Assembly: GCA_008632985.1 (NCBI GenBank)
Contig: QPGO01000059.1
Span: 62,001-126,000, forward strand
DNA from: Psammoneis japonica
Taxonomy: Eukaryota
Direction: 5' to 3'
DNA: 64,000 nucleotides
Part shown: piece after piece, positions 1 to 64,000 of the stretch
Layout: each line of letters starts with the position of its first letter
How positions within the stretch are numbered: the first letter of the stretch is position 1
Notes under the pieces: model-generated
The model's input: the letters and a program-made list of their open reading frames with translations, nothing else
Database searches by the model: none
Told to the model about the DNA's origin: nothing
Translations under genes and position numbers: made by a program

Positions 1-29
1 GATTTTCTTTATCTAGGTCGCACATCACA

Positions 30-1850
30 ATGAAAAATATCTATCGGGGAAAAAACGGAGAAAGAGGGAAGCCAAAGGCAACCAATCCCGCTGGTAGTAA
101 TGGGCGTTCGCTTCGTGAAAACAACACGACTGCATCTGGTGGTCCGAGTAGTGGCCATGGCGCTCTTTTCGATTCAAATCAAAGTTGGAGTATTGCAGCG
201 CGTATCCATACCGATGAAGGCGACACGGCCCAAGCACCAGATACCATGTTTCTCCGGGGAGGCGGGCCAGAGAGAAGCAGCAACAAGAAGCGAGGACGAG
301 CAAAGGAGAATCCCAACTTAAAGGGCGAAAGTGATCAGCACACGCAGAAGCGACAAAGAGAAGTCTATCAAAGCGATCCAGAAAGAGGAACTACTGATAC
401 AGTTGGCGACGCAAACACCGCCACAACAAACGACTACATCAGCGGAGAAGAAGAAAGCAACATTTTCGATGGGGGAGAAGAGAGTTCAAGCGATCTAGGC
501 ATCAATTTTTCCAGCGTCAACCAGTTTCTTCCGTCGAGCATGCTACCAAGATCACAGGCGATCCCACCTCCACAATCCTTGTTCCCACAACAGTCCTCAA
601 TCTCCAACATGAGCACATCATCGTCGTCCAGCAATACTAATCAACAAGCATCGTCGTCCTCACTGCCACGACCCATTCAGCAACAACCACAACTTCAACT
701 ACCAGTCCAAGTCGTCTCAGCAAGCCCTCCACAGGTGGACAACAGGCTGTACATATCAATGCCGCAGTTTCCGCAAGTGATAATGCCACCGTCGGTACCA
801 GGTCTCCCGCCAATACCTCATCAGCAGGAGCCTGCGATGATACATGCGCGTCCCGGGCAGCCAAGCATTGTCAACATGTTTGCTCCTCCACCTCCACCAG
901 ACTCGGCTCAAGCTTTACAACTTGCGCAATTCATCCTCCTTCAACAGCGTCTCGCGTCTCAGATGTGGGCCTTTCCTCCTGTACCGCCGATGATTCCTCA
1001 GCAACCGTTTGTACAACACCCCACCATCGGCATTCATCCTAACGTTACAGCTAGCGCAGGAGGCATACCAACGAGTGCCACAGTAGCAGCAACACCAAGA
1101 ACTATGCTGTGGCAACAGCAGACCCAGCAACAAGCCACTCGGCAGCAACCACCGAGTGCTGGAGGATTCCAGTATGAGCCACCATTCATGGTGATGAGGC
1201 AGCAGCCGCAGCTGTCTGTTCCCGTGGCAGCAGCCCCATCATCACCGAGTCTACCGTATGCTTCTGAAGAAAGTCCCAAACCAGCTCCAGCACCAATTGC
1301 AAGCCCGACGAGGGAGGCTATCGCTAGGTTTGAGACACAAGCCGTCAAGCCGAATCCAGATATGTTGATGTTCTTGCCGGAGGACAAGGATCGTTTATCC
1401 GAATACCAAATCCTTGTAAGGAAGCACATTGAATTCTTTGAAGCGACAGAAGCAGACGTTGCGCGAAACGTTCAGGGAAGAAAGAAGCAGCTTCACAAGG
1501 GCCAAGTCGGGCTACGATGCATCCACTGCTATCATGTTTTGCCGCTGAATAGACACAGACGCGGTTCGGTGTACTTCCCCATGAAGCTCCTTGGCATTTA
1601 CCAAGCGGCTCAAAATATTGCTACTACCCATTTGAGTGATTCGTGCATTTGTATACCAGTTTCGGTTAAGGCAGAGCTGAATCGACTACGCGAGTTTAAA
1701 GTTTCAGCTGGAGGTGGTAAGAAATACTGGGCCAGTACTGGTGAGGCCAAGGGGTTGTACGAGACGGAGCAGGGACTTCGTCTGCGTCCTCGCGAAGAAA
1801 AGGTAGTAGAGGGGGAGAAGGGGGGTGAAACATCTCCAGAGTCTAGCTAG
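30..1850 (+). CDS. Q/P-rich protein with a C-terminal conserved domain typical of an expanded diatom family (putative regulator)
   Basis: 606-aa ORF. Low-complexity S/Q/P N-terminus, then LSEYQILVRKHIEFFEA...GQVGLRCIHC...GSVYFP...IYQAAQN...HL motif block. Confidence 0.75.
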   Translation: MKNIYRGKNGERGKPKATNPAGSNGRSLRENNTTASGGPSSGHGALFDSNQSWSIAARIHTDEGDTAQAPDTMFLRGGGPERSSNKKRGRAKENPNLKGESDQHTQKRQREVYQSDPERGTTDTVGDANTATTNDYISGEEESNIFDGGEESSSDLGINFSSVNQFLPSSMLPRSQAIPPPQSLFPQQSSISNMSTSSSSSNTNQQASSSSLPRPIQQQPQLQLPVQVVSASPPQVDNRLYISMPQFPQVIMPPSVPGLPPIPHQQEPAMIHARPGQPSIVNMFAPPPPPDSAQALQLAQFILLQQRLASQMWAFPPVPPMIPQQPFVQHPTIGIHPNVTASAGGIPTSATVAATPRTMLWQQQTQQQATRQQPPSAGGFQYEPPFMVMRQQPQLSVPVAAAPSSPSLPYASEESPKPAPAPIASPTREAIARFETQAVKPNPDMLMFLPEDKDRLSEYQILVRKHIEFFEATEADVARNVQGRKKQLHKGQVGLRCIHCYHVLPLNRHRRGSVYFPMKLLGIYQAAQNIATTHLSDSCICIPVSVKAELNRLREFKVSAGGGKKYWASTGEAKGLYETEQGLRLRPREEKVVEGEKGGETSPESS

Positions 1851-2080
1851 CTATGATAGAGTAGAGACTATTAGTAGTGCTGACGGCATGGCTGTGTGAG
1901 AATGTTTTTGTGGTTTGTTTCAGTCCCGCAGCTCGGAGTTCGTCAGTGTAAAAAATCAACGGAGAACATCCGAAAACTTCGAGCTCGAGGAACTGCACGT
2001 CTCACGATTTTCGAGTTTCGAGACCACAACCAGCCACCAACACATCATAAACATAATATCCTGCGTGACTGCAATTCACC

Positions 2081-4683
2081 ATGTCGTCAAAGGAAGGAGA
2101 TTTCACAGCACCTACGCTCATACCGAGCCAAGTATCTGGTTCGGGAGCAAGTAAGAATACAACAAATTCGCAAGGCGGGCGATCACGTAGAAGAGGAGGG
2201 AGGAAAACCAAACACGACGGCCAAACGGCCAAGAAGCAGAGCGGCGAGAAGCAGCAGCCGGCTCAGCAGGTGGCCAATACGAATGCCAGTAATGCCGGTC
2301 AGAAAAAGAAACGCAGACGAAATCGTGGTAAAAAGTCTAGCGTAGCGATGGATCAGGCGCAGCAAGAATCTACGGATCAAAACAGTGACGTTGCATCCAC
2401 GAACCCTCGTTCAAAGTCTGCCAGCACGAAAAAGGCTTTTGCTAGACGAAAAAATGTCAAGAAACGGGGCAAATGTCCATGGAAAAAGCATATTCCACCC
2501 GGGACTATGGATCCCATCACCTTAGACCCGCTGGTATCGTTGCCATATCCTCCTTTTGCCATTGTTGCAACCGAACCTTATATTCCGGTTCCCACATGGC
2601 CCATTCCCGAATCGCCTGTTCAGAAATCGACTAATCAAGACGATAAGGAAGAAGAGAACCGTAAACGATTGGAGGAGCAATGGGGTAAGCAGCACTTACC
2701 TTTTGCAGACGGTGCTTCTGAAGAGGAACCGAAACAGCAGCCTGCTGATTCACTCACGAGCGATCGCCACTATCACCTTTACGATGGCCGAGCGTTAGCT
2801 TATTACTTGGTGTCTCAGTTGCAATTCATTGACCCACTCAATCGGCGCGATTTGACATGTGATGAGCTGGTCAACCTGGATGACTATCTTTGTAGGCACG
2901 GCTTTGGTGGTGATATGAATGTCGTGGAGGCTTATGATGCCAAGGGTATTACCATGAGCTCTGCAGGCCAAGCGGGCCATACTGCTGCTGGCCGAGCCGA
3001 AATGATGCAGCAAGAAGCACGAGTTTTGTTGAATGCCTTGTTTGGAAATGGGCCACCATCTGCGGCTCCTACTGCTCCTGCGGCTGCTGTTGGTGGAGGA
3101 TTGCGTGAATTGTATGCCGCATCGCAAAACCAGCCAGAACCACACAGCCGTGGTAATCGCGCCGATAACCAATTTGACAACAATGACGACTCTGGTATTT
3201 ACGTCGAAGACGATCATGCGGGCTTGATATTGATCGATGATGATGCAAATCCAGGGTTGCGTGGCCGAGGAATCCGATCTTCTGTTCAAGCAAACGCCTC
3301 TCTAGATGTGGGAGCAACCGAGTTTGTTCCTGGCGTGGGAATTGGCATTGCCAATCGTCATAGTCACGCTACTCAAGTTCACCGCCACGACTTTCCGTCG
3401 TTACCTACTCCCGAGATCAAGACTCAGTCGCCCCCGACTGCTGGTGGCAAAGCTTCCAACTCGGACAAGAAACCCGCTTCTCGGAGTTTGCAGAGAATCA
3501 CCAAGGTGGTGAAAAAGACAGATCCGGAAGAGCTCCAACGCCAACGAGATGCCCGAGAAGAGGCTATTCGTCGTGCCATGTTGTCAAACATGTCATATGT
3601 AGTGCCAGAAGCTGCGGACGCATCTACTTCCGGGATGCTTACCCAAGGCACGATGCGTGAAGGACAAGGCCACTGTGACATAGTATCTGCATCCGCCGTT
3701 GGACCAACGGAGGGACAGTTGGAAAGGAACCGCAACCTCGCCGCAGCACTGAATGTTGCCCCCTCGACAGTCCGTCAGCAGAATAACTTTCACTCGGGTT
3801 GGGCTCGACCGACCACCGTTAACATCGAGCTCGATCAATTTGGCAACGAGCTCAACAGAACTCAATACCCCGACGCCCTCATTCTGGAGGCTCGCGAGAA
3901 TATGACAGAACTGTTGAGGCTAGAGAAGAAATGGAAGACATTCTTGGCTGACGATACCTCGGCATCTCTTCCACTCAAGCCCATGCTTCGTCCTCTCCGC
4001 AAGTTTTGTCACGAGTATTCGGACTTTTGGAAGCTGCATACCGAGAGTTTTGATCCAGAACCGAAGCGCTACATTCATTGCGTCAAGATGCGTGACACGA
4101 GTGCGCCGTATCCTCTCCTGTCAGAAGCAGCCCGGAACTGGCGAGGTCCTGGTCAGCTTCCACCCCAGCAGCTTCCTACTACTAGGCTTCAGAGTGAACA
4201 TGCGTCGCATCAGACGGCAGGTCAGAGTACCGTATCACGGGAATTCCCGCCGGGACCACCTCGAGAACCGCTGCAGCTATTACCCAGATCGACAGAAGCC
4301 GGTACTCAAGCCGCAGCTACAAGGATTATAAAAGCTGATACGCAAACTGAAGCTCAACTCAAGTCACGATTTGATGCTCTTTCAATGGGCAAAGAGCGTG
4401 TGCGCTTAGATTTGGCCCCACGGACTCTCCCGACTGAACTTCCTCCATTCCAACCAGCAAACAAGTCGCCTAGTACCTTTGCCGATGAGCGCCTCAAGGA
4501 ACAAGCGGAGGAAAGAGCCAGGAAGGAACGGGAGGCGGAAGACCAGAAGAGGCGTGTGTTGGCTGCTGCCTTTGCTAGTGACAGTGAAGCGGACGAAGCC
4601 GGCGAGCAGTCTTTGAGTAGTGGCTGGGAAGAGGAAGACAGCTGTATTCGAGTAGCAGCGGTGATGAGGAGACCTCTAGTTAG
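2081..4683 (+). CDS. R3H-domain (NFX1-type) nucleic-acid-binding protein
   Basis: Long ORF containing LKPMLRPLRKFCHEYSDFWKLHTESFDPEPKRYIHCVK (RxxxH). A probable indel near 4638 would give an acidic C-terminus ending at TAG 4681-4683; the listed ORF runs to 4765. Confidence 0.75.
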
Positions 4684-4799
4684 GCAACTACCGTACGTCG
4701 TGAGTGACATTCGAAGGAAAATTAAGTTACTTCTAATTGAAACAATCTCTACCATTTTTCTATAATTGTCTATGTACTGTATAATCTTGCCCGCTGCTA

Positions 4800-5578
4800 C
4801 AGGCCATGCGATCGAAAAGATAGCCATCCCGTTGATTTGATACCTGCTCATTCTTTGGGGTTCGTCTTTTCGATTTTGGAAATCCCAATCTTCCGGTTGA
4901 AGACCTGCCGGTGCTGTTTCGGTTTTTCCCAGACTTTGATCGTTGACTCTGTCGTTTACCTTTTGTGCCCTTTTTCGTGACTCGATGATATCCGCGACTC
5001 CCACCTCCTTGCCCCAGTCACCTTAAGAGTGTTGATCATCTTGATGGCATCCAAAGTGTCAACATGCGTTTTGTTGCATCTGACTACTCCCTTTTCGTCA
5101 ATTATTACAGTCCAAGGGCTTCTTGTACGTGGTACTTCCTCAAAAGTTCGGATGGCATGGTCAGAGAGCCACTCCCACTGCTTTGGCCCATGGGTATTTT
5201 GAGACCATATTTTAGAAAACACATTTGAGCAGCTTCGGCCGTGTTGTATTCAAATCCGTCGTTGACAGCTTGGATTGCAACGATCCCCACTTTAGGATCA
5301 TTACGATAAACTTCCTGGAGTCTTCTGAGGGTAGGGAACCCCGTTCGATGACATGAAGGACACCAAGACTGAAAAAAGTACAGAAACAGAACTTTGCCTC
5401 GGTAGTCCGTCACATCCAGTGAAAATTCGTTTCCTTCTGGTAGCTGATACCATTCTCGTACTCCTCCCCACGATGGGGCATGTTTGCCTTTGATTCCTAT
5501 TCTTCTTTCTCCTGATCCCATGATGTTTGATTCACGCTTTTCTCCTGGATTGATTCCTGTTTTGCCTTTGGCACTCAT
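4800..5578 (-). CDS. Thioredoxin-fold redoxin (AhpC/TSA, TlpA-like), frameshifted in assembly
   Basis: DYRGKVLFLYFFQSWCPSCH (CxxC), continuing in another frame as SPWTVIIDEKGVVR. The 3' end is uncertain. Confidence 0.8.
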
Positions 5579-5714
5579 TTTGTGAGAACCGCCGAAATTG
5601 GGAACGCAAAGGGAACAACGAGGAACAAAGCGCGTGAAATCGTCGGACGCAGGTTCGGTGCAGTTTTGGTTCCCGTCGCTCGATCGGTCCCGCCGGCGCC
5701 AATTCGTGATTGTT

Positions 5715-5722
5715 TGACGTCA
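5715..5722. promoter_or_regulatory. TGACGTCA palindrome (bZIP/CRE-type site) in the divergent promoter between the redoxin and HSP20 genes
   Basis: Perfect palindrome in a CpG-rich intergenic region; function is inferred. Confidence 0.4.
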
Positions 5723-5990
5723 CATGCGAACTGCGAATTTTCAAAAAAAGATTTCGACGAGCGCAAAATCCAACACGTGTCATTTTCGTGATTAGGCGGC
5801 GAAACGACACGACCATCACGACAACTGCAGCTGTCAGTTTTTCTCAAAGAGCATTGAAACGGAAGCGTCTCTGTCTCTTGCTACAACCAGTACGATTAGC
5901 TTTTATTGTGTCAATCTGTACATTTTTATTGCGATGCAGTGTTAATAACTGACTAAAATCCTTGTTTCTTGTTCTCCACTAGCAGACAAA

Positions 5991-6716
5991 ATGATGATTA
6001 TTCGATCAAAACCGAAGACCGTACTTCTCGCCGCCATCACGTTCACGGCCGCTCTTTTGGCAATGCAGGCTGAAGCTCGTGGCTGCGGGTGGTCGTCCTG
6101 TGGAAGAAGTGCTGTGTTGCCTCGACGACATGGGAACTATTACTTTAATCGAAGACCGAGCAGCATGTTTGATCTGATGAGTGATATTTTCAGCACTCCT
6201 GTATGCTACTCCAACTCTCTTCATCGTCAGTCCCAAGCGCAGTCGGATCGAATGGTCACTGAAAGATCAGCGCCTCGATATGAAATGTACGAAACCGAGG
6301 ATGGACGCGTGGAGCTGACGTTGGAGGTGCCGGGCGTAAAGGCTGACGACTTGACAGTGGAGCTTCAAGACGATGACCGTGTTTTGCGAATTCAAGGTTC
6401 ACGGCATTACCAACAACGTGGAGTTACCACGGAATCCAAGTTTGATCGCACATTTCAAATGGATGCTAGTGTGGACATGGACAAGGTGTCCGTCACGCTG
6501 TCGTCAGGCTTGATGCGAATTTCGGCACCCAAGAAGGAACGACAAGTTCGAAACATTCCTGTCCAAGTTGCCGACGTTCAAGAAGAGACGATTGTTGAAG
6601 CGAAACGTTTGGATGACCAAAGTGGCAATAATCATGCAGACGGCTTGAATGATGCGGAGAAAGAAGCTCAAAAAGTTATTGATGGGCTCACAATTTCGGA
6701 AGAGGACGACGCTTAG
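5991..6716 (+). CDS. Small heat-shock protein (HSP20/alpha-crystallin domain) with N-terminal signal peptide
   Basis: LTLEVPGVKADDLTVEL...LRIQGSR...FDRTFQM...VSVTLSSGLMRISAPK; hydrophobic N-terminus. Confidence 0.9.
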   Translation: MMIIRSKPKTVLLAAITFTAALLAMQAEARGCGWSSCGRSAVLPRRHGNYYFNRRPSSMFDLMSDIFSTPVCYSNSLHRQSQAQSDRMVTERSAPRYEMYETEDGRVELTLEVPGVKADDLTVELQDDDRVLRIQGSRHYQQRGVTTESKFDRTFQMDASVDMDKVSVTLSSGLMRISAPKKERQVRNIPVQVADVQEETIVEAKRLDDQSGNNHADGLNDAEKEAQKVIDGLTISEEDDA

Positions 6717-6924
6717 ATATTCATTGACCCAAGCAGCCAGGTAGTGATTTTATACGCATAGGCATTCTATATTTTTTTCAGCAAGCGACTTGCTGCTTCC
6801 CGTTGAAATTCACTCACCACTGCCTCCGTTTCAAGCAGTTTCTTCGAATGAGCATTCGAAACCAAAATGACGTCGTCTCATCCGTCCACATATTTACAAA
6901 GCCACCCTCGGCGTGCAATCTTAC

Positions 6925-7737
6925 TCACTTTCCTTTGTCCATGAGCTGCAGGCCAACCACACCGCTTACAATTAGGGTCAAGCAAAGGATTTTCTTGATA
7001 TCATACTCTTCGTTCCAAAAGATGATTCCAAACACGGACATGGTTGCCGTACCCAACGCTGACCACGTTGCATACGCGATACTGACATCAATTTGTTTCA
7101 GGCACAGGCCAAGTCCCAAGGGGCCCATGGCAAACAAAATCATCGCCAATGCAAAATGTAAGGCGCTTTCCTGGTCACTGGCAACCTTCATGAGGCCGGT
7201 CGCTGTTGTGTCTGCGAGTATCACGCACATCAACACGAGCCAGCTCCGAAAGGACGACTCTCCAACCCACTCAATTACAGTCGTTACTAAAGACGACACG
7301 GTGCTCATTACCACGTTGAAATTTTCTCTCATTAAACCACCCCCTCTTGGTATTGCCTGAGCAAAGTTCATCGGGGTATCATGATTGCTCGTGTCGAGAC
7401 TTCTATCGTCGTTGCCTCATCCTTTCGCTCCTTACTCGTAATTGACGGAGAATAATTTGTATTGGCTGGGCACGTCACTTCAGGATTCACCTTATGTGAT
7501 ATTGCAGCATTCTGTTCCGCTTTCATGGTTGCGCCAGAGCACAGATGCAGGCCCAGTATCAATGAGAGAGGTATCGAGAAGAAAAGTACTGGTATGAATC
7601 TTTTGTGGCGACGACTAACCATCAGGCTATACACGATCTCTTGAACCTTCGAAGAAGCGACTCCACAAGAGAGCACCGGTGTCAAAAGCTCGGCTATCTC
7701 TGCTCCTTGCCTCTGTTTTGTTGACAGCGGCGGCCAT
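6925..7737 (-). CDS. SMR/EmrE-like (DMT superfamily) transporter, probably two fused SMR repeats; frameshifted
   Basis: C-terminal LKQIDVSIAYATWSALGTATMSVFGIIFWNE...IVSGVVGL. Upstream hydrophobic segments (7368-7685) resemble a second repeat. ATG at about 7737. Confidence 0.7.
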
Positions 7738-8126
7738 TTTGGGTTTTCCCCTTCGCTCAGCTTCTCTCAATTTGTTTTAAACTAAGTATACATGTATTTA
7801 AACATATAAAATAAACAATAACAGCCATTCGGATCCCAACGGAGATTCTGTATTCCTTATGAGGTTTAGAATTATGTGCTTTTCCGTGTAACGGCAATGC
7901 GCGTGAGCGCGCGAAAGCAAGCAGGTGGCGCATCGCGCAGTTCAAAAAACGCGGCAGCTTCATGTCACACAATGGCGACGCGATGAAAATCATCCAGAAT
8001 GACGCCCTCATTTTCCCGCTCATGTGATACCATTCCAAACCAGCGGTATGTAAACTTTTGATGAGAGAGATAGGTAGCGAAATTTAATTTATTCCTGGAA
8101 AAAGAAAGATTTGAACAGCAAACAGC

Positions 8127-8750
8127 ATGTTGTCTGCAGCGAACGAGAAAAAGCAGCCATCTTTGTCAGGAAGACCTACCGGAAGAAGTCAATCTGCCCC
8201 TGCTGAAAAGAACCCGAGAACGCTACAGGCAAAGTTTGTATGGATACCGAAGTGTAGGTGAAGTACCTCAAATGTATCGAATTGCTGTGGGCGCGAAAGG
8301 AAGAGGATTGTTTGCGATTCAGACATACCTCCAAACACTCTGATTCACGTTGCTCCGTGCATTGGGTTCCAAAGCAAGAATACGACAATCATTTGCGACA
8401 CACGGTATTGGAACACTATCTCTTTAATGATACATCTCGTGGGAACAAGCTATTGGCGCTTGGCCATGGATCTCTGTTTAATCATTCACAGCATCCCAAT
8501 GTCGACTACCGTGTGGATTCGGTTGCTCTGTGCATTAGGTACTTGACGGGGCACAACGTCATTAGCAATGGAGAGGAATTGTGCATCAATTATGGAGGCA
8601 ATCTGTGGTTTGATGATGCAGATGATAAGAAGGACGATGCCACCAGTAGCAGCAGTGACGACTCGGTTGCGGATGGTAGCAACGTTTCTGCGACGGATGG
8701 AGCTGTGACAAACACCGGCGCCGGTAAGTATGGACGTTGTTAACTCCTAC
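8127..8750 (+). CDS. Small SET-domain protein-lysine methyltransferase-like protein
   Basis: GHGSLFNHSQHPNV and GEELCINYG SET motifs; frameshifts at both ends. Confidence 0.85.
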
Positions 8751-8770
8751 ACTCGCTTAGACAATCACAT

Positions 8771-10033
8771 TCACAGAATCACACATCCAGTTCCACCCCC
8801 ATACTTCTTTTTCAACACCTTCATATTTATCCACGGTTCCACCTTCTTGTAATCGGATTCCACTGTTTCTTTTCGTTCTTGAGCAATTCCGCGACTTCCT
8901 TTAGGAATCCCTTCCAATCCGCCTGGGCATCAGGCACGCCATCAAATCGGTCTTCACCAAACAGCAAAAAGCAAAACTCTTGGATGTCGTCTTTTCCAAG
9001 TTGCCGTTCGTCCAAGAGGTCGAACAAACGGTTGTTGTAGCCAAGTTCTCTACATCGATGCAACGGGAGACCATAATTAAGCCATTCATTGTACTCGTTC
9101 ACCTCTTTTGCTTCGTCCATAAAGTCATCCAGCACTTCCAAACTGCGGGAGGAACAGCCACAGCAGGCGATTGAGTAACTCCAACGAAATAGATACAAAA
9201 GCCCGCAATAGTCCTTACCTCAATTCCAACTGTGAATCTAAATCATTATAGAACTCCACCACATCGTGCTCATCCGTACAAAGTCGAATTACAATCCACA
9301 CTGGAAGTCCTTCTAGCGATCGAAGCGCTTGCAGAAAATTCCGTTTGGATGATTCTTCGGAAGCATCTGCAGAATCGGTTGGGAGACCATCGGTGGCAAG
9401 TACCAAAACAACCCGAGTGCCATCCCTTACCAAATCGTTTTGCATCTCGACAATGTTTTCACGAATTTCATAAATATGACGAGCAAGAGGGGTTCCACCC
9501 ATTGGCGTGGTATTGCGCATGGTGCTTTGCGCGACAGAAACCTCTTGATCTACAAATCGGACCCTTTTCACCTACACTAAATTGCTGAGGTCCATTAACA
9601 GCACCGGGATCGTTAAGCATGCGAAACACTGTTGGAGCTTCCAAGAGCGCCGCCATTTGAGCATGATAATTGACAGTCTCCTGAATTTCCCTCCATCGTG
9701 TGCACTTCACAGCTCGCACGTCATCCTTCTTGCTGGTCTCCACCAGTCGATGACCATCACTCTCCACCATGGACCACTGTTATCAATTACCCATATTCGA
9801 AGCGGAAAAGCCGCACTATTCTTGGTCATGGCCTTGGCGAGTCCTTCTGTAAATCCCTGCTGTTTGAGTGCTTCAATGTCAGCACGACCTAGAACTTTTG
9901 ATTTCTGGTTTGGTAACATGACACGACTACTTCTGCCTTGACTAACGAGTGTAGGACGTGGAGCGGATGCTTGTGGAGCGGACATGAGAGGTACCGCGGT
10001 GGCATAAGCCATGGGAATGTCAGGGTCCGCCAT
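8771..10033 (-). CDS. vWA-like domain protein, paralogue 1; C-terminus ends CVIL (CaaX-like)
   Basis: WVIDNSG(S)[17 protein letters not shown] and IRLCTDE motifs. GT-AG intron at about 9144-9218. Ends KKKYGGGTGCVIL-stop. Confidence 0.85.
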
Positions 10034-10199
10034 GGTGTCAACAACGCAGATTTTCTTTTTTGTGTTTTGTGTTTTCGATGATGAGAACCACGTTTCATGT
10101 TTAGGCTTGTGGTCTGTCAATTCAAATTTCCGGGTTCGTTTTTTATGTGCTTGCGTGTCGTCATCAAATCAGCACAAATTTCTGTGAAAAGCTTGCACA

Positions 10200-10737
10200 A
10201 TGACGCTCCGACAACATTTTCCATACGGCAAAAGTTATCATGACGCTAGCTGCCTTTGTACCCACAGCAACTCTTCTTGAGAGTAGAAGACCTTGACTCA
10301 CAATGCAGTTCTGCCGTTCTCGAATGTTCCAGAGACTTCACTCGTCGTTGCGTCTACTGACGCAACATTTGAGCCGGTCCTGCCCGATACAACTGCGCTG
10401 GCTGGAATGGGTGGAGTGGTTTTGATATCCATTATTGCTGCCATTGTATGGTCCAACAGGTGGTACCTGTGTCTCGCACAAGCTCGCCTTGAGCAAAAAG
10501 AGCGGAGACGTGAAGGAATACCTTGACGGACTCGAAGAAGATGAAGACCGTCCGCTTGAACAGTGGCTTTTCAACGACTGGTTAACATCTCGAAAGACCA
10601 ACACAAAAAAGGATGCAGCTATCCCAATTCTGAAAAAGGCAAAGTGGAATTCGGGAGACAATCCTGTTCTTGTCACATCGGCGATGCTCATGGTTGGCGT
10701 AGTTGTGGCAGCAATCACGGAACGGGTCGTATCTTGA
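10200..10737 (+). CDS. Small hypothetical membrane protein, frameshifted
   Basis: ORFs 10293-10526 and 10435-10737 join into a protein with two hydrophobic helices and a WNSGDNPVL motif. Confidence 0.55.
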
Positions 10738-11242
10738 GACAGCTTGTTGGTTTCGCAAACAGGACCTTAACCTCTGCAAAAGAATAGAATTGAACTTTAA
10801 TTGGAATTTAATATAGATCCGTATGAAAACTAGGAGATATGTGTTTCAAACTTTATCCCGGATTCTTCGTTTGTCACCTTTCAGACTTTATAGCTGCCTT
10901 TCTTCCATCTTTGCCGTGACGCTTCACTTCGGTGGGTGCGGGTGTAGTGGATTCAAAGGGAGGCCGTACATTTATCTTTTTTCAATGGAAGGTTCTCTCT
11001 CTTCAACACATTGACAGAGTGGACTACAGCGCTCCATCTACTTCTTGACAGCATATACTTTCGTTGTCGTCCCTGACACTCAACGGTACGGTGCAACAGT
11101 AACAAGCAAGCAAATGTCGTCAGACTGTAAAACTGTAGGCCAGAGCGAGAAGAACAATGATATGATCAAATCAAAACATGCATTATAAGTAGCTGAACTC
11201 TGTCGAGCTAAATCACCACAGGAGTACCTCCGACTTGAACCC

Positions 11243-12267
11243 TTACTTTGGGGTTGGGAAGGGAATTCCATCATGCAAATACTGCTCGTCATCAAACAAT
11301 TCAAGCCATCGCGCCCTGCAATCGTGTGGATTCACAGTCTGCAGTCCATTCCAAAGAGCCATGAAATGCTGCTTTGCCTTGATCCAATCTTCAAACTTCT
11401 CAAGTTTTCCGCGCCCATGTTTGTCCATCGCCTCTCTCTGCGGTATGTGACCAGCATCATGCCATTCGCCGAAAACTATATCCACCCCTTTGCACAATAC
11501 TCCCGAAAACATCAAACTGGGTGCGACAATGAATTCCATTCCCTCAATGTCCAGCTTAAGAACGACGCTTCCTAGTCCATCCCCACTTTGATTCTCTTGC
11601 TCATCATAGTTTCCGTATACTTCTGATGGGACGCGACGTTCAAGAATATGATGTTCAATCCACTTGGCAAAATGAATCACAGGCACCACTTCTTTCTCGG
11701 AATTTCCCACGCGATCCACAACAGAAAACCCCCAATCACCTTTGTTAACTTCCCTATCGTCGCGATAGAAATCCATGGTACCATCTTCATCCGAGAGACC
11801 GACGTTAATGGGAATGTATCTCCAGCCCATATCGGCATACGCCTTCTCAAGTTCCTTGTGCCTAGCGCGATGAGCGGGGTTGGGCTCAAATCCAAAAGCA
11901 CAAAAATCTCTATTGTCTCTCTTCTCAGCAGGTCCAAAGGCCTGCGCGAAAGCAATTGTGCGTTTTTTGCTTCAGAATACTTTTCTGCTTCGAACAAGAA
12001 ACGTGAGTGGATACCAATGTTGGCGCCAGCATCCAAGAAAACGTGATAGCACCCATCACCAAGACGAGGTTCCCTTTCCGTTTCTCTCTGGACAAGGGGT
12101 TCAGTGTTTAATTGACGCAAGCCTATCTCTTCTCGTAGAGGCCTCAGACCTCCAAACTGATCGGAGACGAAAACAAAGCCAACGAGGAATGCCATGAAAC
12201 TGGCTAACCTAAATGGTTTGAACACATTGTTCAGCGTTTGTGGCTTCCCGCTCTTGATGAAAACCAT
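11243..12267 (-). CDS. FkbM-like SAM-dependent methyltransferase family protein (type II membrane), frameshifted
   Basis: N-terminal TM segment; CYHVFLDAGANIG (motif I) and VVLKLDIEGMEF...IVFGEWH. Confidence 0.75.
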
Positions 12268-12589
12268 CTTGTGCCATGTGTGATACCGCGGTCAAGTCAG
12301 GGTCAAGTCTATTTGTTTTTAATGTTAGGAACCTTGCTGTTGTGTGGCCGTGCGGGTAAATCCTTGCTTTCGCAGACTTACTCTGCGCCTCAAAGCGCTT
12401 GGAACGGGAATGTGAGAAAAGTGACCACCTTGCTTTGTACTTCACGATTCAATTGTTTGATCACGGAACAAGACTGAAAACGCCATCATCATCGCAAGAC
12501 TCACTACGTCACATCCGAAATCTGTTTGAAATGCACACAAATCCAAACTTTCCAATGGCCTCCGCGACACCCTCTTCATCCTAGCTCAA

Positions 12590-13400
12590 ACTTTGGGCCC
12601 CCTTGCTCAACTGTGCCGCTCCTCCACACGGACGTCCACCTTGAACCCCTTAATTTGCTTCCTTCTCGGCCCCTCCTTCGCCCTGCCGACATTGGCACAT
12701 CCGCCCCTCCTGCTCCCGCCTCCCCCTCGGCCCCTTCCCGCCACCACTCCATCGCGGTCGATGTCAACGCACCCCAAGCTCCTTCTCGCCCTCCCCCTGC
12801 TGGTGTGCCTGCTCCTTCTTCCCCTGAATTAACTGGGCACACCACACGAGCGCGAGGCTGAAGTTGCTTGGCCCTCCTTCCTCCTCCTCTGCTGATGGCG
12901 GCTCCCTTGTTGTTTCTTCGCTCAACAATGACGGCATCTTCCTTCTCCATTTCACCATTGATCACCTTGGTGGCCTTGGCTTCTTTGCTCAATGCCTCCT
13001 CTTTGGCTCTGCACTCACATCCGTCCGGTCTCAACCCAAGCCACCTTGGTCCTCTCCCTCTGACTTTCGGCACTCTGATCCTTCCTGCTCTGCCTTTCTC
13101 TGTGCCTTGTCCTCTCCGTCTGCTCTCCTTCCATTGGCTGATTCTGCATGGCATTGCCTGTCCTTTGACCACTTTGGCAGCACCTTCCGCACTGCCTCTC
13201 CATCCCAATGGGCTCTTCAGGCTCTCAGCTGTTGCAACACAGTTCTCCATCTCTCTGTGCATGCCCTCCGCTTTGCCTCGACTCTTCCTGCACCTGCGCT
13301 CCCTGTCCCTTTGACCAAACACCCCATGTCCACTGCATTTGCTCTGTTCCATTCTGCCATCACTGCAGCTGCTGCCGTGCCTCCTTCTGCTGTTCCCTTC
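12590..13400 (+). mobile_element. 3' fragment of a CRE-like non-LTR retrotransposon (restriction-like endonuclease domain), decayed
   Basis: VHLEPLNLLPSRPLLRPADIG...IAVDV (PD..D), HHTSARLKL, and FTIDHLGGLG..A..LLFG. A second copy lies at 18325-18660. Confidence 0.7.
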
Positions 13401-15429
13401 CATTCTTTACAGGCTCTTCACAACTGTGTGCTTGAAACTCAATTTCCGATCTGCCACGACAGCAAAAAGCAACGACATCATGTTTTTTCTTAGACACAGT
13501 TTTTTGACAACATTCAATCTGTTGCTGTCATCCCTCCTCACACAGAGGTGCAGACTCTGGCCCACAGCAGGAGCAGCAGCACTGCTCAAACAAGAGGCTG
13601 CCTCCTGGCCACCTTGTTTGTTGGCACGCCAAACCCAGGAAATGTGCGCAAGTCAGCTTTGTTGCCACTCACCCTGTCTTCAGGCATCCCTTCATCATGA
13701 CATTGGCAGTGGGAGGCACTGGAGAAGTGCTTTGGGGCATTTCTTCTTTTCTTGTGTGCAAACTCATCGCCCCTTTTCAGTTTCAAAAAGTTGTCAAAAA
13801 GGGGCTGTGTGGGCAAAAAAAGCGCTGTCCTTTGTGCCACGCCATTTTTCCATTTTGTGAAAAAAGGGCTGGCTCAAGAGTGGTGAGAACTGGAGCATGC
13901 CACAGAGCCCTGAAAGCTTGACAAGCAAGCCCTTGTGCTGCCCACCGCCTTGTGCCTTCACTTCTTTTCAAGGTCAACAGGCCTTTGCAATGGCCCCCAA
14001 CTTGAGACTTCAAATGGCTTCATCTGCAAGCCATGTGGCAGCACTTGTTTGTCAAAACAGCTTGAGATTTGGAAGAAGCACTCAGGCCAAGAACACTTTG
14101 CCATGATGAAAAGTTGTCAAGGCTCAGGTCACCCCTGCTTTTGTCTCTGACCACATCTGCTGCCTCTGAGGGTCAGACACCACCAACCTGCAAGCCAACC
14201 AAATGCCACACAGCTGGCAACAAATGACAACTCTGCCTGCAAGAAAGGCACTCACCTCAGATGGGGCATTGCAGAGCTCAGCTTGACAGGGCCTCAAAAC
14301 CTGGCAAGTTGCTTTTCACCCCCTGCCAAGACACAGGAGCACATGCCACAACATTGACAGCACTTTTCACTTGCAATGCAGCTGCCATGTGCTGTGTGCA
14401 CACCCAATGCTGTGCTGGCAGCAGTTGCTGTGCACCTTGCACATCCACTTGTCAAATGTGCTCTGCGGCATTTGGCACACACACAAGCATCATTGCACTG
14501 CTGCCTGCTGTCCCTGAATGCTTGCCAAATTGCCAGCTCTGGCTTGAGCAATTCTGAGGCTTGATGCTGAATTTTTTTGACAACAAAGGTGCCACTTTTT
14601 GGGAGGGCATTTTTGCAATCAGGTGCAGCACAGCAGCTTTTAATCTGAAGCACATTTTTTGTTGTTTTGGCTCTGTGGCATGTCTGCCTCAACCAATGTC
14701 ACACAACTGATTTCACAAGCTTTCCTTCTGATTGCTTCATTTGGGTTTTCCTCTGCCACCCTGGCCTCCCCTTCATGTTGATGCTGTTCCTTTGTCTCGG
14801 CATTGTTGCCCCACCCACTTTGAGCATTGCTGGGGTGTGAGGTTGAGACTGACTGTGAAGGCTGCATTTGGGGGGGGCTTTTGCAGAGCCGGTGTTTTGC
14901 ACCATTTTGCAGCACAGCAGTTTTCAAGCCAAGCTGCTTGCTTTTCATTTTGTGCACGCATGACCACTCAGCTCAGTCTTCTGTTTGGGCACAAGATTTG
15001 TTGACTGTGAAGGCACCAAAGCCAGTGGTTGATTGCCAGCAGTTTGGCAACCTTGGGAAAACTTGCTTGACCTGACTTTCCTTCCACATCTGAGCCCAGC
15101 AATGCTTCCTGATCAAGCATTGCCAGCAGGAGTCAAATTTGTTGAGGTGCTTTGCCACATTTGAGTGCAGGCTTGGCAATGTGGGCATCACATTTTTAGA
15201 GCTCCTGAGTTGACAGAACTTTTTTCCATGCAAAACTTTAGAGCTTTCAGCTGAATGAGTTGGCTCCCATTGGCTGGAAGTCAGAGAGATGCCTGTCATC
15301 ACCATGCACAAGTGCAGCAGCTTCTCTCTGCTGCAGCCAGTGCTGGGCTGAGAGAGCCTGCTTGTCACAGGGCTTCCTGCCCTGTCATCTCTGCTGACTG
15401 GAAGGATTGTGCCACCCTTGCTGTGCACA

Positions 15430-16230
15430 GTTTCTTGGCATGCCTCACACGGCTGTCAATGTTCAAGGGACAACCATTTGCTTCCTTGGCTTCTTTGACA
15501 AAATCACCAAGAACTTCAAGACTGAATGAAGGGACAAAAGGATGAGATGATTGTGAAGGTGAGAAAGAAACTGCTTTTGGAAACACAGGAAACAAGAACA
15601 TGTGTTCTTGACAACAGACTCAGCTCCAGCTGAGAGCCCAGCTCATTGTGTGAAAATTGACCATGGCTTCATTGTTGGCACAAAGATGAGTCACCACTCA
15701 AATGGGTGGACCTTCAAGCAAGCAGCACAGTTGCCTGAGTAAAATCATGCTTGGCACACTCATTGCAAACACCATGAAAATTGGTGGGGAGACCATCAGC
15801 AGCAGCAAGAGCCACAGCCACTCAGGATCCTGTCACCTGTCACAAGGGGCAGAGAAGGCTGTGCAGCTTAAAAGTTTTGTTCAATGGTGCACACATGCTG
15901 AGCCAAAGGAGTTGCACCTCTTGGAGAAGAATTTTGCATTGTGCTCAGTGCAATTGACAAGTCTTCTCCCAAGCACTCCTTGTTTTGACAAGACGGCATC
16001 CATTGGCAGCTTTCATGGAGCAGCCGCTGTTGTTGACCACCACCCAAATGTGCAAAGGAGAGAATGCATTTTTTTGTCATGGCACCTCTGAGTCCATGAG
16101 CAAACCCTTGATGTTGGAGTTTCTTGACCTCATTTTGGCCGACTGTGTTGGCAGGTGCAGGAACAACTTTGCTGGATCTAGCCAGAAGAATGTGACAATG
16201 TCATTTCCGGTTGAGTGATCCAGCTGTGAG
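15430..16230 (-). pseudogene. Mutated vWA-like paralogue (third copy) inside block A
   Basis: Remnants [46 protein letters not shown] and SLEVLGDFVKEAKE. Internal deletion and stops; intron remnant at about 15522-15620. Confidence 0.85.
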
Positions 16231-16673
16231 TTCTTGCCATGTGCAATTTTTATGATGGTTCCTCTGATTCCTCTGCTCTTTTCATTCATTGCTGGCGGTT
16301 GCTGGACAAAAAGGAAAAAGGTGATCAAGCCATGGATGAAAGTCCCCCCCCCCCCCTCCACTTTCCTCCACGACAGCCACCTGACTCTGCGTGGAGGGCA
16401 GGCAGCAGGCAGACAATGCAGAACATGCTCGCGATCGCTGCCACCATGGGAGGTGCTCCTGCCTCATTCTCGTTGATCTGGAACACAGCATCCGGTTCGG
16501 TTGATGGTGTAGGCTCTAGTGATGCTCTGTCTAGTCTCCTTGTAGTTGACATGCTGCGTATATTCAGTGCCTTTCAAAACGTTTATATTTTAAAGATGCA
16601 TTAAAGTAAATACAATCAAAATTATGAAAGCTTCACAAACATGATGTCCCGGAATAAAGCATGGTATACTGCG

Positions 16674-17991
16674 TTACCAAAACCAGTGCCGTTTTCCATA
16701 TACCTTATCGAGCTTTTTCATATCAACAATGGGCTCCACTCTCTTGGTGATTGGGTTCCATTGTTTCTTTTCCTTGCTCACCATTTCGCCGACGCCTTGT
16801 GAAATCCCTTCCAATCGGCTTGGGCGTCAGGGACGGCGTCAAAGTTCTCGCGACCAAACAATATAAAAAAGAGGTCCGGAGCTCGTCTACCGTGAGCTGG
16901 CGTTCGTCGAGCAAGTCAAATAGTCGATTGTGATATCCGAGCTCTCGGCAGCGATGCAGCGGAAGAGTGTAGTTGAGCCACTTGTTGTTTTCGTACACTT
17001 CCTTGGCTTCACCAACAAAGTCGTCAAGTACTTCAAGACTGAGTTCAAGTTGGTTGTCCAAATCATTGTAGAAGTCAACTACATCGTCTTCGTCTGTACA
17101 AAGTCGCACTACTACCCAAACGGCAGCCCCTCGAGTGAGCGGAGCGCCTGGACAAATTCACGTTTGGTACTCTCGCTGCAGATACCATTGTAATCTGTGG
17201 GAAGGCCATCTGTGGCCAACACAATAACTACACGAGTTCCATCCCTCACCAAAGAAGGCTGAAGTGCAGCCACGTTGGCTCGAATCTCACGAACATGCTG
17301 TGCTAGTGGCGTAACGCCTCGTGGCGACGAGTTTTGCATTGTCTGCAACGCTACCGACAAGTCGTGATCCACATCTGGACCTTCGGCAATACTAAATTGT
17401 TGCGGTCCATTTTGTCTGCCAGGATCATTCAGCATGCGAAAGACGGTGGGTGCCTGCAACACAGCAGCCATTTGAGCGTGATATGTGACGGTCTCTTGAA
17501 TTTCTCGCCATCGAGTGCAGCCCACAAATTTGACCTGATCCTTTTTCCCTTCTACAATTCGATGACCATCGTTTCGAGACATCGATCCGCTATTGTCCAC
17601 CACCCAAATGCGGAGTGGAAACGCTGCGTTATTTCGTGTCATGGCCTGTGCGAGACCTGAAGAAATTTTTAAAAAAAATCGGAGCATGAGAGAAAGTTCA
17701 AAAAGCCAGTTCAAGGAGTACGACAACAGTTTTACAGCAAACATTTAGCTTCTATGAACTGAAAGCGTCATGAGTATCCACAGTCACCGATATTGAATCA
17801 CGAATGAGAATACATACCTCGTGTAAAGCCCTTGCGCTCGAGTGTTTTAATGTGTCGCTATTGAGTACTTTTGATTTTTCCTGTGGCAATAGCACTTGAC
17901 TACTTCTACCAGTGCTTACGAGACCTGGTCGCGGTGCCGTTGGAGGAGGTGGGGCGACGGGTGTCACGTTGTAATCGTATTGGGTTGCCAT
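16674..17991 (-). CDS. vWA-like domain protein, paralogue 2
   Basis: [25 protein letters not shown] and RLCTDEDD motifs. Intron at about 17658-17817. Ends [14 protein letters not shown]. Confidence 0.85.
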
Positions 17992-18324
17992 TGTCGTTGT
18001 GCTGTTGTTTACTTTCTGTTTTTTGTGTCATCGCCGTTGCGTTCGTCGCTCTCGCCAATGGCGGGATTCGCATCGCTCAGTACAAGAAGCACGCGGCAAA
18101 TCGTGTATGTATATTTAATACTGAGATAGCTGTAGGATTACATATGCACGACTCGACTCGATCGGTATGTTTCTACGCAGTATGTCAAACGCGTGGAACA
18201 CAACGGAAGATTCGACTCGTGACTCATTACGTCACGGCTTCCGGTAAAATCGGCATTGAGATCGCAGGTTTTTTTTTGTCAATGTCGCTCACTGCAGCGC
18301 ATGGCTCCACTGCTAGAGAGTAGA

Positions 18325-18660
18325 AACCTCCCTGGTCTTCTCCCTCTGACTTCCGACACTCTGATGCTTCCTGCTCCACCTTCCTTCATGCCTTGTCCTC
18401 TCCGTCTGCTCTTCTTCCATCGGCTGACTCCGCATGGCAACGCCTGTCCTCCAACCGCTTTGGCAGCACTTGCCGCACTGCTTCTCTCTCCCAATGGGCT
18501 CTTCAGGCCCTCAGCTGCAATGTGGTCCTCCATCTTTCTGTGCATGCCCTTTGGTTTACCTCCACTCTTCCTGCCCCTGTGCCCCCTGTCCCTTCGACCA
18601 AACGTCATGCTTCTGCCGTTTTTGCCCCGTTCCCCACTCTGCCGCCACTGCGGCCAATGA
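18325..18660 (+). mobile_element. Second, shorter copy of the CRE-like retrotransposon 3' fragment
   Basis: Collinear with about 13045-13385 (ctccctctgactt...tcccaatgggctcttcagg...ctgtgcatgccct). Confidence 0.75.
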
Positions 18661-19632
18661 TGGACAATGTTTTGGCCTCCTCACACCACAGAAAACAAGC
18701 ACCAGTCATTGACTCTCACACCAACCGCAACAGTGTGCACTTTTTGTTTGCAAGCTCCTGTTTAAAAAAAATCCAAACTCCCAGTTTAAAAGCCACACAC
18801 CCAAATCTCTTGCTGCTTTTCAACAACTGTGGCTGACCTGGCAGTTGGGGCGATGATGGGTCGAATGGTTTTTGGCCTGCTGCCAAAAATTTTGTGCAGA
18901 GAGAGGCACTCCAGGATGACTTGCTGGAAGAACATTTTCTGCTGAGAGCCAGCTTTCTGCCAGCTTTGTTGAAATCAGAAATGCCACAAAAACACACTGT
19001 GGGCATTGCCGCGTGCAATGAAAGTTGTGCCTCTCCTGTGATGCTTTCTCCATGCATGCACATTGCACTCGCCTTTGTCTGTTGCCGTGGCTGCCAGCGG
19101 CAGCAGCACACTTGGGTCAGGCTGGCAGCAACAGCAGCAGATGGCAGCACAAAAAATGCAAAGAAATCTTCACACAGACAGACTGCCGCTGTGGCCACTC
19201 TTGCTGGAGGGTGGTGACTCCCAAAAATTCTGGCTCATCTCCAACCAGCCATTGAGCTGTTTCTCAACAAGAGTGCTGTTTTGGACAAAACACTCATTTT
19301 TAAAAACAGACAACTAAATGATGAAGCACAAAAAGCAAGAGTGCTTGTGTGTGCACAAATCAGAGGAAATCAAGGGGTGGCATGTTGAAAAATGGTGCTT
19401 GAAAAGAAATCTGTGCACCAGGGTTGGAATGCAGAGCTCTGCAGCAAGAAGAGAGGTCATTGGTGCTGGTCAAAATCCTTGTCCAACATGAGTGGAGAGT
19501 GCACCCCCCGCATTTGGGAGTGCCAAGGGTCTCAGCAAATGCAGACAATTTTGTGTTGCACAGAAATCTGCATGATGGGGAGCAAATGATGTGTTTTCAC
19601 ACTGAACAGCTTCTTGCACAACCTCCTCCAAC

Positions 19633-19652
19633 CTCTCTCTCTCTCTCTCTCT
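19633..19652. repeat. (CT)n microsatellite
   Basis: ctctctctctctctctctct. Confidence 0.85.
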
Positions 19653-20649
19653 CCCCAGCCAGATTTCAAGATTTTTTTGCAAATGTCAAGCCACTTGGAG
19701 CCACTTAAAAAACACTTGCTTTTGCCACAAGAGGGAAAATGGCAGCTGGGTTTCATTTTTCACATTGTTTGGATGAGAGTTTGATGTGTGACAAATTTTC
19801 TGCATTGACAAGGTCGTGCATTGGCCTCATTGCTTCTCCACTGCTTTGGCGCCCTTTGCTGCAGTCACGCAGGTTTCCCTCGCATCATCAACACACGACC
19901 AAAAACTGCAGTGCACCAAGAATTGGCTGTCAACTTGCAGCATGTTTGTTTCATGTGGCTGGAGGCAAGCCACCACAATCTGGTGTGTGAGTTTGAACAA
20001 GCTGGGTGCATGCAGAATTTTGAAATGGGCTGATTCAGTGAAGTTTGTTCTCATGAACAAATCATCTCTTTGCATGAATGAGCAACTGCCAAGGATGACT
20101 TTGCAGCAGCATTGACCAGGAGAGTTGTCCAATGTTGTTGATTCTCCAACTGGACAAGCAAGAAGGCTGCACTTTCCTGCTTGGGCTGGCACCACTTGAG
20201 AGTTGGATGTTGTTGCTGACAAGAGTTGATGATCCATTGCACACCCATGTGTCCTTCTTGCAAAGTGGATCGTTTTCCCACAGGCTCCAGTGGTCTCTGA
20301 AATCACCCATGAAAGCAATGTTTGGACATCCACAGGGCTTGTGTCTCGTGAAGTTTTTCCAAGTCCTTTTGCCACGCAATCATGGCGAAGAGGAACTGCT
20401 GGACAGCTCATGCATTCCGAGTGCTGGGAGTGATGCGGAAAGCGAAGACGCGCGTCCTTTTCGTTCAAAGCCCAACAGCATTTGGATTCGCACCGTCATC
20501 GCCGCTGATGCAATTTCTCAAATTTCCTTTCCAAACAACTAAATTGGCAGAGGGAAAGAAGCTGTGTCGCATTGTAGGAAATCGTGTCCGCGTGACAAAG
20601 GGTTTTTTCTTTCATGGTGAGGCTTGTTAATTTTATATGGTGTGTGGAA

Positions 20650-21318
20650 GCACCTTTGTTAAATCATAATATCCGCTTTGTAACAAAATGGGCCACCCGA
20701 CAAAGCTCGAATATTTGCAGCCTTCGCTGAGTTCGGCCTTCTCCCTTTTCTTGTTACGTGCATGTCGTACAAGCATTCTTCTCCAACAGCCAAATTCGGA
20801 GTCGATTCTTTCTTCGTAGTCGTAGTTTGGACAGCATGTAGGCTGAACCATACTTCTTCTCGAGTTTTCTTGTCCAGGATAAATCCAAATCCTTTGTGGC
20901 GGACAAATTTAGAGATAACGCCAACATTGTCGCAAGACAATACCGTTGGTCCAATGTCCCATTTTTCCGTTCAATGTCTGCTTGGAGTTGATCCAATCCC
21001 AGATATTTCGCCAAGGCATACAAGTCTCGCGATCTCCCCCCAATGGGAGAGACGAAAGGGACTGAATCAAACCCATGCATAAACCAAAGAATGACGAAGT
21101 CAAAAAGTGGAGCTAGCTTGGGCTGATCAATCGTTAGATTCGGCTCCACTCAACCCTTCTTTGCTTCCCAAAACCATGAGAGACAACGCAGACCCTCTAC
21201 CTTTGCCCTCTAGCCAACGTTTCAAAATCTTCTTTTCTTCGCCATTAACGGAGATGACAAGGACTTCATCTTCTTGTATCCCCTCCTTCAAACACCACTG
21301 CTTGAACGCGTCTTCCAT
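20650..21318 (-). CDS. BTB/POZ-like + cold-shock (OB-fold) domain protein, frameshifted
   Basis: VISVNGEE...LFDFVILW...LYALAKYLGLDQL, then GVISKFVRHKGFGFILDKKTREEVWFSLHAV (RNP1/RNP2-like). Confidence 0.65.
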
Positions 21319-22209
21319 CTTGATTCGGCGCTAAATTGCGTGCTTGAAGACGAGACAACAGGTTCAGAATAAAGAGGATACTGGAAAGATAATAATACCG
21401 GCACTAGTACCAAATTTCAGGTTTTGAGGGGAAGGCGGCAAGAAGGTCGCGGGTAGGTCCAAGACTGACGCACGTGGTCTGGTCGCCAACGAAACAAAGG
21501 TTGGAGTGGGTATCTTGAATGTCGAAGACTGTAGTTACGGCGCAAGCGATCGGCTCCCATATCGAGGCACGAGTGCAAAGCACCGAAACCCGGAAAGATA
21601 CCAAACCTAGCTAGGCGTACGGCAGGGAAATTGATCGAGCAAGAGAGGACGTCGGCTTTCTAAAATCCAAGCTTGTAAATCCAACGGAAGTAAACCTGGA
21701 AAAGCGTTTTGCGGCGAGAGGTTTTGCCACGGATCCAGCTTGAGCAGAAGAAGCCACTTGTAGGGGCGAATGAGACAGATGCATTGTCAATCTCTAAAGG
21801 ATCGAGGCCATCGTCTCTCTGAAGTTGTAGTTGTGACGCGGTTTACAAGCGCCAAAGGGACGAGTAGGGATGCAATCTCCAGAGCTCAATATTCCTGATG
21901 TGCATTCGTTGGTAGATATCCTGTACAGTTGAACTTAGCCTTGGCAATTCTCCTCTAGAGACAGAATTCAACTTTGTGGTATTCGGGAAGGAGAGAGTCT
22001 TGCTGGAATGCCTAAACCGAGGAGCTGAAGGCACGGTATCCGGAAAAAAGAAAGAAGCTTCATCTTTCAATACAATGTAATGCACCCCGAACGTTGTGTA
22101 CACCTTCGAATCGAATCTTCAGAACTTTCCCTCTCGAGGCGGAGCTTCTGTTGAAAAGCGGATTACAATTCAAAATAGAATGACGAAAGGGATGTTCTTC
22201 ACTCGCAAT

Positions 22210-22563
22210 CTAGGATTCACCTTCTTCACTCTCTTCATCACTACTACTACTACTCGCCATGAGTGCAGATTCCAAACGCGCCAAGGCTTCTGGTTTCTTT
22301 TTCGCCGGCTTGACCGGCGTTGGTGGTTTCTGCCGAGCTAGTTGAAGCGCTTGTTCGAGAGATTGTTCTTCTTCAACCAAGCTATCCAACAGCTTTTGAA
22401 GCGCCTGCTCCTCTGAATCTAATTTTTCGTATTCGTCATCCAATCGTTCCAGGGCTTGTTGTGCTTTAGTTGCCGTGGTCTCCAATGCAACCGTGTCGAC
22501 TTTTTGGGTTTTCGTTTTCGGCATGTCGGCAGTATCACCAGTGAGTCTTGTCAGTCTCGACAC
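22210..22563 (-). CDS. Small coiled-coil hypothetical protein
   Basis: Acidic heptad-rich ORF; likely start MPKTKTQK. Confidence 0.55.
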   Translation of the reverse strand: MSRLTRLTGDTADMPKTKTQKVDTVALETTATKAQQALERLDDEYEKLDSEEQALQKLLDSLVEEEQSLEQALQLARQKPPTPVKPAKKKPEALARLESALMASSSSSDEESEEGES

Positions 22564-23075
22564 GTGTACATAAATAATGCGAGCAGAAGGATAAAAAAGA
22601 GGGACGACTCGCTGAATGATGCATGCGTTGTTGGCTCCAGCATACCGTAGGGCCCTACCGGTAGGCTAGCGAATGATTTGACTTGACGCGTGCGCGGTGG
22701 TGCTTGTGCCGATCGTCAGCCGGCGGCCATGCTTTTCTGGTGCAAGCCAGACATTTTGAGACATTTTTCTAAATGATGGGGTCATAATTCTCATGATTTG
22801 ATAAACAAGCGAATTACATCCGTGTAAACAATACGCTATTTAATTAAAATGTTCTTTTTATTGTCCTGTTGTAGCTGACAAGAAAGACCGATGAGCTCAA
22901 CGGACGCTTTTCTACGTGTTTCTTCGTACAAACTGAACGTGATTTTTTGCTGGCATAAATATCTTTATCTCAGTCATAAAGCCCTTTTTGTGGTGTCTCC
23001 GTCTCATTTTTGTTGGATTTTCGGTCACACAGTTTCATTGCTTGCACCATCCTGCAAGGAACAAAGGGGGAGACA

Positions 23076-26000
23076 ATGAAAGTATTCGCCGTTGCGCTTC
23101 TCGCAACTCTGGCTCATGCTCATGCTGAGACCAGACGCTTCAGGGGAACGAGAAACTTGAAACAGGTGAAGAGAGACAAGGAATGCCAAGGCAACAAATG
23201 TAAGTTTGACATTTCTGATATTTCAGATCTCACCGATGCCGAGGAAATCGAGATAGAGATTAGGGAGGGCGTCACAAGGACATTCAAGGCCTCAAGACCT
23301 GATAGCAGGAGGGACATTTTCCATGGAGAGGATGGTCTAGCGGCATGGATTTGCTGTTCGAGAGCTAGAAACCGAGGGACCGGGTCCAATGCCACCTTAG
23401 TATTTGGATCCATGTCTGATGAAGAGAAGATCTATCAGATTGCACCCGATGAGAATGGAGAAATCCAAGTCACTGAAACTACTGGTCAGATTACGGAGAT
23501 GAAATCGATCCAATCGAGCCTCCCCCAGAGGCTGAAATCCAAAACAGGAGGCTTGCGAACCACACAGAGTTGCGAAAACTCTCTCCGCTCTTCAAATCAC
23601 GACCCCGATTCGATGTCGATGAGAATGGTAAGCGTCGCAAGCTTTATGATGATAGGGGTGGAAACATTGATGTTATGGTTGTTTGGACTCGGGATGCAGG
23701 TACAGCCATCGTCTCTAAACTTGTAGTCATGTGCCCTTTCAAGCCACCAACCACCACAATCGATTCCGACCGAGTTGGAAGACCCAGCAAACTGTAAATC
23801 ACCCAACCACAAGCTGGGATGATTGGGCTGATTGAGCTAGCAATCGAAGAGACAAATGTGGCCTTCACCGAGTCATCAGTCAACACCCAGCTCAGGCTCG
23901 TCCATGCTTACAGACAGGCCTACGGAAGCCAACGTGAAAGGAAGGCAAACAACTACCGCCCTTGCTGAATCACTACGATGACATGGAAAATGGACGATGT
24001 CCATCGAAAACGCGACCAGTACGGCGCGGACATGGTTGTGGTTTTGGTTGCTGGNCGACAAGACGGCGGAATATGCGGAACTGCATGGTCACCACGGACA
24101 ATTTGCATTTCATCCACGAAATACAGTTGCGCGACTGGATATTCAGCTTTGGGCATGAGATAGGTGAGTGAATCCGTCTTTTTCGGTTCACGTCCCCTCC
24201 ACCAAAATGCTCTGAAACTAACTTGGTCCTTTTTGCCGTGCTTTGACTATTCAGGACACAACATGGTAAGTTAGAAACATTCACCAAAGAAATCGTCTTA
24301 GAATCTGTATGCTCACCATAAATGAACGATCTCTCAGGGGTGCTACCATGATCGAGGACGAAGCAATTCTTGCAACACCAATTTGGATGAATACCGATAC
24401 GGATATCGCGACCCGAACGCCAACTTTCGAACAATTCTTGGGTACTCGTGCAAAGCGGGAGAATGTGACAACAACAAGGGCGGAGGATGCCCACGCATCC
24501 AACGCTTTTCGACACCAGATAAAGAGGTAGGAAGACGCTCTTAGGACATTCGGTGTAGTCTGGAGTGATTAGTGCTCACTCTTTGTGTTCCTGTTTTCGG
24601 TCAGTTCAATTATGAGGAAACAAATGGGCACCGTTGGGAACCCGAACCAGCAACTGCGCTCGCCGTATCAACGACGTAGGGCCAATCGCCGGTTTCAGGA
24701 AAGTAGTAGACTGCGAAAGAGATTCCGACTGCAACGACAATGACGCGTGCACCGTGGATACATGCGACAGGTCAAGAGGTGAATGTGTGCATAGAGACAC
24801 TTGTGTTCCAAAACCGCCACCACCCCCGAGTAACCCCCCTCCGCCTCCTCCACCGCCTCCACTGTCAATAACGTTCCTACGCGACACCAGGCTCCTTTCA
24901 AGCTCTCTTTACGACCGATGCCGGAGGGAATGGACAAGCTGGTAAGATTATGTACAAATCCAATGGCTGCAAAATGGCGATCTAACACCATTCTTCATTT
25001 CGCTCCCTCTTCGCCTGTTCATCTCCTTCGTAGGAACTACTTTGACATTGAGGCGGAAAAAGACGTAGAGATTGTTGCTTTGACATTCATACGCGCCTCA
25101 AAACAAGGACAGAAGTTGAGATCTGGACAAGACCTGGGCGGTACGAGCTGTCAAACTCGGATGGACGTTGGGAGTTGTTGGAGAAGGTAACTGTGACTGG
25201 AAAAGGTGAAGGCCAGTTCACAGAGCTTCCATCTCTGAGGAATCCTGTCGGGGTGAAACGAGGCGAACGGCAAGCCTTTTATATCACTCTTCCGGTGAAA
25301 ACCGCTGAATTAAGATACACCGACGATGATGGAAGTGAGGGAGAGCTCTATACCTCTGATGGTGTTGTCAAAATGTACAAAGGAAGAGGTGTGGTCTACC
25401 CATTCGGCCAGTCCTTTGCTCCGCGCATTTTCAATGGCAACATCAAATACATAATATCTTCCGGAACAACGCCGTCAACCCCCCGCCCCCCTCCACCGAC
25501 ACCGCCACATCCTCCCCGTCCCACACCGCCGGGTCCGTCTACCGGAGCGGTGGAGAGTCTATATACGACCGATGTTGGTGGAACCGGACAAGCAGGTATG
25601 ACTCAGATGCTTCTTGTGATATTGACTTCTTGTATGTAAACCTTAACAGTCCTCTCTGTTTCGAATTTGATTTCATCAGGTAATTACTTCATTGTCGATA
25701 GCACAGAGGACGTGGAGATTGTCGGATTTGACATTCACACCCGACTCAAATCAAGCGTCGAAGTCGAAATCTGGAGCCGTGCGGGAGAATACACACTTGA
25801 CAAGCCGGGGTGGAAGTTGTTGGAGAAAGTAAAGGTGACTGGAAAAGGAGAAGGACCCTGACTGAACTCCCGGATTTGAAAACGCCCGTCCGCATCTCAA
25901 AAGGTCAAAAGCAGGCCTTTTACATCACGTTACCAGTCAAGACCGCCGAGCTCAGGTACACCTCTGATACTGCCGATAAGGAGGGAAGGTTGTACAAAAC

Positions 26001-26350
26001 GGATGGTGTTGTCAACTTTTACCGTGGCCGTGGAGTGGTCTATCCCTTTGGGCAGTCATTTGCAACTCGCATCTGGAATGGAAAATTCGCTACAAGAAGG
26101 TTTCGCGCAGTAGTGGCGGAGGAATCACTCCTGGATCCTGTGAGGATGACTTCAAATGGTACTTTTCTAACTCCAGGGTCAGAAACAAGCGTTGTGACTG
26201 GGTCGCCAGGAAGTCCAATCTGCGATGCAGGTTGAAGGGTGTGGATCGCCGACGTGCTTCTGAAGCGTGCCCCAGGACTTGCAACATGTGTTAGAAAGTT
26301 CAACCAAAGGGGGCTCCTTCAACGTGAAGGACAGCTTAAGCTCTTGAAGT
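23076..26350 (+). CDS. Secreted reprolysin-like (metzincin; peptidyl-Asp metalloendopeptidase-like) protease with a Cys repeat, Pro linkers and two C-terminal beta-domain repeats; multi-exon, frameshifted
   Basis: Signal peptide MKVFAVALLATLAHA; IDVMVVWT; RDQYGADMV; spliced FGHEIGHNMGCYHD; CNDNDACTVDTCD; duplicated QAFYITLPVKTAELRYT...GRGVVYPFGQSFA.RI.NG. The 3' end is approximate. Confidence 0.85.
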
Positions 26351-26477
26351 GAGCGATTGCGTTCGCCCAGAGACAAATAACTTCTGGGCTACGGTAGAAC
26401 CTCAGAACCTCAAGTAGTGTTTTGTTACAGTAGTAGCTTTCGTTTTTGAAGATGGGTGCATCATCCACACACTCCAG

Positions 26478-26953
26478 TCAGTACGGATATTTACCACATT
26501 TTGCACAGTTTCCACGGTATAGTTGCAGCCCAACCCCGCAATTCCGGCATATTTCGGGCTCTTTGCTATTGAGCAAAACCTTCTCGCCAGCCTTCACTTT
26601 GGAAGAAACGTTGTTCAGTCTTTCTTGGTCAAGCCCGCCAATTTCGCGCAGCAACTCTTCCGCTGCAGCAAGAGCTGTGGATTCATCCTTCATGACCTTC
26701 AAGGTTTGTCTTCGAGTATTGAGTCCAAGAGGCTTGACCACCGTCCCTGAACAGCAACCACCGAGACAATGTTCCTCCTTGATGGTCGTATCGGGATCCG
26801 CCAAGATCTGCAGTGCATCCAACAGCATTGTGCTTCCGTTGGAGCAACACGGACTGGATGTGCATACTCTACAACCCTTGCGGTGCCATGCCATGGCTGA
26901 AAACGACTGCGCCAAGCAGGAGAAGCAACCGACACGGGCTTGTAACCGTCATG
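26478..26953 (-). CDS. Thioredoxin-like [2Fe-2S] ferredoxin-type domain plus C-terminal zinc-ribbon protein
   Basis: CRVCTSSPCCSNGS...CLGGC and CRNCG...CAKCGKYPY. Confidence 0.6.
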
Positions 26954-27333
26954 GTTCAGTGGTTTTTTGTGACGAATGAGGTGCAACATTGTCTGTAAAA
27001 AAGAGTGTTGTGAAGTTCCCGTCTGAGCTTTCTCGAAAACAGACAGAATATTATGGGTCTTACTACTTCTACTCGCTCCGTTGCAGTGTGTCTCACATTC
27101 ACTCTCTTGTCTCTCGTCTACTAGAAGTAGATTGGCATGGAGAAAGCAACTCTTTTCAAGGTGAGAGAAGAACGAGAGGTGACGACAGCTCATACGGTAC
27201 CGGTTGTTCAAGAGTACACTCCCCAAATGCGCCAGTTTGGATCCTCTAGCTGGAGGCTAGCACCAGTGTAGATATACATGTTTATCATATGTTATAGAGG
27301 CATCCACACTATTTACAGGAGAAGAAGAATCTT

Positions 27334-28107
27334 TCAAGGTTGTTTGGGTTTCCCATTTTGAGTAAGCTGTGTAGTGAGAATGCTGCTCCCCAACGAATCC
27401 AGCGAAATGTTCTTTTCTTCTGCCAAGAACGGCCTCGTAGTGTTATCTAGAAAGAGATCCACAGTTTTATCAATGGGATGAATGATGAATGGGATCGAGC
27501 CCAATCCCATGGCCGTGGGAAGCCACTTTGCCGCCATGACTGGCAGGGACGCTCGTGCCACTGCAAGGCGAGATGCTCGTACAATCATGTTGATGGTTGC
27601 TCCGGGAATCATAACACTTGCCAAGCCTAAAAGGAAAGAAACACACAATATGCTTTGTGATATAACCGTGGAAAGTATAGAAAACACTACTCTCAGATAC
27701 TCGTACAGAATTACTTACTCTGCCACAGCAAGGTATCAAAGGTGGCTATTGCGGTCTTCATTTCTCGATTGTCAGCCGACGAGTTCGACTGCCAAGTTTC
27801 ATATCCAGTGTTTGCTGCATCCATTGAACAATATCCAAAAGAGACAATATACGAGGGAACTACAAACTTTGGAAACTACACAAGAAAAAAATTAGTCGGA
27901 GTGAGAGATGAAAGAAGGAAGAGCTTTTTCTTCTTGTTTGTCGGAGCCATCTGAGCTTAAGTGGGAGAACGAAACTCACCTGATATCGAAAGGATTCTCC
28001 GACTTCGTTCGCATACCCCAAATACCGTACCAAGGAGTCTCGAAAGATATTGTAAGAAGCTTCATTCTCAGACGCTTTGCATTGTCGCTGTTGGTCTGAT
28101 TCGACAT
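27334..28107 (-). CDS. MTFP1: Mitochondrial fission process protein 1 (MTP18 family), multi-exon
   Basis: IFRDSLVRYLGYANEVGESFRYQ; DTLLWQ; LASVMIPGATIN; GLGSIPFIIHPIDKTVD. Confidence 0.85.
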
Positions 28108-28640
28108 GTTCGTTTGTGGGGGAAAGTACGTCAGTTTCTCACTTTTGACTCTTCAGTAATTTTCGTGCTTATTTGGTACTGCAAAGTAACAACCCGTTCT
28201 AAAGAGTTCAACTTTTCCTCAAGTTTATGGAGGGGACAACAACTAACACAAGTCGCCGACGCAACACAACACAACGCAGACTTATTCGACAGCAGCAACA
28301 ACTAGTCTAACAGCGGCACTCGCAAATGCCGGATGCCGGTAGTAAAAGCAAAGCAACATCGTCAGCAGGACAGCTGGGCGGCGCGCAGTCGGACAGACTT
28401 CGATTGATGACATCATGCGTATGTGCGAACGCAAGGCCGTACGTACGTAGAATTTGTAGGGCATTTCACGAGAGCGATTTCGACTGGCCGATGCTCACAT
28501 TTTGCCGATTCTCCGCATACATTGTGTGAAAGGCTATTCTTTGTTCGATCGACTTCGACAAATATAATACAAATTGTTAGAGACTAATCCCCTGATGCCA
28601 TAAAATTCTATAACCTCTCCAAAAAAGACAGTGAAGTAGT

Positions 28641-29432
28641 ATGAGGACGTTTAGAAACAATATCCTCCTGGCCATGGCAATCCTGGCTACCGCGACTGCC
28701 TTTATACCGCACAACTCGATGCATTTCCATCACCAGATTCAATCGAGCTCGATGGCATCCACTCCTTTATACTTGAGCGCGACAGACCATAAAAAGGTAG
28801 CGGTGTCTGAGAACTCACTTGAGGACAGCTCAAAATATCAACAACAACTTGAGAAAGACGATTTCAAAACAAATGGTCGTTTTGCTGTCGTTGAAGAGTT
28901 TGTTGACAAGTTTCTGTCTGCCGGTGGCGGCGAAGTTGGTAATCGAGGAGAACTTTATTTCTTCATACAATCGGTTTGATACTCTCCATAGTAGCGGGGC
29001 GTGTTCCTTTTCTCGGCAACCTCCGTTTGCTCGCGGGTCCTGGTCTGCTTTTGGGTGGCACCGTTGTGCTTGTCATGACGGCCATGGACATGGGAGAATC
29101 CATCACGCCATGGCCAAAACCCAATGGACAAGGCTTGGTACAGGATGGATTATATGGACAAGTCCGCCACCCCATGTATTCAGGTCTTTTGGCCGTCATG
29201 TTTGGGTTTTCGATTGCCACTGGATCCGTCGATCGGTTGTTGCTGACCGCGGTGTTGTGGTTTGCAATCGACATTAAGTCCAATTGAGGAAGAAGAACTG
29301 ACCAAGGCCTATCCCAACTACCCAGAGTATCAAAAGAAAGTGACAAGCAAGTTTATACCAAAAGTATTACTTGACTTAACAAAGGGCAGGCCGGAAGCAG
29401 AAAAAGCTAAACCTCACCAAGACTCTTCATAA
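28641..29432 (+). CDS. ICMT/PEMT-family membrane methyltransferase with bipartite plastid-type presequence; frameshifted
   Basis: Signal peptide ending ATAF; GNRGELYF; LVQDGLYGQVRHPMYSG; EEEL..AYPNYPEYQKKV. Confidence 0.8.
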
Positions 29433-29576
29433 GCAAAGCTAGACAATTTGATCACAACCTCATGTACTGCATAACGACACCTGAAAGTTCAACATGAATG
29501 CATATGCGTTTTTCTTCTATATTGAAACGCCGTTCGCTTTGCCCTTAACACATTGCCTCTTGAAACGCGTTCCATG

Positions 29577-30453
29577 TCAGCCCTCTTCTCCGTCTGCCAG
29601 TTCCTTGATGCGTTTGCCCATGCTATGCTTTGTCAATACATTTTTGTTTTGCCAATTCAGTAAATCGAAAAGAGCCTCTGCCGCGGTTGTATCCTCAATC
29701 TTGGCTGCCGATGCCGACACGTAGGGTCCGCCCAGCGGCGGCGCAAATTTGGAATCCACCAATCGCGATACGAAATCTTCCTTGCTGACGGCTGTGTAGA
29801 TTTTTTTTATGGATCGATGATACGAGAATCAGTCATAAAATCACAAAACACAAAGTAATACAATTGCACGAATCAATGATATCCATACCTGGTCCATCGG
29901 TAAAGAGATCAATGCTCCACTTGGACGTGTGCTCCTTTCCACTCGACTCAAACGACCGTTCGTCGTAGCAGGGAATCCATTTGGGACGACTGGCACTTTG
30001 ATCCGCCATACGATAACCACCACCGGGTAATCTATATTCACAATCTAAACATCAAGTGATAAATACCACACGACGAGTGAGTTTGTAACAGCCTTTTCGG
30101 TCCGACAATTTCGCATCCCGATCATCATTTTCTGTATTGCGTGCTTACCTGAGCATCCGGAGTAACAACACATGCCTCCACTGGCATCGAGCATAATGTA
30201 CTTTTCCGCTAACCGTCCAAAGAGTTTCACGGCTTCTTTCGGATCCACTTTTATGCTGTCTCTGTCTCTGTTGTCGCGGTCTCGGATGAGAATCGTTGCG
30301 TAAATGTCGGTCTTGGATTGGCTGATGGTGCAAATGCTGCAGCATGACCCAACAGCAGACAAACACAAGAATATTCTTCATCATGTTTCAAGTACAATCA
30401 ATCGAATAAACTGCTTCATCGACAACTTTTTGAATGGACAACGCCAACATCAT
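29577..30453 (-). CDS. Conserved algal hypothetical protein, multi-exon
   Basis: VDPKEAVKLFGRLAEKYIMLDASGGMCCYSGCS, followed by GT-AG introns and FAPPLGGPYVSASAA. Confidence 0.6.
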
Positions 30454-30659
30454 GATCGTGGCTGTTGCCAAGTTCTCTTTGCCAGCACAGAAAACAGAAA
30501 ACTCCCTCCGACGTGACCACGCACGCAATAACGCCAACAAGACGTTTGAAGAGCACGGAGCTCGCACAATGGGAAGATCGCGCGATCGCTCGCGCGACCC
30601 TCCATCACACAGCGCACACAGACAACGCAGAAATCATCAGAACTAACGACACAGCCACC

Positions 30660-31450
30660 ATGATGAATTCTTTTGCTCGACGGCTGTTGGTAAACAGCGG
30701 TTAGACGTTCGTTTGCTTCCAGCAACGATTGGCACGGGACGACAATTGTCAGTGTCCGCAAGAATGGTCAGGTCTGTGTCATGGGCGACGGTATGGTGTC
30801 CATGGGGAACATGACGGTCAAGCCAAACGCGAAAAAGATTCGTCGTATTTTACTCAAAGGCGAGGACGACCCCAACAAGGGAACTCTTGTGGGCTTTGCA
30901 GGTTCGACCGCAGATGCCTTTACACTTTTGGAACGTCTCGAGGGCAAGCTAGACGAGTACCCGGGTCAGCTAGCGAGATCCTGTGTGGAGCTGGCAAAGG
31001 GGTGGAGGACGGACAAGTACTTGCGGAGATTGGAAGCGTCGCTTATTGTAGCGGATGAATCTGTTTCTTTGGAACTTACGGGAAACGGTGATGTGTTGGA
31101 GAGTCATGATGGAATTCTGGGAGTCGGAAGTGGATCTGCTTTTGCAATTGGTAAGTTTAGAAGCTTTCTTTCAGAGTCTGAAATCATAGTTTTTATGGAC
31201 TTATTCGTTGTTTGCTGTTGTTCTTTTCACCTATTATCTAGCTGCGGCAAGAGCACTCATTGATATACCCGAGTTGAGTGCGGAAGAAGTAGCCAGAAAG
31301 TCAATGGAAATCGCCGCAGACATGTGCGTTTACACCAACAAAGAATTCCTGGTGGAGGTGATCGAAACCAAACAAAAAGACGAGAAAAGGAGGAAGAAGA
31401 GAAAGATGAAAAGTAGAAGTTTTGAGATTTTAAAAGACAACCAAGATTAA
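30660..31450 (+). CDS. hslV: ATP-dependent protease subunit HslV (ClpQ), organellar
   Basis: Presequence then [41 protein letters not shown]; intron at about 31151-31241; [10 protein letters not shown]. Confidence 0.93.
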
Positions 31451-31533
31451 CTGTGTTTCCCTTTTCCTTTTGATCTGTTTACGGATAGATGCACCTGTTG
31501 GTCAACCGCTAGATACAACCATGTATGAAAACT

Positions 31534-32631
31534 CTAGGCTGCATCGTCCACCATCAGATTGTCCCGGATGTCGTCATAGTACTCCTTTAGAATGGCAACC
31601 AGCTCTTTATTCTCCTTGTATTCCTCAAGGAGATTGGATAGTTCCTGAAGCAAAATATCCTGTTGCTCCTTTGTGTAGCTTGGGACGTAGCCTGTGAATT
31701 TGTACTTGTACTTGCGATAAGTCTCTAGAGTCTCCCTCCCAATGCTCTTGTACCAGATACATGGAATATCTTCTGGAGACAGCGTTGGGAAGCCTTGGCT
31801 GTTTAAAACATTGGACAGTCGTAATGCCGTGTCAGGTCCCTTTTCAGCGTCCAACAGATGCTCTACAACCACGTACATTCCTACTTTATAGCCATCCGCG
31901 CTCGTCCACACCTTGAGAAATTGTTTCCATTCATCCACCATGTGCGTGAACCATTCATCTCGTACAGATCTCCATTCTTCAATTGGTGTTTGGCCCTCCT
32001 TGTGTTGATAACGTATCCGCTTGCCGTTGTTGTGAGCGGGAAACGCAAATCTCGGATTCCGAAGCACCAGCAGAATCTGTTGGGAAAAGGCGTTACTCTG
32101 TGCTTCTGGACCACCCGCCATGTCTACAATGGGATGAACCACAGAACAAGTCGCGGTTTCAGTTGTACCATGGCATCGTCGTATATTTTTGCTGGAGGCA
32201 TAGTAACTCTTGGCTCCCGCCGACATGCCCGTCATTTGGTGGATAAGATTGCGAGCAATGTCATCGTCGAGTGAATCGGGATATTGTGGGAGCCACATTG
32301 GTTTGGTGGTCCAGTCAGAACGTTCACGAGGAGGATCACTAGAGATGGTGCAATTTTCAAACCGAGCCAAGTCTTTCGACGGAACATTATTCGATTTCAA
32401 TACGTTGTTGGATCTTTCCAACTCGTCGAAATCGGTATGTTTCTTGGAAAACAAAACAAAAAAGAAAAGCAAGGCTAACACCACTGCAATAATTTTGACT
32501 GAAACGATGCATGAAAAGATTTCATTGCGTTGGAAGAGCTGCTTCATGGTACCATCACGATGGGCAATCAAGTCATTGTCACGTTGTAGCGAAAGATTCT
32601 GATTTTCTTCTGTGCGTCGTCTGAGCGTCAT
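31534..32631 (-). CDS. Type II membrane sulfotransferase-like (P-loop fold) protein
   Basis: N-terminal TM segment; PMWLPQYPDS; ILLVLRNP motif; intact 365-aa ORF. Confidence 0.6.
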   Translation of the reverse strand: MTLRRRTEENQNLSLQRDNDLIAHRDGTMKQLFQRNEIFSCIVSVKIIAVVLALLFFFVLFSKKHTDFDELERSNNVLKSNNVPSKDLARFENCTISSDPPRERSDWTTKPMWLPQYPDSLDDDIARNLIHQMTGMSAGAKSYYASSKNIRRCHGTTETATCSVVHPIVDMAGGPEAQSNAFSQQILLVLRNPRFAFPAHNNGKRIRYQHKEGQTPIEEWRSVRDEWFTHMVDEWKQFLKVWTSADGYKVGMYVVVEHLLDAEKGPDTALRLSNVLNSQGFPTLSPEDIPCIWYKSIGRETLETYRKYKYKFTGYVPSYTKEQQDILLQELSNLLEEYKENKELVAILKEYYDDIRDNLMVDDAA

Positions 32632-32842
32632 TTGCGAGCCTGAATCTTTGTACTTTGAATTTGTTTTTACTGACGACTACATACCAAGTAAGCTATATAT
32701 AATAACTGTGGGGTTCTTTGTCGTTTATGGCATAAATGCTGTGCTCTGCTGATGGCGAAAAAAGCCAAAGTTTGGCTTTTGGCATCATGGTCAATCTCGT
32801 TGAGAAAATCTTAGTCGCCCAGATGGGCGATTTTAGTCATTA

Positions 32843-32856
32843 TGACGTCATGACGT
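32843..32856. promoter_or_regulatory. Tandem TGACGTCA-TGACGT (bZIP-type) sites in a divergent promoter
   Basis: tgacgtcatgacgt between two divergent genes; function is inferred. Confidence 0.4.
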
Positions 32857-33081
32857 CTATATCTTCTGGTCGCGGATGCGGTCGCGGATCTTCAATCTTG
32901 TCAAAATTGAGAAATGTTTGGTGGGGGTGAGCTCAATCCGAACGCAGTGCTGGTGCCTGCTATCACATTAGCTGTGCTGCATTCGTTTCGTCGCATTACA
33001 TACACAAACACTACGATTATTAAGAAGAAGAAAATAGAAAGAACGATTCTCGATTTGATTGACTACTTCTAGCACTTGACA

Positions 33082-35970
33082 ATGTTGGGCTTCGTTATTC
33101 TTGTTAGCTTGGTGCTCGCCAGCACAAACGGGTTTGAAACGGATTGTGGTATGGATGGTGCAGAACCTTGTATGGTTTATATATACGACGACTTGAAGAA
33201 TATTGAGAAGAACGGACTTGACAGAAACTACGCGCTGATGAATGACATTCAGGCTCCAACCGAACCGCCCGATAATTTTGTTCCAATTGGAAGGAGTGGA
33301 ATCAGCGGCGGTGCTCCTTCAAAGCCATTCCGAGGTACCTTTGACGGAAACGGATTCTCAATAAATAACTTATACATGGACGACGCAAGCAATAAAGAGG
33401 GACAAGCATTGTTTGCTGAACTCGATCGTACGGCTACAATTGATAACCTCATTTTGAGAAACCCAACATCGATTGGCGGAGGTGCTGTTGGTGCACTTGC
33501 TGGAAGAATGATACACGGGTCAAAGATACGAAACGTTCTCGTATACAATGCAAGCATGACAGGAGTGCGCGTCGGTGCTCTTGCTGGGTTTGGAGCTGGC
33601 GATGTTTCGTGCTGTCATGCTTACGGTGGTACTGTGACCGACATTTATGGTGGATCAGGAAGTGCCGGTGGCCTTGTCGGATCCATAAATGGCTTTATCC
33701 CGACTCTATTCGATGGTGGACGCATCGAGGGCTGCAGTGCCGAGCAGGTGAATGTCAAAGCAACTGGAAAAGATAAAAGCTGCGGCGGTTTGGTTGGCGG
33801 TCTCAGCAGTTCAGTTATTGAAAATAGCTTTGCGACGGGTAACGTATCGGTCTGTGAGAATGCTGGTTGCTTGGTTGGCGTAGCGGGACGCTTTTCAAAT
33901 ATCACAGATAGCTATGCTATTTGTCACCAGAAGCGAATAAGAAAATTTTCAGGCGGACTTGTTGGAAAAGCCAGCGGAGAAGTGGTAAAGAACAATTTTG
34001 CGGTACTCAACATTTTTGGCGCAACCGCGAATGTCGTGAATTGCTTGGTCAACGCCGGTTCGGGTGTTCAAGGCAACTACTGCTTTCTGAAACGCCCAGG
34101 CATAGGGAATGACCCTGATCCTGGTCAAGTCAAGCTTGTGGAGAGTCCCAGTCACTTTCTCGATCCCGAAAATGAACCAATGATTCATTGGAATGCTCCA
34201 TGGACGTTCGACGCAAACACGTATCCATCGCTCAAGTGCACTCCAGGACTAGATGCAGGTGGGCCGTACGATGGGACTATAGACAAGCCTATCCGTCTCG
34301 ATGGAGCTACCGCCCCTGATGGCGCAGAATACGTTTGGACCGTCGATAGCAGCAGGTGTTCTTTCCAAGACCCAAACGTTCTCTCACCGATCATAAGCTG
34401 CAATGGAAACATCAAGCTCACCACTGACGTTTGTCTTACTGCCACTAGTAGAAATGGAGATACCAGTCAAGACTGTACGGCAGTGCACTTTGAATCAAGC
34501 TGTGGAGAAGAACGGAACGATCCCTGTGAGATTTTGTCATATGAAGACCTCAAGATTGTCAACAGCGTTGGCGACCACCGGCATTATGTCCTTATGAACG
34601 ACGTAGAGGCCCCTATGGATGATTACTTTCTGCCTTTTAGGCTTGATACGGGATCATTCAATGGCAATGGTCACGCCATTAGTAACCTACAAATATCCGG
34701 GAAAGGGCGTCAAGCTTTGATCGAATATGCCGGAGATGGCGTTGAAATCAGCAATCTAGTCCTCAGAGCTCCAAAGGTGTCTGGATCAACTACTGCAGCT
34801 TCTCTTGTTGGAGCCGCATTTCGTGGGGTGAGCATCTATAATGTCACTGTTGAGGATCCGAATATTTCAGGATCTCAAGTTGGAGGACTTGTTGGTTCTT
34901 GCGATGGCGGAGTCGTAGGTGACATGTATTTGAACATTTCGTGCTGTCACGTCCGTGGAGGGGTAGTGAATACTGAGAGCTCTATGGTTGGTGGCATGGT
35001 TGGATTTGCCGCGGAATATGTTCAAATCCAAGAAAGCAGTGTAGAGGACACGAGAATTGTTGGGTATGATGGCAACCCTTTTACTTCAAATTGCGGTGGC
35101 TTTGTTGTCACGGTGCTGGAGGCAGCACATATCGAAAACAGCCTTACTACGAGTGATATCTCGAACTGTCCCAATGGCGGTGGTTTAGTTGGATATACTG
35201 AAACATACTTGAATGTATCAAACTGTCACGCTTTGGGCGAGGTGAAAGTATTGGGAGGGGCTGGCGGCGGACTAGTTGGCATTCACTCAGGTCGAAACAA
35301 CCAGTATATCGAGAATAGCTTTTCAACAGGCGTTGTAAGCGGTGGTGCAGAGAATGAAATGGGTTGCTTAATTGGAAAACAATTTGATGAAGGTCGAGAT
35401 GGTGAAAGTCGTCCTGAACTCAGGAATAACTATTGCTTGACGGCTCCAGCAGTTGGCTCCTACGACACGCAAGACAATGAAGCAAGAATTGTCACGAGTG
35501 TCAGCCACTTTAAGAACAAGCTGAATCAGCCAATGAAGTCATGGGATCAAAGCGTTTGGGACTTTGGCGCAAACACGTTTCCAAGTGTTGCTTGCAAGTC
35601 GGGTGGGTCCGACCAATGCAGTGTGCCGACCTGTGAGAATTCCACTTTTCTCAAACAAAGGAGGAGCAAGATCCAGAGGGACCTAAACTCGATCAAGTCT
35701 CAGTTGCGACGAATACCGACATTGAAAAAGCCATGGAATGTAGTCAAGAAGGTTAGAAAGGCAAAGTATATGTTGCTAAAGCAACGGCCACTGACGTTGA
35801 TGCGCATTGTCAGTTCTAGAAACCAGTTGAACGCTCTCTCAAGTCAGATCGGCGACAAGGTAAAATGGAGACAAATGTCAGCGGAGGAGCAAGACGCTAT
35901 CGAAATCAAGATAAAGAGCATTTTGAACAAGTTGGACCAGCTTGTGGCGGAGTGCTGTGATATACAATAG
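33082..35970 (+). CDS. Secreted GLUG-motif beta-helix repeat protein (two repeats separated by a PKD-like domain), intronless
   Basis: Signal peptide; two F.G.F[DN]GNG..I.NL domains each followed by GGLVG repeats; DAGGPYDG linker; basic helical C-terminus. Confidence 0.8.
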   Translation: MLGFVILVSLVLASTNGFETDCGMDGAEPCMVYIYDDLKNIEKNGLDRNYALMNDIQAPTEPPDNFVPIGRSGISGGAPSKPFRGTFDGNGFSINNLYMDDASNKEGQALFAELDRTATIDNLILRNPTSIGGGAVGALAGRMIHGSKIRNVLVYNASMTGVRVGALAGFGAGDVSCCHAYGGTVTDIYGGSGSAGGLVGSINGFIPTLFDGGRIEGCSAEQVNVKATGKDKSCGGLVGGLSSSVIENSFATGNVSVCENAGCLVGVAGRFSNITDSYAICHQKRIRKFSGGLVGKASGEVVKNNFAVLNIFGATANVVNCLVNAGSGVQGNYCFLKRPGIGNDPDPGQVKLVESPSHFLDPENEPMIHWNAPWTFDANTYPSLKCTPGLDAGGPYDGTIDKPIRLDGATAPDGAEYVWTVDSSRCSFQDPNVLSPIISCNGNIKLTTDVCLTATSRNGDTSQDCTAVHFESSCGEERNDPCEILSYEDLKIVNSVGDHRHYVLMNDVEAPMDDYFLPFRLDTGSFNGNGHAISNLQISGKGRQALIEYAGDGVEISNLVLRAPKVSGSTTAASLVGAAFRGVSIYNVTVEDPNISGSQVGGLVGSCDGGVVGDMYLNISCCHVRGGVVNTESSMVGGMVGFAAEYVQIQESSVEDTRIVGYDGNPFTSNCGGFVVTVLEAAHIENSLTTSDISNCPNGGGLVGYTETYLNVSNCHALGEVKVLGGAGGGLVGIHSGRNNQYIENSFSTGVVSGGAENEMGCLIGKQFDEGRDGESRPELRNNYCLTAPAVGSYDTQDNEARIVTSVSHFKNKLNQPMKSWDQSVWDFGANTFPSVACKSGGSDQCSVPTCENSTFLKQRRSKIQRDLNSIKSQLRRIPTLKKPWNVVKKVRKAKYMLLKQRPLTLMRIVSSRNQLNALSSQIGDKVKWRQMSAEEQDAIEIKIKSILNKLDQLVAECCDIQ

Positions 35971-36261
35971 CCCATTAAGGACTGAAGGGATGCGCTGATG
36001 CTGTTCAATCATGACTGAGACGCATCGTAATGAATAACTACAGGTTAGCTATCGCGTTCAGCAATGTTTCTCGACAGTTGTTTGGATTTTGTGTTGCTTA
36101 TGACCAAATCATACCGTATTCTGAATTCCACGGTCTTGACTACTGTGTTGGTTCTATCCTCGGAAGATCACTTGCACACAGCCTTTCAAACAGCGCAGCC
36201 CATTCCCCCCATCTTGTATCCAAAGTGCCAAGTGCCCCCATCCATTATGTAAACTGCTGAC

Positions 36262-36921
36262 TCATGTCTTTTGTCTCTTGCGTTCCCTTGCCATTTCAAG
36301 ATCTTTCGATGCCTGCACAAAACGTTTCTGCGTTGTGTGAATATCATACAGGTCTGGTGTTCTTGGTGTGATGCCACGTCTCTTGGCCTCTGCGATACCA
36401 GCCGCGCATGTCCGCTTGGCAATCGGACTGTTGGACACAGATGGTCTCGAGAAACGCCGCCTCATATTTTCCCAGTGTTTCTGTTGATACTCGCGTGACT
36501 GAGCAAGCCACCAGTTGACGACAATCAGCTTGTCCGGCAGTGTTGTGGCTCCGAGAATTAGACACGGTGGAAACACACGGGGCGACATGCTTTTTCTGTT
36601 TGTTTTTTGACTAAAGGCTTTGAATGTCCTTCTGAGATACTGTGAATCCTTCCATCGATCTGAAAGTGGATCTTGCAAATCGGGTGGAACATCCTCGAGT
36701 GTGATAGAGGCTACCACGGCTTGTACTCCAGACAGAAAGTAGTGTAGAGTGCTCTCGGAAGAAAGTGGCGGAAGCGGCTCACCTCGGACGAGAACCTGCG
36801 CTCCTTTACTACCACTTTTACTACTCTTCTGATCACCAGCCATAGGTTTCGATCCGCGGCTCAGCGTTAGGAGTGAATCGGCGGTTTGGCGACTAGTGGA
36901 GGGTGGCGGCGGCGGCGGCAT
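36262..36921 (-). CDS. Hypothetical protein
   Basis: 219-aa ATG-initiated ORF with normal host composition; no family recognised. Confidence 0.5.
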   Translation of the reverse strand: MPPPPPPSTSRQTADSLLTLSRGSKPMAGDQKSSKSGSKGAQVLVRGEPLPPLSSESTLHYFLSGVQAVVASITLEDVPPDLQDPLSDRWKDSQYLRRTFKAFSQKTNRKSMSPRVFPPCLILGATTLPDKLIVVNWWLAQSREYQQKHWENMRRRFSRPSVSNSPIAKRTCAAGIAEAKRRGITPRTPDLYDIHTTQKRFVQASKDLEMARERKRQKT

Positions 36922-37344
36922 ATTAATTGAGCAAAAGTTCTGCCCATCATGGTGGATGCGGGTGTTTGATGTGCAGATGAAACAGCGCTGGTATAATTCT
37001 ACGTAGAATCTACGTACATCATGTCAGAGCGTTTGGGTGATACAGACAGACACAAAATGATTGTCCATACCGGTCTGTCCGCCGCCGTCTTTCGCCTTTT
37101 CATTTTTTTTTTTTACACAATGGCCGACCGAGCCGCTCTGTTTAAAAATTATGCCGGATGCTTTGATTGTTCTTTGATCGATGACAACGTATGGCAATGA
37201 CTTGTGGTGATTAAAAGATTGTAGCGCTAATCTGCCCACTATCGAGCCGGCGATTGCTCAACATCTCGTTCAAAACAGGTTTCACAACACTTTTCACTCG
37301 CAAATAGAGGACGAGCGTATGCGCTCAGTGAGAAGAGTGAAAAC

Positions 37345-38657
37345 ATGCTTTATAAAACAACTACCATCGCGTTTCTACTTGTGATTCTTCTTCTTTCAAT
37401 GCTGCCAACATGTCTTGGTTTTGCTGTTACGAGAAACGCCTGCTGGTTTTCGAGTCGTTCGCAAACGCATCAAAAAATGAGGCTGCAGCTGCATTCTTCA
37501 AGAAGCTGCCTTACAATGAAGGTTCGAGTAGGAATTGTGGGGTTACCCAATGTTGGAAAGTCTACTCTTTTTAATGCATTGGCACAGCAGTCTGTGGCAC
37601 GTGCTGAAAATTTTCCGTTTTGTACTATCGATCCCAATTCGGCACCCATCCCCGTTCCAAGTCGGTACTTGCAAGACTTGGGAGCCGTCGCCAAGAGCAC
37701 CAAACTTGTACCAGCCACCATGGAATGGGTAGATGTTGCGGGTCTTGTCCGAGGAGCTAGTCGAGGCGAGGGATTGGGAAATCGTTTCCTGGCGACCATT
37801 CGAGAATGCTCGTGTATTTGTCACGTATTGCGAGTTCACGACGATCCCAATGTGATTCATGTACATGGCACGACAAATCCCGTTCAAGACGCAGAAGTGG
37901 TGAATCTAGAACTCATCTTGGCAGACCTGAGTCATGTACAGCGTCGTTTGGAAAGGACATCCTGTGTAGGAGAGGAACGACGAGTTTTGGAAAAGATTGA
38001 GGAAAAGCTACAAGAAGGCGTTCCGGCACGAACCATTGGTCTCGTGGCAGAGGAGGAGTTTGCCATCAAGTCCATGGGTCTCTTGACTCTCAAGCCTGTG
38101 CTCTATGCTTTCAATATGATGAAGCCGATTTTGTGTTTGCTCGAGAGGACGCTATGGAGCTTGCTCAAGAATCGTTCTCCAACATTCAATACTGCGATCC
38201 AGCCAAAGACACCTTTACAATCATCAGCGCAAAAGTAGAGGAAGATGTTTGCACCCTGTCTACCAGTGATGAGCAACTTGAATACCTGGAGTCTCTGGGA
38301 ATGGAATCCAATAGTGATCAAGAGCTACAATCACTGTTGAGTCACAATGTACTGCCAACCATGGTTTGCAAAATGCTCGGACGAGCACTTGTTTATACGG
38401 GTCCTGGCGTTCCACCGGAACGATCCAAAACAACAAAGGCACATTTGTTCACGAGCGGGGAGCTATCGGCTATCGACCTCGCTGGACGATTGCACGGTGA
38501 CTTTGTCAAGGGTTTCATGTGCGCTGACGTAATATCGGCTCCCAATCTCATTGAGAAATCGAGCATCACCGCCGCAAAGGACGCAGGGCTCGTACGATCA
38601 GAAGGGAGGGATTATCTTTTGAATGATAATGATGTTGTGCTCATCAAGTGGAAATAA
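37345..38657 (+). CDS. ychF: YchF/OLA1 Obg-family ATPase with organellar presequence; one frameshift near 38117
   Basis: GIVGLPNVGKSTLFNAL; NFPFCTIDPN; DVAGLVRGASRGEGLGNRFL; TGS-like C-terminus RSEGRDY...DNDVV. Confidence 0.92.
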
Positions 38658-39312
38658 GCAGTTCACAATGTCATGGCACAGAACGAACGAGCACTGCGGC
38701 TACATTGTTAACCAGGCATTCTGTTTTTCGAGTTCCAATCACTTGCACCATCTCTTGCGACTTTCGCACCGAAAGTTATAATGTCCCAAGCTTCAGCATC
38801 ATACTCGGTCTTCAATATTTATCCGTGTTGCGTTTAGACTTTTGCCAGACGTCGCCTGTTTTGTAACGTAGGTCGAAGCAAGCTATTGACATTCACCAAC
38901 ATGGTGACATCCGCGAGGAGGTTTCGCTTACAAGAAGACCATGAGAAAACCGGTCAATTTTCAACTAGACGCAGCATCCAACAACACTGACTGTTCATGA
39001 GCGTGGGGCAAAGTGAGGGATGTAGCTCAGCAAATACGACATCATCGACCATCCTCAGGGTACGAGTAGCGCCATTCTTGTCTGTCAAGGAACATTTTTT
39101 GGCGGGAAATGCGTCAACCACCAGCGCCGCAAATTTGGCGCAAAGTCGTCATCGCGGGGCGACGATGGTGCGCCGCCATGCAAAAACGCGCGCGAAAATC
39201 CCAACGCAGGCATCACAAAATTTGCATTCACTTTGACGGCATATCTTCTGTTTTAACATCGTCTTTTGTACTGCACAAATTCATTGCACTATATCAATAA
39301 AATAATCACATC

Positions 39313-40884
39313 ATGAGCAACAACAGTTTTGTGGAACAGGGCGTTGGCTTGGTACAAAAGGCGATTGAGGCGGATGAGGCACAAGACTACGAGAATGCCT
39401 TGACCTTGTACCGTGATGCGCTGCAGCGGTTGACGCTCGGGATAAAGTATGAGAAGAATCCCACCCGGAAACAGCTATTGATGCAACGTGTCGAAGGGTA
39501 CATGAAGCGCGCGGAAGAATTGCATGATATTGTCAGCAAAGACGACAAGAAAGAAACGAATGGGGAGAAGAAGGAGAAGGGTGAGGATGAGACAACAGAA
39601 GAGGGCAGCGGGGAAACGAAGGAACTGGACGCAGAAACGAAGAAATTGCGAAGCGCTTTGGCTGGAGTGGTTGTAGCGGAGCGTCCGAATGTCAAATGGG
39701 ATGATGTGGCAGGATTGGAAGGTGCCAAGGAATCTCTCAAGGAGACAATAATCCTTCCTGTGAAGTTTCCTCAATTGTTTGTCGGGGAGCGAAAGCCTTT
39801 CAAGGGCATCCTACTTTTGGACCGCCAGGTTAGTTTTATTTTACAAGAAGTGTTTTGTGTGTGACTTTTACACTGCTTTTTGCATAAATCTCACTCTCAG
39901 TTTCAATTGTAATCTGAATTGCCAGGAACGGGTGCGTTTGTTATTGGAACCAGTACCACATAATGTTTTGTTGGTGCATCTCTATTATATGCTCACACTG
40001 TTTTTCCCATGACAGGCAAATCCTATTTGGCCAAGGCGGTGGCTACTGAAGCTGACTCGACGTTTTTCAGCGTGAGCAGTGCCGACTTGATCAGCAAATG
40101 GCAGGGCGAAAGTGAACGCTTGGTCCGCAACTTGTTCGAAATGGCCCGAGAACAAGCCGCCCAAGAAGGCAGCACTGGCCGGACCATTATCTTTATTGAC
40201 GAAGTTGATTCCCTCTGTGGCACTCGTTCGGAAGGTGAAGCCGATTCTCTCCGTCGCGTCAAGACGGAGTTCTTGGTTCAAATGGACGGAGTCGGAAAGT
40301 CGGGTACAGGTGTCTTGATCCTTGGAGCCACCAATGTTCCCTGGGATTTGGATGGCGCCATTCGACGACGATTCGAAAAACGCGTCTATATTTCTCTACC
40401 GGAACAAGAGGCTCGGTCCTACATGTTCAAACTGCACATGGGTATTTTCGACGAAGATGTGACGCCGCACTGTCTCACCGATGAGGATTTTGATCGACTC
40501 GGCAAGTTGTCGGAAGGCGCCTCTGGAAGCGACATTCAAGTCATTGTCAAGGAAGCCCTCATGGAGCCCATTCGTCGATGTCAACGGGCGAAACAATTTA
40601 CGATTGATAAAGATGGCAAGTATATTCCTTGTGAAAAATACCCCTCTTGTTGTCGCTGTCCTCCCAAGTTGTCTACCGATCCCCACGATACGGATTATAC
40701 TTGCAAGTCATGCAAAGCGGTCCGCATGAGTCTTTGGGATGTGCCGCCATCCAAACTGGATGCTCCTCCTGTCCTTTTCTCTGATTTTGAATCCGTCATG
40801 ACGCACGCCTTTAGCACCGTGTCCGAGGAAGAATTGGCCAGGTATCAAGAATGGACGGCCATGTTTGGACAAGAGGGGGCGTAG
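39313..40884 (+). CDS. VPS4: Vacuolar protein sorting 4 AAA-ATPase (MIT + AAA + Vps4_C)
   Basis: MIT domain; ERPNVKWDDVAGLEGAKESLKE; Walker A split by an intron at about 39828-40015; IIFIDEVD; C-terminal FGQEG. Confidence 0.95.
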
Positions 40885-41394
40885 ATTGTGAATGAAGATT
40901 GCACAACTCATAATGGAGAGTGGCTGTGATTCCATAATGTGACGGACCAACGTGAAAGATCGTGAAGAAGTCACAGCGCCGAGCTTGTGAACAATAGTTT
41001 GGCCGGATCAGTGCGTAGGAGAGTTCTTTGACTCGTTCATCGCCGCGGACAGTAGAAGCCGATCCAAGTACTTCTAACATGTAGAGCTGTGCTCTAGATA
41101 GCGAGCAAAGAAATAACAGAGCTGCAATGGCGATAGCCATTCTTTCCGTACACTGTTAGTGGACAAGATGCAATGCCAGATATCGAAAACAAAGATATCT
41201 CTAGGAGTAGTCAAAAAGTGCGTGTTGCAGTCACATCGGCACTAGCCTTGGATTTTGCTGATCATGGAAAGTACTGTAAACTGTAAGTTACAAGAGGTCC
41301 TACATAAACTGAGTGATTTGTTATAAACTAACGCTGAATCTCGTGGCTCGGTGCTCAATTCACGTCGGGACGGCATTCATGCTCTTCATCCCCA

Positions 41395-41969
41395 TTAGTA
41401 GTCGCCCTCATCATCACAGTAGGATGCGTACTGCTGGCTTTTTCTAGCCATGCAACTCTCCCACAGATCTGAGCACGATTCGCACGTCGAAACTCCACAA
41501 TCTTCGCACTTTGTTAGGCATGTGTCTTCGCAATCATAACAGAATACGGCCTCACAGTATCGGTGTTTGCAGCGACCAGGCTTCTTGCAGCACTTCCTGC
41601 AGATCCATTCGTTGCACTCATGGCATTCAAACGCGTTTTCGAAGCAGTCTTGACAAAGTTTGCCCTCGCACCTACCACACTTCATCGCGTGCTCGAGGCA
41701 ACAATCTTCCGTGCAAACTTTGCAGCAGATACCAGTGGTAGCAAAGCAATCATCACAAAAAGTGCTATAGCAGTCCTTGCACTTTCTGCCTCCGTTATCC
41801 TCGAAGCAATCAGGGCACATCATCTCCCGTTCGCATTTCTCGCACTGGACCAAGTTTGGCTCAAACTCTTCGCAAATTGGGCAAGCTTGCGCTTCTTTTT
41901 CGAAGAGTCGCCGCTCTGCTTCTCATCCGCTGCAGGCAGAGGAGCTTCAGCAGTCTTAACCTCCGACAT
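41395..41969 (-). CDS. Cys-rich (CxxC repeat) hypothetical protein
   Basis: Many CxxC pairs over about 150 aa in normal-composition DNA. Confidence 0.6.
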
Positions 41970-43145
41970 CCTTTTTCGGATGAATTACAATCCAGTGTTA
42001 GGTTCGTATGATCGATAGCGATGATGGAATCATCTGGGGCGAGGGTTCTCGTTTTCGCATCAAGATTTGTGAAAGATTTTCCGCCTGCGGGGATCTTGTG
42101 TCGTGTTTCATGATCTTGTGTTTTATGATCTATGAGTTAGCCGGGGTAGGGCTAGTTGGTCGCGCACGTTTGGGTTCGATGCAGCCGTGCAACTAGCCAT
42201 ACCCTGCAGGAAGAGCTGTTGGTGGCGCGCGAGCAGAAGCAACAAAGTACTAAAGAACACGGCGTGGGTCAAAACGTTGTAAAATGACGCAACAACAAGC
42301 AGCGAGAAGAAACCCAACTTGACCCATGAATACAGCGCATACATATTGTCCAACCACTTCAATAGTATCTCGTATTCCCAGCTTGTAGATGAGGGACGGC
42401 GTTCGCGTTTCTCGCCATGGTGTTGTTGCGCGTTATCGTGTTGTTTGCGCGCGAAGTACACGGGATCTATTTATCCGATAATAAATCTGTTTTGCTAATA
42501 GTAGATGTTTTACTATATTCAATCTGTAGATATTTTGAGAAGCGCTTCGGGGAAACCCTGTTCGGGCCGTTAAATAGAAATTTTTTTTATCCAGATTCCA
42601 GAGTTCTTTCGGGGTGTTCTGTCAGACTTTTGAATTGGTATATACATATATTAGAGGCCTTAGCAAAATCAATGATATGTAATAGCCTCAGAGACCAACA
42701 TAAATTTATCTTCCCTGTAGAGCCTGTAGATTGTGTACCGGCGGAAAATCCACCGCCTGTCAACTCATCAGTAGTAATTCTACGTATATTCTACTTACAC
42801 CTCACACACGCACTCACGCCTACACAGTCTAATAACCGCGCACACGTGCGCGAGATAAACAGATCCGTAGATATTTACTGGAATCGAGAGGTTGAGGCCG
42901 GCGTCTCCGAGAATCCCGAAGAGTTTGTTTTTACTGTAGCATTCAAGCGTATGTCTTTCGATAAGATCATCGATTGATCCCCATTTCCGAGTGATCTCTA
43001 TCCTCATTCAGCACCTTTCACCCACTTCTTCGTATGCCGCCCTGAGCGGAATCAACTTTCAAACCTAGGAACTACATACATATCAATGCATAAGCTAACA
43101 GCTTGTTACTTTATTCAATTCTACAATATTTAAATCACGAAAGCC

Positions 43146-43984
43146 TCACAAAACAGGACAGTGTATCGTGGTAGCCTTTCGTTCTTTCAAGTCGTAATCC
43201 ACCACTACAGGTTCATTCAATACCCCTCCATCCTTGCGACCCTTCAAGGTAGCCGCATTGATAAAGACTGATTCACTATCGCGGTTCTTGTGCGGCACGT
43301 GCATGACTCCTCGCCCCCAGTGCACATGACCAAACATGCAGACTGGAATTCGATTTTGGATTACAGTCTTGGATAATCCTTGGCTCCCAACCATGCCTTG
43401 GTACGCCGTATCGACTCAGTTGTGGATAGGTAATCTTGGGTGATAGATATGGATTGATGTGAGCCAGCATAATGTCGGGTCCTTCTGGATGTCCCATCAG
43501 ATCAAACTGGGTTGGAAAATAATCACCCGCACAAGAATTCCAAGAAGCACCATATAATTTCAATTGTGGAAATTGACGTGATCGTACCATCTGATCCTGC
43601 AAAAACTGTACTTTGCCGTTGGTGTCGTTGGCGACTCGGGCAAACAGTCTGGGAAGATCAATCGGATTCTTCCACTTCTCAAAGTACGATCATGGTTGCC
43701 CTCCAGTACAAATATTTCTTCGTATTGTGGATGCCAAATCTGCGCATTGGTCTTGGGACCCGCCGCAAGCTTGGTGACCCAGTTGGCAAAGCCCGATGAA
43801 TCCGACGTGGATCCCTTGTTGCAAAAGTCTCCCAAATGAATCAAGATATCGCCTTGTGGTAACTTTTCAGTGAGTTGACGGTGGTGGCCATGAGTATCCG
43901 AGATGATTACCATCCGAACAACTTGGTTGTGGGTGGAAGCTGGTAGGGAGGTTCGTCGTTGTTGTGGCGGGATTCAAGGCCCAT
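43146..43984 (-). CDS. Calcineurin-like metallophosphoesterase (MPPED/239FB-like), frameshifted
   Basis: ISDTHG, IHLGDF, GNHD, FGHVH and FINAA motifs. Confidence 0.88.
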
Positions 43985-44239
43985 TGGTTGTCGCTGTGCG
44001 GACACATTAGAAGATGGTTCTGCAATCATGCAAGAGTTAATAAAAATGGCAAAATAATGAGACCAACGAGAAAGAGGGTCTGCCACAGTGAAATGTGGTT
44101 CGTTTCACCCTCATGCAGTAGGTGCATGTTTGAAGGAGTCAAGACAATAGAGCAACGCGGGTCCAGGTTTGCGGCTTGCGGCGGAACGAGGGTTGTCGTT
44201 GTGTCGTGCGTACCGTACAGCGTTGCAATGCGGTAATAC

Positions 44240-47200
44240 AGCATGTGTGGCCGTGTCATTCGACCTGGTCGACCACAATTTCTTGAGTCAAACGCCAAAC
44301 AAACCAAACCGAAAAACCGAAAACCAAACAAAACAAACCCACTTGCCTGCCTCAACGCTCGAGAATGGTGGATGTCAACAAAACATGATGATCTCAAGTG
44401 GATGAATGATGCATGATTCTTCGTCGAATGTGTCGCATTGGAGACAAGTGCAAAACTGCAAGAAGATGGGGCTTGCCATGAGCAAAAAAGCTCAGCTCCT
44501 CAAACCAGGTTTCGGTGGCCCCACAACCTTCGTGGAAGAAACGATTGCCAAAAGGCAAATTTGACATTTCAAAACTGTTGAGTTGACAATTTGCGATTTT
44601 TGCAACTGTTTCCCAATCCACTTTTGCCAGCGCAGGGCAAGAACAAAATCAAGGCGAGCATCGCTGCCATGGCCACAAGAAGGCTGTTGCCTCCTCTTCT
44701 GTCAAATGCGCTGACACCTCCAAGCATTCTGAGACTTCCAAACCATCTCTTGAGAAAACTCTGCAGGACTTACATGCAGAGCTCATTCCACTGCACCCGC
44801 GGTGCCTGTTTCCGGAACATTGACAGGCTGTGCAGCTGCAATGCACAAAGAGGAGTCAGATGACATGGATATGGACAAACTGAGTGGAGCTGGTCTCATT
44901 CTCTGCCAGACTGCAGCTGCTCAATGCTCCCCACTGGATGCATTGCTTGAGTTGGAAAGTCAGCACTGCCCATGTTTGCATTGCCGGATTGCTTTTTTTG
45001 TCCTTCGCAAAGGGGCACCACCGCTGACAGACATGCAGCACAAGGAACTCACATGCTGCCATCTGCCAAGGAGATTGTGAGCAGTGCCTGTTGATCAAAC
45101 CTGTGCTGGTCAAAAATGTGAGTGAACGTGGCTCAACTTCAAAACTCTTGCCCTTCTGCTGCTGTGACTTTGCTTTCCCCAGCACATGATGGAGCACAGG
45201 AGGCATGTTGCTCATCCCCTTGTCCATGATCAAGTCATCTGCTTTGGATGCCGCCTGGCTAATCAAGTTTTGCTGGCAGGCTGCTTGAGAGCACTGCAAT
45301 GTTGTGTCAGCAAGAAATGAGAGCTCTCCCTCTTTGGGCTGGAGAAAATGAGTGGCTTCTTGATGTTTTTCAGAGCTGTGGCACACCTCAACCAACTCTT
45401 GGAACCGTGCAAGTTTTTGTGCACAACTTTCAAGCAGCACCAGCTCTTTGCTTTGTTCCACAGAGCTGTGGTGTGGTCAGTGCTGGAGGTGCAGTTTTTG
45501 TGGCTGTTGGCAAGGGGTTGCAAACTCTTTGTCATTTGAGCCAGAGCAGTGTGTTGGAAAGTGTGGCTGTTGTCAAAAGCAGTGCACTGTGCAGCAGGTT
45601 GCTGATCAATGCCATGAAGCTCTGCTGCAAAAACATGAAGAAACAGCAGCTGTCAAGAGATGCTGTGGTGGACTCTTGCTGATTGGCTCCACCAAGCTCC
45701 ACACTGCAAATCATGGAAAACTTGGTGGGTTGGGCCCTCAGGCCTTCAAGCATGACATGCCTTGCTCAAAAAGATGTGAAGGACAACCCCTCATCAGCTC
45801 ATTGATCTGCCCATGCACTGCATCACCAACTCTGTTTGTCCACTTCATTGTGAAATGGTGCTGCTGGCTGCAATGACAAAAAGCCACAGCTGAAGTTTGT
45901 CAGATGGTGAAATTGCCACATGTTTCAAAACCCATTTTTGCAATGTTCAACAATTTTGACTCCAATGCCAACAGGCAAAATCTGGCTTTTTTAAAAAACA
46001 GCACTGTTTTCCAAAACAGCTGGCTGTTTTTCCTCAGTTGCTTTGTGCCACTTCAACACACAAGTTTTGTGCACTTGTCAATGTTTGCACAGCAGCAAGC
46101 AAATGAGTCAACCAGACTTCCTCAATTTCCTCAGGTGTTGCTGTCAGGGATGTTGACTGCCAAGTGGGACAGCAACCAACAGTTTGACAACAGCTGTGTT
46201 CCTCCTCTTGAGGAGCTTCCTGTTGTTGTCAACTTGTGCTCAAAGCACTTCATCACAATTCAAGTTTCTGGGTGTTCTGTTTTGTTGTCTTTGCAATTTT
46301 TCAGGTGTGTTTTTTGCTCATTGGCCTCCCAGCCCACCAAATCATGGCACCCCATGAGCCCCTCTGGCAACCATCCTCCAGCTGCCCTTCTCCTTGGTTC
46401 CCGTCCACCATCTTGCATTTATCTCACCAGCAGCACCTGCCATGCGCAATGTCTCTGGATCTGCCACATCCAGGACAGTGATGTTTTTTAGCATGACTGT
46501 GGTCATTGCCATCTTCTTCTGTGGAGCAAGGCACTCAGCCAGTGTCTTCCCATGCAGGCACTTGCAGTTGTCATGAAGCTTGTTTTTTTACATGAGGGGT
46601 GCAGCATGGCTTTGTTCCTTTGTGATTTTTTTCCAACGGCAAGGCAAAAGCTTCAAAAAATGGGGCAGCGTGTTGCCGAGCCGGCCTGCACCTTCTTGTG
46701 TTTCCTTCCTGCTCTGAAGAAATTGTCACATTTTCTCCAATTTTTTGTTGGAGCCCACATGTTCTTGACCCTCCTTGTGTTTCTTCCTGTTGTCTGATGG
46801 CTTCACTGCATGGAGAAGCGTGCATGCAAAACTTGCAGGCCCATGTCACATGCAGCAGCCCCACCCCCTGGGGCTGGAACATGCCACCCAGCACACTTGG
46901 CAACAACAAAGCATCGGCACACATGTCGGATGCTGTTGCAGTTTAGAAAGAAACAACAGCAATGGCTTGCCTGGAGTTTCTCTGGTCCCCACACTCAGCA
47001 CTTTCCTGGGATCTTTCAGGTGCTTTGCAGCCCACTTTCCAACTGCCATGGCTCCAATTTTTCCCTTCCCATGCCTTCCAAGTGAACTCAGGGTCATTGT
47101 GCTCCACTGTGTCTGGGTGCTTCTTCGGCATTTTTTTGACAAAGGTGTTCATCACATGTTTTGTAAAAGCAGAGTTGTGTCACCCCCCATTGACAAGTGC

Positions 47201-50200
47201 TGACTCTTTGGCACAGTGTGGTGCTGTGTCTTTGTTTGGGCAGGCAGTGCTGAGAAAGTCTTGTGACAGAGTTCTCAATGACCAGCTTGATGCCACATGT
47301 TGCTGGTTTGTCCTTCCTTGCAATGGCCACAAATCTTTTTCTTCCTTGCACTGCTGTCATCTTCTTTGTCATCATCATTGCCACACAGTGTGGCACAAAC
47401 TTGCCCCCTTTTTGTTTTTTAGAGGAGTGTGTTGACCAAAACCCTGTTTTCTTGCAAGGGCATCAGTGCATCACATTGTTTTTTGGTTTCTTTGCAGTGG
47501 CTGTCCCAGTTGCAGCCACTGCTTTGCCCTGCCCTTTTGCTGACTGAGACTTGCCAGCAGCAGTGGGCAGAAGCAGTGGCTGCTCTTCTTTGGACAAAGC
47601 TGAAGTGCCACCATCACAGTGACTTGCAGAGTTGTCATCCCCCTCCTCCTCCTTGTCATCCCCCAGCTCCTCATTGTCTTCTTTCCTTGTCCTCTTTTTG
47701 GCTCCATTTCTTTTGCTTTCTGCAGTTCCTTTTTTCCTTCTCCTTCTCTTTCTTCTTCTTTGCTGCACTTTTTGCCACTGCTGCTGACTTGGCAGTCGGC
47801 AGCCAATCGCTTTCTTTTCTTTGAGCAGCCCCGGGGGTGGGTGGCGCACACAATGACGCCATCACAGGGTCACTCATCCTCTTTGACGATGCCTTGGGCT
47901 CTCACAAGAAGAAACTGCTGTCCTGATTTTGCAACAAGGATGATGTGAGACATGTCAAAAAGGAAGCAAAACCACCACACCAGTTGCCATGTTGCAAGGA
48001 AGGCTGGGGGGGTGTTGATGACCACATCTTTTGGGAAGCCCCAAAAGACAAAAAAACACAGAAGAGCCAACAAGATGATCAAAGATTCATGGCAGGTGCA
48101 CCTCACAGGTTGTGTTCTCACAATGAAGGATGCTGCTGCTGGGCACTTCAAAAAAGGAAGCACAACCACCAGATTCTTTGCCATGTTGCAGGGAAGACTG
48201 GGAGGGGCTGTTGATGACTGCATCTTTTGGGAAGCCTTTTAAAAGACAAGAAACACAGGACCAACAACAAGGTGGTCAAAGACTCAGAGCAGCTGCACCT
48301 CACGGTGCAATTGTTCCTTTGGCTTGTGAAGACAGCGTGGGTTCAGCAGGAGCATCCACATGCATCAAATTTATCACCCAACACTCTGTCTCATTTGGGT
48401 GACAAAGTCACAGTTTGCATCGCATGTTGATGTGAAGACAAAGCTGGATGGTGTGTCAAAGCAAGAGTGACTGGCATTTTTGTCAGTGCATGCTCCAATG
48501 TGAAACAAAGAGTGCCTGGTCAAACACAATGGCTCTGAGTCAGGCACAACAATCTGTGGCAACAGATGGCATGCAAGTGGCCACTGAGTGGTCCAAGAAA
48601 AAGAAGAACAAGGGTGGCTCCAGCAGCACATCCTCAAACAAGTCTGCAGCCCCTCTCTTCATGTGCTCCTCACAATGTTTCACCAATGGAGGACCTGCCA
48701 GACACACCTGCAGCCAGCTGTTGTTGGTGATGAGCCAGACAACATTGGCGTTGAAGAGGGAGAAGAACCAAACCAACAACGCAAGATTGTTCTGTTGGTG
48801 CCACTCCTTCAACCAACTGCTGTGGCTGTCTTGTCCTGGAGGAAATGGAGAAAAATTTCAATGTCACCATCAACTTCATAAAAAGGGACAGAGTTGCCAC
48901 TCCACAAAAACACATTGGAGGGAGCAAACACACTGCACATCATTGCATTCTCAACTTGAGTTTGTGTCTGTGCCAAAAATTGCACAGGACACCTCATCAC
49001 AAGGCACACAAAGACATGGCAGATGACATCATTTTGATTTGCAAGGCATTCTTGAACAACACAAGCATGGAGCACTGTGGCACAGCCAATGGCCACTTTG
49101 GTGAGTTCATCACCATGTTGCATGCTGGCAAGTGTCTGTGTTGTTGCTGATGCAGCTGAATCTGTGCACCAGCACAGCTTCCCATTCATCATTGTGCACA
49201 GGAACAGAAGAGTTCTCTGTGCCATCTTGATGGACATGCAAGATGTTCTTGATTTGTCTTGACATGGAAACAACTTGCAACTGAGTCAACTTGTCAACAG
49301 ATGCCACAGACAGAGGGGACAAAGTTGCAATCGGGATTCAGATGCCAAAGTTTCCAACACAGTGAGTCATTGCTGCTGGCATGCCATCAAGAATGTTGGT
49401 GCCACTGGACAGCAACAAAGTGACAAGGTTGCAGTTGGATGGGTGTTGCTTGGTGGCCATCCAGGCCGGTCTTGACAGGATTGGGGTCAACAAGCAAGTC
49501 ATTCCAGATGGACACAGAACAGCCAAGTGTGTTCAGTGCAAAGCTGGCAAATGAGCTGAGCCAGCCTGCAGACAGCATGGGGTTTGAGACAATGTCAATG
49601 ATGGCTGCATCAGCAGCACTGGATGCAAACAAGAGTGCAGGCAACCATTTGGACACTCAAAACTGCACAAACAAAGATGTGGGCTGTGTTGGCACATTGA
49701 ATGAAGTGGTTCATGAAGCAGATGGCTGAGCCACAAGAAACAGCTGCACGGGTGCATGAAAAAGGCATGCAGTCATCTGCTCATGGAGAGAATGGGTGGT
49801 TGCAGAAATGCTGCCAATGGCAAGTTGAGAAGCTCATGTCAGTGGGGCCAGGTGCAAAGAGCTCGGCAGTCTTGAGGAAGGCACAAGTGAGTCAGCTGTG
49901 GCACTGGACAGGAAATTGAATTCCACACCAGAGTTGCACTTTTCAAAAAATCTGGCAACTGGGCTGGGCACATCAGCTTGATTGGAAAGGAGTGCAGCTG
50001 GCAGGAGATGGTGACAAGGAAAGCACAGGAAGGGAGCCACTGGGCATTGCACACACTGAACCCTTCTGCAAAGCTGAGAGTGGCAGCTCAGAGGTGGGAG
50101 AGTCAGGGCATGCCACATTGACAGAACACAACCTCCTGGTGCATGACTTCCATTGGCTGTGCTGCAATCATGCCAGAGAGGAAGCAAGAGTCAGGGAGTG

Positions 50201-51915
50201 TTGCATGGGTGGTCCAAGACCAGAACAACAATCTCTTGTTGTTGATTGGTGCAGTGCTGAAATTGGCTCAAGAGTCACAACACAGCAGCTGTGCTGACAT
50301 GCTGAAGTGTGGCTGCAAAAATCTCAGAGATGTGCCAGCACAGGGTTCTTTCCCAATGGCTGCAGTGAGCAGCCTGACCTCAGAGGATTGCAAGTGATGC
50401 ATGCAGCTCACACCAAAATTGTGGAAAAATCATGGTGCATCTTGGTGGCTTGCAAGAGTGGGGTGCCAACACCAACAACAGGCAGCAAAGCCTCTTGATG
50501 AAAGCTCTGTTGCACAAATTTAGGATTGCAGCAGCAATGGCCAAGAGCGGGCTTTGCAAGATGCGTGGAAAGTGTCATCCTCCTGCAGAGCTGTGCTTCA
50601 AAGGAGATGTGTTGTGCAACATCATGTGGATCAATGAAGAGTGCAAAGCTGCAAGAGAGATGTGCAGATGAGACAATGAGCAAATCACAATGGCATGGAA
50701 CAGTGATGTGATGCTTTGGAAACATCTGGTTCACAATGTCATTTTTCCAACAAAGCACGCAATCAGGCAGAGCATCCAGTGCAAAAACATGCATTGTTTA
50801 CATCATCAAAACAGAACTCACTGAAAGCTCTAAAAATGCCTGTGTTTTTCACAGACTCAGCTGTGTTTGTGTCAAAAATTTTGTCATCTTTGATGGCTTC
50901 AAACCACGGCTCTGAAATGCATTTGATTGCTGCACACAAATGAGAAAGCTGGCAAAGTCATTGAACAATGAACAAGTCAGATTCCCAAACAAAATCACTT
51001 CGCAATTGCATGCAGACATGTTTAAAATGTGGCAGTGCCACAGCAAAACGCTCTGTCACATCCAACTAATTTTTTCAAAGTGCCATGGGACCTTTCAGAA
51101 GATTGTGGCAAATCAGGGTTGGGTGACATTCCTCAATGAGTCTGGCAAGGGTCACATTTGCTCTGGAGCAGCCACAGCTGGTGCAACCTTTTTTTTTCTG
51201 TGGTGTGTTGATGACTGCCACCACTGGAGAAATGAACCCAGTGCCCAAGAAGCTGAGTTTGATGGCTGTTTGGGTCAGATCAGCTCTCTTTCAAATCTCC
51301 AAGTTGCAAGTCTTTGTGCATGATCTTTTCAAAAAGTGCTCACCAAGTGCAAGAGGTTGGATCTTCCAAATTGTGTTGGCACTGGCAGTCTCAGCAGCAA
51401 TGTGTCAGCCGTGGATGGCAACAAGGCACTGGTGGTCTGCACATGTTTTCTGTGAGAGAATGCCTCCATTGCAGCCATGTTTGTGTTTCAACACAATGGT
51501 GATGGGGAAGCATGTTGCAGCACCTTGGATGTGGATGCAGACTCATGATGTGGTGTGTTCCTCAAGGCCCTCAAACAAAATGTCCAAACTCAAGAAAAAA
51601 CTTGAATCTACCCTGGAGCTTTTTTGGTGCCAACGTGGTGAACCAACTCCGTGGCTGCATGGAGGATGTCAAGGGTTGGACTGGCAGCTCTGGTGATGAA
51701 GAAAAAATGACATGTGTGGGAAGAAGACAAAGACTTTGCGAGGTGTGAATGCGCTGCGGTCGAAGCAATTTCCAAGGGAAATTTGGAGCATGGTGGTTGC
51801 AAGGAAGGGGGGGAAAGCAGCTGACTAAACAATGCACGGGTGGACATCAGTGAAGAGGACAAGGACCGCATGGGGCATTTCATCCGTGTGCCGTGCGTTG
51901 TGCAAACTGCATGCA
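44240..51915. other. CpG/TpA-depleted block C (about 7.7 kb of decayed, unidentified repeat/TE sequence)
   Basis: Same signature; no protein family could be recognised by eye. Confidence 0.88.
47955..48310 (+). repeat. Diverged tandem direct repeat, period about 190 bp, 2 copies
   Basis: aaaaggaagca.aaccacca...gccatgttgca.ggaag.ctggg...tgttgatgac..catcttttgggaagcc at about 47958 and 48152. Confidence 0.8.
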
Positions 51916-52418
51916 CTAATTTGTAGCCATCAGCGGAATGGAGAAGATTACAAAAGCTGATCGCACTCTGTATGATGTAGGCGTCAGACTATGCGTAAAA
52001 AGCATGGGCCTTTCAATTTCAAAGAAAACACCTGTGTTTTATCCGTGCACACTATCCTCTAGGAATAGCTTAAATGCCAACAAGCGCCGATGCGCACCAC
52101 CAGGCCGTCGAAACGAAAGGTAAGATGCCTTTCCGCATGGTGGCTAGCCCTAGGTAGTGTCAAATTGGGGCGTCTTAACCACAGCCTTATCGTCTCGTGA
52201 GTGCGACCTAAAGCGAAGAATCATGAGAGTTGGTGGTCAGATCGAATACTGTATTTGTCAAGTTTAGGGTAATGATGAGAATTGTCTCCCGACCAATTTT
52301 CGTGATTGATGGCTTGGAACCAACTTTTCTCGAAACTGGCTACTGTAGCGTTGGCTTTGGTCGGATCCGGAGTGCTTCCGGAAGGGTCCAAGCAACAAAG
52401 GATGGCCTTGATCCTTTG

Positions 52419-53023
52419 TCAATAGGTGTATTGCTTCAACGTAACTTGGTAGGTTACCTCATATGCGTCAAGGCGAGCGGTGCTGGCACGAATCTCAGGA
52501 TTACGATATCCTTTTCGGTATTCCAAACCACGGAGTAGTTTCTTGACAATATCTCTTGTATTCGTCAGGAAATTGCTCGCGAAGGTATTTCTCTTCAGGC
52601 CGCACCAGCACAAAATAAAAAAGGGAACGCCCACTGGAACTGCAAGCAAAAGAATCCACGCATTATTGGATAGAAAGCCTGCACCGGGCATGAAAAAGGC
52701 CACGCATGCAAAATACGTTGGATGGCGTGAGTATCGAAAAACTCCCGTGGTAATAAGACGTGTGGTGGGTCGGCCCGGCTGGTGTGGTTGTTGGTACTCT
52801 GCAAGTACTGCATGAGTAGAACGAATCGTTAAAATGCCAAGGATCAAAAGAATTGACGCTACGGTGAAACGCACAGCATCCGGAATGCCGACAGTTGCAG
52901 GGGAAACACTCGCTGCAGCGTTGCACAAAGAAGATACATGACAGCACCAAGAAACTCGCTCGTTTTGTGCACAGTGCTCTTGTGAGCCGCAGGAGGAGCA
53001 TGGCTGTCTTCAATCGAGCTCAT
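52419..53023 (-). CDS. ICMT/PEMT-family membrane methyltransferase, frameshifted
   Basis: QPHQPGRPTTRLITTGVFRYSRHPTY; hydrophobic helices. The 3' end is uncertain. Confidence 0.8.
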
Positions 53024-53299
53024 GGTGATCTCAGTTATGGGAAAGCACGTCGTGTTCCTGAATGATGGAGACAACAAAAGTGAATGTGTCATAACATGCT
53101 GATCCAGAGCGGGAGAATATCGTTCTGGAGATCGCAGATATCCTGCAGATAAGCGACCGCGCATTGCAGCGCGCACACAGTTGTAGTGTGCTCGATGCCA
53201 GTGATGGATGATTCGTCACACCGCCACGTTTTGTCCGATGGCAACGGTTGTGGAGTGATGGAGAAAGCGTGTCTGAGAAAGTGAAGCTCTCATAGCGTT

Positions 53300-55905
53300 G
53301 TGCAGATGACACTAAAGAGACTGAGTGCTGTCCTGCTGGCTGTTCTTGAGAGAGATCTCACAGATTGAAGAGATTTTTTTGCTCGTGTCCCGCCGCTCAC
53401 ATGTTGACCTTGCAGATTGGGAGTTGTTTGGCAATTTTGAAAAGGCATCCCACTGAAGAACAAGTTTTGACCAAGGCTGTTGAGCCCAAGAAGTTGGAGC
53501 CTGGAGAGCACATGGTGGTGTGTCCCTTCCTTTCTTGGCACCTTGTGTTCTGTTTTGTTCAAAAGTGTGAGGCACAAAAAAGTGGAGTGCTGTCTGTGCA
53601 GCAAGTGACTCATCACATGGTTGAAGGGACTTTCACAGCTTTGAAGTCAGGGAGCACGGAACAAGCATCATGCCCTTGAAGGTGACATGCAGGAGGGGGG
53701 AGGGGCACAGTGTTTTTTTTCTCTCCACTTTTGCTCCCCTCTCCCACTCTGTTGTTGATTTGTGTGCATTTGCTTTGTGCTCTTGCAACAAAAAGATCCA
53801 AGCAGACAGAGCTCTTGATCTTCTCATGGTTTCACCATGGAGGGGAAAAGTGAGCAGGGCCTGAGCAGCTTTGGGCTTGACATGTTCAGGCGTCACATTT
53901 GACATGTGGCCAGTGCGGCGCACAGGGAAGAGGCAGGAGCAACAATGCGCTGCTGATGGGTGGGCAGTGTCTCCTCTGGATCCTCTCACAAATCAGTTGA
54001 TTGCAGAGTGATTGCATTTTTGTCAAGTTCTTCTTTGGCTCTGTTGATGGCAGGCATGCGGCTTGTGGGTTTGGGGGGGAGCTGGGGCTCCCCAGTTTAT
54101 TTTGTCTGGCGAGATGGGTTGTGAGCCACTGGGACGCACCAAGTGCTGCGTCCCGCACCACGCAGCACGGACCACGACGAGCGCATGGTGCACAGTGCAG
54201 CACACACAGTGCACGCAAGCGAACCGCCATGGCAGATGCCATCCATGTCAAGAAGATGCCATTGAACGAATGTGCCATGGAGGATGATGCGCCTGCTGCA
54301 GATGAGTCTTTTCTCTCCTGAGGAACTTGTTCAATGAGAATCAAACAAGAGTTCTCAGACAAGATCACACTCTCTCTCCTTCTTGCATGCAACAAAAGGC
54401 CAGTCCAGGTGCCCAGCTAGAGCAGACTGCAGTTTAATGTGTGCAACAGATCGCATGATGATGGTTTAACCCACACACTGCGGGTGCAGTCCCTCCAGGT
54501 TTAACAGGCAGTGTGATGACGTGTTCCAAAAACTGGGCCCCCGCTTTTTTTGTCGGGGGGATTCCCCTTTTTATGCGAAGTGCTCCCCCCTAAACCCACA
54601 AGCCCACAGGCATGCTGCAGACACCGGCAGATGCACATCTGCCGCTGTCCCAAATTTTTGACAAAAATGCAAGAAAAAGAACAAGAAGAAACTTCAGCAA
54701 AAAAGCAAAAACAGGGAAAAAACAAACAAAACACTTGCCACCAACTCTCACAAAAAATGGCCAATGGCCAACAGACATCACACACTGCAACGCTGTTCTG
54801 AATCAACATTCTGAGCACTCCATTTTCTCACACAGGTGTGCCAAATGCCATGAGCATCTGCGAGGAAGAACAAACATCTTGCAGAGGAGCTCAAGATTTT
54901 GTGAAGAGAGGGCAAATCACAGCAATGAAGATGTTGAGGCCAGAGAAGTCATTGAGAACATGACGCTGCTTGCAAGTGCCTGCACCTTCTGAGGGAGAGC
55001 TGTGCACACATTTTTTTTATGTGTGCTGGGGGATCTCACCAATGTTCCACACCATTTGGCCAGCTGGGCAGCAGAGTCAGGTGAGGTTGGCCAGAGGATC
55101 TTGTCAAAACAGATGGCACACAACATTGGGTGGCATGGCACCCAACTGTTGTCCTCTTTTGACTGGTGCACACAAAGTTGAATGGCTGATGGGCGGCTTG
55201 TGTGAGGGAGTGTGTTGGAACACAAGGTGTGCAAGAAACGTTGGTCTTGTCCTCACTTTTGCTTTGGCTTCTGCGCCAGGATGCAACAACATGTGGCAGT
55301 GTGGGGTGCATTTGGAATGTGGCTGCAGTCCAAGTGGTGAGCTTTGGAGAGTGGTGGTGAGACCAACACAGATTTTTCCCCAAGAAGTTGGAACCTGGAG
55401 CATGTGGCATTGCTCTGATCTTGCCTCTCTTCCGCTGAGCATTCTTCCTGCAGCTGTTGCTCAAGCACATGTCAGTGGAACCTGGTCAGCAGTGCAGCAA
55501 GCACCTCATGTGGTTGAAAAGATTGGTGCTTGCCATTCAGTGCTGTGCTGGGATTTGAAGTCAAGGAGCACAACAAACCATGACTTTGGAGTTGACGTCA
55601 GCATGTTTTCCTGCACACACTTTCTTCTTGGCATGTTCTCATCCCTGCTGTTGTTGACTTGCTTGCGTTTGCATTGTGCACTTGCAACAACAAAGATCTC
55701 AGCAGATGGCCCCCTTGATTTTCTGATGGCTTTGTCATGGAGGGGAAGAGTGAAGGGGATCTGAGGCCCCCTTGCCCCCACCCATTGTGCCACCAGCACA
55801 CTGCTTCTTGTTTGGCACACAGCAGCATGGCATGCAGATGAGCGATGTTTCTGGTCACCAGGAACCTCCTCTGGATCCACTCACAATGCAGTTAATTGCA
55901 GAGTA
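53300..55905. other. CpG/TpA-depleted block D containing two diverged copies of one segment (about 53400-53870 and 55310-55770)
   Basis: Shared cccaagaagttgga.cctggag, ttgaagtca.ggagcac, cttgcaacaa.aaagatc and catggagggg.a.agtga in the same order. Confidence 0.82.
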
Positions 55906-56209
55906 ATTTCAACTTTTGAAAATTCTTTTTAGCCCACCGGTGGCAGACGTGCTCTCTGCCAGATAGAGGGAGAGGGCCCATTCACTGCCTGCCTGAAGGA
56001 AATCCGTGGCGACGACTCCTTGCGACAAAATCGCGACAAAAGCTACAAGCAATGGCTGCAGCATCGTAAAGTTAAAATGCTCAAGAGTGACCAAAGCACT
56101 TCTACCCTCCGCACTCAATTTGATCAGCAGCAGCAGTATAGCATGTACTGAGTTGTCCCCACCAAAGTGTTGCGAATTTACTACTTTGTTTATTAATAAA
56201 GTAGTAGGG

Positions 56210-57222
56210 TCACCCCTCCAGGTTTTGTGCTCCCACGATTTGTCCTCCCAAATGAACGACCATTTTGCCAATCACTCGTGAGAAACCCCCGGTGCTGAGC
56301 ATAAATCTCGACGCGTGTGCCATGAAATAAAAGTCTTGATCGGGGTGATTTCCTTCGATTTGCAGTTGCACCTGGTATCCAGCCTCGGCGATTCCTCGGG
56401 AGAGACAATGCGCATAGAGTTTACTCTGTTGCCACTCCTCTGCTTCATGAGAGCCCCCCACGAACTGGATAGTGTCGATACTCTTGCCGGAATCCGTGAT
56501 GTTTTCAAGCATGTCAATGTAGTCGTTGACACTAAAGATAGTCTTGACCTTTATGTAATCCGGATGGTGGGTGCGGCCTCCGTTGAGTAGCAAGTAGGTA
56601 GCATCGGCATTTGTCCTACTCTCATTTGCACTACTCTCATTGAGGAGTTGCGAGGCATGTTCAATGACATCCCCGAGTCGCAGATGCACAATGAAATCCC
56701 TGGGTCCAGGCTTTTCGAAACCCGGTCGCTTCTCTTCTTCGATGAGTTGAAAGATTTGCTCCACAACGTCCATATTTTCTTTGCCATCTGGTTCAATACA
56801 TTTACTCATGGCCCCGTACATACCAGCAATAGTATCAAAATACGTCAGATTGGGCAAATAGTCAGCATTCTCACCCAATAGTGTATTGTTGCAGGTGGAG
56901 CAAAATCTGATACAGTCGCCCAAACGATATTTATTCCCCATAATGCTCTTGCCCTTGAATAGCGCGTCATGGGGCCCCCGTAACGTTCCTCGACGGGGAA
57001 CGCCAGCAAAGGGTTTATACAGATTCGTGTCATTTTTCACATCTGTAACACATTGCTCGAGCCACTCTGGGGTTGGTCGAGAAGGCATCTTGATCGGGGT
57101 GGGGGAGTTGTTGTTGATATTGTTGTTGTCGTCGTCGTCATTGTTGTTGTCCGCGCAGCATAGACCCACACAACAAACACAAAGAGACAACAAATGGCAA
57201 CAATTCTTACAAAAACGTTCAT
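56210..57222 (-). CDS. Type II membrane glycosyltransferase-like (GT11/fucosyltransferase-type motifs) protein
   Basis: IVHLRLGDV and PDQDFYFMAHASRFMLSTGGFS; N-terminal hydrophobic segment. Confidence 0.6.
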
Positions 57223-57717
57223 GGTGCTGCTCTTTGTGACCTTATGCCGAAAGTTACAGGTGCATTAATTTTAGCGTACCGTACCGCCGTCTGTGCAGGA
57301 ACTGACGGAGGATGAGCTTTTTTTTTCTGGATTTTGTCAACCGTGTCTCGGGATTCCAAAATATGAACAGTTAAAAAGAAGTTGGCGCCCCCATGAGAAG
57401 TTTTAGAAGAGGAGACGAAGGGGAAAAGGAGGGAAGAAAGGAGCTTCACTAATGCGGTGCAACTCTGTTATGAGCAAGCACCCACGTTTGGCATAGGATG
57501 TTGATGATCAATACAGTATTTGAAATTTCTTATCGTTAGGTCTGCACTGCACCGGCAGGCAGTCTCACGCCCCGCACTGTAATGCACAGTAGAACCGCGC
57601 GTAGAAAAATGTCAGGCTACAGAAAATTTGCTGAGGGGGAGAACGCCGAATCAGATTTTTTCCTTGTTTCGCACGAGATTTGCAACGCAGCGACCATGAC
57701 ATAACCCGTCACGTAAG

Positions 57718-59850
57718 ATGGGCGTCGGAGGCCTGTGGCTCAAGGCGCTTTGTCCCATCAACACTCAACCCTCTGTTCCCTTCAGAGTGATGCCCGAGGG
57801 AAGAGACTTGGGGTCGATGTTTCAGTTTCGCTGCACAAAAACTGTCATGAGAATGTCGCGGTGCAGTGTTTGATGCTGGATCCACCACATCCACCGAAGA
57901 TCTCATTGACAGCTCTTCGTCAACACACAAGAAGCTTGTGTCCACTGGCATCACTCCAGTCCATGCATTTGAGGATGGGTGTCATCATCCGATGAAGAGT
58001 GTGAGGCCCGAGAGGCGCAAGACAGAGAACCATCCAGAAAGCCAACGGAGGATGGAGGAGTTCTTTTGCAAAGCCTGAAATGGCACTCTAATGCCTGATT
58101 CAGATCATGGCAAGGTGGCAAAGCATGTCTGAGCTCTCTGCAATCCAAGTGCAGACATGATCAGTGGCGTGGATGAAGTGCGACAATGTGGAGTGTGAAT
58201 GCGCCCCGTTTGAGGCAGAACATCAGCTCATGAAAATGGAGGCAGAGGGTTGGATTGATGCTGTCATGACAGCAGAGAATGGTGACACAGTGTTCCTCAG
58301 TGCAAAAGTTGTTCATTTCAAGGTTGACTTCAATGCTTGCAAGAGTGGAAGTTGCACACCAGCCAAAGCAACAATCTTCCTGACGGGCATCAAATGGGCG
58401 AGCATTCATTCAAGCACTGGGCAGTGATGGCCAAACTCCTTGGAATGGACTGCAACAAAAACATGTGCAACATTGCATTTGCAAAGGTTTTTCACCACAT
58501 TTTGTCACAGCTCTCAGTTTGGTCTGGTGCAAATGCTGTGCAAACAAACTGCACACAACAAGCACCCAAGAGCTCGCACCCGGGAAGGGTGCATGATCGC
58601 CTTTGACAAAGCTGTTGCACCATTCAAACATTGCCCTGTGCTTGATGCAGATTCCAATTTTGCACCATTGACTCCTTTGCCTGCATCTGTTGACATGAGT
58701 TCATGGGGCAATCTTGTTGGGTTTGATCCTCTCAAAGTTTTGCCACACAGTCAATCATTGACTGCAATGTTGCTTGATGATTTGAAGGTCCAACATTTCT
58801 GAATGGTGCCCCACTGAAGGCTTTGCCAACTCCAACTTGCACTGCAGGTGAGAACTGGGAAGCTTTTGGAAAAGAGCTGCCTTGATGTGCACACTTGAAT
58901 TTTGGGGGACTGCTCCTGCAGAACATGCCCTGATGGATGTGTGCTGAAGTGTGTTGGACTGCAGCGCAGCTTGGCCCAATCCCTGTGGATCAGTCTAAAG
59001 TGGTGGGGAAAATGTTGGAGTTCATTTTGCAAAATGAATTGATTTTGGAACTTGAGAAGGTTCCAGTTGAAATTGGCTTGTGGATGACACATGAGGTGTT
59101 GGAGCCTGCTGGCTGCACGACAGGTTGGGGTCACAGCTGCTGCTTTGATCGCAAAACCCAGCTTGGATGGAGCAATGTGGATTTGGTTGCAAGATTTTAT
59201 CCCAAAGGAAATGAGCATGGCCTTGTGTGTGGAGTCTTGCTGTTGGAAGGTGGCAGCTTGCTTGTAGATTCCATCCACTTTCAAATGTGTTGGGCTCTTG
59301 CGGATGGCAGCACGGTTTGGGTTTTCAGGCTTCACTGCATTCCATTGATGAAGACAGATGTTGCATCATCAAACACCTCAGAGGCAAAGCCAAAGAAGAT
59401 GTGCAGGAAGGACAATGGTTCATGTTGGTTTTGTTGCTTTGTCCAAGGAGTTTTTGCTGCTTCTGTTTTCCTGCTGCACGGTTGCTGCAATGACAGTGGT
59501 GTGTGCTGTTGTGTTCTTGCAACTCTGTGTGTGTTTTGACAGTCACAGAGGTGCATGGACCAAGGCATGTTTGAGAGAGCAATGCCGCCCTCTCCTGTCA
59601 ATCACACACCATTTTTGATCAAACAGATTGCATTTGCAGAGACTTCTTGGTGCTGCACTGCTTTTTCCACTGGAACAGAGAAGCAAACAGCAATGCTTTG
59701 TGCACAAAAGAGTTGCAACAATTGCAGATGCCTTGCTGCATCACACTGCTTTGTCTGCTCTAAAAGCAAGCAGCAATGCCACACAAGAATGAGCTGCTGT
59801 TGCAGAGACTTCAACAATTTGTCCACTGGAAGCAAACACAAAATTTGAAG
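57718..59850 (+). pseudogene. Decayed EXO1/XPG(Rad2)-family 5' nuclease fused to a C-terminal SWIM-like zinc finger
   Basis: MGVGGLW..L.P; RGKRLGVDVSV.LHK; GITPVHAFEDG..HPMK....ERRK; APFEAEHQL...GWIDAVMT..GD..FL..KVV.FK; H3TH-like LLGMDC...NIAFAK; FDKAVAPFKH.PV; then CIP.MK...GC.N.SG.C..VLATL. Confidence 0.8.
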
Positions 59851-60011
59851 GCACATTCAAAGACATTTCATGGCATCATGATGCTTGTTGCAACAGCAGC
59901 AAACAGCAATGCTTGGCACAAAAAGAGAAACATGACAAAGTCAATCATGAATGAGACACACAGTGCCAGTTTTAAATTGGACACTCCAGCAGTCACACAG
60001 AAAACCCCTGT

Positions 60012-62551
60012 TTATTCCTGGCTTTGCAGTGGCCGACCAATGTTCATCTCGGCGTGTCCCCATTCCAGCATGTGTGGTGGCATCAGGCACAAATTTTTGC
60101 ATGGTGCTCCATCCCAAAGGCCAGCCATTGCCACCAGACAAGCAAAAGCAGTTTCCACAGGATGCCATGCTCAACAAAGATCATGCTTGTCAGAGAGCTC
60201 CAGCTCATGACACTGTTTGACTTCTTGCTCTTGCAACAACCGTGGCACCCAAAAGCTCCAGTGAAGCAAGGAAACAAACATCTGTTTTCTCAAACCCCTT
60301 GTCTCCAAGACCTTTGTTTGGCAGCATCTTGTGCTGGCACAGAAAGACACCCGTTAGAGCCTCGGCATCATTGTCCAAAACATGACCTTCTGGCATCAAC
60401 TCGCTGCCAAGCCAGCATGACAAATCTCACTGGAACTCTTTTGTCATTTCCAAGCATGCACTCAGGATGCACCTTTTGATTGTTTTTTGGTTGCACAACT
60501 TGTGCAGTCTCTCAAACAGTTCAAGTTGCTGCAGCAATTCCTTTGAAGAGCTGTGGGGCAACAAATGAAGCACCTTCTCACTCATGGCCTTCATTCAGCT
60601 GCAGCTCTTGCTCAGCATTGGTGCAACCTTGTCCAAGCTGGCTTTGCACAGCTTTTCATCCATCACGCAAACAACTTTCAGCCACTCACTGAACCACTTG
60701 TCAATGTGATCCGCAATGTGTTGACAATTTTTGGGTTGAGATTGTCCACAGCCAAGGAGGCTGCTGCTCCTTTTTGTCAAGTCCAAATTGCAGTCAGAGT
60801 CACTGAGGCCATTCCAGTCACTCTCAGCACTGCTGCCACCACCACTCTTGAGCTCAAAATCAAAATCCCAAAACTCCACAACTCTGGAACTGGCCCATCT
60901 GTTGTTGGTGTCATGACCCTTCTCCTGAGCCTCGTGGGGATCTGTTGCCACCACTGCTTCCTCCAGCTCCTTCCCTGCCACCAAGCAATCCCACGTCATC
61001 CAGCACCTGAGCTCTTTTTGAACTTTGTTTTCTTTGGCATGTCTTTCCACTCATGAATGGGAGCTTTCTCCTTTTGGCATGAACCAGTTGTCTCCACAAG
61101 ACATTTTTCATCAACTCGAGCCCCATGTGCCCTTTGTGTGCTCACACGACAACTCGCACAGCAACACAAAATTCACAAACCAAAATGCAGAGCAGCTCAT
61201 CTCACTCTGCTGTTTTGTTTGCAACATGCTGCACCACCCTTCTGCATGGTGTCTGTTGGTGTGTCCTTGCCATCCAGCAGTGCAGCAGTTTTGTCAAAAC
61301 TCTGTCAACAAATTCATCTGGCATCCCTTGTCAAAACAGTTGGGAGGCATCGGCAAGATGGAAAGAAACTTGCCACACTTCTCACCCCAACCTGGGGCCC
61401 ATTTGTTCAGATGCTTCAATGCTGCAGTCGTCACCACCCCAAAAAACCATCCCGTCATCTTTTGGACTGGACAGTGGGCCCAAAGTGTTCCACAATTGGT
61501 GCCTGTTCAAATGCAGTTGGATTTGGCAGGGCACACACAAGCTTCTTCTTTTTGGCAACAAATTTGATTGTTGGAACATGCTCAGGCACATTGGCAAAGA
61601 ATGCAGATGTGTGCCACTTTGCCTTGTTAAGAGACTGGAATCCAAACAAGTCCTTGGCTGCTCCAGGGTTGTTGGTGTGCCATTCTTCTGACATCAACTG
61701 GTGCCAACATGCTGAGTTGCTGTCAAGAAATTCTGTCAAGGAATCTTCCACCTCATCAGCAACAAACAAAGGTTCAGGAGGAGAAGGAGGGTTGTCAGCT
61801 TTGCACTTCCTGTGGCTTGTTGCTGCCCTCTTGCTTTCCTGCAGGTGCTTGACCTTGGCCTTTGCTTCTTTCAATGCTCCTTTCTGGGCAATGATGCACT
61901 CAGCAACAATGGAGGCAGCTCTTCAATTGTGAAAGCTGCAAGGCTGTGTGCTTCTTCAAAGCCTGCTGACAATGACCCAGCTTTGCAAATGCCATTCGCT
62001 CATCACACACTTCCTTGCAGGAATTGTGTGATGACTTTGATGTCTCTGCAAACAGCAGGGGTTCTTTTGACATGTTGGGGCAATGAAAGCAGTTTTTCTT
62101 TCCTTTCTTTGCAATGCCGAACCATGTCAAAGGTGTCAGCAAGTGTCTTCATTTCTGTTGCAGGGAGAGGGGCATGAATGTTTTCTTGCCCTTGTCAAAA
62201 AACTCTCCAACTGTCCAGCCATCCAATGGCATCTCATGACTGGCACCGATTCAATGCTGGCAACCAAATCTCCAGATGTGCCAAGGTTCAACAGTGCAGC
62301 ACCTCTCCATTTTGACTGCTTCGCTGAGTCACCTGAAAGCTGTTGTCACTTGCACCTGCCAGCATGAGTTTGCACTGTCAGGCAATGGCACCAAGAGCAC
62401 AAAGGTGTTTCTGAACCTCACGGCATGCATCACCCCAGCTGCAAATGCTGGTGTCATTTTCACCCCACCTCCTTGGATCATCTTTCAATGAAGACAGTGG
62501 CACCAGCTCCATGCTGTGAGAGGCACAATCAGGTTGACACGTGTTTTGCAT
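60012..62551 (-). mobile_element. Decayed DDE transposase of PIF/Harbinger-ISL2EU type (DDE_Tnp_4-like)
   Basis: HTH-like TAFEQ...FGV....KWAP.WG; LLDGKDTPTDT (D1, about 61250-61280); LGDKGFEKTD (D2, about 60280-60310); ARHPVETAF (E, about 60145-60172); C-terminal NIGRPL. Possible THAP-like N-terminus CQPDC. The 5' end is tentative. Confidence 0.75.
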
Positions 62552-62984
62552 GTGGTGTTGTGTTTCATCATGACTGTGAGTTGATTGTTGTGCAAAGTGA
62601 AAGCAAAAATCAGTGTCTCTTCCAAGCTCCACCATCAAATTTTTTGGAGTGTGATGCATGTCTGGTGCACCATGAGGCTGCTCCTTGTGGGAAGACCTCT
62701 TGTGCATCAAAGCAAGAACCAACCATCTTTTGTGCTGAGAAATGTGCAGTGGATGACGCGCGGCACACATGTGGCTGCTCCACTGTTTGAAACTGTTGAA
62801 GTGGTTCTTGTTTTGCCAGCCACATTTGCTCCCTTTGTCCATCAGAGCCAATGCCAAGACACCCTCCAACCATGTGTGAGAAGTGGAGCATGTGCACAAA
62901 AATGATGCTGGCACAATTTTTTGCACACCCCGCCAGCAAAACATGGCATTGTTTTCACCCCATCATCTCAAAAACGCATGTTGA

Positions 62985-63870
62985 AAGTTCAACTTCAACA
63001 AGCAGTGATCTCACCTCCATCATTTTGTGAAAAAAACGTCAAACAATTTGATGGATGGACATGTTTCAATGACCACATCTCCATCACAAACCCCATCATT
63101 CAAACAAACCCTCAGTGCCTTGCCCCCTTTTCATTTGCACTTTCTGTTTTGCAGCAGCTTCCAACTCTTTTTGCTGTTCATGAAAAAAGTTCTCACAAGA
63201 TTGTTCCCAGGAAAAAAAATTGCTGAGTCGAACGGGCCAACTCTCACCTTCTGAGAATTGAGTCTTGAGTCTCTTTTGAGCAGATTAATTTTTGGTGGGT
63301 GCCCCAAGCAACATTTTTCCCACCAAGGTTGCTCAGAGAATTGTTTGATGATCATGGTTAAAATGATGGTCTTCACAAAATTTCAGTTGGAGATTTTCCC
63401 ATCTGATGATGACAATGGATGGTGACACCATCTCCTCATGAAAGCTGTTGGCCATTGAGTCTTGTGACTTTGTCAGTCCATGATGCAGGACACTTGGATG
63501 TGTGGACCAACGAAGCTTCAATTTCCAACTGCAGACAGCCACAAAGCAGACAGCATTGCCATTTTTAGCTTGGAAGCTGTCACAAAATGGGCAGCAAGAT
63601 GAATTTGTTTTGCTCATTGTCCTTGTGGGAAAATGCAATCTGAGCAGAATGACCAACTCTGCGCTGAAGGACTGAGCACAAATTTCTGGAGAAAACAAAA
63701 AGGCAGAGCCAAATTCCTTGCACATGAAAAGGGGGTGAGGTGCTGAGAGGGTTTGTTCAGATGATGACAGGTTTTGCAGTGGAGACACAATCATTGAAAC
63801 ATGTCCATCTGCCAAATCATTGGACAGTTTTTTCCCACAAAATGGAGGTGATCACTGCTTGTGTCAAATG
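62985..63870. repeat. Diverged inverted repeat: arms about 62985-63140 and 63720-63870
   Basis: caagcagtgatc..acctccat...gatggacatgtttcaatga...aacaaaccctc...cccccttttcat matches the reverse complement of the second arm. Confidence 0.8.
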
Positions 63871-64000
63871 GCCTTCATGTTGACAAAAGATGACATCTCA
63901 CAATGTCATGAGACAACATTTTGGGGGGCACCCCCACCACTTTTTTGTTTGCAGCTCCTGCAAAGGTGCAGGAATGGCCCCACAATGTCCCAGCCTTTTC

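Follow-up and report, generated by a model that had tools for sequence, protein, structure and literature searches.

TpA- and CpG-depleted blocks in a diatom nuclear contig: probable footprint of two co-localised transition processes

Known systems of directional mutation

The closest described system is that of the chlorarachniophyte Bigelowiella natans, in which TpA hypermutation was demonstrated by mutation accumulation (Mettrop et al., bioRxiv 10.64898/2026.01.13.699255). According to the available text of this preprint, two integrated viral regions acquired 231 de novo mutations, of which 230 are A to G or T to C; in the authors' account these all fall on TpA, and the rate is about 1000 times background. 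The genome harbours 124 clusters that are TpA-poor and CpA+TpG-rich, and the main target is single-copy; diatoms are unmentioned in that text and CpG has 0 mentions (bioRxiv 10.64898/2026.01.13.699255).

Further points of comparison are offered by fungal RIP, found in Neurospora and other ascomycetes, and by 5-methylcytosine (5mC) decay at CpG in vertebrates and plants. RIP leaks somewhat into adjoining unique DNA. Basidiomycete and rust repeats undergo TCG hypermutation, and A-to-I hyperediting fixed by retrotransposition is the work of ADARs, metazoan proteins that prefer a 3' G. On the 5' side, ADARs prefer U/T, as the available preprint text states (bioRxiv 10.64898/2026.01.13.699255). CpG methylation of diatom transposable elements (TEs) is described in the available part of a further source (PMC9998398).

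Extent and composition of the blocks

The window analysed here is a stretch of 64,000 nucleotides from the diatom Psammoneis japonica (contig QPGO01000059.1). Segmented by TA alone, it contains five TA-free zones that amount to 22,620 bp (35.3%). An initial annotation had described five CG/TA-poor, TG/CA-rich blocks covering more than a third of the window, and the TA segmentation confirms them, matching their coordinates almost to the base. A two-state segmentation with per-kb observed/expected (o/e) ratios yields six depleted cores of 20,471 bp (32%), located at 12933-16370, 18652-20346, 44435-51738, 53395-54097, 54644-55892 and 57919-64000. The TA-free zones and the CG-poor cores within them are as follows:

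12652..16509, block 1, CG-poor core 12933-16370
18322..20539, block 2, CG-poor core 18652-20346
44238..51916, block 3, largest internal zone, CG-poor core 44814-51738
53314..55892, blocks 4 and 5 sharing one zone, CG-poor cores 53395-54109 and 54291-55937
57715..64000, block 6, continuing past the window end, CG-poor core from 58208

The core of block 1 holds 28 CG (o/e 0.13) and 9 TA (o/e 0.04), with TG/CA o/e ratios of 1.74/1.77, and that of block 3 holds 51 CG (0.12) and 19 TA (0.04); the CG and TA ratios are 0.17 and 0.04 in block 2, and 0.16 and 0.03 in block 6. Over all cores, TA o/e ranges from 0.00 to 0.04 and CG o/e from 0.12 to 0.17, as opposed to 0.53-0.59 and 0.93-0.97 in the flanks, whose genes the initial annotation had described as having abundant CG and TA. 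At the flank rate 802 TA and 1109 CG would be expected in the cores, where 46 and 164 are observed; the blocks have lost approximately 94-96% of TA and 85% of CG. Among 1-kb windows, the flanks never fall below an o/e of 0.37 for TA and 0.51 for CG, and the blocks range from 0.00 to 0.18 and from 0.03 to 0.3, respectively. The island between the cores of blocks 4 and 5 (54098-54643) is partly depleted (CG o/e 0.53, TA o/e 0.24) and multi-copy, the bin 54006-54672 having a summed depth of 1029 in a public run, here termed X1.

The losses and gains nearly balance. Per kb, the blocks lack 83.1 CG+TA and have gained 78.5 TG+CA relative to the flanks, such that TG and CA stand at 1.53-fold the flank level, while YpR steps are conserved (236.1/kb in blocks, 240.7/kb in flanks) and G+C is equal (0.482 and 0.476). 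Flank DNA converted in silico shows a TG/CA rise of 1.56 compared to the 1.53 observed. This two-process simulation misses the drop of AT (0.79 observed, 1.01 simulated) and the rise of GC (1.29 observed, 1.01 simulated), and hence either the ancestral sequence was TA-richer and CG-poorer than the genes, or a further process acted. The block/flank ratios of AA/TT and TC are 1.08 and 0.83. Open reading frames (ORFs) in the blocks are near Tyr-free, as previously noted, with 0-1 Tyr counted, because TA was lost.

Sequence context and nested footprints

Retention of TA depends on its neighbours, reaching 0.69 in TTAA and 0.40 in CTAA/TTAG, compared to 0-0.02 in ATAT, ATAC/GTAT and GTAC; these values suggest a 3' preference of Y > G > A for the TA arm. 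CG is best retained in GCGC (0.41) and most depleted in TCGA (0.05). Along the blocks, the TG/CA series has a lag-1 autocorrelation of 0.022 +/- 0.015, compared to reference values of 0.037 for independent hits and 0.155 for strand-coordinated patches, and neighbouring hits are strand-independent, site by site.

When TA and CG are segmented separately, the results are nested, with the CG-poor core set back by 80-580 bp within the TA-free zone. Among 638 windows of 300 bp, 0 combine low CG with normal TA and 10 combine low TA with normal CG, 9 of the latter at block edges. Because of this nesting, two co-targeted processes are likelier than one enzyme, and the wider and fuller TA-free zone speaks against the single mutator with two arms that the initial annotation had envisaged.

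Divergence between repeat copies

Copies located within the window record changes that occurred after their duplication. The pairs are:

13038..13371, + strand, direct repeat copy A, partner 18324-18656
18324..18656, + strand, direct repeat copy B, located at the margin of block 2, where TA is gone but CG is not yet depleted
53485..54081, + strand, copy A of a direct repeat of about 600 bp, partner 55379-55974
55379..55974, + strand, copy B of the same repeat, partner 53485-54081
62998..63139 and 63719-63862, arms of an inverted repeat

The first pair aligns over 331 columns with 267 identities, 53 transitions and 11 transversions, corresponding to an identity of 0.95-0.97 as purine/pyrimidine and 0.75-0.85 as bases, and at 12 YpR steps CG is retained in copy B but reads TG or CA in copy A (CG/TG at 8, CA/CG at 4). 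The 600-bp pair (540 columns, 113 gap columns) has 362 identities, 118 transitions and 60 transversions. In the inverted repeat (139 columns, 22 transitions, 6 transversions), the arms differ as CA versus TG at 8 of the 30 shared YpR steps. Intra-window copies are 93-97% identical as purine/pyrimidine, versus 72-85% as bases.

Pooled over 1161 columns, four intra-window copy pairs show 210 transitions and 86 transversions. CA-versus-TG double differences occur at 33 of the 210 shared YpR steps, where about 5 are expected from a per-site transition rate of 0.16; a paralog pair of normal composition has 3 at 52 steps. These double differences between copies indicate that the change was mutational and took place after duplication. 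The direction of the change is read from the mass balance and from a small number of sites at which CG (21 steps) or TA (4 steps) survives in one copy only. Together, the mass balance, the transition-type divergence of the copies and their CA/TG double differences bear out the reported double conversion of CG and TA to TG/CA in sharp-edged blocks. Transitions are 1.35-fold denser at shared YpR steps than elsewhere (0.217 vs 0.161, p=0.02). Ordinary divergence between the copies is heavy as well, so that a rate only modestly raised, acting chronically over long periods, could equally suffice, and "hypermutation" is not required. At 46421 the window reads TA and run X1 reads TG, and at 46434-5 the window reads CA and X1 again TG.

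Content of the blocks

One block sequence resembles a known gene family:

57718..58603, + strand, XPG/Rad2-family nuclease pseudogene with frameshifts and stops (three-frame translation)

The TA-free zone of block 6 starts 3 bases upstream of the ATG of this pseudogene. An XPG_I Pfam match at 58161-58424 (E=7.6e-5, 23.5 bits) falls under the cut-off of 24.9, and this piece matches EXO1 in PDB with E=0.056; the N-terminal and H3TH-like motifs were seen by eye only. Among the examples proposed for a replacement of Tyr by His or Cys, the XPG_I piece is the only one backed by these searches; the strings GITPVHAFEDG and LLGMDC are present and aligned to no solved XPG-family protein.

The blocks had also been said to hold TE remnants, yet 171 block ORFs of at least 70 aa and 105 ORFs of 52-69 aa yielded 0 TE or viral Pfam domains, and a search for unmutated relatives of the blocks found none. 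Nor is confinement to repeats or likeness to RIP supported. The top repeat of the window (42132-42856), with a summed depth of 1,900-6,700 versus about 50, keeps a normal composition (CG o/e 1.22, TA o/e 1.04), and the paralog pair 8830-9219/16726-17157 is likewise normal and untouched.

Comparison with described systems

The blocks share several features with B. natans as described in the available preprint text: TpA to TpG/CpA transitions that affect both strands equally (and are exclusive in B. natans), delimited, silent, non-host-like regions adjoining normally mutating genes, long-term TpA depletion with a linear gain of CpA+TpG in clustered 1-kb windows, and many affected ORFs without annotation. 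In contrast to the diatom, a stramenopile, B. natans is a rhizarian. According to the same text, TpA is only mildly depleted there (Rho 0.45 in the NCLDV region, with a virophage region that is even TA-rich), compared to 0.00-0.04 here; no CpG arm is reported, with 210 of 211 mutations being AT to GC, whereas a CpG arm is present here; the targets can still be recognised as viral or TE-derived, whereas the diatom blocks keep no such domains; and the rate was measured directly, whereas only the end state is seen here.

Fungal RIP likewise saturates blocks with transitions in a manner resembling genome defence and destroys ORFs. However, RIP turns CpA into TpA and thus creates TA, the opposite of what the blocks show; it lowers G+C, which is unchanged here; and it is triggered by duplication, whereas the highest-copy repeat and the paralog pair of the window are untouched. 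As in 5mC decay, CG is converted to TG/CA on both strands and in silent DNA only, and its loss is stronger in A/T-flanked CGs. Yet 5mC decay is unable to remove TA, and here the CG-poor core lies within a wider TA-free zone. The earlier statement that neither process accounts for the TA loss therefore stands. The depletion of TCG (TCGA 0.05 vs GCGC 0.41) recalls the process in basidiomycete and rust repeats, which lacks a TA arm. ADAR hyperediting shares the A to G change with a 5' U/T preference, but it differs in the 3' preference (Y > G > A here), and strand-coordinated clusters as well as reverse-transcriptase remnants are absent here (block ORFs searched).

Proposed explanation and alternatives

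We consider it probable that the blocks represent inserts or duplicated DNA in the diatom nuclear genome, old, silenced and for the most part non-coding, which two co-localised, strand-symmetric, directional transition processes have brought near saturation. The first would be a TpA-specific hypermutation (TpA to TpG or CpA, i.e., A to G on either strand) of the same kind as measured in B. natans; it would be the faster and wider process, whose footprint sets the block limits. The second would act on CpG, with TpG/CpA as products and 5mC deamination in methylated silent DNA as the simplest mechanism, and would be confined to the nested core. A polynucleotide adenine deaminase (ADAT2/TadA-like), as proposed in the preprint, may underlie the TA arm and 5mC the CG arm, and targeting presumably follows chromatin state or foreignness rather than repetition. 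The second, targeted A to G arm suggested at the outset is thus plausible, with a precedent measured in B. natans. The accompanying remark that no mechanistic description was known in diatoms agrees with our literature search, which found none in diatoms; outside the diatoms, a chlorarachniophyte has provided a precedent since 2026. On this explanation, about one third of the stretch would carry the mark of a targeted mutation process demonstrated to date in a single other alga.

Alternatively, a single DNA deaminase of dual specificity for C and A, e.g., of ADAT2 type, could make both arms. The arms do occupy the same blocks and are strongest with a T 5' of the target (TCGA retention is 0.05, and TA is T-A by definition); moreover, ADAT2 enzymes act on DNA bases, that of amphioxus editing both A and C and that of Trypanosoma deaminating C (both cited in the available text of bioRxiv 10.64898/2026.01.13.699255). 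We nevertheless regard a dual deaminase as unlikely, given the differing footprints with no CG-low window of normal TA, a TA loss (about 95%) that exceeds the CG loss (about 85%), the lack of a C to T arm among the 210/211 AT to GC mutations described for the B. natans NCLDV region, and the missing strand coordination of neighbouring hits. CpG specificity is predicted by 5mC decay alone, and no new enzyme is needed.

Somewhat more doubtful is a TA arm that consists of T to C changes, in which a TET/JBP-type thymine hydroxylase would mark silent DNA, with a preference for TpA, by 5hmU or a further oxidised base that mispairs with G at replication. On double-stranded DNA TA to CA and TA to TG are indistinguishable, and the data fit this reading equally; oxidised thymine is mutagenic. 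In the available part of one source, dinoflagellate TEs carry 5mC together with 5hmU produced by a TET/JBP enzyme, and older work reported a TA/TC preference (PMC11572971); against this, a base-resolution map of Breviolum minutum, as far as the source goes, shows no sequence preference of 5hmU (PMC11071213). A literature search found no evidence of 5hmU in diatoms. A TC preference predicts TC loss beyond TCG decay, and the ratio of 0.83 is ambiguous in this respect.

Error-prone repair, the second candidate of the initial annotation, in which T:G mismatches from 5mC deamination recruit non-canonical mismatch repair and a pol-eta-like polymerase that mutates A at WA motifs of the repair patch, appears very unlikely. 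Pol eta does prefer WA/TA, and a TA loss reaching a few hundred bases past the CG-poor core is close to the length of a repair patch. However, a WA mutator should also strike AA, yet AA/TT stands at 1.08 of the flank and TAA is the best-protected context; CG events are supposed to set off the process, and yet the TA loss is fuller than that of CG; and the B. natans TpA hypermutation, as described in the available text, proceeds without accompanying C to T changes.

It is highly improbable that foreign or selfish DNA arrived free of TA and CG, e.g., owing to selection in a former host or virus, and did not mutate in place. Many viruses suppress CpG and UpA, and the failed search for unmutated relatives of the blocks would fit. 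Yet the 33/210 CA/TG resolutions and the 25 steps at which one copy keeps CG or TA imply that the sequences kept changing once they had been duplicated, the TA-free zone reaches into the edges of flanking unique DNA, and the XPG-like gene is full of stops and frameshifts and has no Tyr. The block o/e of 0.04 is also far below the phycodnavirus minimum of 0.45 (integrated NCLDV; mean 0.75) given in the available preprint text (bioRxiv 10.64898/2026.01.13.699255).

Representation in a public run

Run X1, the library type of which is off record and which may derive from the source sample, contains 0.57 of the exact 31-mers sampled from a stretch that is 73% block. Its summed word depth is 56-92 in block 3 and 47-57 in single-copy flanks, and word depth along its contigs, one of 315 kb, is about 45-90 in blocks and flanks alike. 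The presence of the TA/CG-free sequence in X1 at flank depth argues against a base-calling artefact. Small indels do separate the window from X1 contigs (at 44405-45321, for example, 937 bases include 34 mismatches and 30 gaps), a pattern typical of a long-read assembly; still, that 5mC at CG and a modified A or T at TA were systematically miscalled in long reads and escaped polishing is scarcely credible, as 57% exact 31-mers would be impossible if reads restored TA/CG about every 12 bases, even depth and a 315-kb contig are expected of accurate reads, the listed differences show no systematic restoration of CG/TA from TG/CA, and the frameshifts and stops of the XPG remnant are real. In block 6 the summed depth in X1 rises to 110-355, which indicates related copies elsewhere.

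Extent and composition of the depleted blocks

Observed/expected (o/e) dinucleotide ratios calculated per kb reveal an abrupt alternation between two compositional states along the window. A two-state segmentation on CG+TA density delineated six depleted cores, which together comprise 20,471 bp or 32% of the window, and a second segmentation on TA alone yielded five TA-free zones (blocks 1, 2, 3, 4+5 and 6) amounting to 22,620 bp or 35.3%.

Depleted segments of the window and the segmentation that defines them
12933-16370, depleted core (two-state CG+TA)
18652-20346, depleted core (two-state CG+TA)
44435-51738, depleted core (two-state CG+TA)
53395-54097, depleted core (two-state CG+TA)
54644-55892, depleted core (two-state CG+TA)
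57919-64000, depleted core (two-state CG+TA)
12652-16509, TA-free zone (TA only)
18322-20539, TA-free zone (TA only)
44238-51916, TA-free zone (TA only)
53314-55892, TA-free zone (TA only)
57715-64000, TA-free zone (TA only)

The cores are characterized by o/e ratios of 0.12-0.17 for CG, 0.00-0.04 for TA and 1.4-2.1 for TG/CA; in the flanks, which comprise the DNA of normal composition, the corresponding values are 0.93-0.97, 0.53-0.59 and about 1.2. At flank rates 802 TA and 1109 CG are expected in the cores, but only 46 and 164 are observed, respectively, and no flanking 1-kb window falls below an o/e of 0.37 for TA or 0.51 for CG. The zone edges are sharp to about 100-300 bp, and the gene islands of 1.7-2.3 kb between the blocks are of normal composition (TA o/e 0.56-0.59). 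The initial annotation had outlined five blocks with coordinates nearly identical to those of the TA-only segmentation. Its description of a near-absence of CG and TA together with an enrichment of TG/CA beside normal genes is borne out by the o/e ratios far beyond chance, and the block ORFs, which it had called almost Tyr-free, indeed carry 0-1 Tyr each. Apart from a single N at position 24055, the 64-kb window is complete.

Authenticity of the sequence

An apparent loss of TA and CG could in principle arise through sequencing or assembly. Run X1, a public sequencing run holding the same sequence, comes from one public study and may derive from the source sample. It contains 0.57 of the sampled exact 31-mers from positions 43000-52999 (73% block DNA), while reads restoring a CG or TA roughly every 12 bases would have almost no block 31-mer in common with the window. 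X1 contigs span 30 of 30 bins of 42000-61999, and the run includes a contig of 315 kb. Its summed word depth ranges from 47 to 57 for bins of single-copy flank, from 56 to 92 across block 3 and from 110 to 355 across block 6. These depth and contig figures are consistent with accurate reads, the library type of X1 not being on record. The listed differences between window and X1 inside the blocks do not include a systematic restoration of CG or TA (window TA versus X1 TG at 46421, CA versus TG at 46434-5, and TG versus CG at 46438), and they belong to the same classes that separate copies within the window. We regard an artefact as a very improbable cause of the TA and CG loss.

Window and X1 differ by 34 mismatches and 30 gaps in 937 bases of block DNA at 44405-45321, by 19 mismatches and 15 gaps in 848 bases of block DNA at 48843-49675, and by 5 mismatches and 5 gaps in 2484 bases of mostly normal DNA at 55019-57497. 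Allelic divergence, paralogous contigs or assembly error are possible sources of the excess within the blocks.

Evidence for a mutational origin

The mass balance of the blocks points to conversion: CG and TA are lost at 83.1 per kb versus a gain of TG and CA of 78.5 per kb (a 1.53-fold rise), and YpR steps amount to 236.1 per kb in blocks versus 240.7 per kb in flanks. The G+C content remains unchanged (0.482 in blocks versus 0.476 in flanks), since the losses of CG and TA offset each other. Repeats within the window share 0.88-0.97 identity in purine/pyrimidine (RY) code versus 0.67-0.85 base identity.

Four copy pairs, i.e., repeats inside the blocks such as 13038-13371/18324-18656 and 53485-54081/55379-55974, were aligned with tolerance for transitions; the 1161 aligned columns differ by 210 transitions and 86 transversions. 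Among the 210 YpR steps common to both copies, 33 have CA opposite TG, where simple arithmetic from the per-site transition rate of 0.16 predicts about 5. At every such step two substitutions are required if the copies did not both arise, independently, from CG or TA. CG is kept in one copy only at 21 of the common steps, and TA, facing TG or CA, at 4. In a paralog pair of normal composition (8830-9219/16726-17157), CA/TG doubles occur at 3 of 52 steps. What counts against the mutational reading is that transitions at common YpR positions are just 1.35-fold denser than elsewhere (0.217 versus 0.161, p=0.02). Transversions occupy 12% of the other columns, and this high background divergence implies that the copies are old. 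We estimate that a chronic rate excess at TA of about 10-fold or higher, acting over a long time, would suffice; 1000-fold bursts as in the alga Bigelowiella natans are not required by the copy-pair data.

In-silico conversion of CG and TA in flank DNA produces a rise in TG/CA of 1.56, versus 1.53 observed, but misses the drop in AT (0.79 observed, 1.01 simulated) and the rise in GC (1.29 observed, 1.01 simulated), to which a TA-only model comes nearer (AT 0.84, GC 1.20). Two readings would account for the misfit: ancestral DNA with more TA and less CG than the genes have, or an additional process at work in the blocks.

Nested anatomy of the TA and CG arms

Separate segmentations place the CG-poor zone within the TA-free zone, with offsets between the two edges of 281, 330, 576, 81 and 493 bp on the left and 139, 193 and 178 bp on the right. 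None of 638 windows of 300 bp combines low CG with normal TA, and 10 are low in TA with normal CG, 9 of which lie at block edges. Within the cores, about 95% of TA and about 85% of CG have been lost. The TA-free zone of block 6 starts 3 bases before the ATG of an XPG-like pseudogene, and that of block 2 starts 2 bases before a repeat copy (18324-18656); thus, the TA footprint may follow the outline of the very unit that was inserted or duplicated.

Both arms depend on sequence context. Retention of TA decreases from 0.69 in TTAA and 0.40 in CTAA/TTAG to 0.08-0.09 in GTAA and ATAA, 0.04 in CTAG and 0-0.02 in ATAT, ATAC/GTAT and GTAC. Of the 46 residual TAs in the cores, 42 are preceded by T or followed by A, versus 577 of 1575 in the flanks, and, taken as an A→G change, TA loss follows the order Y > G > A for the 3' neighbour. 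Retention of CG ranges from 0.41 (GCGC) down to 0.05 (TCGA), with a 5' neighbour order for loss of T > A > C > G. Residual core TAs lie predominantly within T-run/A-run contexts, e.g., TTTTAAAA and GTTTAAAA (example positions: 18763, 18787, 19301, 45992, 48240 and 51023). The enzyme may shun A-tract DNA, slippage may regenerate TA there, or the assembly may err at homopolymers.

TG and CA occur in equal numbers within every large block (375/371, 191/187, 838/841, 146/142 and 683/701), and the TG/CA series shows a lag-1 autocorrelation of 0.022 +/- 0.015, where simulations give 0.037 for independent hits and 0.155 for strand-coordinated patches of 50-1000 bp. The equal counts and the low autocorrelation indicate site-by-site accumulation on either strand rather than processive single-strand runs. 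Processive editing of the APOBEC/AID or ADAR type, from which strand-coordinated clusters are expected, is rejected on the same figures.

Repetition alone does not predict the depleted state

The signature had initially been described as confined to repeats, a claim that finds no support here: two repeated sequences are untouched. The most repeated stretch of the window (42132-42856, about 725 bp) reaches a summed depth in X1 of 1,900-6,700 versus about 50 for single-copy DNA, and its o/e ratios are 1.22 for CG and 1.04 for TA. The element occurs in many variant contigs with loose ends at 42132 and 42856 in X1, harbours 13-nt near-terminal inverted repeats (42160-42172/42841-42853) and may be a young, short, non-autonomous transposon. 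Likewise, both copies of a paralogous gene segment (LEVLDDF...), at 8830-9219 (-) and 16726-17157 (-), have normal composition; the second copy sits in the island of genes that separates block 1 from block 2. Repetition alone is therefore not predictive of the signature. The depth of block 3 is 1.1-1.8 times that of single-copy DNA at a likeness of at least 80%, which is weak evidence, as heavily mutated copies drop below this threshold. The island between blocks 4 and 5 (54098-54643) is partly depleted (CG o/e 0.53, TA o/e 0.24) and coincides with an X1 bin of summed depth 1029, or about 20 copies; it could be a younger multi-copy insertion caught mid-conversion.

Beside the second paralog copy, a vWA-like ORF (VVDNSGSMS...ATDGLPTD) at 17115-17744 (-) has no Pfam match at E<=0.001.

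Comparison with known mutators and proposed mechanism

Fungi (RIP) and animal deaminases provide known cases in which invading DNA is mutated in a targeted manner. The first report of a TpA-specific form dates from 2026 and concerns one rhizarian alga, B. natans (bioRxiv 10.64898/2026.01.13.699255). According to the accessible portion of this preprint, 231 of 302 nuclear mutations in mutation-accumulation lines fell into two integrated viral regions, a single-copy, silent 186-kb NCLDV and a 25-kb virophage, which mutated at a rate of about 6e-7 and in some lines only (bioRxiv 10.64898/2026.01.13.699255). A→G or T→C changes accounted for 230 of the 231 mutations, all of them on TpA according to the authors, who propose an ADAT2-like deaminase as the enzyme; moreover, the genome harbours 124 clusters of windows poor in TpA and rich in CpA+TpG, and low-TpA coding sequences are enriched in DDE and RT domains (bioRxiv 10.64898/2026.01.13.699255). 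That portion of the preprint contains no mention of CpG, diatoms or stramenopiles (bioRxiv 10.64898/2026.01.13.699255), and the accessible text of a mutation-accumulation paper on P. tricornutum mentions neither TpA nor hypermutation (PMC6604790). Full-text literature searches returned no account of joint CpG and TpA conversion, nor did they turn up TpA hypermutation in any diatom.

The Psammoneis japonica blocks resemble the B. natans type in that TpA depletion is matched by a gain of CpA+TpG, and in that the affected regions are delimited and adjoin normal genes. Yet, B. natans shows no C→T change (210 of 211 AT→GC), whereas CG is strongly depleted in the cores, and the CG loss is read as a second, nested process beside the TA arm. 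The B. natans targets are integrated viral, TE or foreign DNA; the block ORFs yielded no Pfam domain of viral or TE type, and searches of protein and viral collections gave no relatives. The same kind of process has been described once, in 2026; the present case differs in its diatom host, the near-total erasure and the fixed spatial relation to CpG loss.

We favour, with moderate confidence, two co-targeted, strand-symmetric and directional processes acting on old silent DNA, namely a TpA mutator and nested CpG decay. A mutator of the B. natans type, converting TpA to TpG/CpA, would define the block and have run to saturation, and CpG decay, probably via 5mC, would operate in the core nested inside the TA-free zone.

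A rival for the TA arm is thymine hydroxylation (5hmU), with the change read as T→C. In the accessible text of the respective reports, dinoflagellate TEs carry 5hmU together with 5mC, and earlier studies are quoted for a TA/TC preference (PMC11572971), but this preference was not recovered in Breviolum (PMC11071213). Decay of 5mCpG matches the loss of CG and the gain of TG/CA; as an account of the whole signature it is rejected, since simulating CG loss alone does not move TA from 1.00 and lowers G+C to 0.43 versus 0.482 observed. Fungal RIP, which is triggered by duplication, hits every repeat that exceeds a length and identity threshold and converts C→T at CpA or another CpN with a TpA excess and a fall in G+C, is dismissed, as here TA o/e is 0.04, CA is enriched, G+C is flat, and the duplications at 42132-42856 and 8830-9219/16726-17157 are normal. 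The initial annotation had already argued that neither RIP nor 5mC decay explains the TA loss, and we concur: RIP runs in the opposite direction at TA, and 5mC decay covers the CG arm only.

More tentatively, and with slightly less than balanced confidence, we extend the two-process reading to the proposal that diatoms carry the same TpA-specific DNA-editing defence as the chlorarachniophyte, here run to completion and followed inward by CpG methylation decay. If this were true, TpA-editing defence would be an old system across SAR lineages or a convergent one. Editing would mark an insert from its first bases and erase essentially every TA, thereby leaving no Tyr codon and only one of the three stop codons, and the order of TA editing first and CpG decay second would be readable directly from the block edges. 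The context rule, with TAY the most affected and TTAA almost untouched, would then provide a fingerprint for finding the enzyme. A saturated footprint in a diatom would also mean that the process is not limited to one species, that a third of a genomic region can be reshaped, and that TpA editing occurs together with CpG methylation decay in a fixed spatial arrangement. Diatoms dominate ecologically, and since some species can be manipulated genetically, experiments could address both the enzyme and the rule by which it selects its targets (foreignness, silence or repetition).

Contents of the blocks and neighbouring genes

Blocks of this kind defeat homology-based annotation of TEs and genes, and annotators need to recognise them; long spurious ORFs occur in them because TAA and TAG are gone. 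A Pfam scan covered 171 stop-to-stop ORFs of at least 70 aa (>50% in blocks) and 105 ORFs of 52-69 aa, with 150 ORFs searched at E<=1 and the remaining 21 and the short ORFs at E<=0.005. The sole credible match in the blocks is XPG_I at 58161-58424 (E=7.6e-5; 23.5 bits, just below the cut-off of 24.9), and a comparison of this ORF with the PDB lends weak support through EXO1 (E=0.056). Three-frame translation reveals an XPG-like gene that begins with the ATG at 57718, is broken by frameshifts and stops, and contains the strings MGVGGLW..., GITPVHAFEDG, APFEAEHQ and LLGMDC. The strings cited initially as examples of Tyr replaced by His or Cys are thus present, but the XPG_N and H3TH-like pieces align with no Pfam family or PDB structure, so that this substitution stands as a motif-level reading only.

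The TE remnants postulated for the blocks find no support: no reverse transcriptase, integrase, transposase or capsid domain, nor any other TE or viral Pfam domain, was detected in the 171 + 105 block ORFs. The two direct-repeat pairs could be LTRs, but as no internal RT or integrase was found among these ORFs, no such claim is made for them. No relatives were found for the longest block ORF (61057-61929), nor for the XPG_I ORF among longer proteins or in a scan of viral contigs, and PDB searches with four other block ORFs gave nothing meaningful. A HMMER search with the XPG_N-like ORF produced three weak matches (query residues 3-38, 56-74 and 7-56), which are not centred on GITPV and are probably of low complexity. 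As transitions keep the purine/pyrimidine sequence intact, 3-base periodicity was measured in RY space, the median for blocks being 0.81, as against 2.34 for flanks and 0.72 for shuffled sequence. Exceptions in the blocks are 12.6-13.8 kb, 50.7-51.9 kb and the XPG remnant; outside these spots, the blocks are non-coding or long decayed.

A metagenome scan with the PEMT-like island gene returned one unrelated GC-rich contig with normal dinucleotides. The flank genes are ordinary eukaryotic ones (R3H, HSP20, SET, redoxin, YchF-type GTPase, Vps4 AAA ATPase and PEMT), and the best named relatives of the Vps4 ORF are diatoms (Seminavis robusta at 78%, then Odontella, Fistulifera and Epithemia; top match overall 82%), which identifies the organism as a diatom with no proteins of its own in the collection searched. 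Just upstream of the high-copy element, normal DNA at 41398-41922 (-) encodes a 175-aa ORF with 35 Cys and no Pfam match, and a 965-aa ORF at 33073-35967 (+) shows as its sole Pfam signal a borderline GLUG match (E=8.3e-4; 20.1 bits, cut-off 20.5).

Follow-up and report, generated by a model that had tools for sequence, protein, structure and literature searches.

A decayed vWA-like gene copy stripped of TA and CG steps in a depleted block of a diatom chromosome

The locus and its three paralogues

The window, that is the whole stretch of 64,000 nucleotides analysed here, is part of the 91-Mb assembly of the diatom Psammoneis japonica. Its minus strand carries three paralogues of a vWA-like gene, recognized by HMM and tblastn searches and by alignment (Table 1). 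Two of them, G1 and G3, have normal TA and CG content (45 TA and 63 CG in G1, 51 TA and 80 CG in G3). The third, PSI, is decayed: besides an internal deletion it has several small indels and a stop at 15700, and its last ~85 codons are absent. PSI lies within block A, one of five sharply bounded blocks of the window in which TA and CG are near zero, TG and CA are raised and GC content stays near 0.5. TA and CG are normal in the genes and introns beside the blocks.

Table 1. Features of the locus (positions within the window)
Feature	Position	Strand	Remarks
G1, intact paralogue, normal TA/CG	8771..10033	-	76-bp intron at 9143-9218 (5 TA, 4 CG)
Old 5'-truncated 3' end of 6.2-kb retrotransposon	12532..13420	+	Reverse transcriptase element; left edge of block A
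Block A, TA-poor domain	12652..16509	.	Two-state segmentation; CG-poor domain narrower, 12933-16370
Single-copy stripped DNA, no Pfam match	13421..15417	.	4 TA and 13 CG in 13421-15429
PSI, decayed vWA-like paralogue, TA/CG-stripped	15418..16194	-	HMM, tblastn, alignment, lesions, composition
97-bp intron-like insert in PSI	15522..15618	-	At G1's intron site; ends CAG; donor not intact; 0 TA, 0 CG
Deletion junction in PSI	15971..15980	-	~174 nt missing relative to G1
G3, intact tandem neighbour, normal TA/CG	16674..17991	-	161-bp intron at 17657-17817 (9 TA, 5 CG)
Shorter fragment of same 6.2-kb retrotransposon	18324..18680	+	Left edge of block B (18322-20539)

One support for the vWA label is a motif that we take to be MIDAS-like. 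Pfam VWA/VWA_2 (PF00092/PF13519) matched 8 of the 19 homologues scanned, below the curated cut-off and with a best E of 1.8e-5; the G3 fragment and P0002 gave no vWA match as Pfam queries, and a PDB search with the protein gave no informative match. Its named close homologues include diatom ones (Nitzschia, Entomoneis). Two further genes lie near G1, at 8258-8743 and 11189-12291: one has a SET domain (PF00856), the other a weak match to FkbM methyltransferase. Contigs correct a frameshift at 8361.

As assembled, G1 and G3 contain frameshifts. Contigs of X1 and X2 alike correct two of those in G3, the others being outside the comparison rows shown for these contigs. X2 contigs cover G3, and one X2 contig skips the G1 intron exactly, so that this run, although labelled 'DNA?', has a spliced joint. 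Because of the two corrections and the skipped intron, G1 and G3 are most plausibly working genes, the assembly itself containing indel errors. The original prediction had called both paralogues intact and normal; this holds for their TA and CG content, but not for their reading frames as assembled.

The insert of PSI occupies the intron site of G1 and the intron of G3 is missing, which indicates that PSI arose at DNA level. It is a single copy by DNA search and stands head-to-tail with G3. Identity is 60% between PSI and G3, 56% between PSI and G1 and 65% between G1 and G3. That PSI is a fresh copy of either neighbour is ruled out by these 56-60% together with the differences between G3 and PSI at codon positions 1, 2 and 3 (0.37, 0.25 and 0.58, respectively). 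The third-position differences are too far ahead for a copy dead from birth, which suggests a long functional history and a later death. Judged by its sequence, PSI would be an old third paralogue that evolved under selection and then died in place. A tree groups it with G3, though with a support of only 65-75%; its intron site is common with G1, yet it has more bases in common with G3 (68 vs 49). PSI had been proposed as an internal control. It is indeed a duplicated host gene, but since it did not arise recently from either neighbour, the pair makes a weak before/after control.

The loss of TA and CG is not an assembly artefact, since an X1 contig spanning 15474-16363 departs from the assembly over these 889 bp by only 3 letters and 1 gap. 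X2 has no contig over PSI, which is not evidence of silence. Differences between X1 and the assembly are no more frequent in block A (9 in 2084, 3 in 889) than outside (9 in 1188, 18 in 1461), so no ongoing hypermutation of the block is visible in X1 contigs. This fits targets that are already spent, without proving them.

Recognizable transposon accounts for only ~0.9 kb of the 3.9-kb block A. The stripped DNA at 13421-15430 and 18681-20540 gave no Pfam match in 12 read-through frames; DNA search found no second copy of the former and only short matches for block B. Stripped stretches 13421-15417 and 18681-20540 possibly represent further dead genes. Elsewhere in the window there is an inverted repeat pair (62918-63140 / 63594-63976, about 75% alike and related to locus L050), which may represent the termini of a degenerate DNA transposon or MITE. 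The window further contains local direct repeats of 67-80% likeness at 24834-26294, 47957-48303 and 53749-55930.

Depletion and direction of change

Between 15430 and 16230 there are 3 TA and 5 CG, where base content predicts 56.2 and 44.0, together with 86 TG and 90 CA (about 50 each expected). Compared to the rates of G1 and G3, the Poisson probabilities are 6e-10 for TA and 9e-14 for CG. Context-free decay was simulated 20,000 times from each of G1 and G3; no run reached the 2 TA or 2 CG that PSI retains in the aligned core, the minima being 10 and 11. GC content of PSI is unchanged at 0.47. The paralogue inside block A is thus stripped as predicted, and the strings quoted with the prediction were located at 17301/17346 (intact) and 15901/15946 (mutated). 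Further, the insert has neither TA nor CG in its 97 bp, compared to 14 TA and 9 CG in 237 bp of G1 and G3 introns (p 5e-4). Since these introns keep their TA and CG and the insert is stripped, protein selection cannot be what spares the neighbours.

Direction of change was counted in a five-way alignment, only in two core segments (columns 312-474 and 660-1016, ~500 nt); the poorly aligned 5' part was excluded, and global pairwise alignment misplaced PSI around its deletion. From G3 to PSI, TA becomes TG/CA 13 times vs 1 reverse change, and CG becomes TG/CA 18 times vs 0. The corresponding counts are 11 vs 0 and 16 vs 0 from G1, 12 vs 0 and 8 vs 0 from the paralogue L003, and 6 vs 1 (p 0.12, not significant) and 10 vs 0 from L002, all four comparisons having one common target. 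No significant forward/reverse asymmetry is found in five pairs of intact paralogues. The codon-alignment check proposed with the original prediction thus returns an excess of TA and CG transitions on PSI rather than its absence.

Steps common to G1 and G3 tell the same direction: PSI keeps 0 of 5 TA and 1 of 11 CG, 11 of these 16 having become TG/CA (binomial p 3e-4), compared to 92 of 177 other common steps kept. Per-base Fisher tests at sites where G1 and G3 agree are not significant (p 0.11 and 0.075), and they are low-powered, with at most one base of a step changing and n of 5 and 11. There is other damage as well: 92 of 307 sites at which G1 and G3 agree differ in PSI, 29 of them by transversion, the parent sequence itself being absent from the comparison.

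When polarized by 116 of 120 homologues (those of up to 480 aa), PSI turns out to have lost 22 of 60 conserved residues. Single transitions account for 17 of the 22 losses, and 13 of the 17 are TA to TG/CA (5) or CG to TG/CA (8). The probability of this is 3e-6 given the context share of intact genes and 0.006 under a conservative null, which was added because contexts across codon borders take the neighbour base of PSI itself. Among replacements in the four intact paralogues, 0 of 20 are of this type. These 13 transitions and the directional counts bear out the claim that host-derived sequence acquires the signature. The accompanying argument against intrinsic transposon composition is upheld as well. 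As a control PSI is sound, though of low power; the young retrotransposon copies provide the stronger evidence.

The 6.2-kb element encodes a reverse transcriptase (PF00078), and as its copies are 5'-truncated and its 3' end is rich in A, we presume that it belongs to the non-LTR class. The family (loci L021-L040 and L053-L058, besides the two fragments in the window) includes a young subfamily whose copies are 96-98% identical and differ almost only at TA/CG steps. Of 143 candidates, 40 were scored; 30 loci were retrieved, and 17 of these make up the young set. Excluded were L041 (94-97%), two copies at 88%, and the old copies, which at ~72-76% to the young group are too diverged for polarizing. 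Counted by copy and site, the 17 copies have TA changed to TG/CA in 204 of 812 cells and CG to TG/CA in 105 of 2117, compared to 338 transitions and 25 transversions in 32605 cells at other bases (~1%); the cells are not independent, and polarization by majority assigns some sites wrongly, with 44 and 35 apparent reversals. Expressed per base, 12.6% changed at TpA, 2.5% at CpG, 0.5-0.8% at TpC, TpT, CpC and CpT, and 0.7% at ApA/TpT steps, and the copy comparison gives a TpA rate excess of at least about 20-fold.

On the sense strand, changed TA steps became TG 129 times and CA 75 times. Both outcomes occur in different copies at 21 of 50 TA sites, which requires independent events on both strands. 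Two full-length copies have 224 of their 238 differences in TA/TG/CA/CG steps, a figure in which 103 changed-neighbour differences are counted, by our own reading, as switches between TG and CA. The changes in young copies show that the signature was written after insertion, TA first. In line with this order, the TA-poor domain extends further than the CG-poor one at 8 of 9 internal block edges. It is thus on the chromosome that the signature arises.

There is a hint that flank composition governs mutation of the last 300 bp of the element: 9 of 195 cells are changed in the 13 copies whose flank is normal vs 15 of 30 in the 2 whose flank is stripped, the copies being related by descent. One copy, L027 (L053), has a normal downstream flank, yet 6 of 15 cells in its last 300 bp and 24 of its 50 TA sites are changed. 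TA load differs widely between young copies, from 5/36 to 24/50. The old fragment in block A has 32 CG vs 60.9 expected and the single-copy interior 13 vs 124.9; the fragment, being less depleted, may have arrived late or simply lies at the edge. TTAA changes least in young copies (5/97) and ATAC/GTAT most (34/62). CTAA/TTAG changes often (17/47) though it is common among block survivors, so no simple flank rule applies. TA steps surviving in the five blocks are mostly TTAA, TTAG/CTAA and TTAT/TTAC (48 of 56).

A proposed process and its alternatives

Regional, TpA-specific transitions on both strands, accompanied by slower CpG ones, thus affect chromosomal DNA of any origin; neighbouring genes and their introns are spared, and a native intron-bearing gene is affected. 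We suggest that PSI was probably a working third member of the local vWA-like family, which died where it stands and was stripped within a chromosomal domain of position-dependent mutation acting on both strands, on TpA and then on CpG. TpA would quickly turn into TpG or CpA; CpG would be converted more slowly to the same products, until both steps are exhausted. The domain might be silent chromatin, which would then guide the process. The CG half could be accounted for by deamination of 5-methylcytosine and the TA half by an enzyme guided to silent chromatin. Its chemistry might be adenine deamination, a leading but tentative guess taken from the preprint on Bigelowiella natans discussed below. 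The original prediction spoke of the same mutator; TA and CG were indeed both lost in PSI, but probably by two processes, a fast one for TA and a slow one for CG. PSI may have died first and been stripped afterwards, or a spreading domain may have silenced it.

Genome searches touch on both halves. Cytosine methyltransferase domain PF00145 has 27 matches; several are clustered and broken by stops (G000 C297, C301, C10, C28), possibly an expanded or transposon-borne family. A deaminase search gave 9 matches, one of which we take from its motifs to be TadA/ADAT2-like, a protein expected in any eukaryote, and no candidate TpA enzyme beyond ordinary deaminases. A Tet/JBP search gave 0 matches, its controls being blank as well.

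The foremost alternative, though improbable, is that TpA lesions occur throughout the genome and that repair or selection shields active genes from them, with no targeting of silent DNA. Block edges do stop near genes (the TA-poor domain of block A ends at 16509 and the X2 contig over the 3' end of G3 starts at 16569), and normal regions are themselves mildly TA-poor, at about 0.5-0.6 of expected. Introns and ~300 bp upstream of G3 nevertheless keep TA and CG, so selection at protein level cannot explain the pattern; a version with region-limited repair would be compatible with it.

We give somewhat less credit to a process akin to RIP, set off when homologous repeats pair, with PSI affected by leakage from the retrotransposon or through a lost twin. 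Young repeats of 96-98% identity are being mutated, and retrotransposon fragments lie at the left edges of blocks A and B. However, PSI and the adjoining 2 kb are single-copy by DNA search, G1 and G3 are only 56-60% identical to PSI and themselves untouched, and the fragment keeps more of its CG than the single-copy interior does. The direction of change is, moreover, opposite to fungal RIP, and the affected region in B. natans is single-copy according to the preprint (10.64898/2026.01.13.699255).

Both halves might also derive from error-prone repair synthesis, of polymerase-eta type, starting at T:G mismatches in methylated CpG. Hot spots of this polymerase are WA to WG changes; TA and CG losses coincide in space and both strands are affected. 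We nevertheless regard this as quite unlikely, because ApA/TpT steps are changed at 0.7% compared to 12.6% at TpA, transversions are almost absent, and TA loss precedes CG loss and reaches beyond it. Least probable is that RNA or cDNA was edited in the course of retrotransposition, or that the composition is intrinsic to transposons and PSI is a captured fragment: TA to TG does exceed TA to CA on the sense strand, and young copies of full length already have little TA (in 400-bp windows mostly 0.1-0.5 of expected), but both strands are affected, one and the same site has turned into TG in some copies and into CA in others, and PSI, which keeps an intron-like insert, is single-copy and stands head-to-tail with G3, contradicts it unless it lies within a mobile element; a native intron-bearing gene excludes editing of retro-intermediates as the sole cause.

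Comparison with known systems

Fungal RIP causes C to T changes (at CpA) and thereby creates TpA; it is regional, ruins repeats and can reach host genes. The process at this locus is likewise a regional, context-specific set of transitions reaching both repeats and a host gene. In contrast to RIP, it destroys TpA, leaves GC content unchanged and has no evident partner copy; 0 of 26 common TG/CA steps became TA in PSI. The opposite direction and the missing partner argue that it is not RIP.

In diatoms, islands of transposable elements that DNMT5 methylates at CG are described in an otherwise unmethylated genome (Hoguin et al. 2023, PMC9998398). Such islands would produce the CG half of our signature, but they do not account for TpA loss. 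CpG changes agree with decay of 5-methylcytosine, both in PSI (18 vs 0 and 16 vs 0 towards TpG/CpA) and in young copies, where CpG changed more than CpC/CpT (0.7-0.8%).

TpA to TpG/CpA hypermutation was measured in integrated viral DNA of B. natans (Mettrop et al., bioRxiv 10.64898/2026.01.13.699255). According to this preprint, the rate per generation is raised ~1000-fold and only some lines are active; the enzyme is unknown and an adenine deaminase is proposed. The process is framed there as defence against foreign DNA, although 24 of the enriched Pfam families are likely of host origin, host-type families being noted among TpA-poor genes. There are several likenesses to that system. Firstly, A:T to G:C transitions in young copies are concentrated at TpA, compared to 0.5-0.7% at TpC/TpT. 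Secondly, both strands are affected (129 TG and 75 CA outcomes). Thirdly, the process acts in local regions, leaves TpA-poor, CpA/TpG-rich clusters over the long term and affects single-copy DNA. The differences are equally clear. B. natans is a chlorarachniophyte and our host a stramenopile; TpA depletion here is near exhaustion and comes with CpG loss; and unlike viral targets, PSI is a native intron-bearing gene, whereas the retrotransposon fits a wider reading as selfish DNA. The words 'CpG', 'diatom' and 'pseudogene' do not occur in the main text of the preprint. Our literature search, mostly without subscription journals, found no report of TpA hypermutation in diatoms, nor one in which a native diatom gene is affected along with CG decay.

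By analogy one might speculate, although we consider it rather unlikely, that diatoms and chlorarachniophytes share a chromatin-guided, adenine-deaminating TpA mutator that spreads from transposons to native genes. It would act on double-stranded DNA, require neither foreign origin nor a homologous partner, and TpA deamination would run ahead of methyl-CpG decay. If this were so, silencing would become irreversible gene loss.

Only one regional A:T to G:C mutator has been published, and it was presented as a defence against viruses. That a native gene with an intron bears the signature shows a process at work on the chromosome itself, irrespective of whether the DNA is foreign. The young retrotransposon family is a natural reporter, with known target sites, TA-before-CG order and a hint of position-dependence, which opens the enzyme and guide of the TpA process to experiments in a diatom. 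Annotation and dating are concerned as well, as TA and CG steps in repeats and pseudogenes of this genome are lost much faster than a neutral clock assumes. Taken together, the TA half of the signature matches TpA hypermutation in B. natans, from which the diatom host, the accompanying CG decay and the native gene as a target set it apart.

Follow-up and report, generated by a model that had tools for sequence, protein, structure and literature searches.

Known TpA- and CpA-directed mutators

Dense, dinucleotide-specific hypermutation is familiar from repeat-induced point mutation (RIP) in Neurospora and other ascomycetes, which acts on duplicated sequence and changes C to T mostly at CpA, creating TpA. 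A region-targeted, TpA-specific A:T-to-G:C mutator has been reported only once before, as far as full-text searches showed, in a 2026 preprint on the alga Bigelowiella natans (10.64898/2026.01.13.699255, Mettrop et al., bioRxiv). There, de novo hypermutation in mutation-accumulation lines is solely TpA to TpG/CpA, is elevated in only some of the lines, affects integrated giant-virus and virophage DNA, and is proposed to involve an ADAT2-like adenine deaminase. A dependence on flanking bases or run length is absent from its main text, where the words 'context', 'flank', 'trinucleotide' and 'tetranucleotide' occur 0 times (10.64898/2026.01.13.699255), and full-text literature searches found neither TpA erasure in diatoms nor such a flank rule described.

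TA-poor blocks in Psammoneis japonica

The window, that is, the whole stretch analysed here, comprises 64 kb of Psammoneis japonica (GCA_008632985.1, contig QPGO01000059.1, positions 62,001-126,000, forward strand). Five bounded TA-poor blocks, termed A-E, occupy 22.4 kb of these 64 kb. The blocks, together with three surviving sites discussed below, are as follows.

Block A, 12840..16500, unstranded: TA-poor and CG-poor; 9 surviving TAs, T before or A after in 8/9
Block B, 18330..20530, unstranded: TA-poor and CG-poor; 6 surviving TAs, T before or A after in 6/6
Block C, 44240..51915, unstranded: 7.7 kb; 20 surviving TAs, 18/20 in TTA or TAA
Block D, 53320..55890, unstranded: TA-poor; 8 surviving TAs, T before or A after in 7/8
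Block E, 57720..64000, unstranded: TA-poor, extending past the window end; 12 surviving TAs, T before or A after in 11/12
T-run/A-run junction, 45986..45997, unstranded: fully protected example, with its TA at 45992
Surviving TTTA step, 46420..46421, unstranded: TTTG in another contig of data run X1 (46421 A>G)
Surviving T-run TA step, 46589..46590, unstranded: TG in another contig of data run X1 (46590 A>G)

With respect to TA, the block edges are sharp and adjoin normal genes (Vps4-type AAA ATPase, GTPase, HSP20). Inside the blocks 55 TAs are left against about 879 expected (o/e 0.04, versus 0.57 outside), the expected counts being derived from neighbouring genic DNA or from YR steps within the blocks, not from unmutated copies. 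CG is reduced as well (o/e 0.20), while CA/TG is nearly doubled (o/e 1.78), and the mass balance sets about 824 missing TAs and 952 missing CGs (sum 1776) against a gain of 1678 TG/CA. The changes are confined to TpA to TpG/CpA as in the B. natans type, AA/TT, AT, AC/GT, AG/CT and GA/TC showing no comparable depletion. General GC-biased drift, already placed behind enzyme or repair specificity by a sequence-only reading of this DNA, does not fit, because AA/TT is undepleted (o/e 1.27 inside versus 1.16 outside) and G+C is unchanged (48.7% versus 47.6%). TG and CA counts are balanced in 21/25 bins, so both strands were hit.

Little recognisable content was found in the blocks. Six-frame translation read through stops, applied to blocks C and E, gave 0 Pfam families in block C; of the 82 open frames of at least 85 residues in blocks A, B, D and E, the form in which A, B and D were searched, none reached the curated Pfam cut-off. 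A weak XPG_I match in block E (58161-58424) was below the cut-off both among the open frames (E 7.6e-5) and in six frames (E 0.007), and weak matches to DUF6356 and FH3_FHOD1-3 among the open frames of A, B, D and E were taken as chance. These Pfam searches of the window yielded no retroelement domains in the blocks, and the two longest open frames of blocks D and E resemble non-coding translations. An Atlas look-up of the otherwise unexplained ORF at 56210-57241 (minus strand), between blocks D and E, gave only viral and glycosyltransferase-like hypothetical clusters (0.92-0.94), a lead only.

Flanking bases and the survival of TA steps

The sequence-only reading had proposed that the TAs left in block C are almost all TTA or TAA, listing 12 examples. 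All 12 are present (45992, 46944, 47164, 47420, 48240, 48372, 48879, 50521, 50799, 50831, 51023 and 51609), although the list was incomplete, missing 8 of the 20 survivors (44771, 44870, 45260, 46420, 46489, 46589, 51067 and 51826). On the full set the proposal holds: only 44870 (ATAT) and 51609 (CTAC) lack T before or A after the step, and the 18/20 that have it compare with 603/1632 TAs outside (Fisher p = 1.5e-6) and with 2423/5291 of all YR steps inside the blocks (binomial p 4.8e-5). Blocks B and E, for which the same was claimed, bear it out, as do A and D, so that the pattern is common to all five blocks and covers 50/55 survivors. In block B all 6 survivors sit at runs of at least 2, and in block D 6/8 are clustered at 54418-54591.

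Across the ten strand-symmetric NTAN classes survival is unequal (chi-square p = 9e-25, n = 55 survivors, each single class holding 0 to 18 sites). Steps with no protective flank, VTAB, keep 5 of about 554 expected (0.9%, 0.009), those with one, T before or A after, keep 34 of about 287 (12%, 0.119), and TTAA, with two, keeps 16 of about 38 (42%). Depletion is thus far from uniform. The pattern persists when homopolymer abundance is accounted for through the TA share among YR steps by run class, and it is unchanged after 300 bp are trimmed from each block edge and in block C alone.

The suggestion that the target is roughly VTAB was right in that VTAB is nearly emptied, but it needs refining, as run length and polarity also matter and a better target exists. 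The preferred target is RTAY rather than VTAB, because C before or G after the step protects too, and does so in all three run strata compared (pooled odds ratio 4.1, p = 1e-4). RTAY is erased best, with 1 left of about 290 expected, and ATAN retains 2 of 483 outside-scaled sites.

Run length and polarity

Protection is graded by the length of the run, counted as the Ts directly preceding or the As directly following the TA step. For each run class the lines below give survival in the five blocks and in block C alone, in a model that presumes equal exposure across blocks, then the TA share of YR steps inside and outside the blocks, and the relative mutation rate.

Run 0: survival 0.009; block C 0.011; share inside.002, outside.201; rate about 1
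Run 1: survival 0.04; block C 0.045; share inside.005, outside.113; rate about 0.68
Run 2: survival 0.195; block C 0.20; share inside.032, outside.149; rate about 0.35
Run 3: survival 0.417; block C 0.35; share inside.060, outside.127; rate about 0.19
Run of at least 4: survival 1.08; block C 1.4; share inside.104, outside.150; rate about 0

A lone flanking T or A thus protects little (4% survive), and protection is complete only from a run of 4, where 14 TAs are observed against 12.9 expected. This agrees with the earlier statement that TAs in A/T tracts are protected, survival climbing with run length to about 100% at 4 or more. Polarity is decisive: As preceding the step or Ts following it do not protect, and such runs of at least 2 leave 0 of about 116 expected. 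One-sided runs of at least 3 have 14 survivors, compared with 3.0 expected if one strand's A alone were protected (P = 3e-6). Tetranucleotide gains (TTGC +197 versus TCAC +16) hint that TTA becomes TTG rather than TCA, a comparison confounded by CG-derived products and by differences in composition between blocks and genes.

CG loss as a second process

CG loss is a separate process, because it obeys another rule and its edges are softer. When YR steps in the blocks are sorted by run class, runs do not shield CG, whose depletion is somewhat stronger beside runs of at least 3 than elsewhere. At either end of block C, TA loss extends about 500 bp past the CG-poor zone, and so does not track CG loss. 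The CG part of the change, and that part only, would most simply reflect decay of methylated CpG, and the corresponding loss of CpG to TpG/CpA is found in the blocks. The context rule allows the TpA process to be told apart from CpG decay where both affect one stretch of DNA.

Probable traces of conversion in contigs and repeats

Data run X1 is the only run containing the window and possibly the source of the assembly itself; runs X2 and X3 contain almost none of it. Logan contigs of X1 span 30/30 bins and match the TA-free state, with differences that look haplotype-like and include 4 TG/CA swaps among the 40 listed of 381. Self-BLAST of the window found 6 repeat pairs, 4 short ones of them within blocks, and among the 6 none pairs a mutated with an unmutated copy. 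Repeat pairs inside the blocks show transitions well above transversions and 18 double columns with CA in one copy and TG in the other. These columns and the TG/CA swaps suggest that ancestral TAs or CGs were converted independently, as far as alignments of present-day copies can tell. From the mass balance, the double columns and the swaps, rather than from polarised events, we infer the A:T to G:C direction of the change.

A proposed context-dependent mutator and its alternatives

The survivors are best explained, with a probability that we put at roughly 0.75, by a TpA-directed A:T-to-G:C mutator whose kinetics depend on sequence context. It would convert TpA to TpG or CpA by changing A:T to G:C at either base pair, and the surviving TAs would be the sites where it is slowest. 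Its rate would be set by the bases around the step: highest at RTAY, lower when a pyrimidine precedes or a purine follows the TA step, and dropping stepwise as the T or A of the step extends into a homopolymer. Discrimination is probably exerted on the duplex, by way of its local shape, its rigidity or a roughly palindromic site, and not through one strand's 5' neighbour alone, because a one-sided run protects both base pairs. The earlier proposal of enzyme or repair specificity is supported by the flank-dependent depletion; that an enzyme, for instance a DNA adenine deaminase as proposed for B. natans, would be the cause rather than repair or polymerase bias is the part that we infer. Duplex structure may likewise be the reason for run protection, by analogy with base-flipping UNG, which works best in flexible TA contexts, AA/TT being most rigid and AT steps likewise called rigid (PMC9995336). 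Rigidity alone is insufficient, because AT steps are rigid too, yet ATA contexts are almost fully erased.

Other readings can be weighed against the same data. Since substitutions beside homopolymers are elevated, all TAs might have been erased without regard to context, the present ones being run-extending back-mutations in which a T-run followed by CA, or TG followed by an A-run, became TA; the somewhat stronger depletion of CG beside runs of at least 3 is what run-extending C-to-T change predicts. We nevertheless hold this to be unlikely. It would need an approximately 60-fold higher TG/CA-to-TA rate at runs of at least 4 (14/135 versus 5/2868 YR steps), whereas DNA outside the blocks has no TA excess at runs (.150 at 4+ versus.201 at 0), so no strong back-mutation hot spot is visible. 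The normal TA level at runs of at least 4 would be a coincidence, while protection predicts it; the two polymorphic run-flanked sites (46420 and 46589) read TA versus TG, not TA versus CA, and are therefore not run extensions; and the effect of C before or G after the step is left unexplained. A compositional origin, in which the ancestors of the blocks had their TAs mostly at T-run/A-run junctions or the survivors were selected as functional motifs, could draw on the slight AA/TT richness inside the blocks (1.27 versus 1.16), but is very improbable. Compared within run classes, TA makes up a 100-fold smaller share of YR steps inside the blocks at run 0, but only an about 1.4-fold smaller one at runs of at least 4, and the flanks of TG+CA inside the blocks (0, 1 and 2 protective: 54%, 39% and 7%) resemble normal DNA, in contrast to those of survivors (9%, 62% and 29%). 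No coding or known motif was found in the Pfam searches (C and E in six frames, 82 open frames of A, B, D and E), and ATAA occurs in only 1 survivor, so retention does not favour motifs resembling poly(A) signals.

In place of a deaminase, error-prone repair of a polymerase-eta-like kind (polymerase eta prefers WA), triggered by methyl-CpG deamination repair, or ADAR-type editing of a dsRNA intermediate would link CG and TA loss in the same domains, and the context bias of the polymerase or editor would then underlie the flank rule. ADAR's preference for U before the edited A, as stated in the discussion section of the B. natans preprint, also suits the RNA route (10.64898/2026.01.13.699255). 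Both spectra, however, target AA as well, and A after A is undepleted here; both strands are hit about equally, the TA edges are sharper than, and displaced from, those of the CG-poor zone at both block C ends, and the blocks of this window show no retroelement domains in the Pfam searches. We accordingly give these routes little credence. A sequencing or assembly artefact, in which base modifications in silent DNA lead to wrong calls at TA and CG, is hardly credible even though there is one assembly and the only matching run may be its source: the X1 contigs agree on the TA-free state across all bins with haplotype-like differences, repeat pairs in the blocks differ TG versus CA at the same step, unlike base-caller bias, and a like process in B. 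natans consists of real de novo mutations seen by Illumina (10.64898/2026.01.13.699255).

For the context-dependent mutator, the quantitative context rule is a testable fingerprint, which indicates the duplex oligonucleotides to compare (RTAY versus T4-A or T-A4 junctions), lets candidate deaminases be accepted or rejected, and allows the process to be recognised and dated in other genomes. Should an enzyme be at work here and use double-stranded DNA as its substrate, it would count as a natural A-to-G editor.

Comparison with known systems

Like RIP of silent DNA, the hypermutation in these putatively silent blocks is local and dense, makes transitions at specific dinucleotides and prefers certain flanking bases. 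It differs from RIP in that TpA is destroyed and CpA/TpG created (TA o/e 0.04, CA/TG 1.78), the opposite of the RIP signature of excess TpA and CpA/TpG loss, and this window, with 6 repeat pairs in all, gives no sign that duplication is required. ADAR hyper-editing and TadA/ADAT resemble the proposed process in A-to-I conversion (read as G) and in favouring U/T before the target A. Their substrates are RNA or, for engineered editors, single strands, and ADAR also edits A after A, whereas in the blocks TA alone is affected, genomic DNA is hit on both strands, and T/A runs protect. ADAR-type and polymerase-eta WA spectra of A-to-G change do not agree with the undepleted AA/TT. Uracil-DNA glycosylase offers a likeness at the level of the substrate, flexible TA being good and rigid AA/TT poor (PMC9995336), which offers a physical basis for possible resistance of steps embedded in homopolymers; it is a repair glycosylase, not a mutator, so that the likeness is an analogy only, and AT-step rigidity is non-protective here.

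A published counterpart is B. natans, with which the blocks have in common bounded regions of low TA with high TG+CA. In B. natans the process is enriched in silent or foreign DNA, and the blocks may be of that kind. Unlike in the integrated DNA of B. natans, no viral or transposon domain was recognised in the blocks; the loss extends to CpG, unlike in B. natans; and depletion is far deeper (o/e 0.04, versus the Rho of 0.45 given for the B. natans virus region). Only tentatively would we extend the comparison to the view, which we think rather doubtful, that the flank rule reflects what a natural adenine editor of duplex DNA recognises, an editor that would defend the genome in at least two algal lineages only distantly related. 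On this view the near-palindromic preference would indicate an enzyme that engages the two strands of the TpA step together. Should the 231 de novo B. natans events obey the same flank rule, one conserved system would be at work.

Depleted blocks and their composition

The window is eukaryotic and intron-poor, with R3H, HSP20, GTPase and Vps4-type AAA ATPase domains in long open frames outside five bounded blocks in which TA and CG are nearly absent and TG/CA is about doubled. The blocks, delimited by a dinucleotide scan in 500-base bins and totaling 22,390 bases, are all TA-poor and CG-poor:

about 12840-16500: block A
about 18330-20530: block B
44240-51915: block C, the stretch under study
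about 53320-55890: block D
about 57720 to the window end: block E

Inside the blocks, 55 TA sites (observed/expected 0.04, against 0.57 outside) and 260 CG sites (0.20 against 0.95) remain, CA/TG reaches 1.78 (1.18 outside), AA/TT 1.27 (1.16) and the GC dinucleotide 1.29 (1.04), with G+C at 48.7% inside and 47.6% outside. Scaled from outside DNA, the blocks lack about 824 TA and 952 CG and show an excess of 1678 TG/CA, for which conversion of both TA and CG to TG/CA is the simplest account. Because TG and CA are balanced inside the blocks (2499 vs 2477, and in 21 of 25 one-kb bins), both strands must have been hit. Block E carries a local asymmetry at 58720-60719, with TG 141 vs CA 88 in the first kb (p = 0.0006) followed by TG 93 vs CA 141 (p = 0.002), most other bins being balanced. 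In all five blocks, the TA edge is sharp and the CG edge soft; at the ends of block C (44240-44815 and 51634-51915), TA is absent at near-normal CG density, the TA-free zone extending some 300-550 bases past the CG-poor zone at each end.

Pfam searches gave no evidence that the blocks are transposons: no family was found in the six read-through frames of block C, and in blocks A, B, D and E none of 82 open frames reached the curated cut-off. Two features lie in or beside block E:

58161-58424 (+): start of block E, best Pfam match in those four blocks, a weak XPG_I (XPG/Rad2-family nuclease; E 7.6e-5, 23.5 bits vs a 24.9 cut-off)
56210-57241 (-): open frame of 343 residues in the normal DNA separating block D from block E, without a Pfam family

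The read-through frame upstream of the XPG_I match resembles the N-region, and the match probably represents a nuclease gene copy that has decayed within a hypermutated block. In Atlas, the open frame lies nearest to clusters of viral hypothetical proteins and to one of glycosyltransferase family 11, with scores of 0.92-0.94, which offers a lead only.

Context of the surviving TA steps

The sequence-only reading had listed 12 TA sites as the few left in block C; all 12 are real, but the list was incomplete, as 20 are present. TTA or TAA context, which it had noted, holds for 18 of these 20, the exceptions being 44870 (ATAT) and 51609 (CTAC). Across all blocks, a protective flank (T before or A after the TA step) accompanies 50 of 55 survivors; the figure is 603 of 1632 for TAs outside and 2423 of 5291 for YR steps inside (p = 1.9e-12 against the latter); the bias in block C alone gives Fisher p = 1.5e-6 versus outside and binomial p = 4.8e-5 versus inside YR steps. 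The pattern extends to blocks B and E, as had been proposed, and indeed to each of the five, while the 10 strand-symmetric NTAN classes are heterogeneous (p = 9e-25) rather than uniformly depleted. The flank pattern of the survivors is thus real and highly significant. In block D, six of the eight surviving TAs fall within 175 bases (54418-54591), adjoining a bin in which contigs of X1, a public sequencing run covering the window, reach a depth of 822 vs about 57; this segment is possibly a more recent or repeated insert with fewer mutations.

With expected TA numbers scaled by context from outside DNA, VTAB retained 5 of about 554 (0.9%), steps with one protective flank 34 of about 287 (12%) and TTAA 16 of about 38 (42%). 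The adjacent base explains only part of this, since the longer the T-run before or the A-run after the step, the higher the survival (see table); trimming 300 bases off the blocks, or taking block C alone, leaves this rule unchanged. Runs of the wrong polarity (at least two A before or T after) gave no protection, with no survivors against about 116 expected. A C before (equivalently, G after) on the flank opposite the run adds protection in all three run strata (pooled odds ratio 4.1, p = 1e-4); CTAG kept 2 of about 39 and RTAY 1 of about 290. Taken together, the flank, run and C/G effects make RTAY, rather than the suggested VTAB, the best target. Erasure is slower with a pyrimidine before or a purine after the step, and is almost stopped by homopolymers extending the step's own T or A.

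Survival of TA steps, and TA and CG shares among all YR steps, by run class (length of the T-run before or A-run after the step); relative erasure rates presuppose equal exposure

Run class: 0; 1; 2; 3; 4+
TA survival: 0.009; 0.04; 0.195; 0.417; 1.08
Relative erasure rate: 1; 0.68; 0.35; 0.19; ~0
TA share inside:.002;.005;.032;.060;.104
TA share outside:.201;.113;.149;.127;.150
CG share inside:.054;.046;.048;.016;.022
CG share outside:.214;.251;.185;.227;.312

Homopolymer abundance, a control the sequence-only reading had called for, was allowed for through the TA share among all YR steps per run class, because TA and CG conversions both leave a YR step YR. Within run classes, TA depletion falls from about 100-fold at run 0 to about 1.4-fold at 4+. 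By the same measure, CG shows no run protection in the five blocks; A/T runs are therefore no general DNA shield, and a separate process must account for the CG loss.

Protection of only one of the step's two adenines by a one-sided run would cap survival at the square root of the VTAB value (about 0.095), yet one-sided runs of at least 3 kept 14 sites versus 3.0 expected (P = 3e-6). Two readings fit the data: recognition of the duplex, or an agent that, on one strand, disfavors both T at -2 and A at +1. Tetranucleotide gains inside the blocks (TTGC/GCAA +197 vs TCAC/GTGA +16), confounded by CG-derived products and composition, hint that the adenine with A next is the better protected one, and, with the GC dinucleotide enrichment, may mean that TAC to TGC is favored, subject to the same CG-derived products.

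Repeats and a second version of the stretch

Short repeat pairs within the blocks differ chiefly by transitions and hold 18 CA-vs-TG double columns, the expected outcome of independent conversion of ancestral TA or CG; two pairs of genic paralogues hold 5. Repeats and paralogues in the window include:

13038-13369 and 18324-18654: repeat at the left edge of block A and again at that of block B, 336 bases, 80% identity; 51 transitions vs 11 transversions, 7 CA-vs-TG double columns
47957-48106 and 48151-48303: two tandem copies of about 150 bases, 80% identical, where the purine/pyrimidine skew of block C flips sign
8835-9845 and 16732-17658: genic paralogues, 67-69% identical

The skew flip at 47957-48303 may reflect two former genes in divergent orientation. 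Blocks A and B are separated by a 1.8-kb island of normal composition, and the paralogue at 16732-17658, which lies in it, shows no TA depletion; duplication alone is therefore insufficient to trigger the mutator.

X1, the only public run containing the stretch and possibly the source of the assembly, covers 30 of 30 bins and includes another version that resembles a second haplotype. The 40 differences listed, of 381, include 4 TG/CA swaps, with swaps at the same step in other X1 contigs at 46434-46439, 47467-47468 and 57818-57819; these contigs look like a second haplotype or close copy, converted independently. Also among the listed differences, the run-flanked survivors 46420 and 46589 are TA in the window and TG in the other X1 version, and since they do not read TA vs CA, they are not run-extending substitutions.

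Explanations for the survivor pattern

The earlier interpretation is supported with these refinements: we attribute the pattern, with a probability of roughly 0.75, to the context-dependent kinetics of a TpA-directed mutator, whose chemistry we infer. Uniform back-mutation from TG/CA is ruled out, as TG+CA steps inside carry 0, 1 or 2 protective flanks in 54%, 39% and 7% of cases, like normal DNA, compared with 9%, 62% and 29% of survivors. Back-mutation at homopolymer hot spots, creating run-flanked TAs anew, is unlikely, requiring an approximately 60-fold higher rate at runs of 4+ although normal DNA has no TA excess at runs, and leaving the C/G flank effect unexplained.

About equally unlikely is a polymerase-eta-like or ADAR-like spectrum. 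Both spectra, the polymerase-eta one through its WA motif, also hit A after A, yet AA/TT is not depleted inside, and TA and CG loss part company at the block edges. That composition or selection accounts for the survivors is very improbable, being contradicted by the TA shares within run classes, with no coding or motif signal detected in the blocks. Least credible is a base-calling artefact, with which the TG-vs-CA differences between repeat copies do not fit.

Comparison with known systems

A full-text literature search found no comparable process described for diatoms and no flank rule, and a single description of TpA-only A:T-to-G:C hypermutation, a 2026 preprint on Bigelowiella natans. 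Of the 231 de novo changes that it describes from two integrated viral regions, 230 are A-to-G or T-to-C substitutions at TpA, for which it proposes an ADAT2-like deaminase; its main text contains no wider-context analysis of these changes (10.64898/2026.01.13.699255). The direction of RIP is the reverse of the TpA loss in these blocks. Base-flipping by uracil-DNA glycosylase favors flexible TA contexts, AA/TT being stiffest (PMC9995336), but this is a physical analogy only: stiff AT steps give no protection in these blocks, so rigidity alone is not the answer. What this window contributes is a graded run-length law, together with a control for run polarity, an effect of C or G flanks, a contrast to CG loss and an argument that both base pairs of the step are shielded.

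Follow-up and report, generated by a model that had tools for sequence, protein, structure and literature searches.

The closest described systems are the PHIS (IS5/PIF-Harbinger/ISL2EU) transposons, whose transposases share the published signature D(19-29)K(29)D(18-40)D(11-19)P(18-28)R(3)E (PMC4122938, available text). Within this assemblage, ISL2EU elements have repeats of 6-259 bp that usually start with GG and are known only from animals, according to the accessible part of PMC4482050. The available portion of a PHIS survey covering 836 genomes lists Myb/SANT and YqaJ proteins as the only partners.

Toward the end of the window, meaning the whole 64,000-nucleotide stretch of Psammoneis japonica DNA that was analysed, lies a locus that we consider, with a probability of about 0.82, to be the inactive remains of a PHIS-type cut-and-paste DNA transposon with two genes (Table 1). 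The pairing that it displays, of a transposase with an EXO1-like nuclease, is real and is confirmed by intact relatives from marine protists. As the first-pass annotation proposed, the two genes lie tail to tail, the nuclease on the plus and the transposase on the minus strand, and each is colinear with its family. The window copy was inactivated after insertion: its genes have suffered nine or more frame changes and contain numerous TGA stops.

Table 1. Coordinates of the decayed element in the window and of its intact metagenome relatives
Feature	Position	Strand	Remark
Whole decayed transposon	57584..62671	.	~5.09 kb; ends good to ~10 bp
Block with TpA and CpG turned into TpG/CpA	57715..64000	.	
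Left terminal inverted repeat arm	57577..57728	+	CG and TA retained; spared by hypermutation
Right terminal inverted repeat arm	62534..62690	-	hypermutated
Candidate 2-bp target site duplication, left: AT	57582..57583	.	tentative; same AT at 4/4 intact-relative ends
Candidate target site duplication, right: AT	62672..62673	.	tentative; flank sequence
Rad2/XPG (EXO1-like) accessory nuclease pseudogene	57718..~59850	+	3' limit estimated in the first-pass annotation
XPG_N to XPG_I catalytic core	57718..58325	+	three frames; family HMM, Pfam XPG_I, tblastn
Nuclease motif MGVGGLW	57718	+	read in sequence
Nuclease motif GKRLGVDVS	57798	+	read in sequence
Nuclease motif FEDG	57944-57979	+	read in sequence
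Nuclease motif APFEAE	58197	+	read in sequence
Nuclease motif ENGD	58257	+	read in sequence
Nuclease motif LLGMDC	58436	+	read in sequence
Nuclease motif FDKAVAPFKHCPVLD	58602	+	read in sequence
Block after helix-hairpin-helix region (FDKAVAPFKHCPVLD), as in EXO1 and transposon nucleases	58596..58751	+	weak support
Candidate SWIM-like knuckle remnant	59465..59548	+	marginal; CG/TA-ancestry scan
PHIS-type transposase (~865 aa) pseudogene	60024..62414	-	colinear with P0002/P0003 residues 16-833
Helix-turn-helix region (WHTNNPGAAKDLFGF ... NPTAFEQ)	61491..61688	-	aligned to HTH_Tnp_4-matching region of relatives
First catalytic Asp block LLDGKD	61263..61280	-	aligned to invariant D430/G431/D433
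Second catalytic Asp block LGDKGFE	60289..60309	-	aligned to invariant D742/K743/F745
Catalytic Glu block, stop-AWHPVET (RYxVE in relatives)	60144..60164	-	aligned to invariant R787/E791
L003 transposase	4713-7532	+	
L003 nuclease	7537-9594	-	4 bp from transposase
L001 inverted repeats	9174-9463 / 13526-13816		
L003 inverted repeats	4353-4704 / 9617-9967		

The transposase pseudogene is readily traced. When the read-through frame 59941-61506(-) was used as query in an exhaustive phmmer search, 28 proteins scored E<=1e-3 (best 1.1e-29 and 1.4e-28), one of them an unrelated obscurin; by tblastn, seven homologues align colinearly between 62414 and 60024 and account for residues 16-833 of ~865. 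Some four frame changes interrupt the reading frame, as do 15 in-frame stops, all of them TGA and none TAA or TAG, and in the catalytic Glu block an Arg has become a stop and a Tyr has become His.

The decayed XPG_N/XPG_I nuclease that had been proposed to begin at 57718 is likewise borne out. A family profile derived from the sequences of 13 intact nucleases carried by transposons matches the window at 57759-58325 (profile positions 14-203; i-E 3e-12) and at 57890-58042 (i-E 2.1e-4), and weakly at 58617-58751 (i-E 0.35). Pfam XPG_I is matched at 58161-58427 in one of 22 stop-to-stop ORFs (E 7.6e-5; 23.5 bits, cut-off 24.9) and in one of six read-through frames, and 8 of 16 family proteins match within 57774-58337 by tblastn. 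In an ungapped scan for the block beyond the helix-hairpin-helix region, 58596-58655 scores best and is equalled at 2 of 35,134 control positions. Frame changes plus in-frame stops number at least five in this gene, whose position and length agree with the 685-aa nuclease of the intact relative L003.

The mutated block starts some 130 bp in from the left end of the element and runs beyond the right end, up to the end of the window. CpG o/e (0.16-0.17) and TpA o/e (0.02-0.04) are alike in the nuclease half and in the transposase half, in keeping with the earlier claim that both genes are equally mutated. Nearly all CpG and TpA dinucleotides have become TpG or CpA and every Tyr codon has been removed; at the protein level, Tyr is changed to His or Cys, and Arg to Cys, Gln or Trp. 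Because of these conversions, the Cys/His richness of the apparent finger in the window copy is in part a mutational artefact. When CG/TA ancestry is taken into account, a candidate knuckle scores 44.2, a value reached by 1 of 34,822 controls, or ~0.045 after correction for 1,568 target positions; the raw translation of the window nuclease gave no knuckle signal (26 controls were as good). The SWIM-like finger of the first-pass annotation thus survives as a conserved CxCx6CxH knuckle in the intact family, and only marginally in the window copy. The intact nucleases belong to the L003 lineage and match the window in the catalytic core only, so that the assignment of 58.8-59.85 kb and of the SWIM remnant draws on position and a marginal score; a search for a closer nuclease partner of the window's own lineage found none. 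A second Cys/His string lies at 59626-59670 and may be the finger noted at first.

The limits of the element are visible in sequencing depth. In run X1, summed contig depth climbs past ~54.5, the single-copy value, within bin 57335-57601 and is back at 49.5 in bin 62675-62941, and 190 contigs of that run have 85-100% likeness to the window element, which is therefore multi-copy in this genome. An element had been placed at 57600-62900; its existence stands, and depth and end alignment move its boundaries to about 57584-62671. The transition-tolerant inverted alignment of the ends, with start points at 57577 and 62690, spans 157 columns (78 identities, 44 transitions, 30 transversions and 5 gap columns) and scores 88, versus 41.7 +/- 6.2 for shuffles (maximum 66, n=300). 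Coded as purines and pyrimidines, the arms score 46 versus 26.3 +/- 4.0, a value reached by 0 of 200 shuffles. The AT flanks are tentative target site duplications that may instead be the two bases with which the repeat opens.

A metagenome scan yielded six loci (L001-L006). In three of them (L001, L002 and L003), the nuclease region of the window has its tblastx match immediately downstream of the transposase and on the other strand; L004 stops short of the nuclease position, and L005 and L006 are contigs of at most 2.1 kb. L001/L004 and L002/L003 constitute two independent insertions, whose flanks differ, since similarity ends at the repeats. The intact elements (L003 and L001) have terminal inverted repeats of ~385-430 bp that extend to both start codons, and ATGAG(C/G)GCTGAG, beginning with AT, opens all four ends. 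Besides a coiled coil and a helix-turn-helix, the intact transposase of ~940 aa has a CxCxWxxC...HH motif at its N-terminus and a DDE core divided by a long acidic insert; the ~685-aa nuclease joins an EXO1-like catalytic domain to a SWIM-like zinc knuckle at its C-terminus. Members of the nuclease family are also present in a public transcriptome set, as a complete transcript, and among the proteins of sets labelled Skeletonema and Cyclotella. Such occurrences would be compatible, too, with domestication as a host gene in some species.

These relatives bear on whether the window genes are chance neighbours, one a host EXO1 paralogue in decay and the other the relic of an unrelated transposase. 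A plain-nucleotide search of the window is compatible with that reading, having found no inverted repeat that brackets both genes. However, the transition-tolerant repeat does bracket them, a single mutational block and multi-copy depth are common to both halves, and at two independent sites the pair recurs, again convergent and enclosed by terminal inverted repeats, in relatives with transposases that share only 25-29% identity with P0002 and its relatives (tblastn, alignment). Chance adjacency is thus very improbable, and the linkage elsewhere that the first-pass annotation had proposed to look for supports its view of nuclease and transposase as one mobile unit.

The evidence supports the identification of the partner protein as a Rad2/XPG nuclease that resembles EXO1 and has a conserved CxCx6CxH knuckle of the SWIM-like kind. 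XPG_N and XPG_I are present in all 13 family members, both above cut-off in P0038, the single member with inspected scores. D34, D86, E173, D175, D194, D196 and D254 are each invariant or at least 90% conserved, and these seven carboxylates align with the EXO1 active site, where all are kept; of the knuckle residues, C608, C617 and H619 do not vary and C610 is conserved to at least 90%. The human EXO1 catalytic domain (PDB 3qe9, 5v04 and others) heads the sequence matches (E 5e-18), and its fold is the closest to an AlphaFold model of the transposon nuclease (pLDDT 77.8): the first 15 Foldseek matches listed are human EXO1 (E 1e-15, TM to target 0.74-0.80), with FEN1 behind (7e-11). Unlike EXO1, to which identity is ~19-20%, the transposon nuclease has as its C-terminal half a conserved ~350-aa extension closing with the knuckle, and its gene is located within a transposon.

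The invariant transposase residues, D430-(22)-K453-(30)-E484 and D742-(18)-P761-(25)-R787-(3)-E791, fit the PHIS signature, although the halves of the DDE core are ~257 residues apart where the signature permits 18-40. Three of 10 relatives match HTH_Tnp_4 (E 0.018-0.075), as does the L003 protein (E 0.0019), and two of 10 match DDE_Tnp_4 (E about 0.08); no transposase protein attains the gathering score in the Pfam scan. NCBIfam and PDB sequence searches with the transposase gave no match, and its structure model (pLDDT 53) is too poor for fold comparison. In the ESM Atlas, the ten best matches share the DDE_Tnp_4 family or clan (top score 0.94), DDE_Tnp_4 stands on all four displayed rows among 30 named matches, and the commonest set (23/30) is DDE_Tnp_4, HTH_Tnp_4 and THAP. 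Together, signature, Pfam matches and Atlas neighbours point, weakly, to the DDE_Tnp_4-like transposase first proposed.

Membership in ISL2EU proper is unproven, because the element shows no THAP match and no YqaJ and its repeats begin GA, not GG. Placement elsewhere in PHIS, as a separate unnamed group or as a PIF/Harbinger branch whose nuclease replaces Myb/SANT, has somewhat less than an even chance. Such a placement would suit the lack of Pfam THAP matches in 11 scanned transposases, the missing YqaJ gene, the GA that follows AT, the absence of the extended A|AT|T target from both metagenome insertions (0/2), and the report, in the source text available, of ISL2EU from animals only. On the other hand, AT at four of four ends suits ISL2EU and not the TWA, ANT, CWG or TNA given for other groups in the accessible literature; the THAP, HTH_Tnp_4 and DDE_Tnp_4 set of the 23 Atlas neighbours is the ISL2EU architecture (PMC4122938, available text); and an accessory nuclease instead of a Myb protein is the ISL2EU pattern.

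Derivation from an Academ-type (AcademX) transposon, a superfamily carrying an XPG nuclease, is highly unlikely. The AcademX nuclease, reportedly described by Kojima in 2020, is said to be XPG-type and fused to the transposase, whereas nuclease and transposase here are separate convergent genes. That AcademX encodes a nuclease is stated in the available text of PMC10045372, but the weak Pfam matches and all displayed Atlas neighbours of the present transposase are DDE_Tnp_4/HTH_Tnp_4, and its AT flanks differ from the 3-4-bp duplications given there.

The transposase would bind the repeats and cut and join at an AT target, leaving a 2-bp duplication. The nuclease would act as a transposition cofactor, processing 5' ends or 5' flaps either where the element has been excised or where gaps are left in donor or target, and the zinc knuckle would tether it to DNA or to the transposase. 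In animal ISL2EU elements, the same task has been proposed for YqaJ, an unrelated exonuclease. Such a role might include the 5' end resection suggested at first, and a Rad2/EXO1-family nuclease in place of YqaJ may represent the non-orthologous displacement that was suggested with it. The accompanying premise, that ISL2EU YqaJ proteins often bear a SWIM finger, found no support in PMC4482050 and PMC9179366, where the word 'SWIM' has no occurrences, so that SWIM having been 'kept' is unverified.

The literature, with Repbase outside the search, yielded no description of this transposase paired with an EXO1-like nuclease. Full-text searches gave no co-mention of ISL2EU and XPG, no joint mention of XPG, SWIM, transposase and DNA transposons, and Harbinger with XPG only in an unrelated context; the accessible text on ISL2EU and diatoms, including a giant virus in Phytophthora, holds nothing on this family. 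The family may already be catalogued, for example in Repbase Reports under ISL2EU, Harbinger or another name, in which case nothing is new; many protist transposon families are deposited in Repbase without a paper. Those literature results and the two partners named in the available part of the PHIS survey speak against this, and we think it rather unlikely.

Among known systems, AcademX shares with the present element the condition of a eukaryotic DNA transposon with a recruited nuclease (PMC10045372, available text), but belongs to another transposase superfamily. KolobokE, with a lambda-exonuclease-like nuclease, and KolobokP, with a His-Me endonuclease, are similarly DDE transposons that gained an accessory nuclease, but differ in transposase superfamily and nuclease folds (PMC9587614, available text). 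PIF/Harbinger elements share the transposase superfamily, the two genes and an accessory protein, which in their case is a Myb/SANT DNA-binding partner, and have a TWA (3 bp) duplication, unlike the nuclease and AT flanks found here. ISL2EU, in the available descriptions (Repbase; Han et al. 2014, 2015; PMC4122938, PMC4482050), differs in its YqaJ/lambda-type nuclease, here Rad2/XPG (EXO1-like) with a SWIM-like knuckle, as well as in its shorter, GG-initiated repeats and animal hosts, the labelled relatives of the present element being diatoms only, with no Pfam THAP match and the ~257-residue insert within the DDE core. Like the present element, however, ISL2EU is a two-gene cut-and-paste element of ~5 kb, with a DDE transposase that bears the PHIS catalytic signature, a helix-turn-helix and a zinc-binding motif at the N-terminus, a second gene for a nuclease of 5'-3' polarity rather than a Myb protein, and AT flanking both ends.

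The two genes of the window element persist as relics: between 57.6 and 62.9 kb, all frames are interrupted within ~200 codons. On the plus strand, Pfam XPG_I was matched in one of 22 stop-to-stop ORFs (E 7.6e-5; 23.5 bits vs a cut-off of 24.9) and in one of six frames translated with X at stops, and a profile of 13 intact relatives aligned through its positions 14-203, running from XPG_N to XPG_I (i-E 3e-12). The hallmark motifs of the nuclease are spread over three frames, starting from an ATG at 57718, and five of the seven catalytic carboxylates are the expected acid, the others being a Glu in place of Asp and an Asn. When 16 intact nucleases were compared with the window, alignment was confined to the catalytic core, apart from a stray match elsewhere (E 0.009) that was disregarded. 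No similar sequence was found in the nuclease region beyond 58.75 kb; a decay-tolerant block scan placed the SWIM block there with marginal significance (~0.045).

The transposase strand returned no Pfam family in three read-through frames. A word-indexed search of proteins likewise gave no match to a 155-aa segment of the relic, because the decayed sequence has too few exact words in common with its relatives. An exhaustive phmmer search with one read-through frame recovered 28 proteins at E<=1e-3 (best 1.1e-29, 1.4e-28 and 2.4e-22), one of which is obscurin and unrelated. By tblastn, seven transposase homologues are colinear with the relic and cover residues 16-833 of ~865. The relic contains approximately four frame changes and 15 in-frame stops, all TGA, and the 64-kb window holds no second transposase copy. 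The Pfam and profile matches on the plus strand and the colinear tblastn segments on the minus strand bear out the coordinates and opposed orientation that the first-pass annotation gave to both genes, and its statement that the two are equally mutated is also correct. Of the domains it had named, XPG_I is present in the window just under its cut-off and SWIM marginally, but DDE_Tnp_4 is absent from the window frames.

Coordinates of features in the window and in the intact metagenome loci L001 and L003
Feature	Location	Strand	Remark
CpG/TpA-depleted blocks	13458-16208, 19087-20418, 44814-51752, 53297-54059, 54592-55930, 57715-64000		19.4 kb, 30% of window
Single N	24055
Stray nuclease match	26735-26881		disregarded
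Neighbouring ORF	56210-57241	-	intact, 343 codons, normal dinucleotides; starts ~340 bp left of element end
Element	~57584-62671
Left end in gapped alignment	57577-57728
Right end in gapped alignment	62534-62690		aligned as reverse complement
Nuclease relic	57718-~59850	+
Nuclease profile alignment	57759-58325	+
ORF matching XPG_I	58161-58427	+
SWIM block	59465-59548	+	marginal
Transposase relic	62414-60024	-	colinear tblastn
phmmer query frame	59941-61506	-
Inverted repeat right of element	62998-63139 / 63719-63862		~145 bp, 75.5% identical, in TA-free sequence
L003 transposase	4713-7532	+	open, 939 aa
L003 nuclease	7537-9594	-	open, 685 aa
L003 nuclease C-terminal 1.1 kb	7589-8707	-
L001 direct duplication	11849-12166 / 12324-12641		exact, 318 bp

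Intact versions of this arrangement occur in metagenomes. The transposase alignment, used to scan metagenome contigs, detected six loci, four of which represent two insertions: L001 and L004 are 100% identical and constitute one, whereas L002 and L003 belong to another that is 90-94% identical to the first within the element and lies between unrelated flanks. Both genes are open in L003, and the stop of the nuclease lies 4 bp from the end of the transposase. Its nuclease matches XPG_N (36.6 bits) and XPG_I (39.3 bits) over the Pfam cut-offs and SWIM below threshold (13.4 bits). Inverted repeats of ~385-430 bp enclose the two genes and reach each start codon, and all four ends of the two insertions begin with ATGAG(C/G)GCTGAG. 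The AT is present at four of four ends but, being palindromic, could be part of the repeat; an A...T pair outside it is found in neither insertion. Since both genes lie between the inverted repeats, the nuclease is part of the mobile unit. In L001, a directly repeated transposase 3′ end takes the place of the last 1.1 kb that the nuclease gene has in L003, so that L001 encodes a 296-aa nuclease that lacks the C-terminal knuckle domain. The convergent gene layout of the window thus recurs in intact elements whose transposases are 25-29% identical to P0002 and related proteins; it is these that come nearest to the window copy (26-58% identity in tblastn segments). The element has a two-gene architecture, catalytic residues are kept in both proteins, and it is mobile, as seen from two insertion sites and from its multiple copies in the genome.

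The nuclease belongs to a family of which word-indexed searches found 16, then 17 members (367-697 aa). Some come from protein sets that bear the labels Skeletonema marinoi or Cyclotella meneghiniana, and a marine transcriptome collection supplied one complete transcript. Searching with a profile of 13 nucleases yielded a single further protein and nothing nearer to the window copy, and viral contigs scanned with the nuclease profile contained no relative. XPG_N and XPG_I were matched in all 13 full-length members, including the family member P0038, which scores above the cut-off. The seven acids of the active site show complete or at least 90% conservation and align with the active site of human EXO1; we take them to correspond to EXO1 D30, D78, E150, D152, D171, D173 and D225. 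In structural comparison, an AlphaFold model (mean pLDDT 77.8) resembles EXO1 most: human EXO1 accounts for every one of the best 15 Foldseek matches listed (E 1e-15, TM to target 0.74-0.80), and FEN1 (7e-11, TM <=0.64) and Rad2/XPG (1e-9) rank behind it. By sequence, EXO1 (5e-18) is scarcely ahead of Rad2 (3e-17). Near the C-terminus is the motif CSCKKGxxFCSH, invariant or at least 90% conserved and placed in the model on strands that are followed by a helix (618-632). SWIM zinc fingers have CxCxnCxH on a beta-beta-alpha unit. We call the motif here a SWIM-like knuckle. Pfam SWIM (PF04434) is matched in three of 13 members at E<=0.1 (best 0.016), and P0038 reaches 13.4 bits vs a cut-off of 19.6.

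The catalytic residues of the transposase point to the IS5/PIF-Harbinger/ISL2EU (PHIS) superfamily. D430, K453, E484, D742, P761, R787 and E791 are invariant in nine of nine aligned transposases, with the spacings D430-22-K453-30-E484 and D742-18-P761-25-R787-3-E791. The PHIS signature has been given as 19-29, 29, 11-19, 18-28 and 3, with 18-40 residues between the core halves (PMC4122938), and five of the six spacings fit it. Glu takes the place of Asp as the third conserved acid. The gap between E484 and D742 is ~257 residues vs 18-40 in the signature; this stretch combines an acidic insert that varies with a helical block that is conserved, QLExHERLH, whose fuller form is SPQxxPxExLxQLExHERLH. 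Pfam matches lead in the same direction: HTH_Tnp_4 (PF13613) appears weakly in three of 10 relatives and in the L003 protein (E 0.0019; best 18.2 bits vs a gathering score of 27), DDE_Tnp_4 (PF13359) appears weakly in two of 10 (best 13.0 bits vs 24.8), and these are the only transposase-related families among the weak matches. No family member reaches a Pfam gathering score, and the DDE_Tnp_4 call made earlier for the window copy is upheld as a weakly recurring family but not at that level. In the ESM Atlas, DDE_Tnp_4 is present in all four displayed rows among 30 named neighbours, the ten best share its family or clan, and the commonest set (23 of 30) combines DDE_Tnp_4, HTH_Tnp_4 and THAP; the top score of 0.94 (208 of 256 shared features) is a lead rather than an alignment. 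Together, the catalytic residues, Pfam matches and Atlas neighbours point to a putative PHIS transposase. Other comparisons were uninformative: NCBIfam gave unrelated weak matches for nine transposases, the transposase profile found coiled-coil noise among PDB sequences, and Foldseek gave no match at E<=0.001 for a poor AlphaFold model (mean pLDDT 53, catalytic part <50). The N-terminal motif CxCxWxxC...VAxHHF...YFxxPNxP is conserved in the homologues P0002, P0003, P0006, P0016 and P0030 and in the L003 transposase (columns 58-240 of the transposase alignment A1); this motif resembles a THAP-type C2CH finger and is not recognised by Pfam.

In the window copy, plain-sequence search found no terminal repeats, and an ungapped purine/pyrimidine repeat scan of broad regions at the ends scored no higher than shuffled sequence (20 vs 19-26). 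A transition-tolerant gapped alignment pairs the two ends over 157 columns (78 identical, 44 transitions, 30 transversions) with a score of 88 vs 41.7 +/- 6.2 in shuffles (maximum 66 in 300), and the gapped alignment of purine/pyrimidine-coded ends scores 46 vs 26.3 +/- 4.0. In X1, the one public sequencing run containing the window DNA, summed contig depth exceeds single-copy (~54.5) from bin 57335-57601 and returns to 49.5 in bin 62675-62941. Repeat alignment and depth thus agree on the approximate extent of the element, which is tentatively flanked by AT on both sides and has other copies in the same genome. Bin 62675-62941 is single-copy yet TpA-free like the surrounding repeats; it could be a unique fragment of an old repeat. 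Further right, an inverted repeat shows a depth of 284-682, and contigs link one arm to the other on opposite strands. This is probably a foldback or MITE-like repeat distinct from the element. To the left, the transposon occupies the upstream region of an intact minus-strand ORF.

The decay of this copy has an unusual signature. Across the six depleted blocks, observed/expected ratios are 0.13 for CpG and 0.03 for TpA, with TpG at 1.77 and CpA at 1.88, and base composition is unaltered. Opposite the Tyr residues of three homologues (60 aligned pairs), the window reads His in 17 cases, Cys in 15 and Tyr in none; Arg in homologues most often gives way to Gln (21), Lys (19), Cys (12) or Trp (11). 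This CpG/TpA decay accounts for the spuriously high Cys/His content of the relic (Cys 5.9% vs 1.5%). Copies in the same genome differ by 201 transitions vs 64 transversions, the differences including TG vs CA at the same site, and at some sites CG or TA survives in another copy but reads CA or TG in the window, or the converse; the copies therefore mutated independently after insertion. A base-calling artefact is an unlikely cause of the TpA/CpG loss, given that contigs of run X1 at single-copy word depth (~55-62) reproduce the window with 3-5 differences per 450-1140 bases, although this run may itself be the source of the assembly. The decay looks like a repeat-directed transition process acting at CG and TA, opposite in direction to fungal RIP. 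It spared ~130 bp at the left end of the element, and TpA ends abruptly after 57714, whereas CpG stays dense to ~58050; these differing left borders suggest either two processes or protection near the promoter of the neighbouring host gene. None of the literature matches listed described repeats that lose CpG and TpA together. A process resembling genome defence, converting CpG and TpA into TpG/CpA in repeats, may represent a new manner of copy death, and might point to a DNA modification or defence not yet known in this organism.

EXO1 is both a 5′-3′ exonuclease and a 5′-flap endonuclease. To our knowledge, it is not known how transposases of the IS5/Harbinger/ISL2EU type handle the second strand and the leftover gaps. 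We infer that the element would move by cut-and-paste transposition at an AT target, with the nuclease processing 5′ ends or flaps during excision or gap repair and the knuckle serving as its tether. A complex prediction for transposase residues 200-939 with nuclease residues 430-685 was uninformative (score 0.00). In ISL2EU, the role of the exonuclease is called unknown (PMC4482050). The pairing of a PHIS-type transposase with a nuclease unrelated to YqaJ argues that nuclease activity itself is needed, whatever its fold. It could be, at a probability that we put near 0.4, that these elements form an undescribed, ancient PHIS lineage of marine protists, with diatom-labelled relatives, in which an EXO1-like 5′ nuclease bearing a SWIM knuckle is an obligatory cofactor of transposition. 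Intact two-gene elements with long repeats, such as L003, offer a direct experimental handle, and protist genes annotated as ‘exonuclease 1’ may belong to transposons.

Among known systems, ISL2EU offers the closest terms of comparison. Its target is ‘typically AT’ (PMC4122938), which fits the AT at four of four ends of the intact insertions, and its transposase architecture is the combination of THAP, HTH_Tnp_4 and DDE_Tnp_4 seen in the ESM Atlas neighbours. However, Pfam THAP is absent from 11 family transposases (at E<=10 or E<=0.1), and the second ORF encodes XPG_N/XPG_I with no YqaJ match. ISL2EU repeats measure 6-259 bp and start with GG, and its extended target is A|AT|T (PMC4482050); the repeats here are ~385-430 bp with GAG after the AT, the A...T extension is not seen, and the hosts lie outside the animals. 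The lack of THAP and YqaJ, the long repeats starting with GA, the missing A...T and the non-animal hosts argue against simple membership in ISL2EU. As for Academ, Kojima reportedly described in 2020 an XPG-type nuclease fused to the transposase in AcademX. AcademX does encode a nuclease and makes duplications of 3-4 bp (PMC10045372); the separate convergent genes, AT flanks and DDE_Tnp_4-type neighbours found here led us to reject an Academ identity. Within the literature passages covered, no PHIS-type element was found with an EXO1-like nuclease and SWIM-like knuckle as its separate second gene. Accessory nucleases in DDE transposons are nonetheless an already known theme: ISL2EU has YqaJ (PMC4482050, PMC9179366), KolobokE a lambda-exonuclease-like nuclease and KolobokP a His-Me nuclease (PMC9587614). 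If the proposed role of the EXO1-like protein is true, then together with YqaJ of ISL2EU and the nucleases of KolobokE and AcademX it would make 5′-end processing a recurrent, independently acquired need of DDE transposition.
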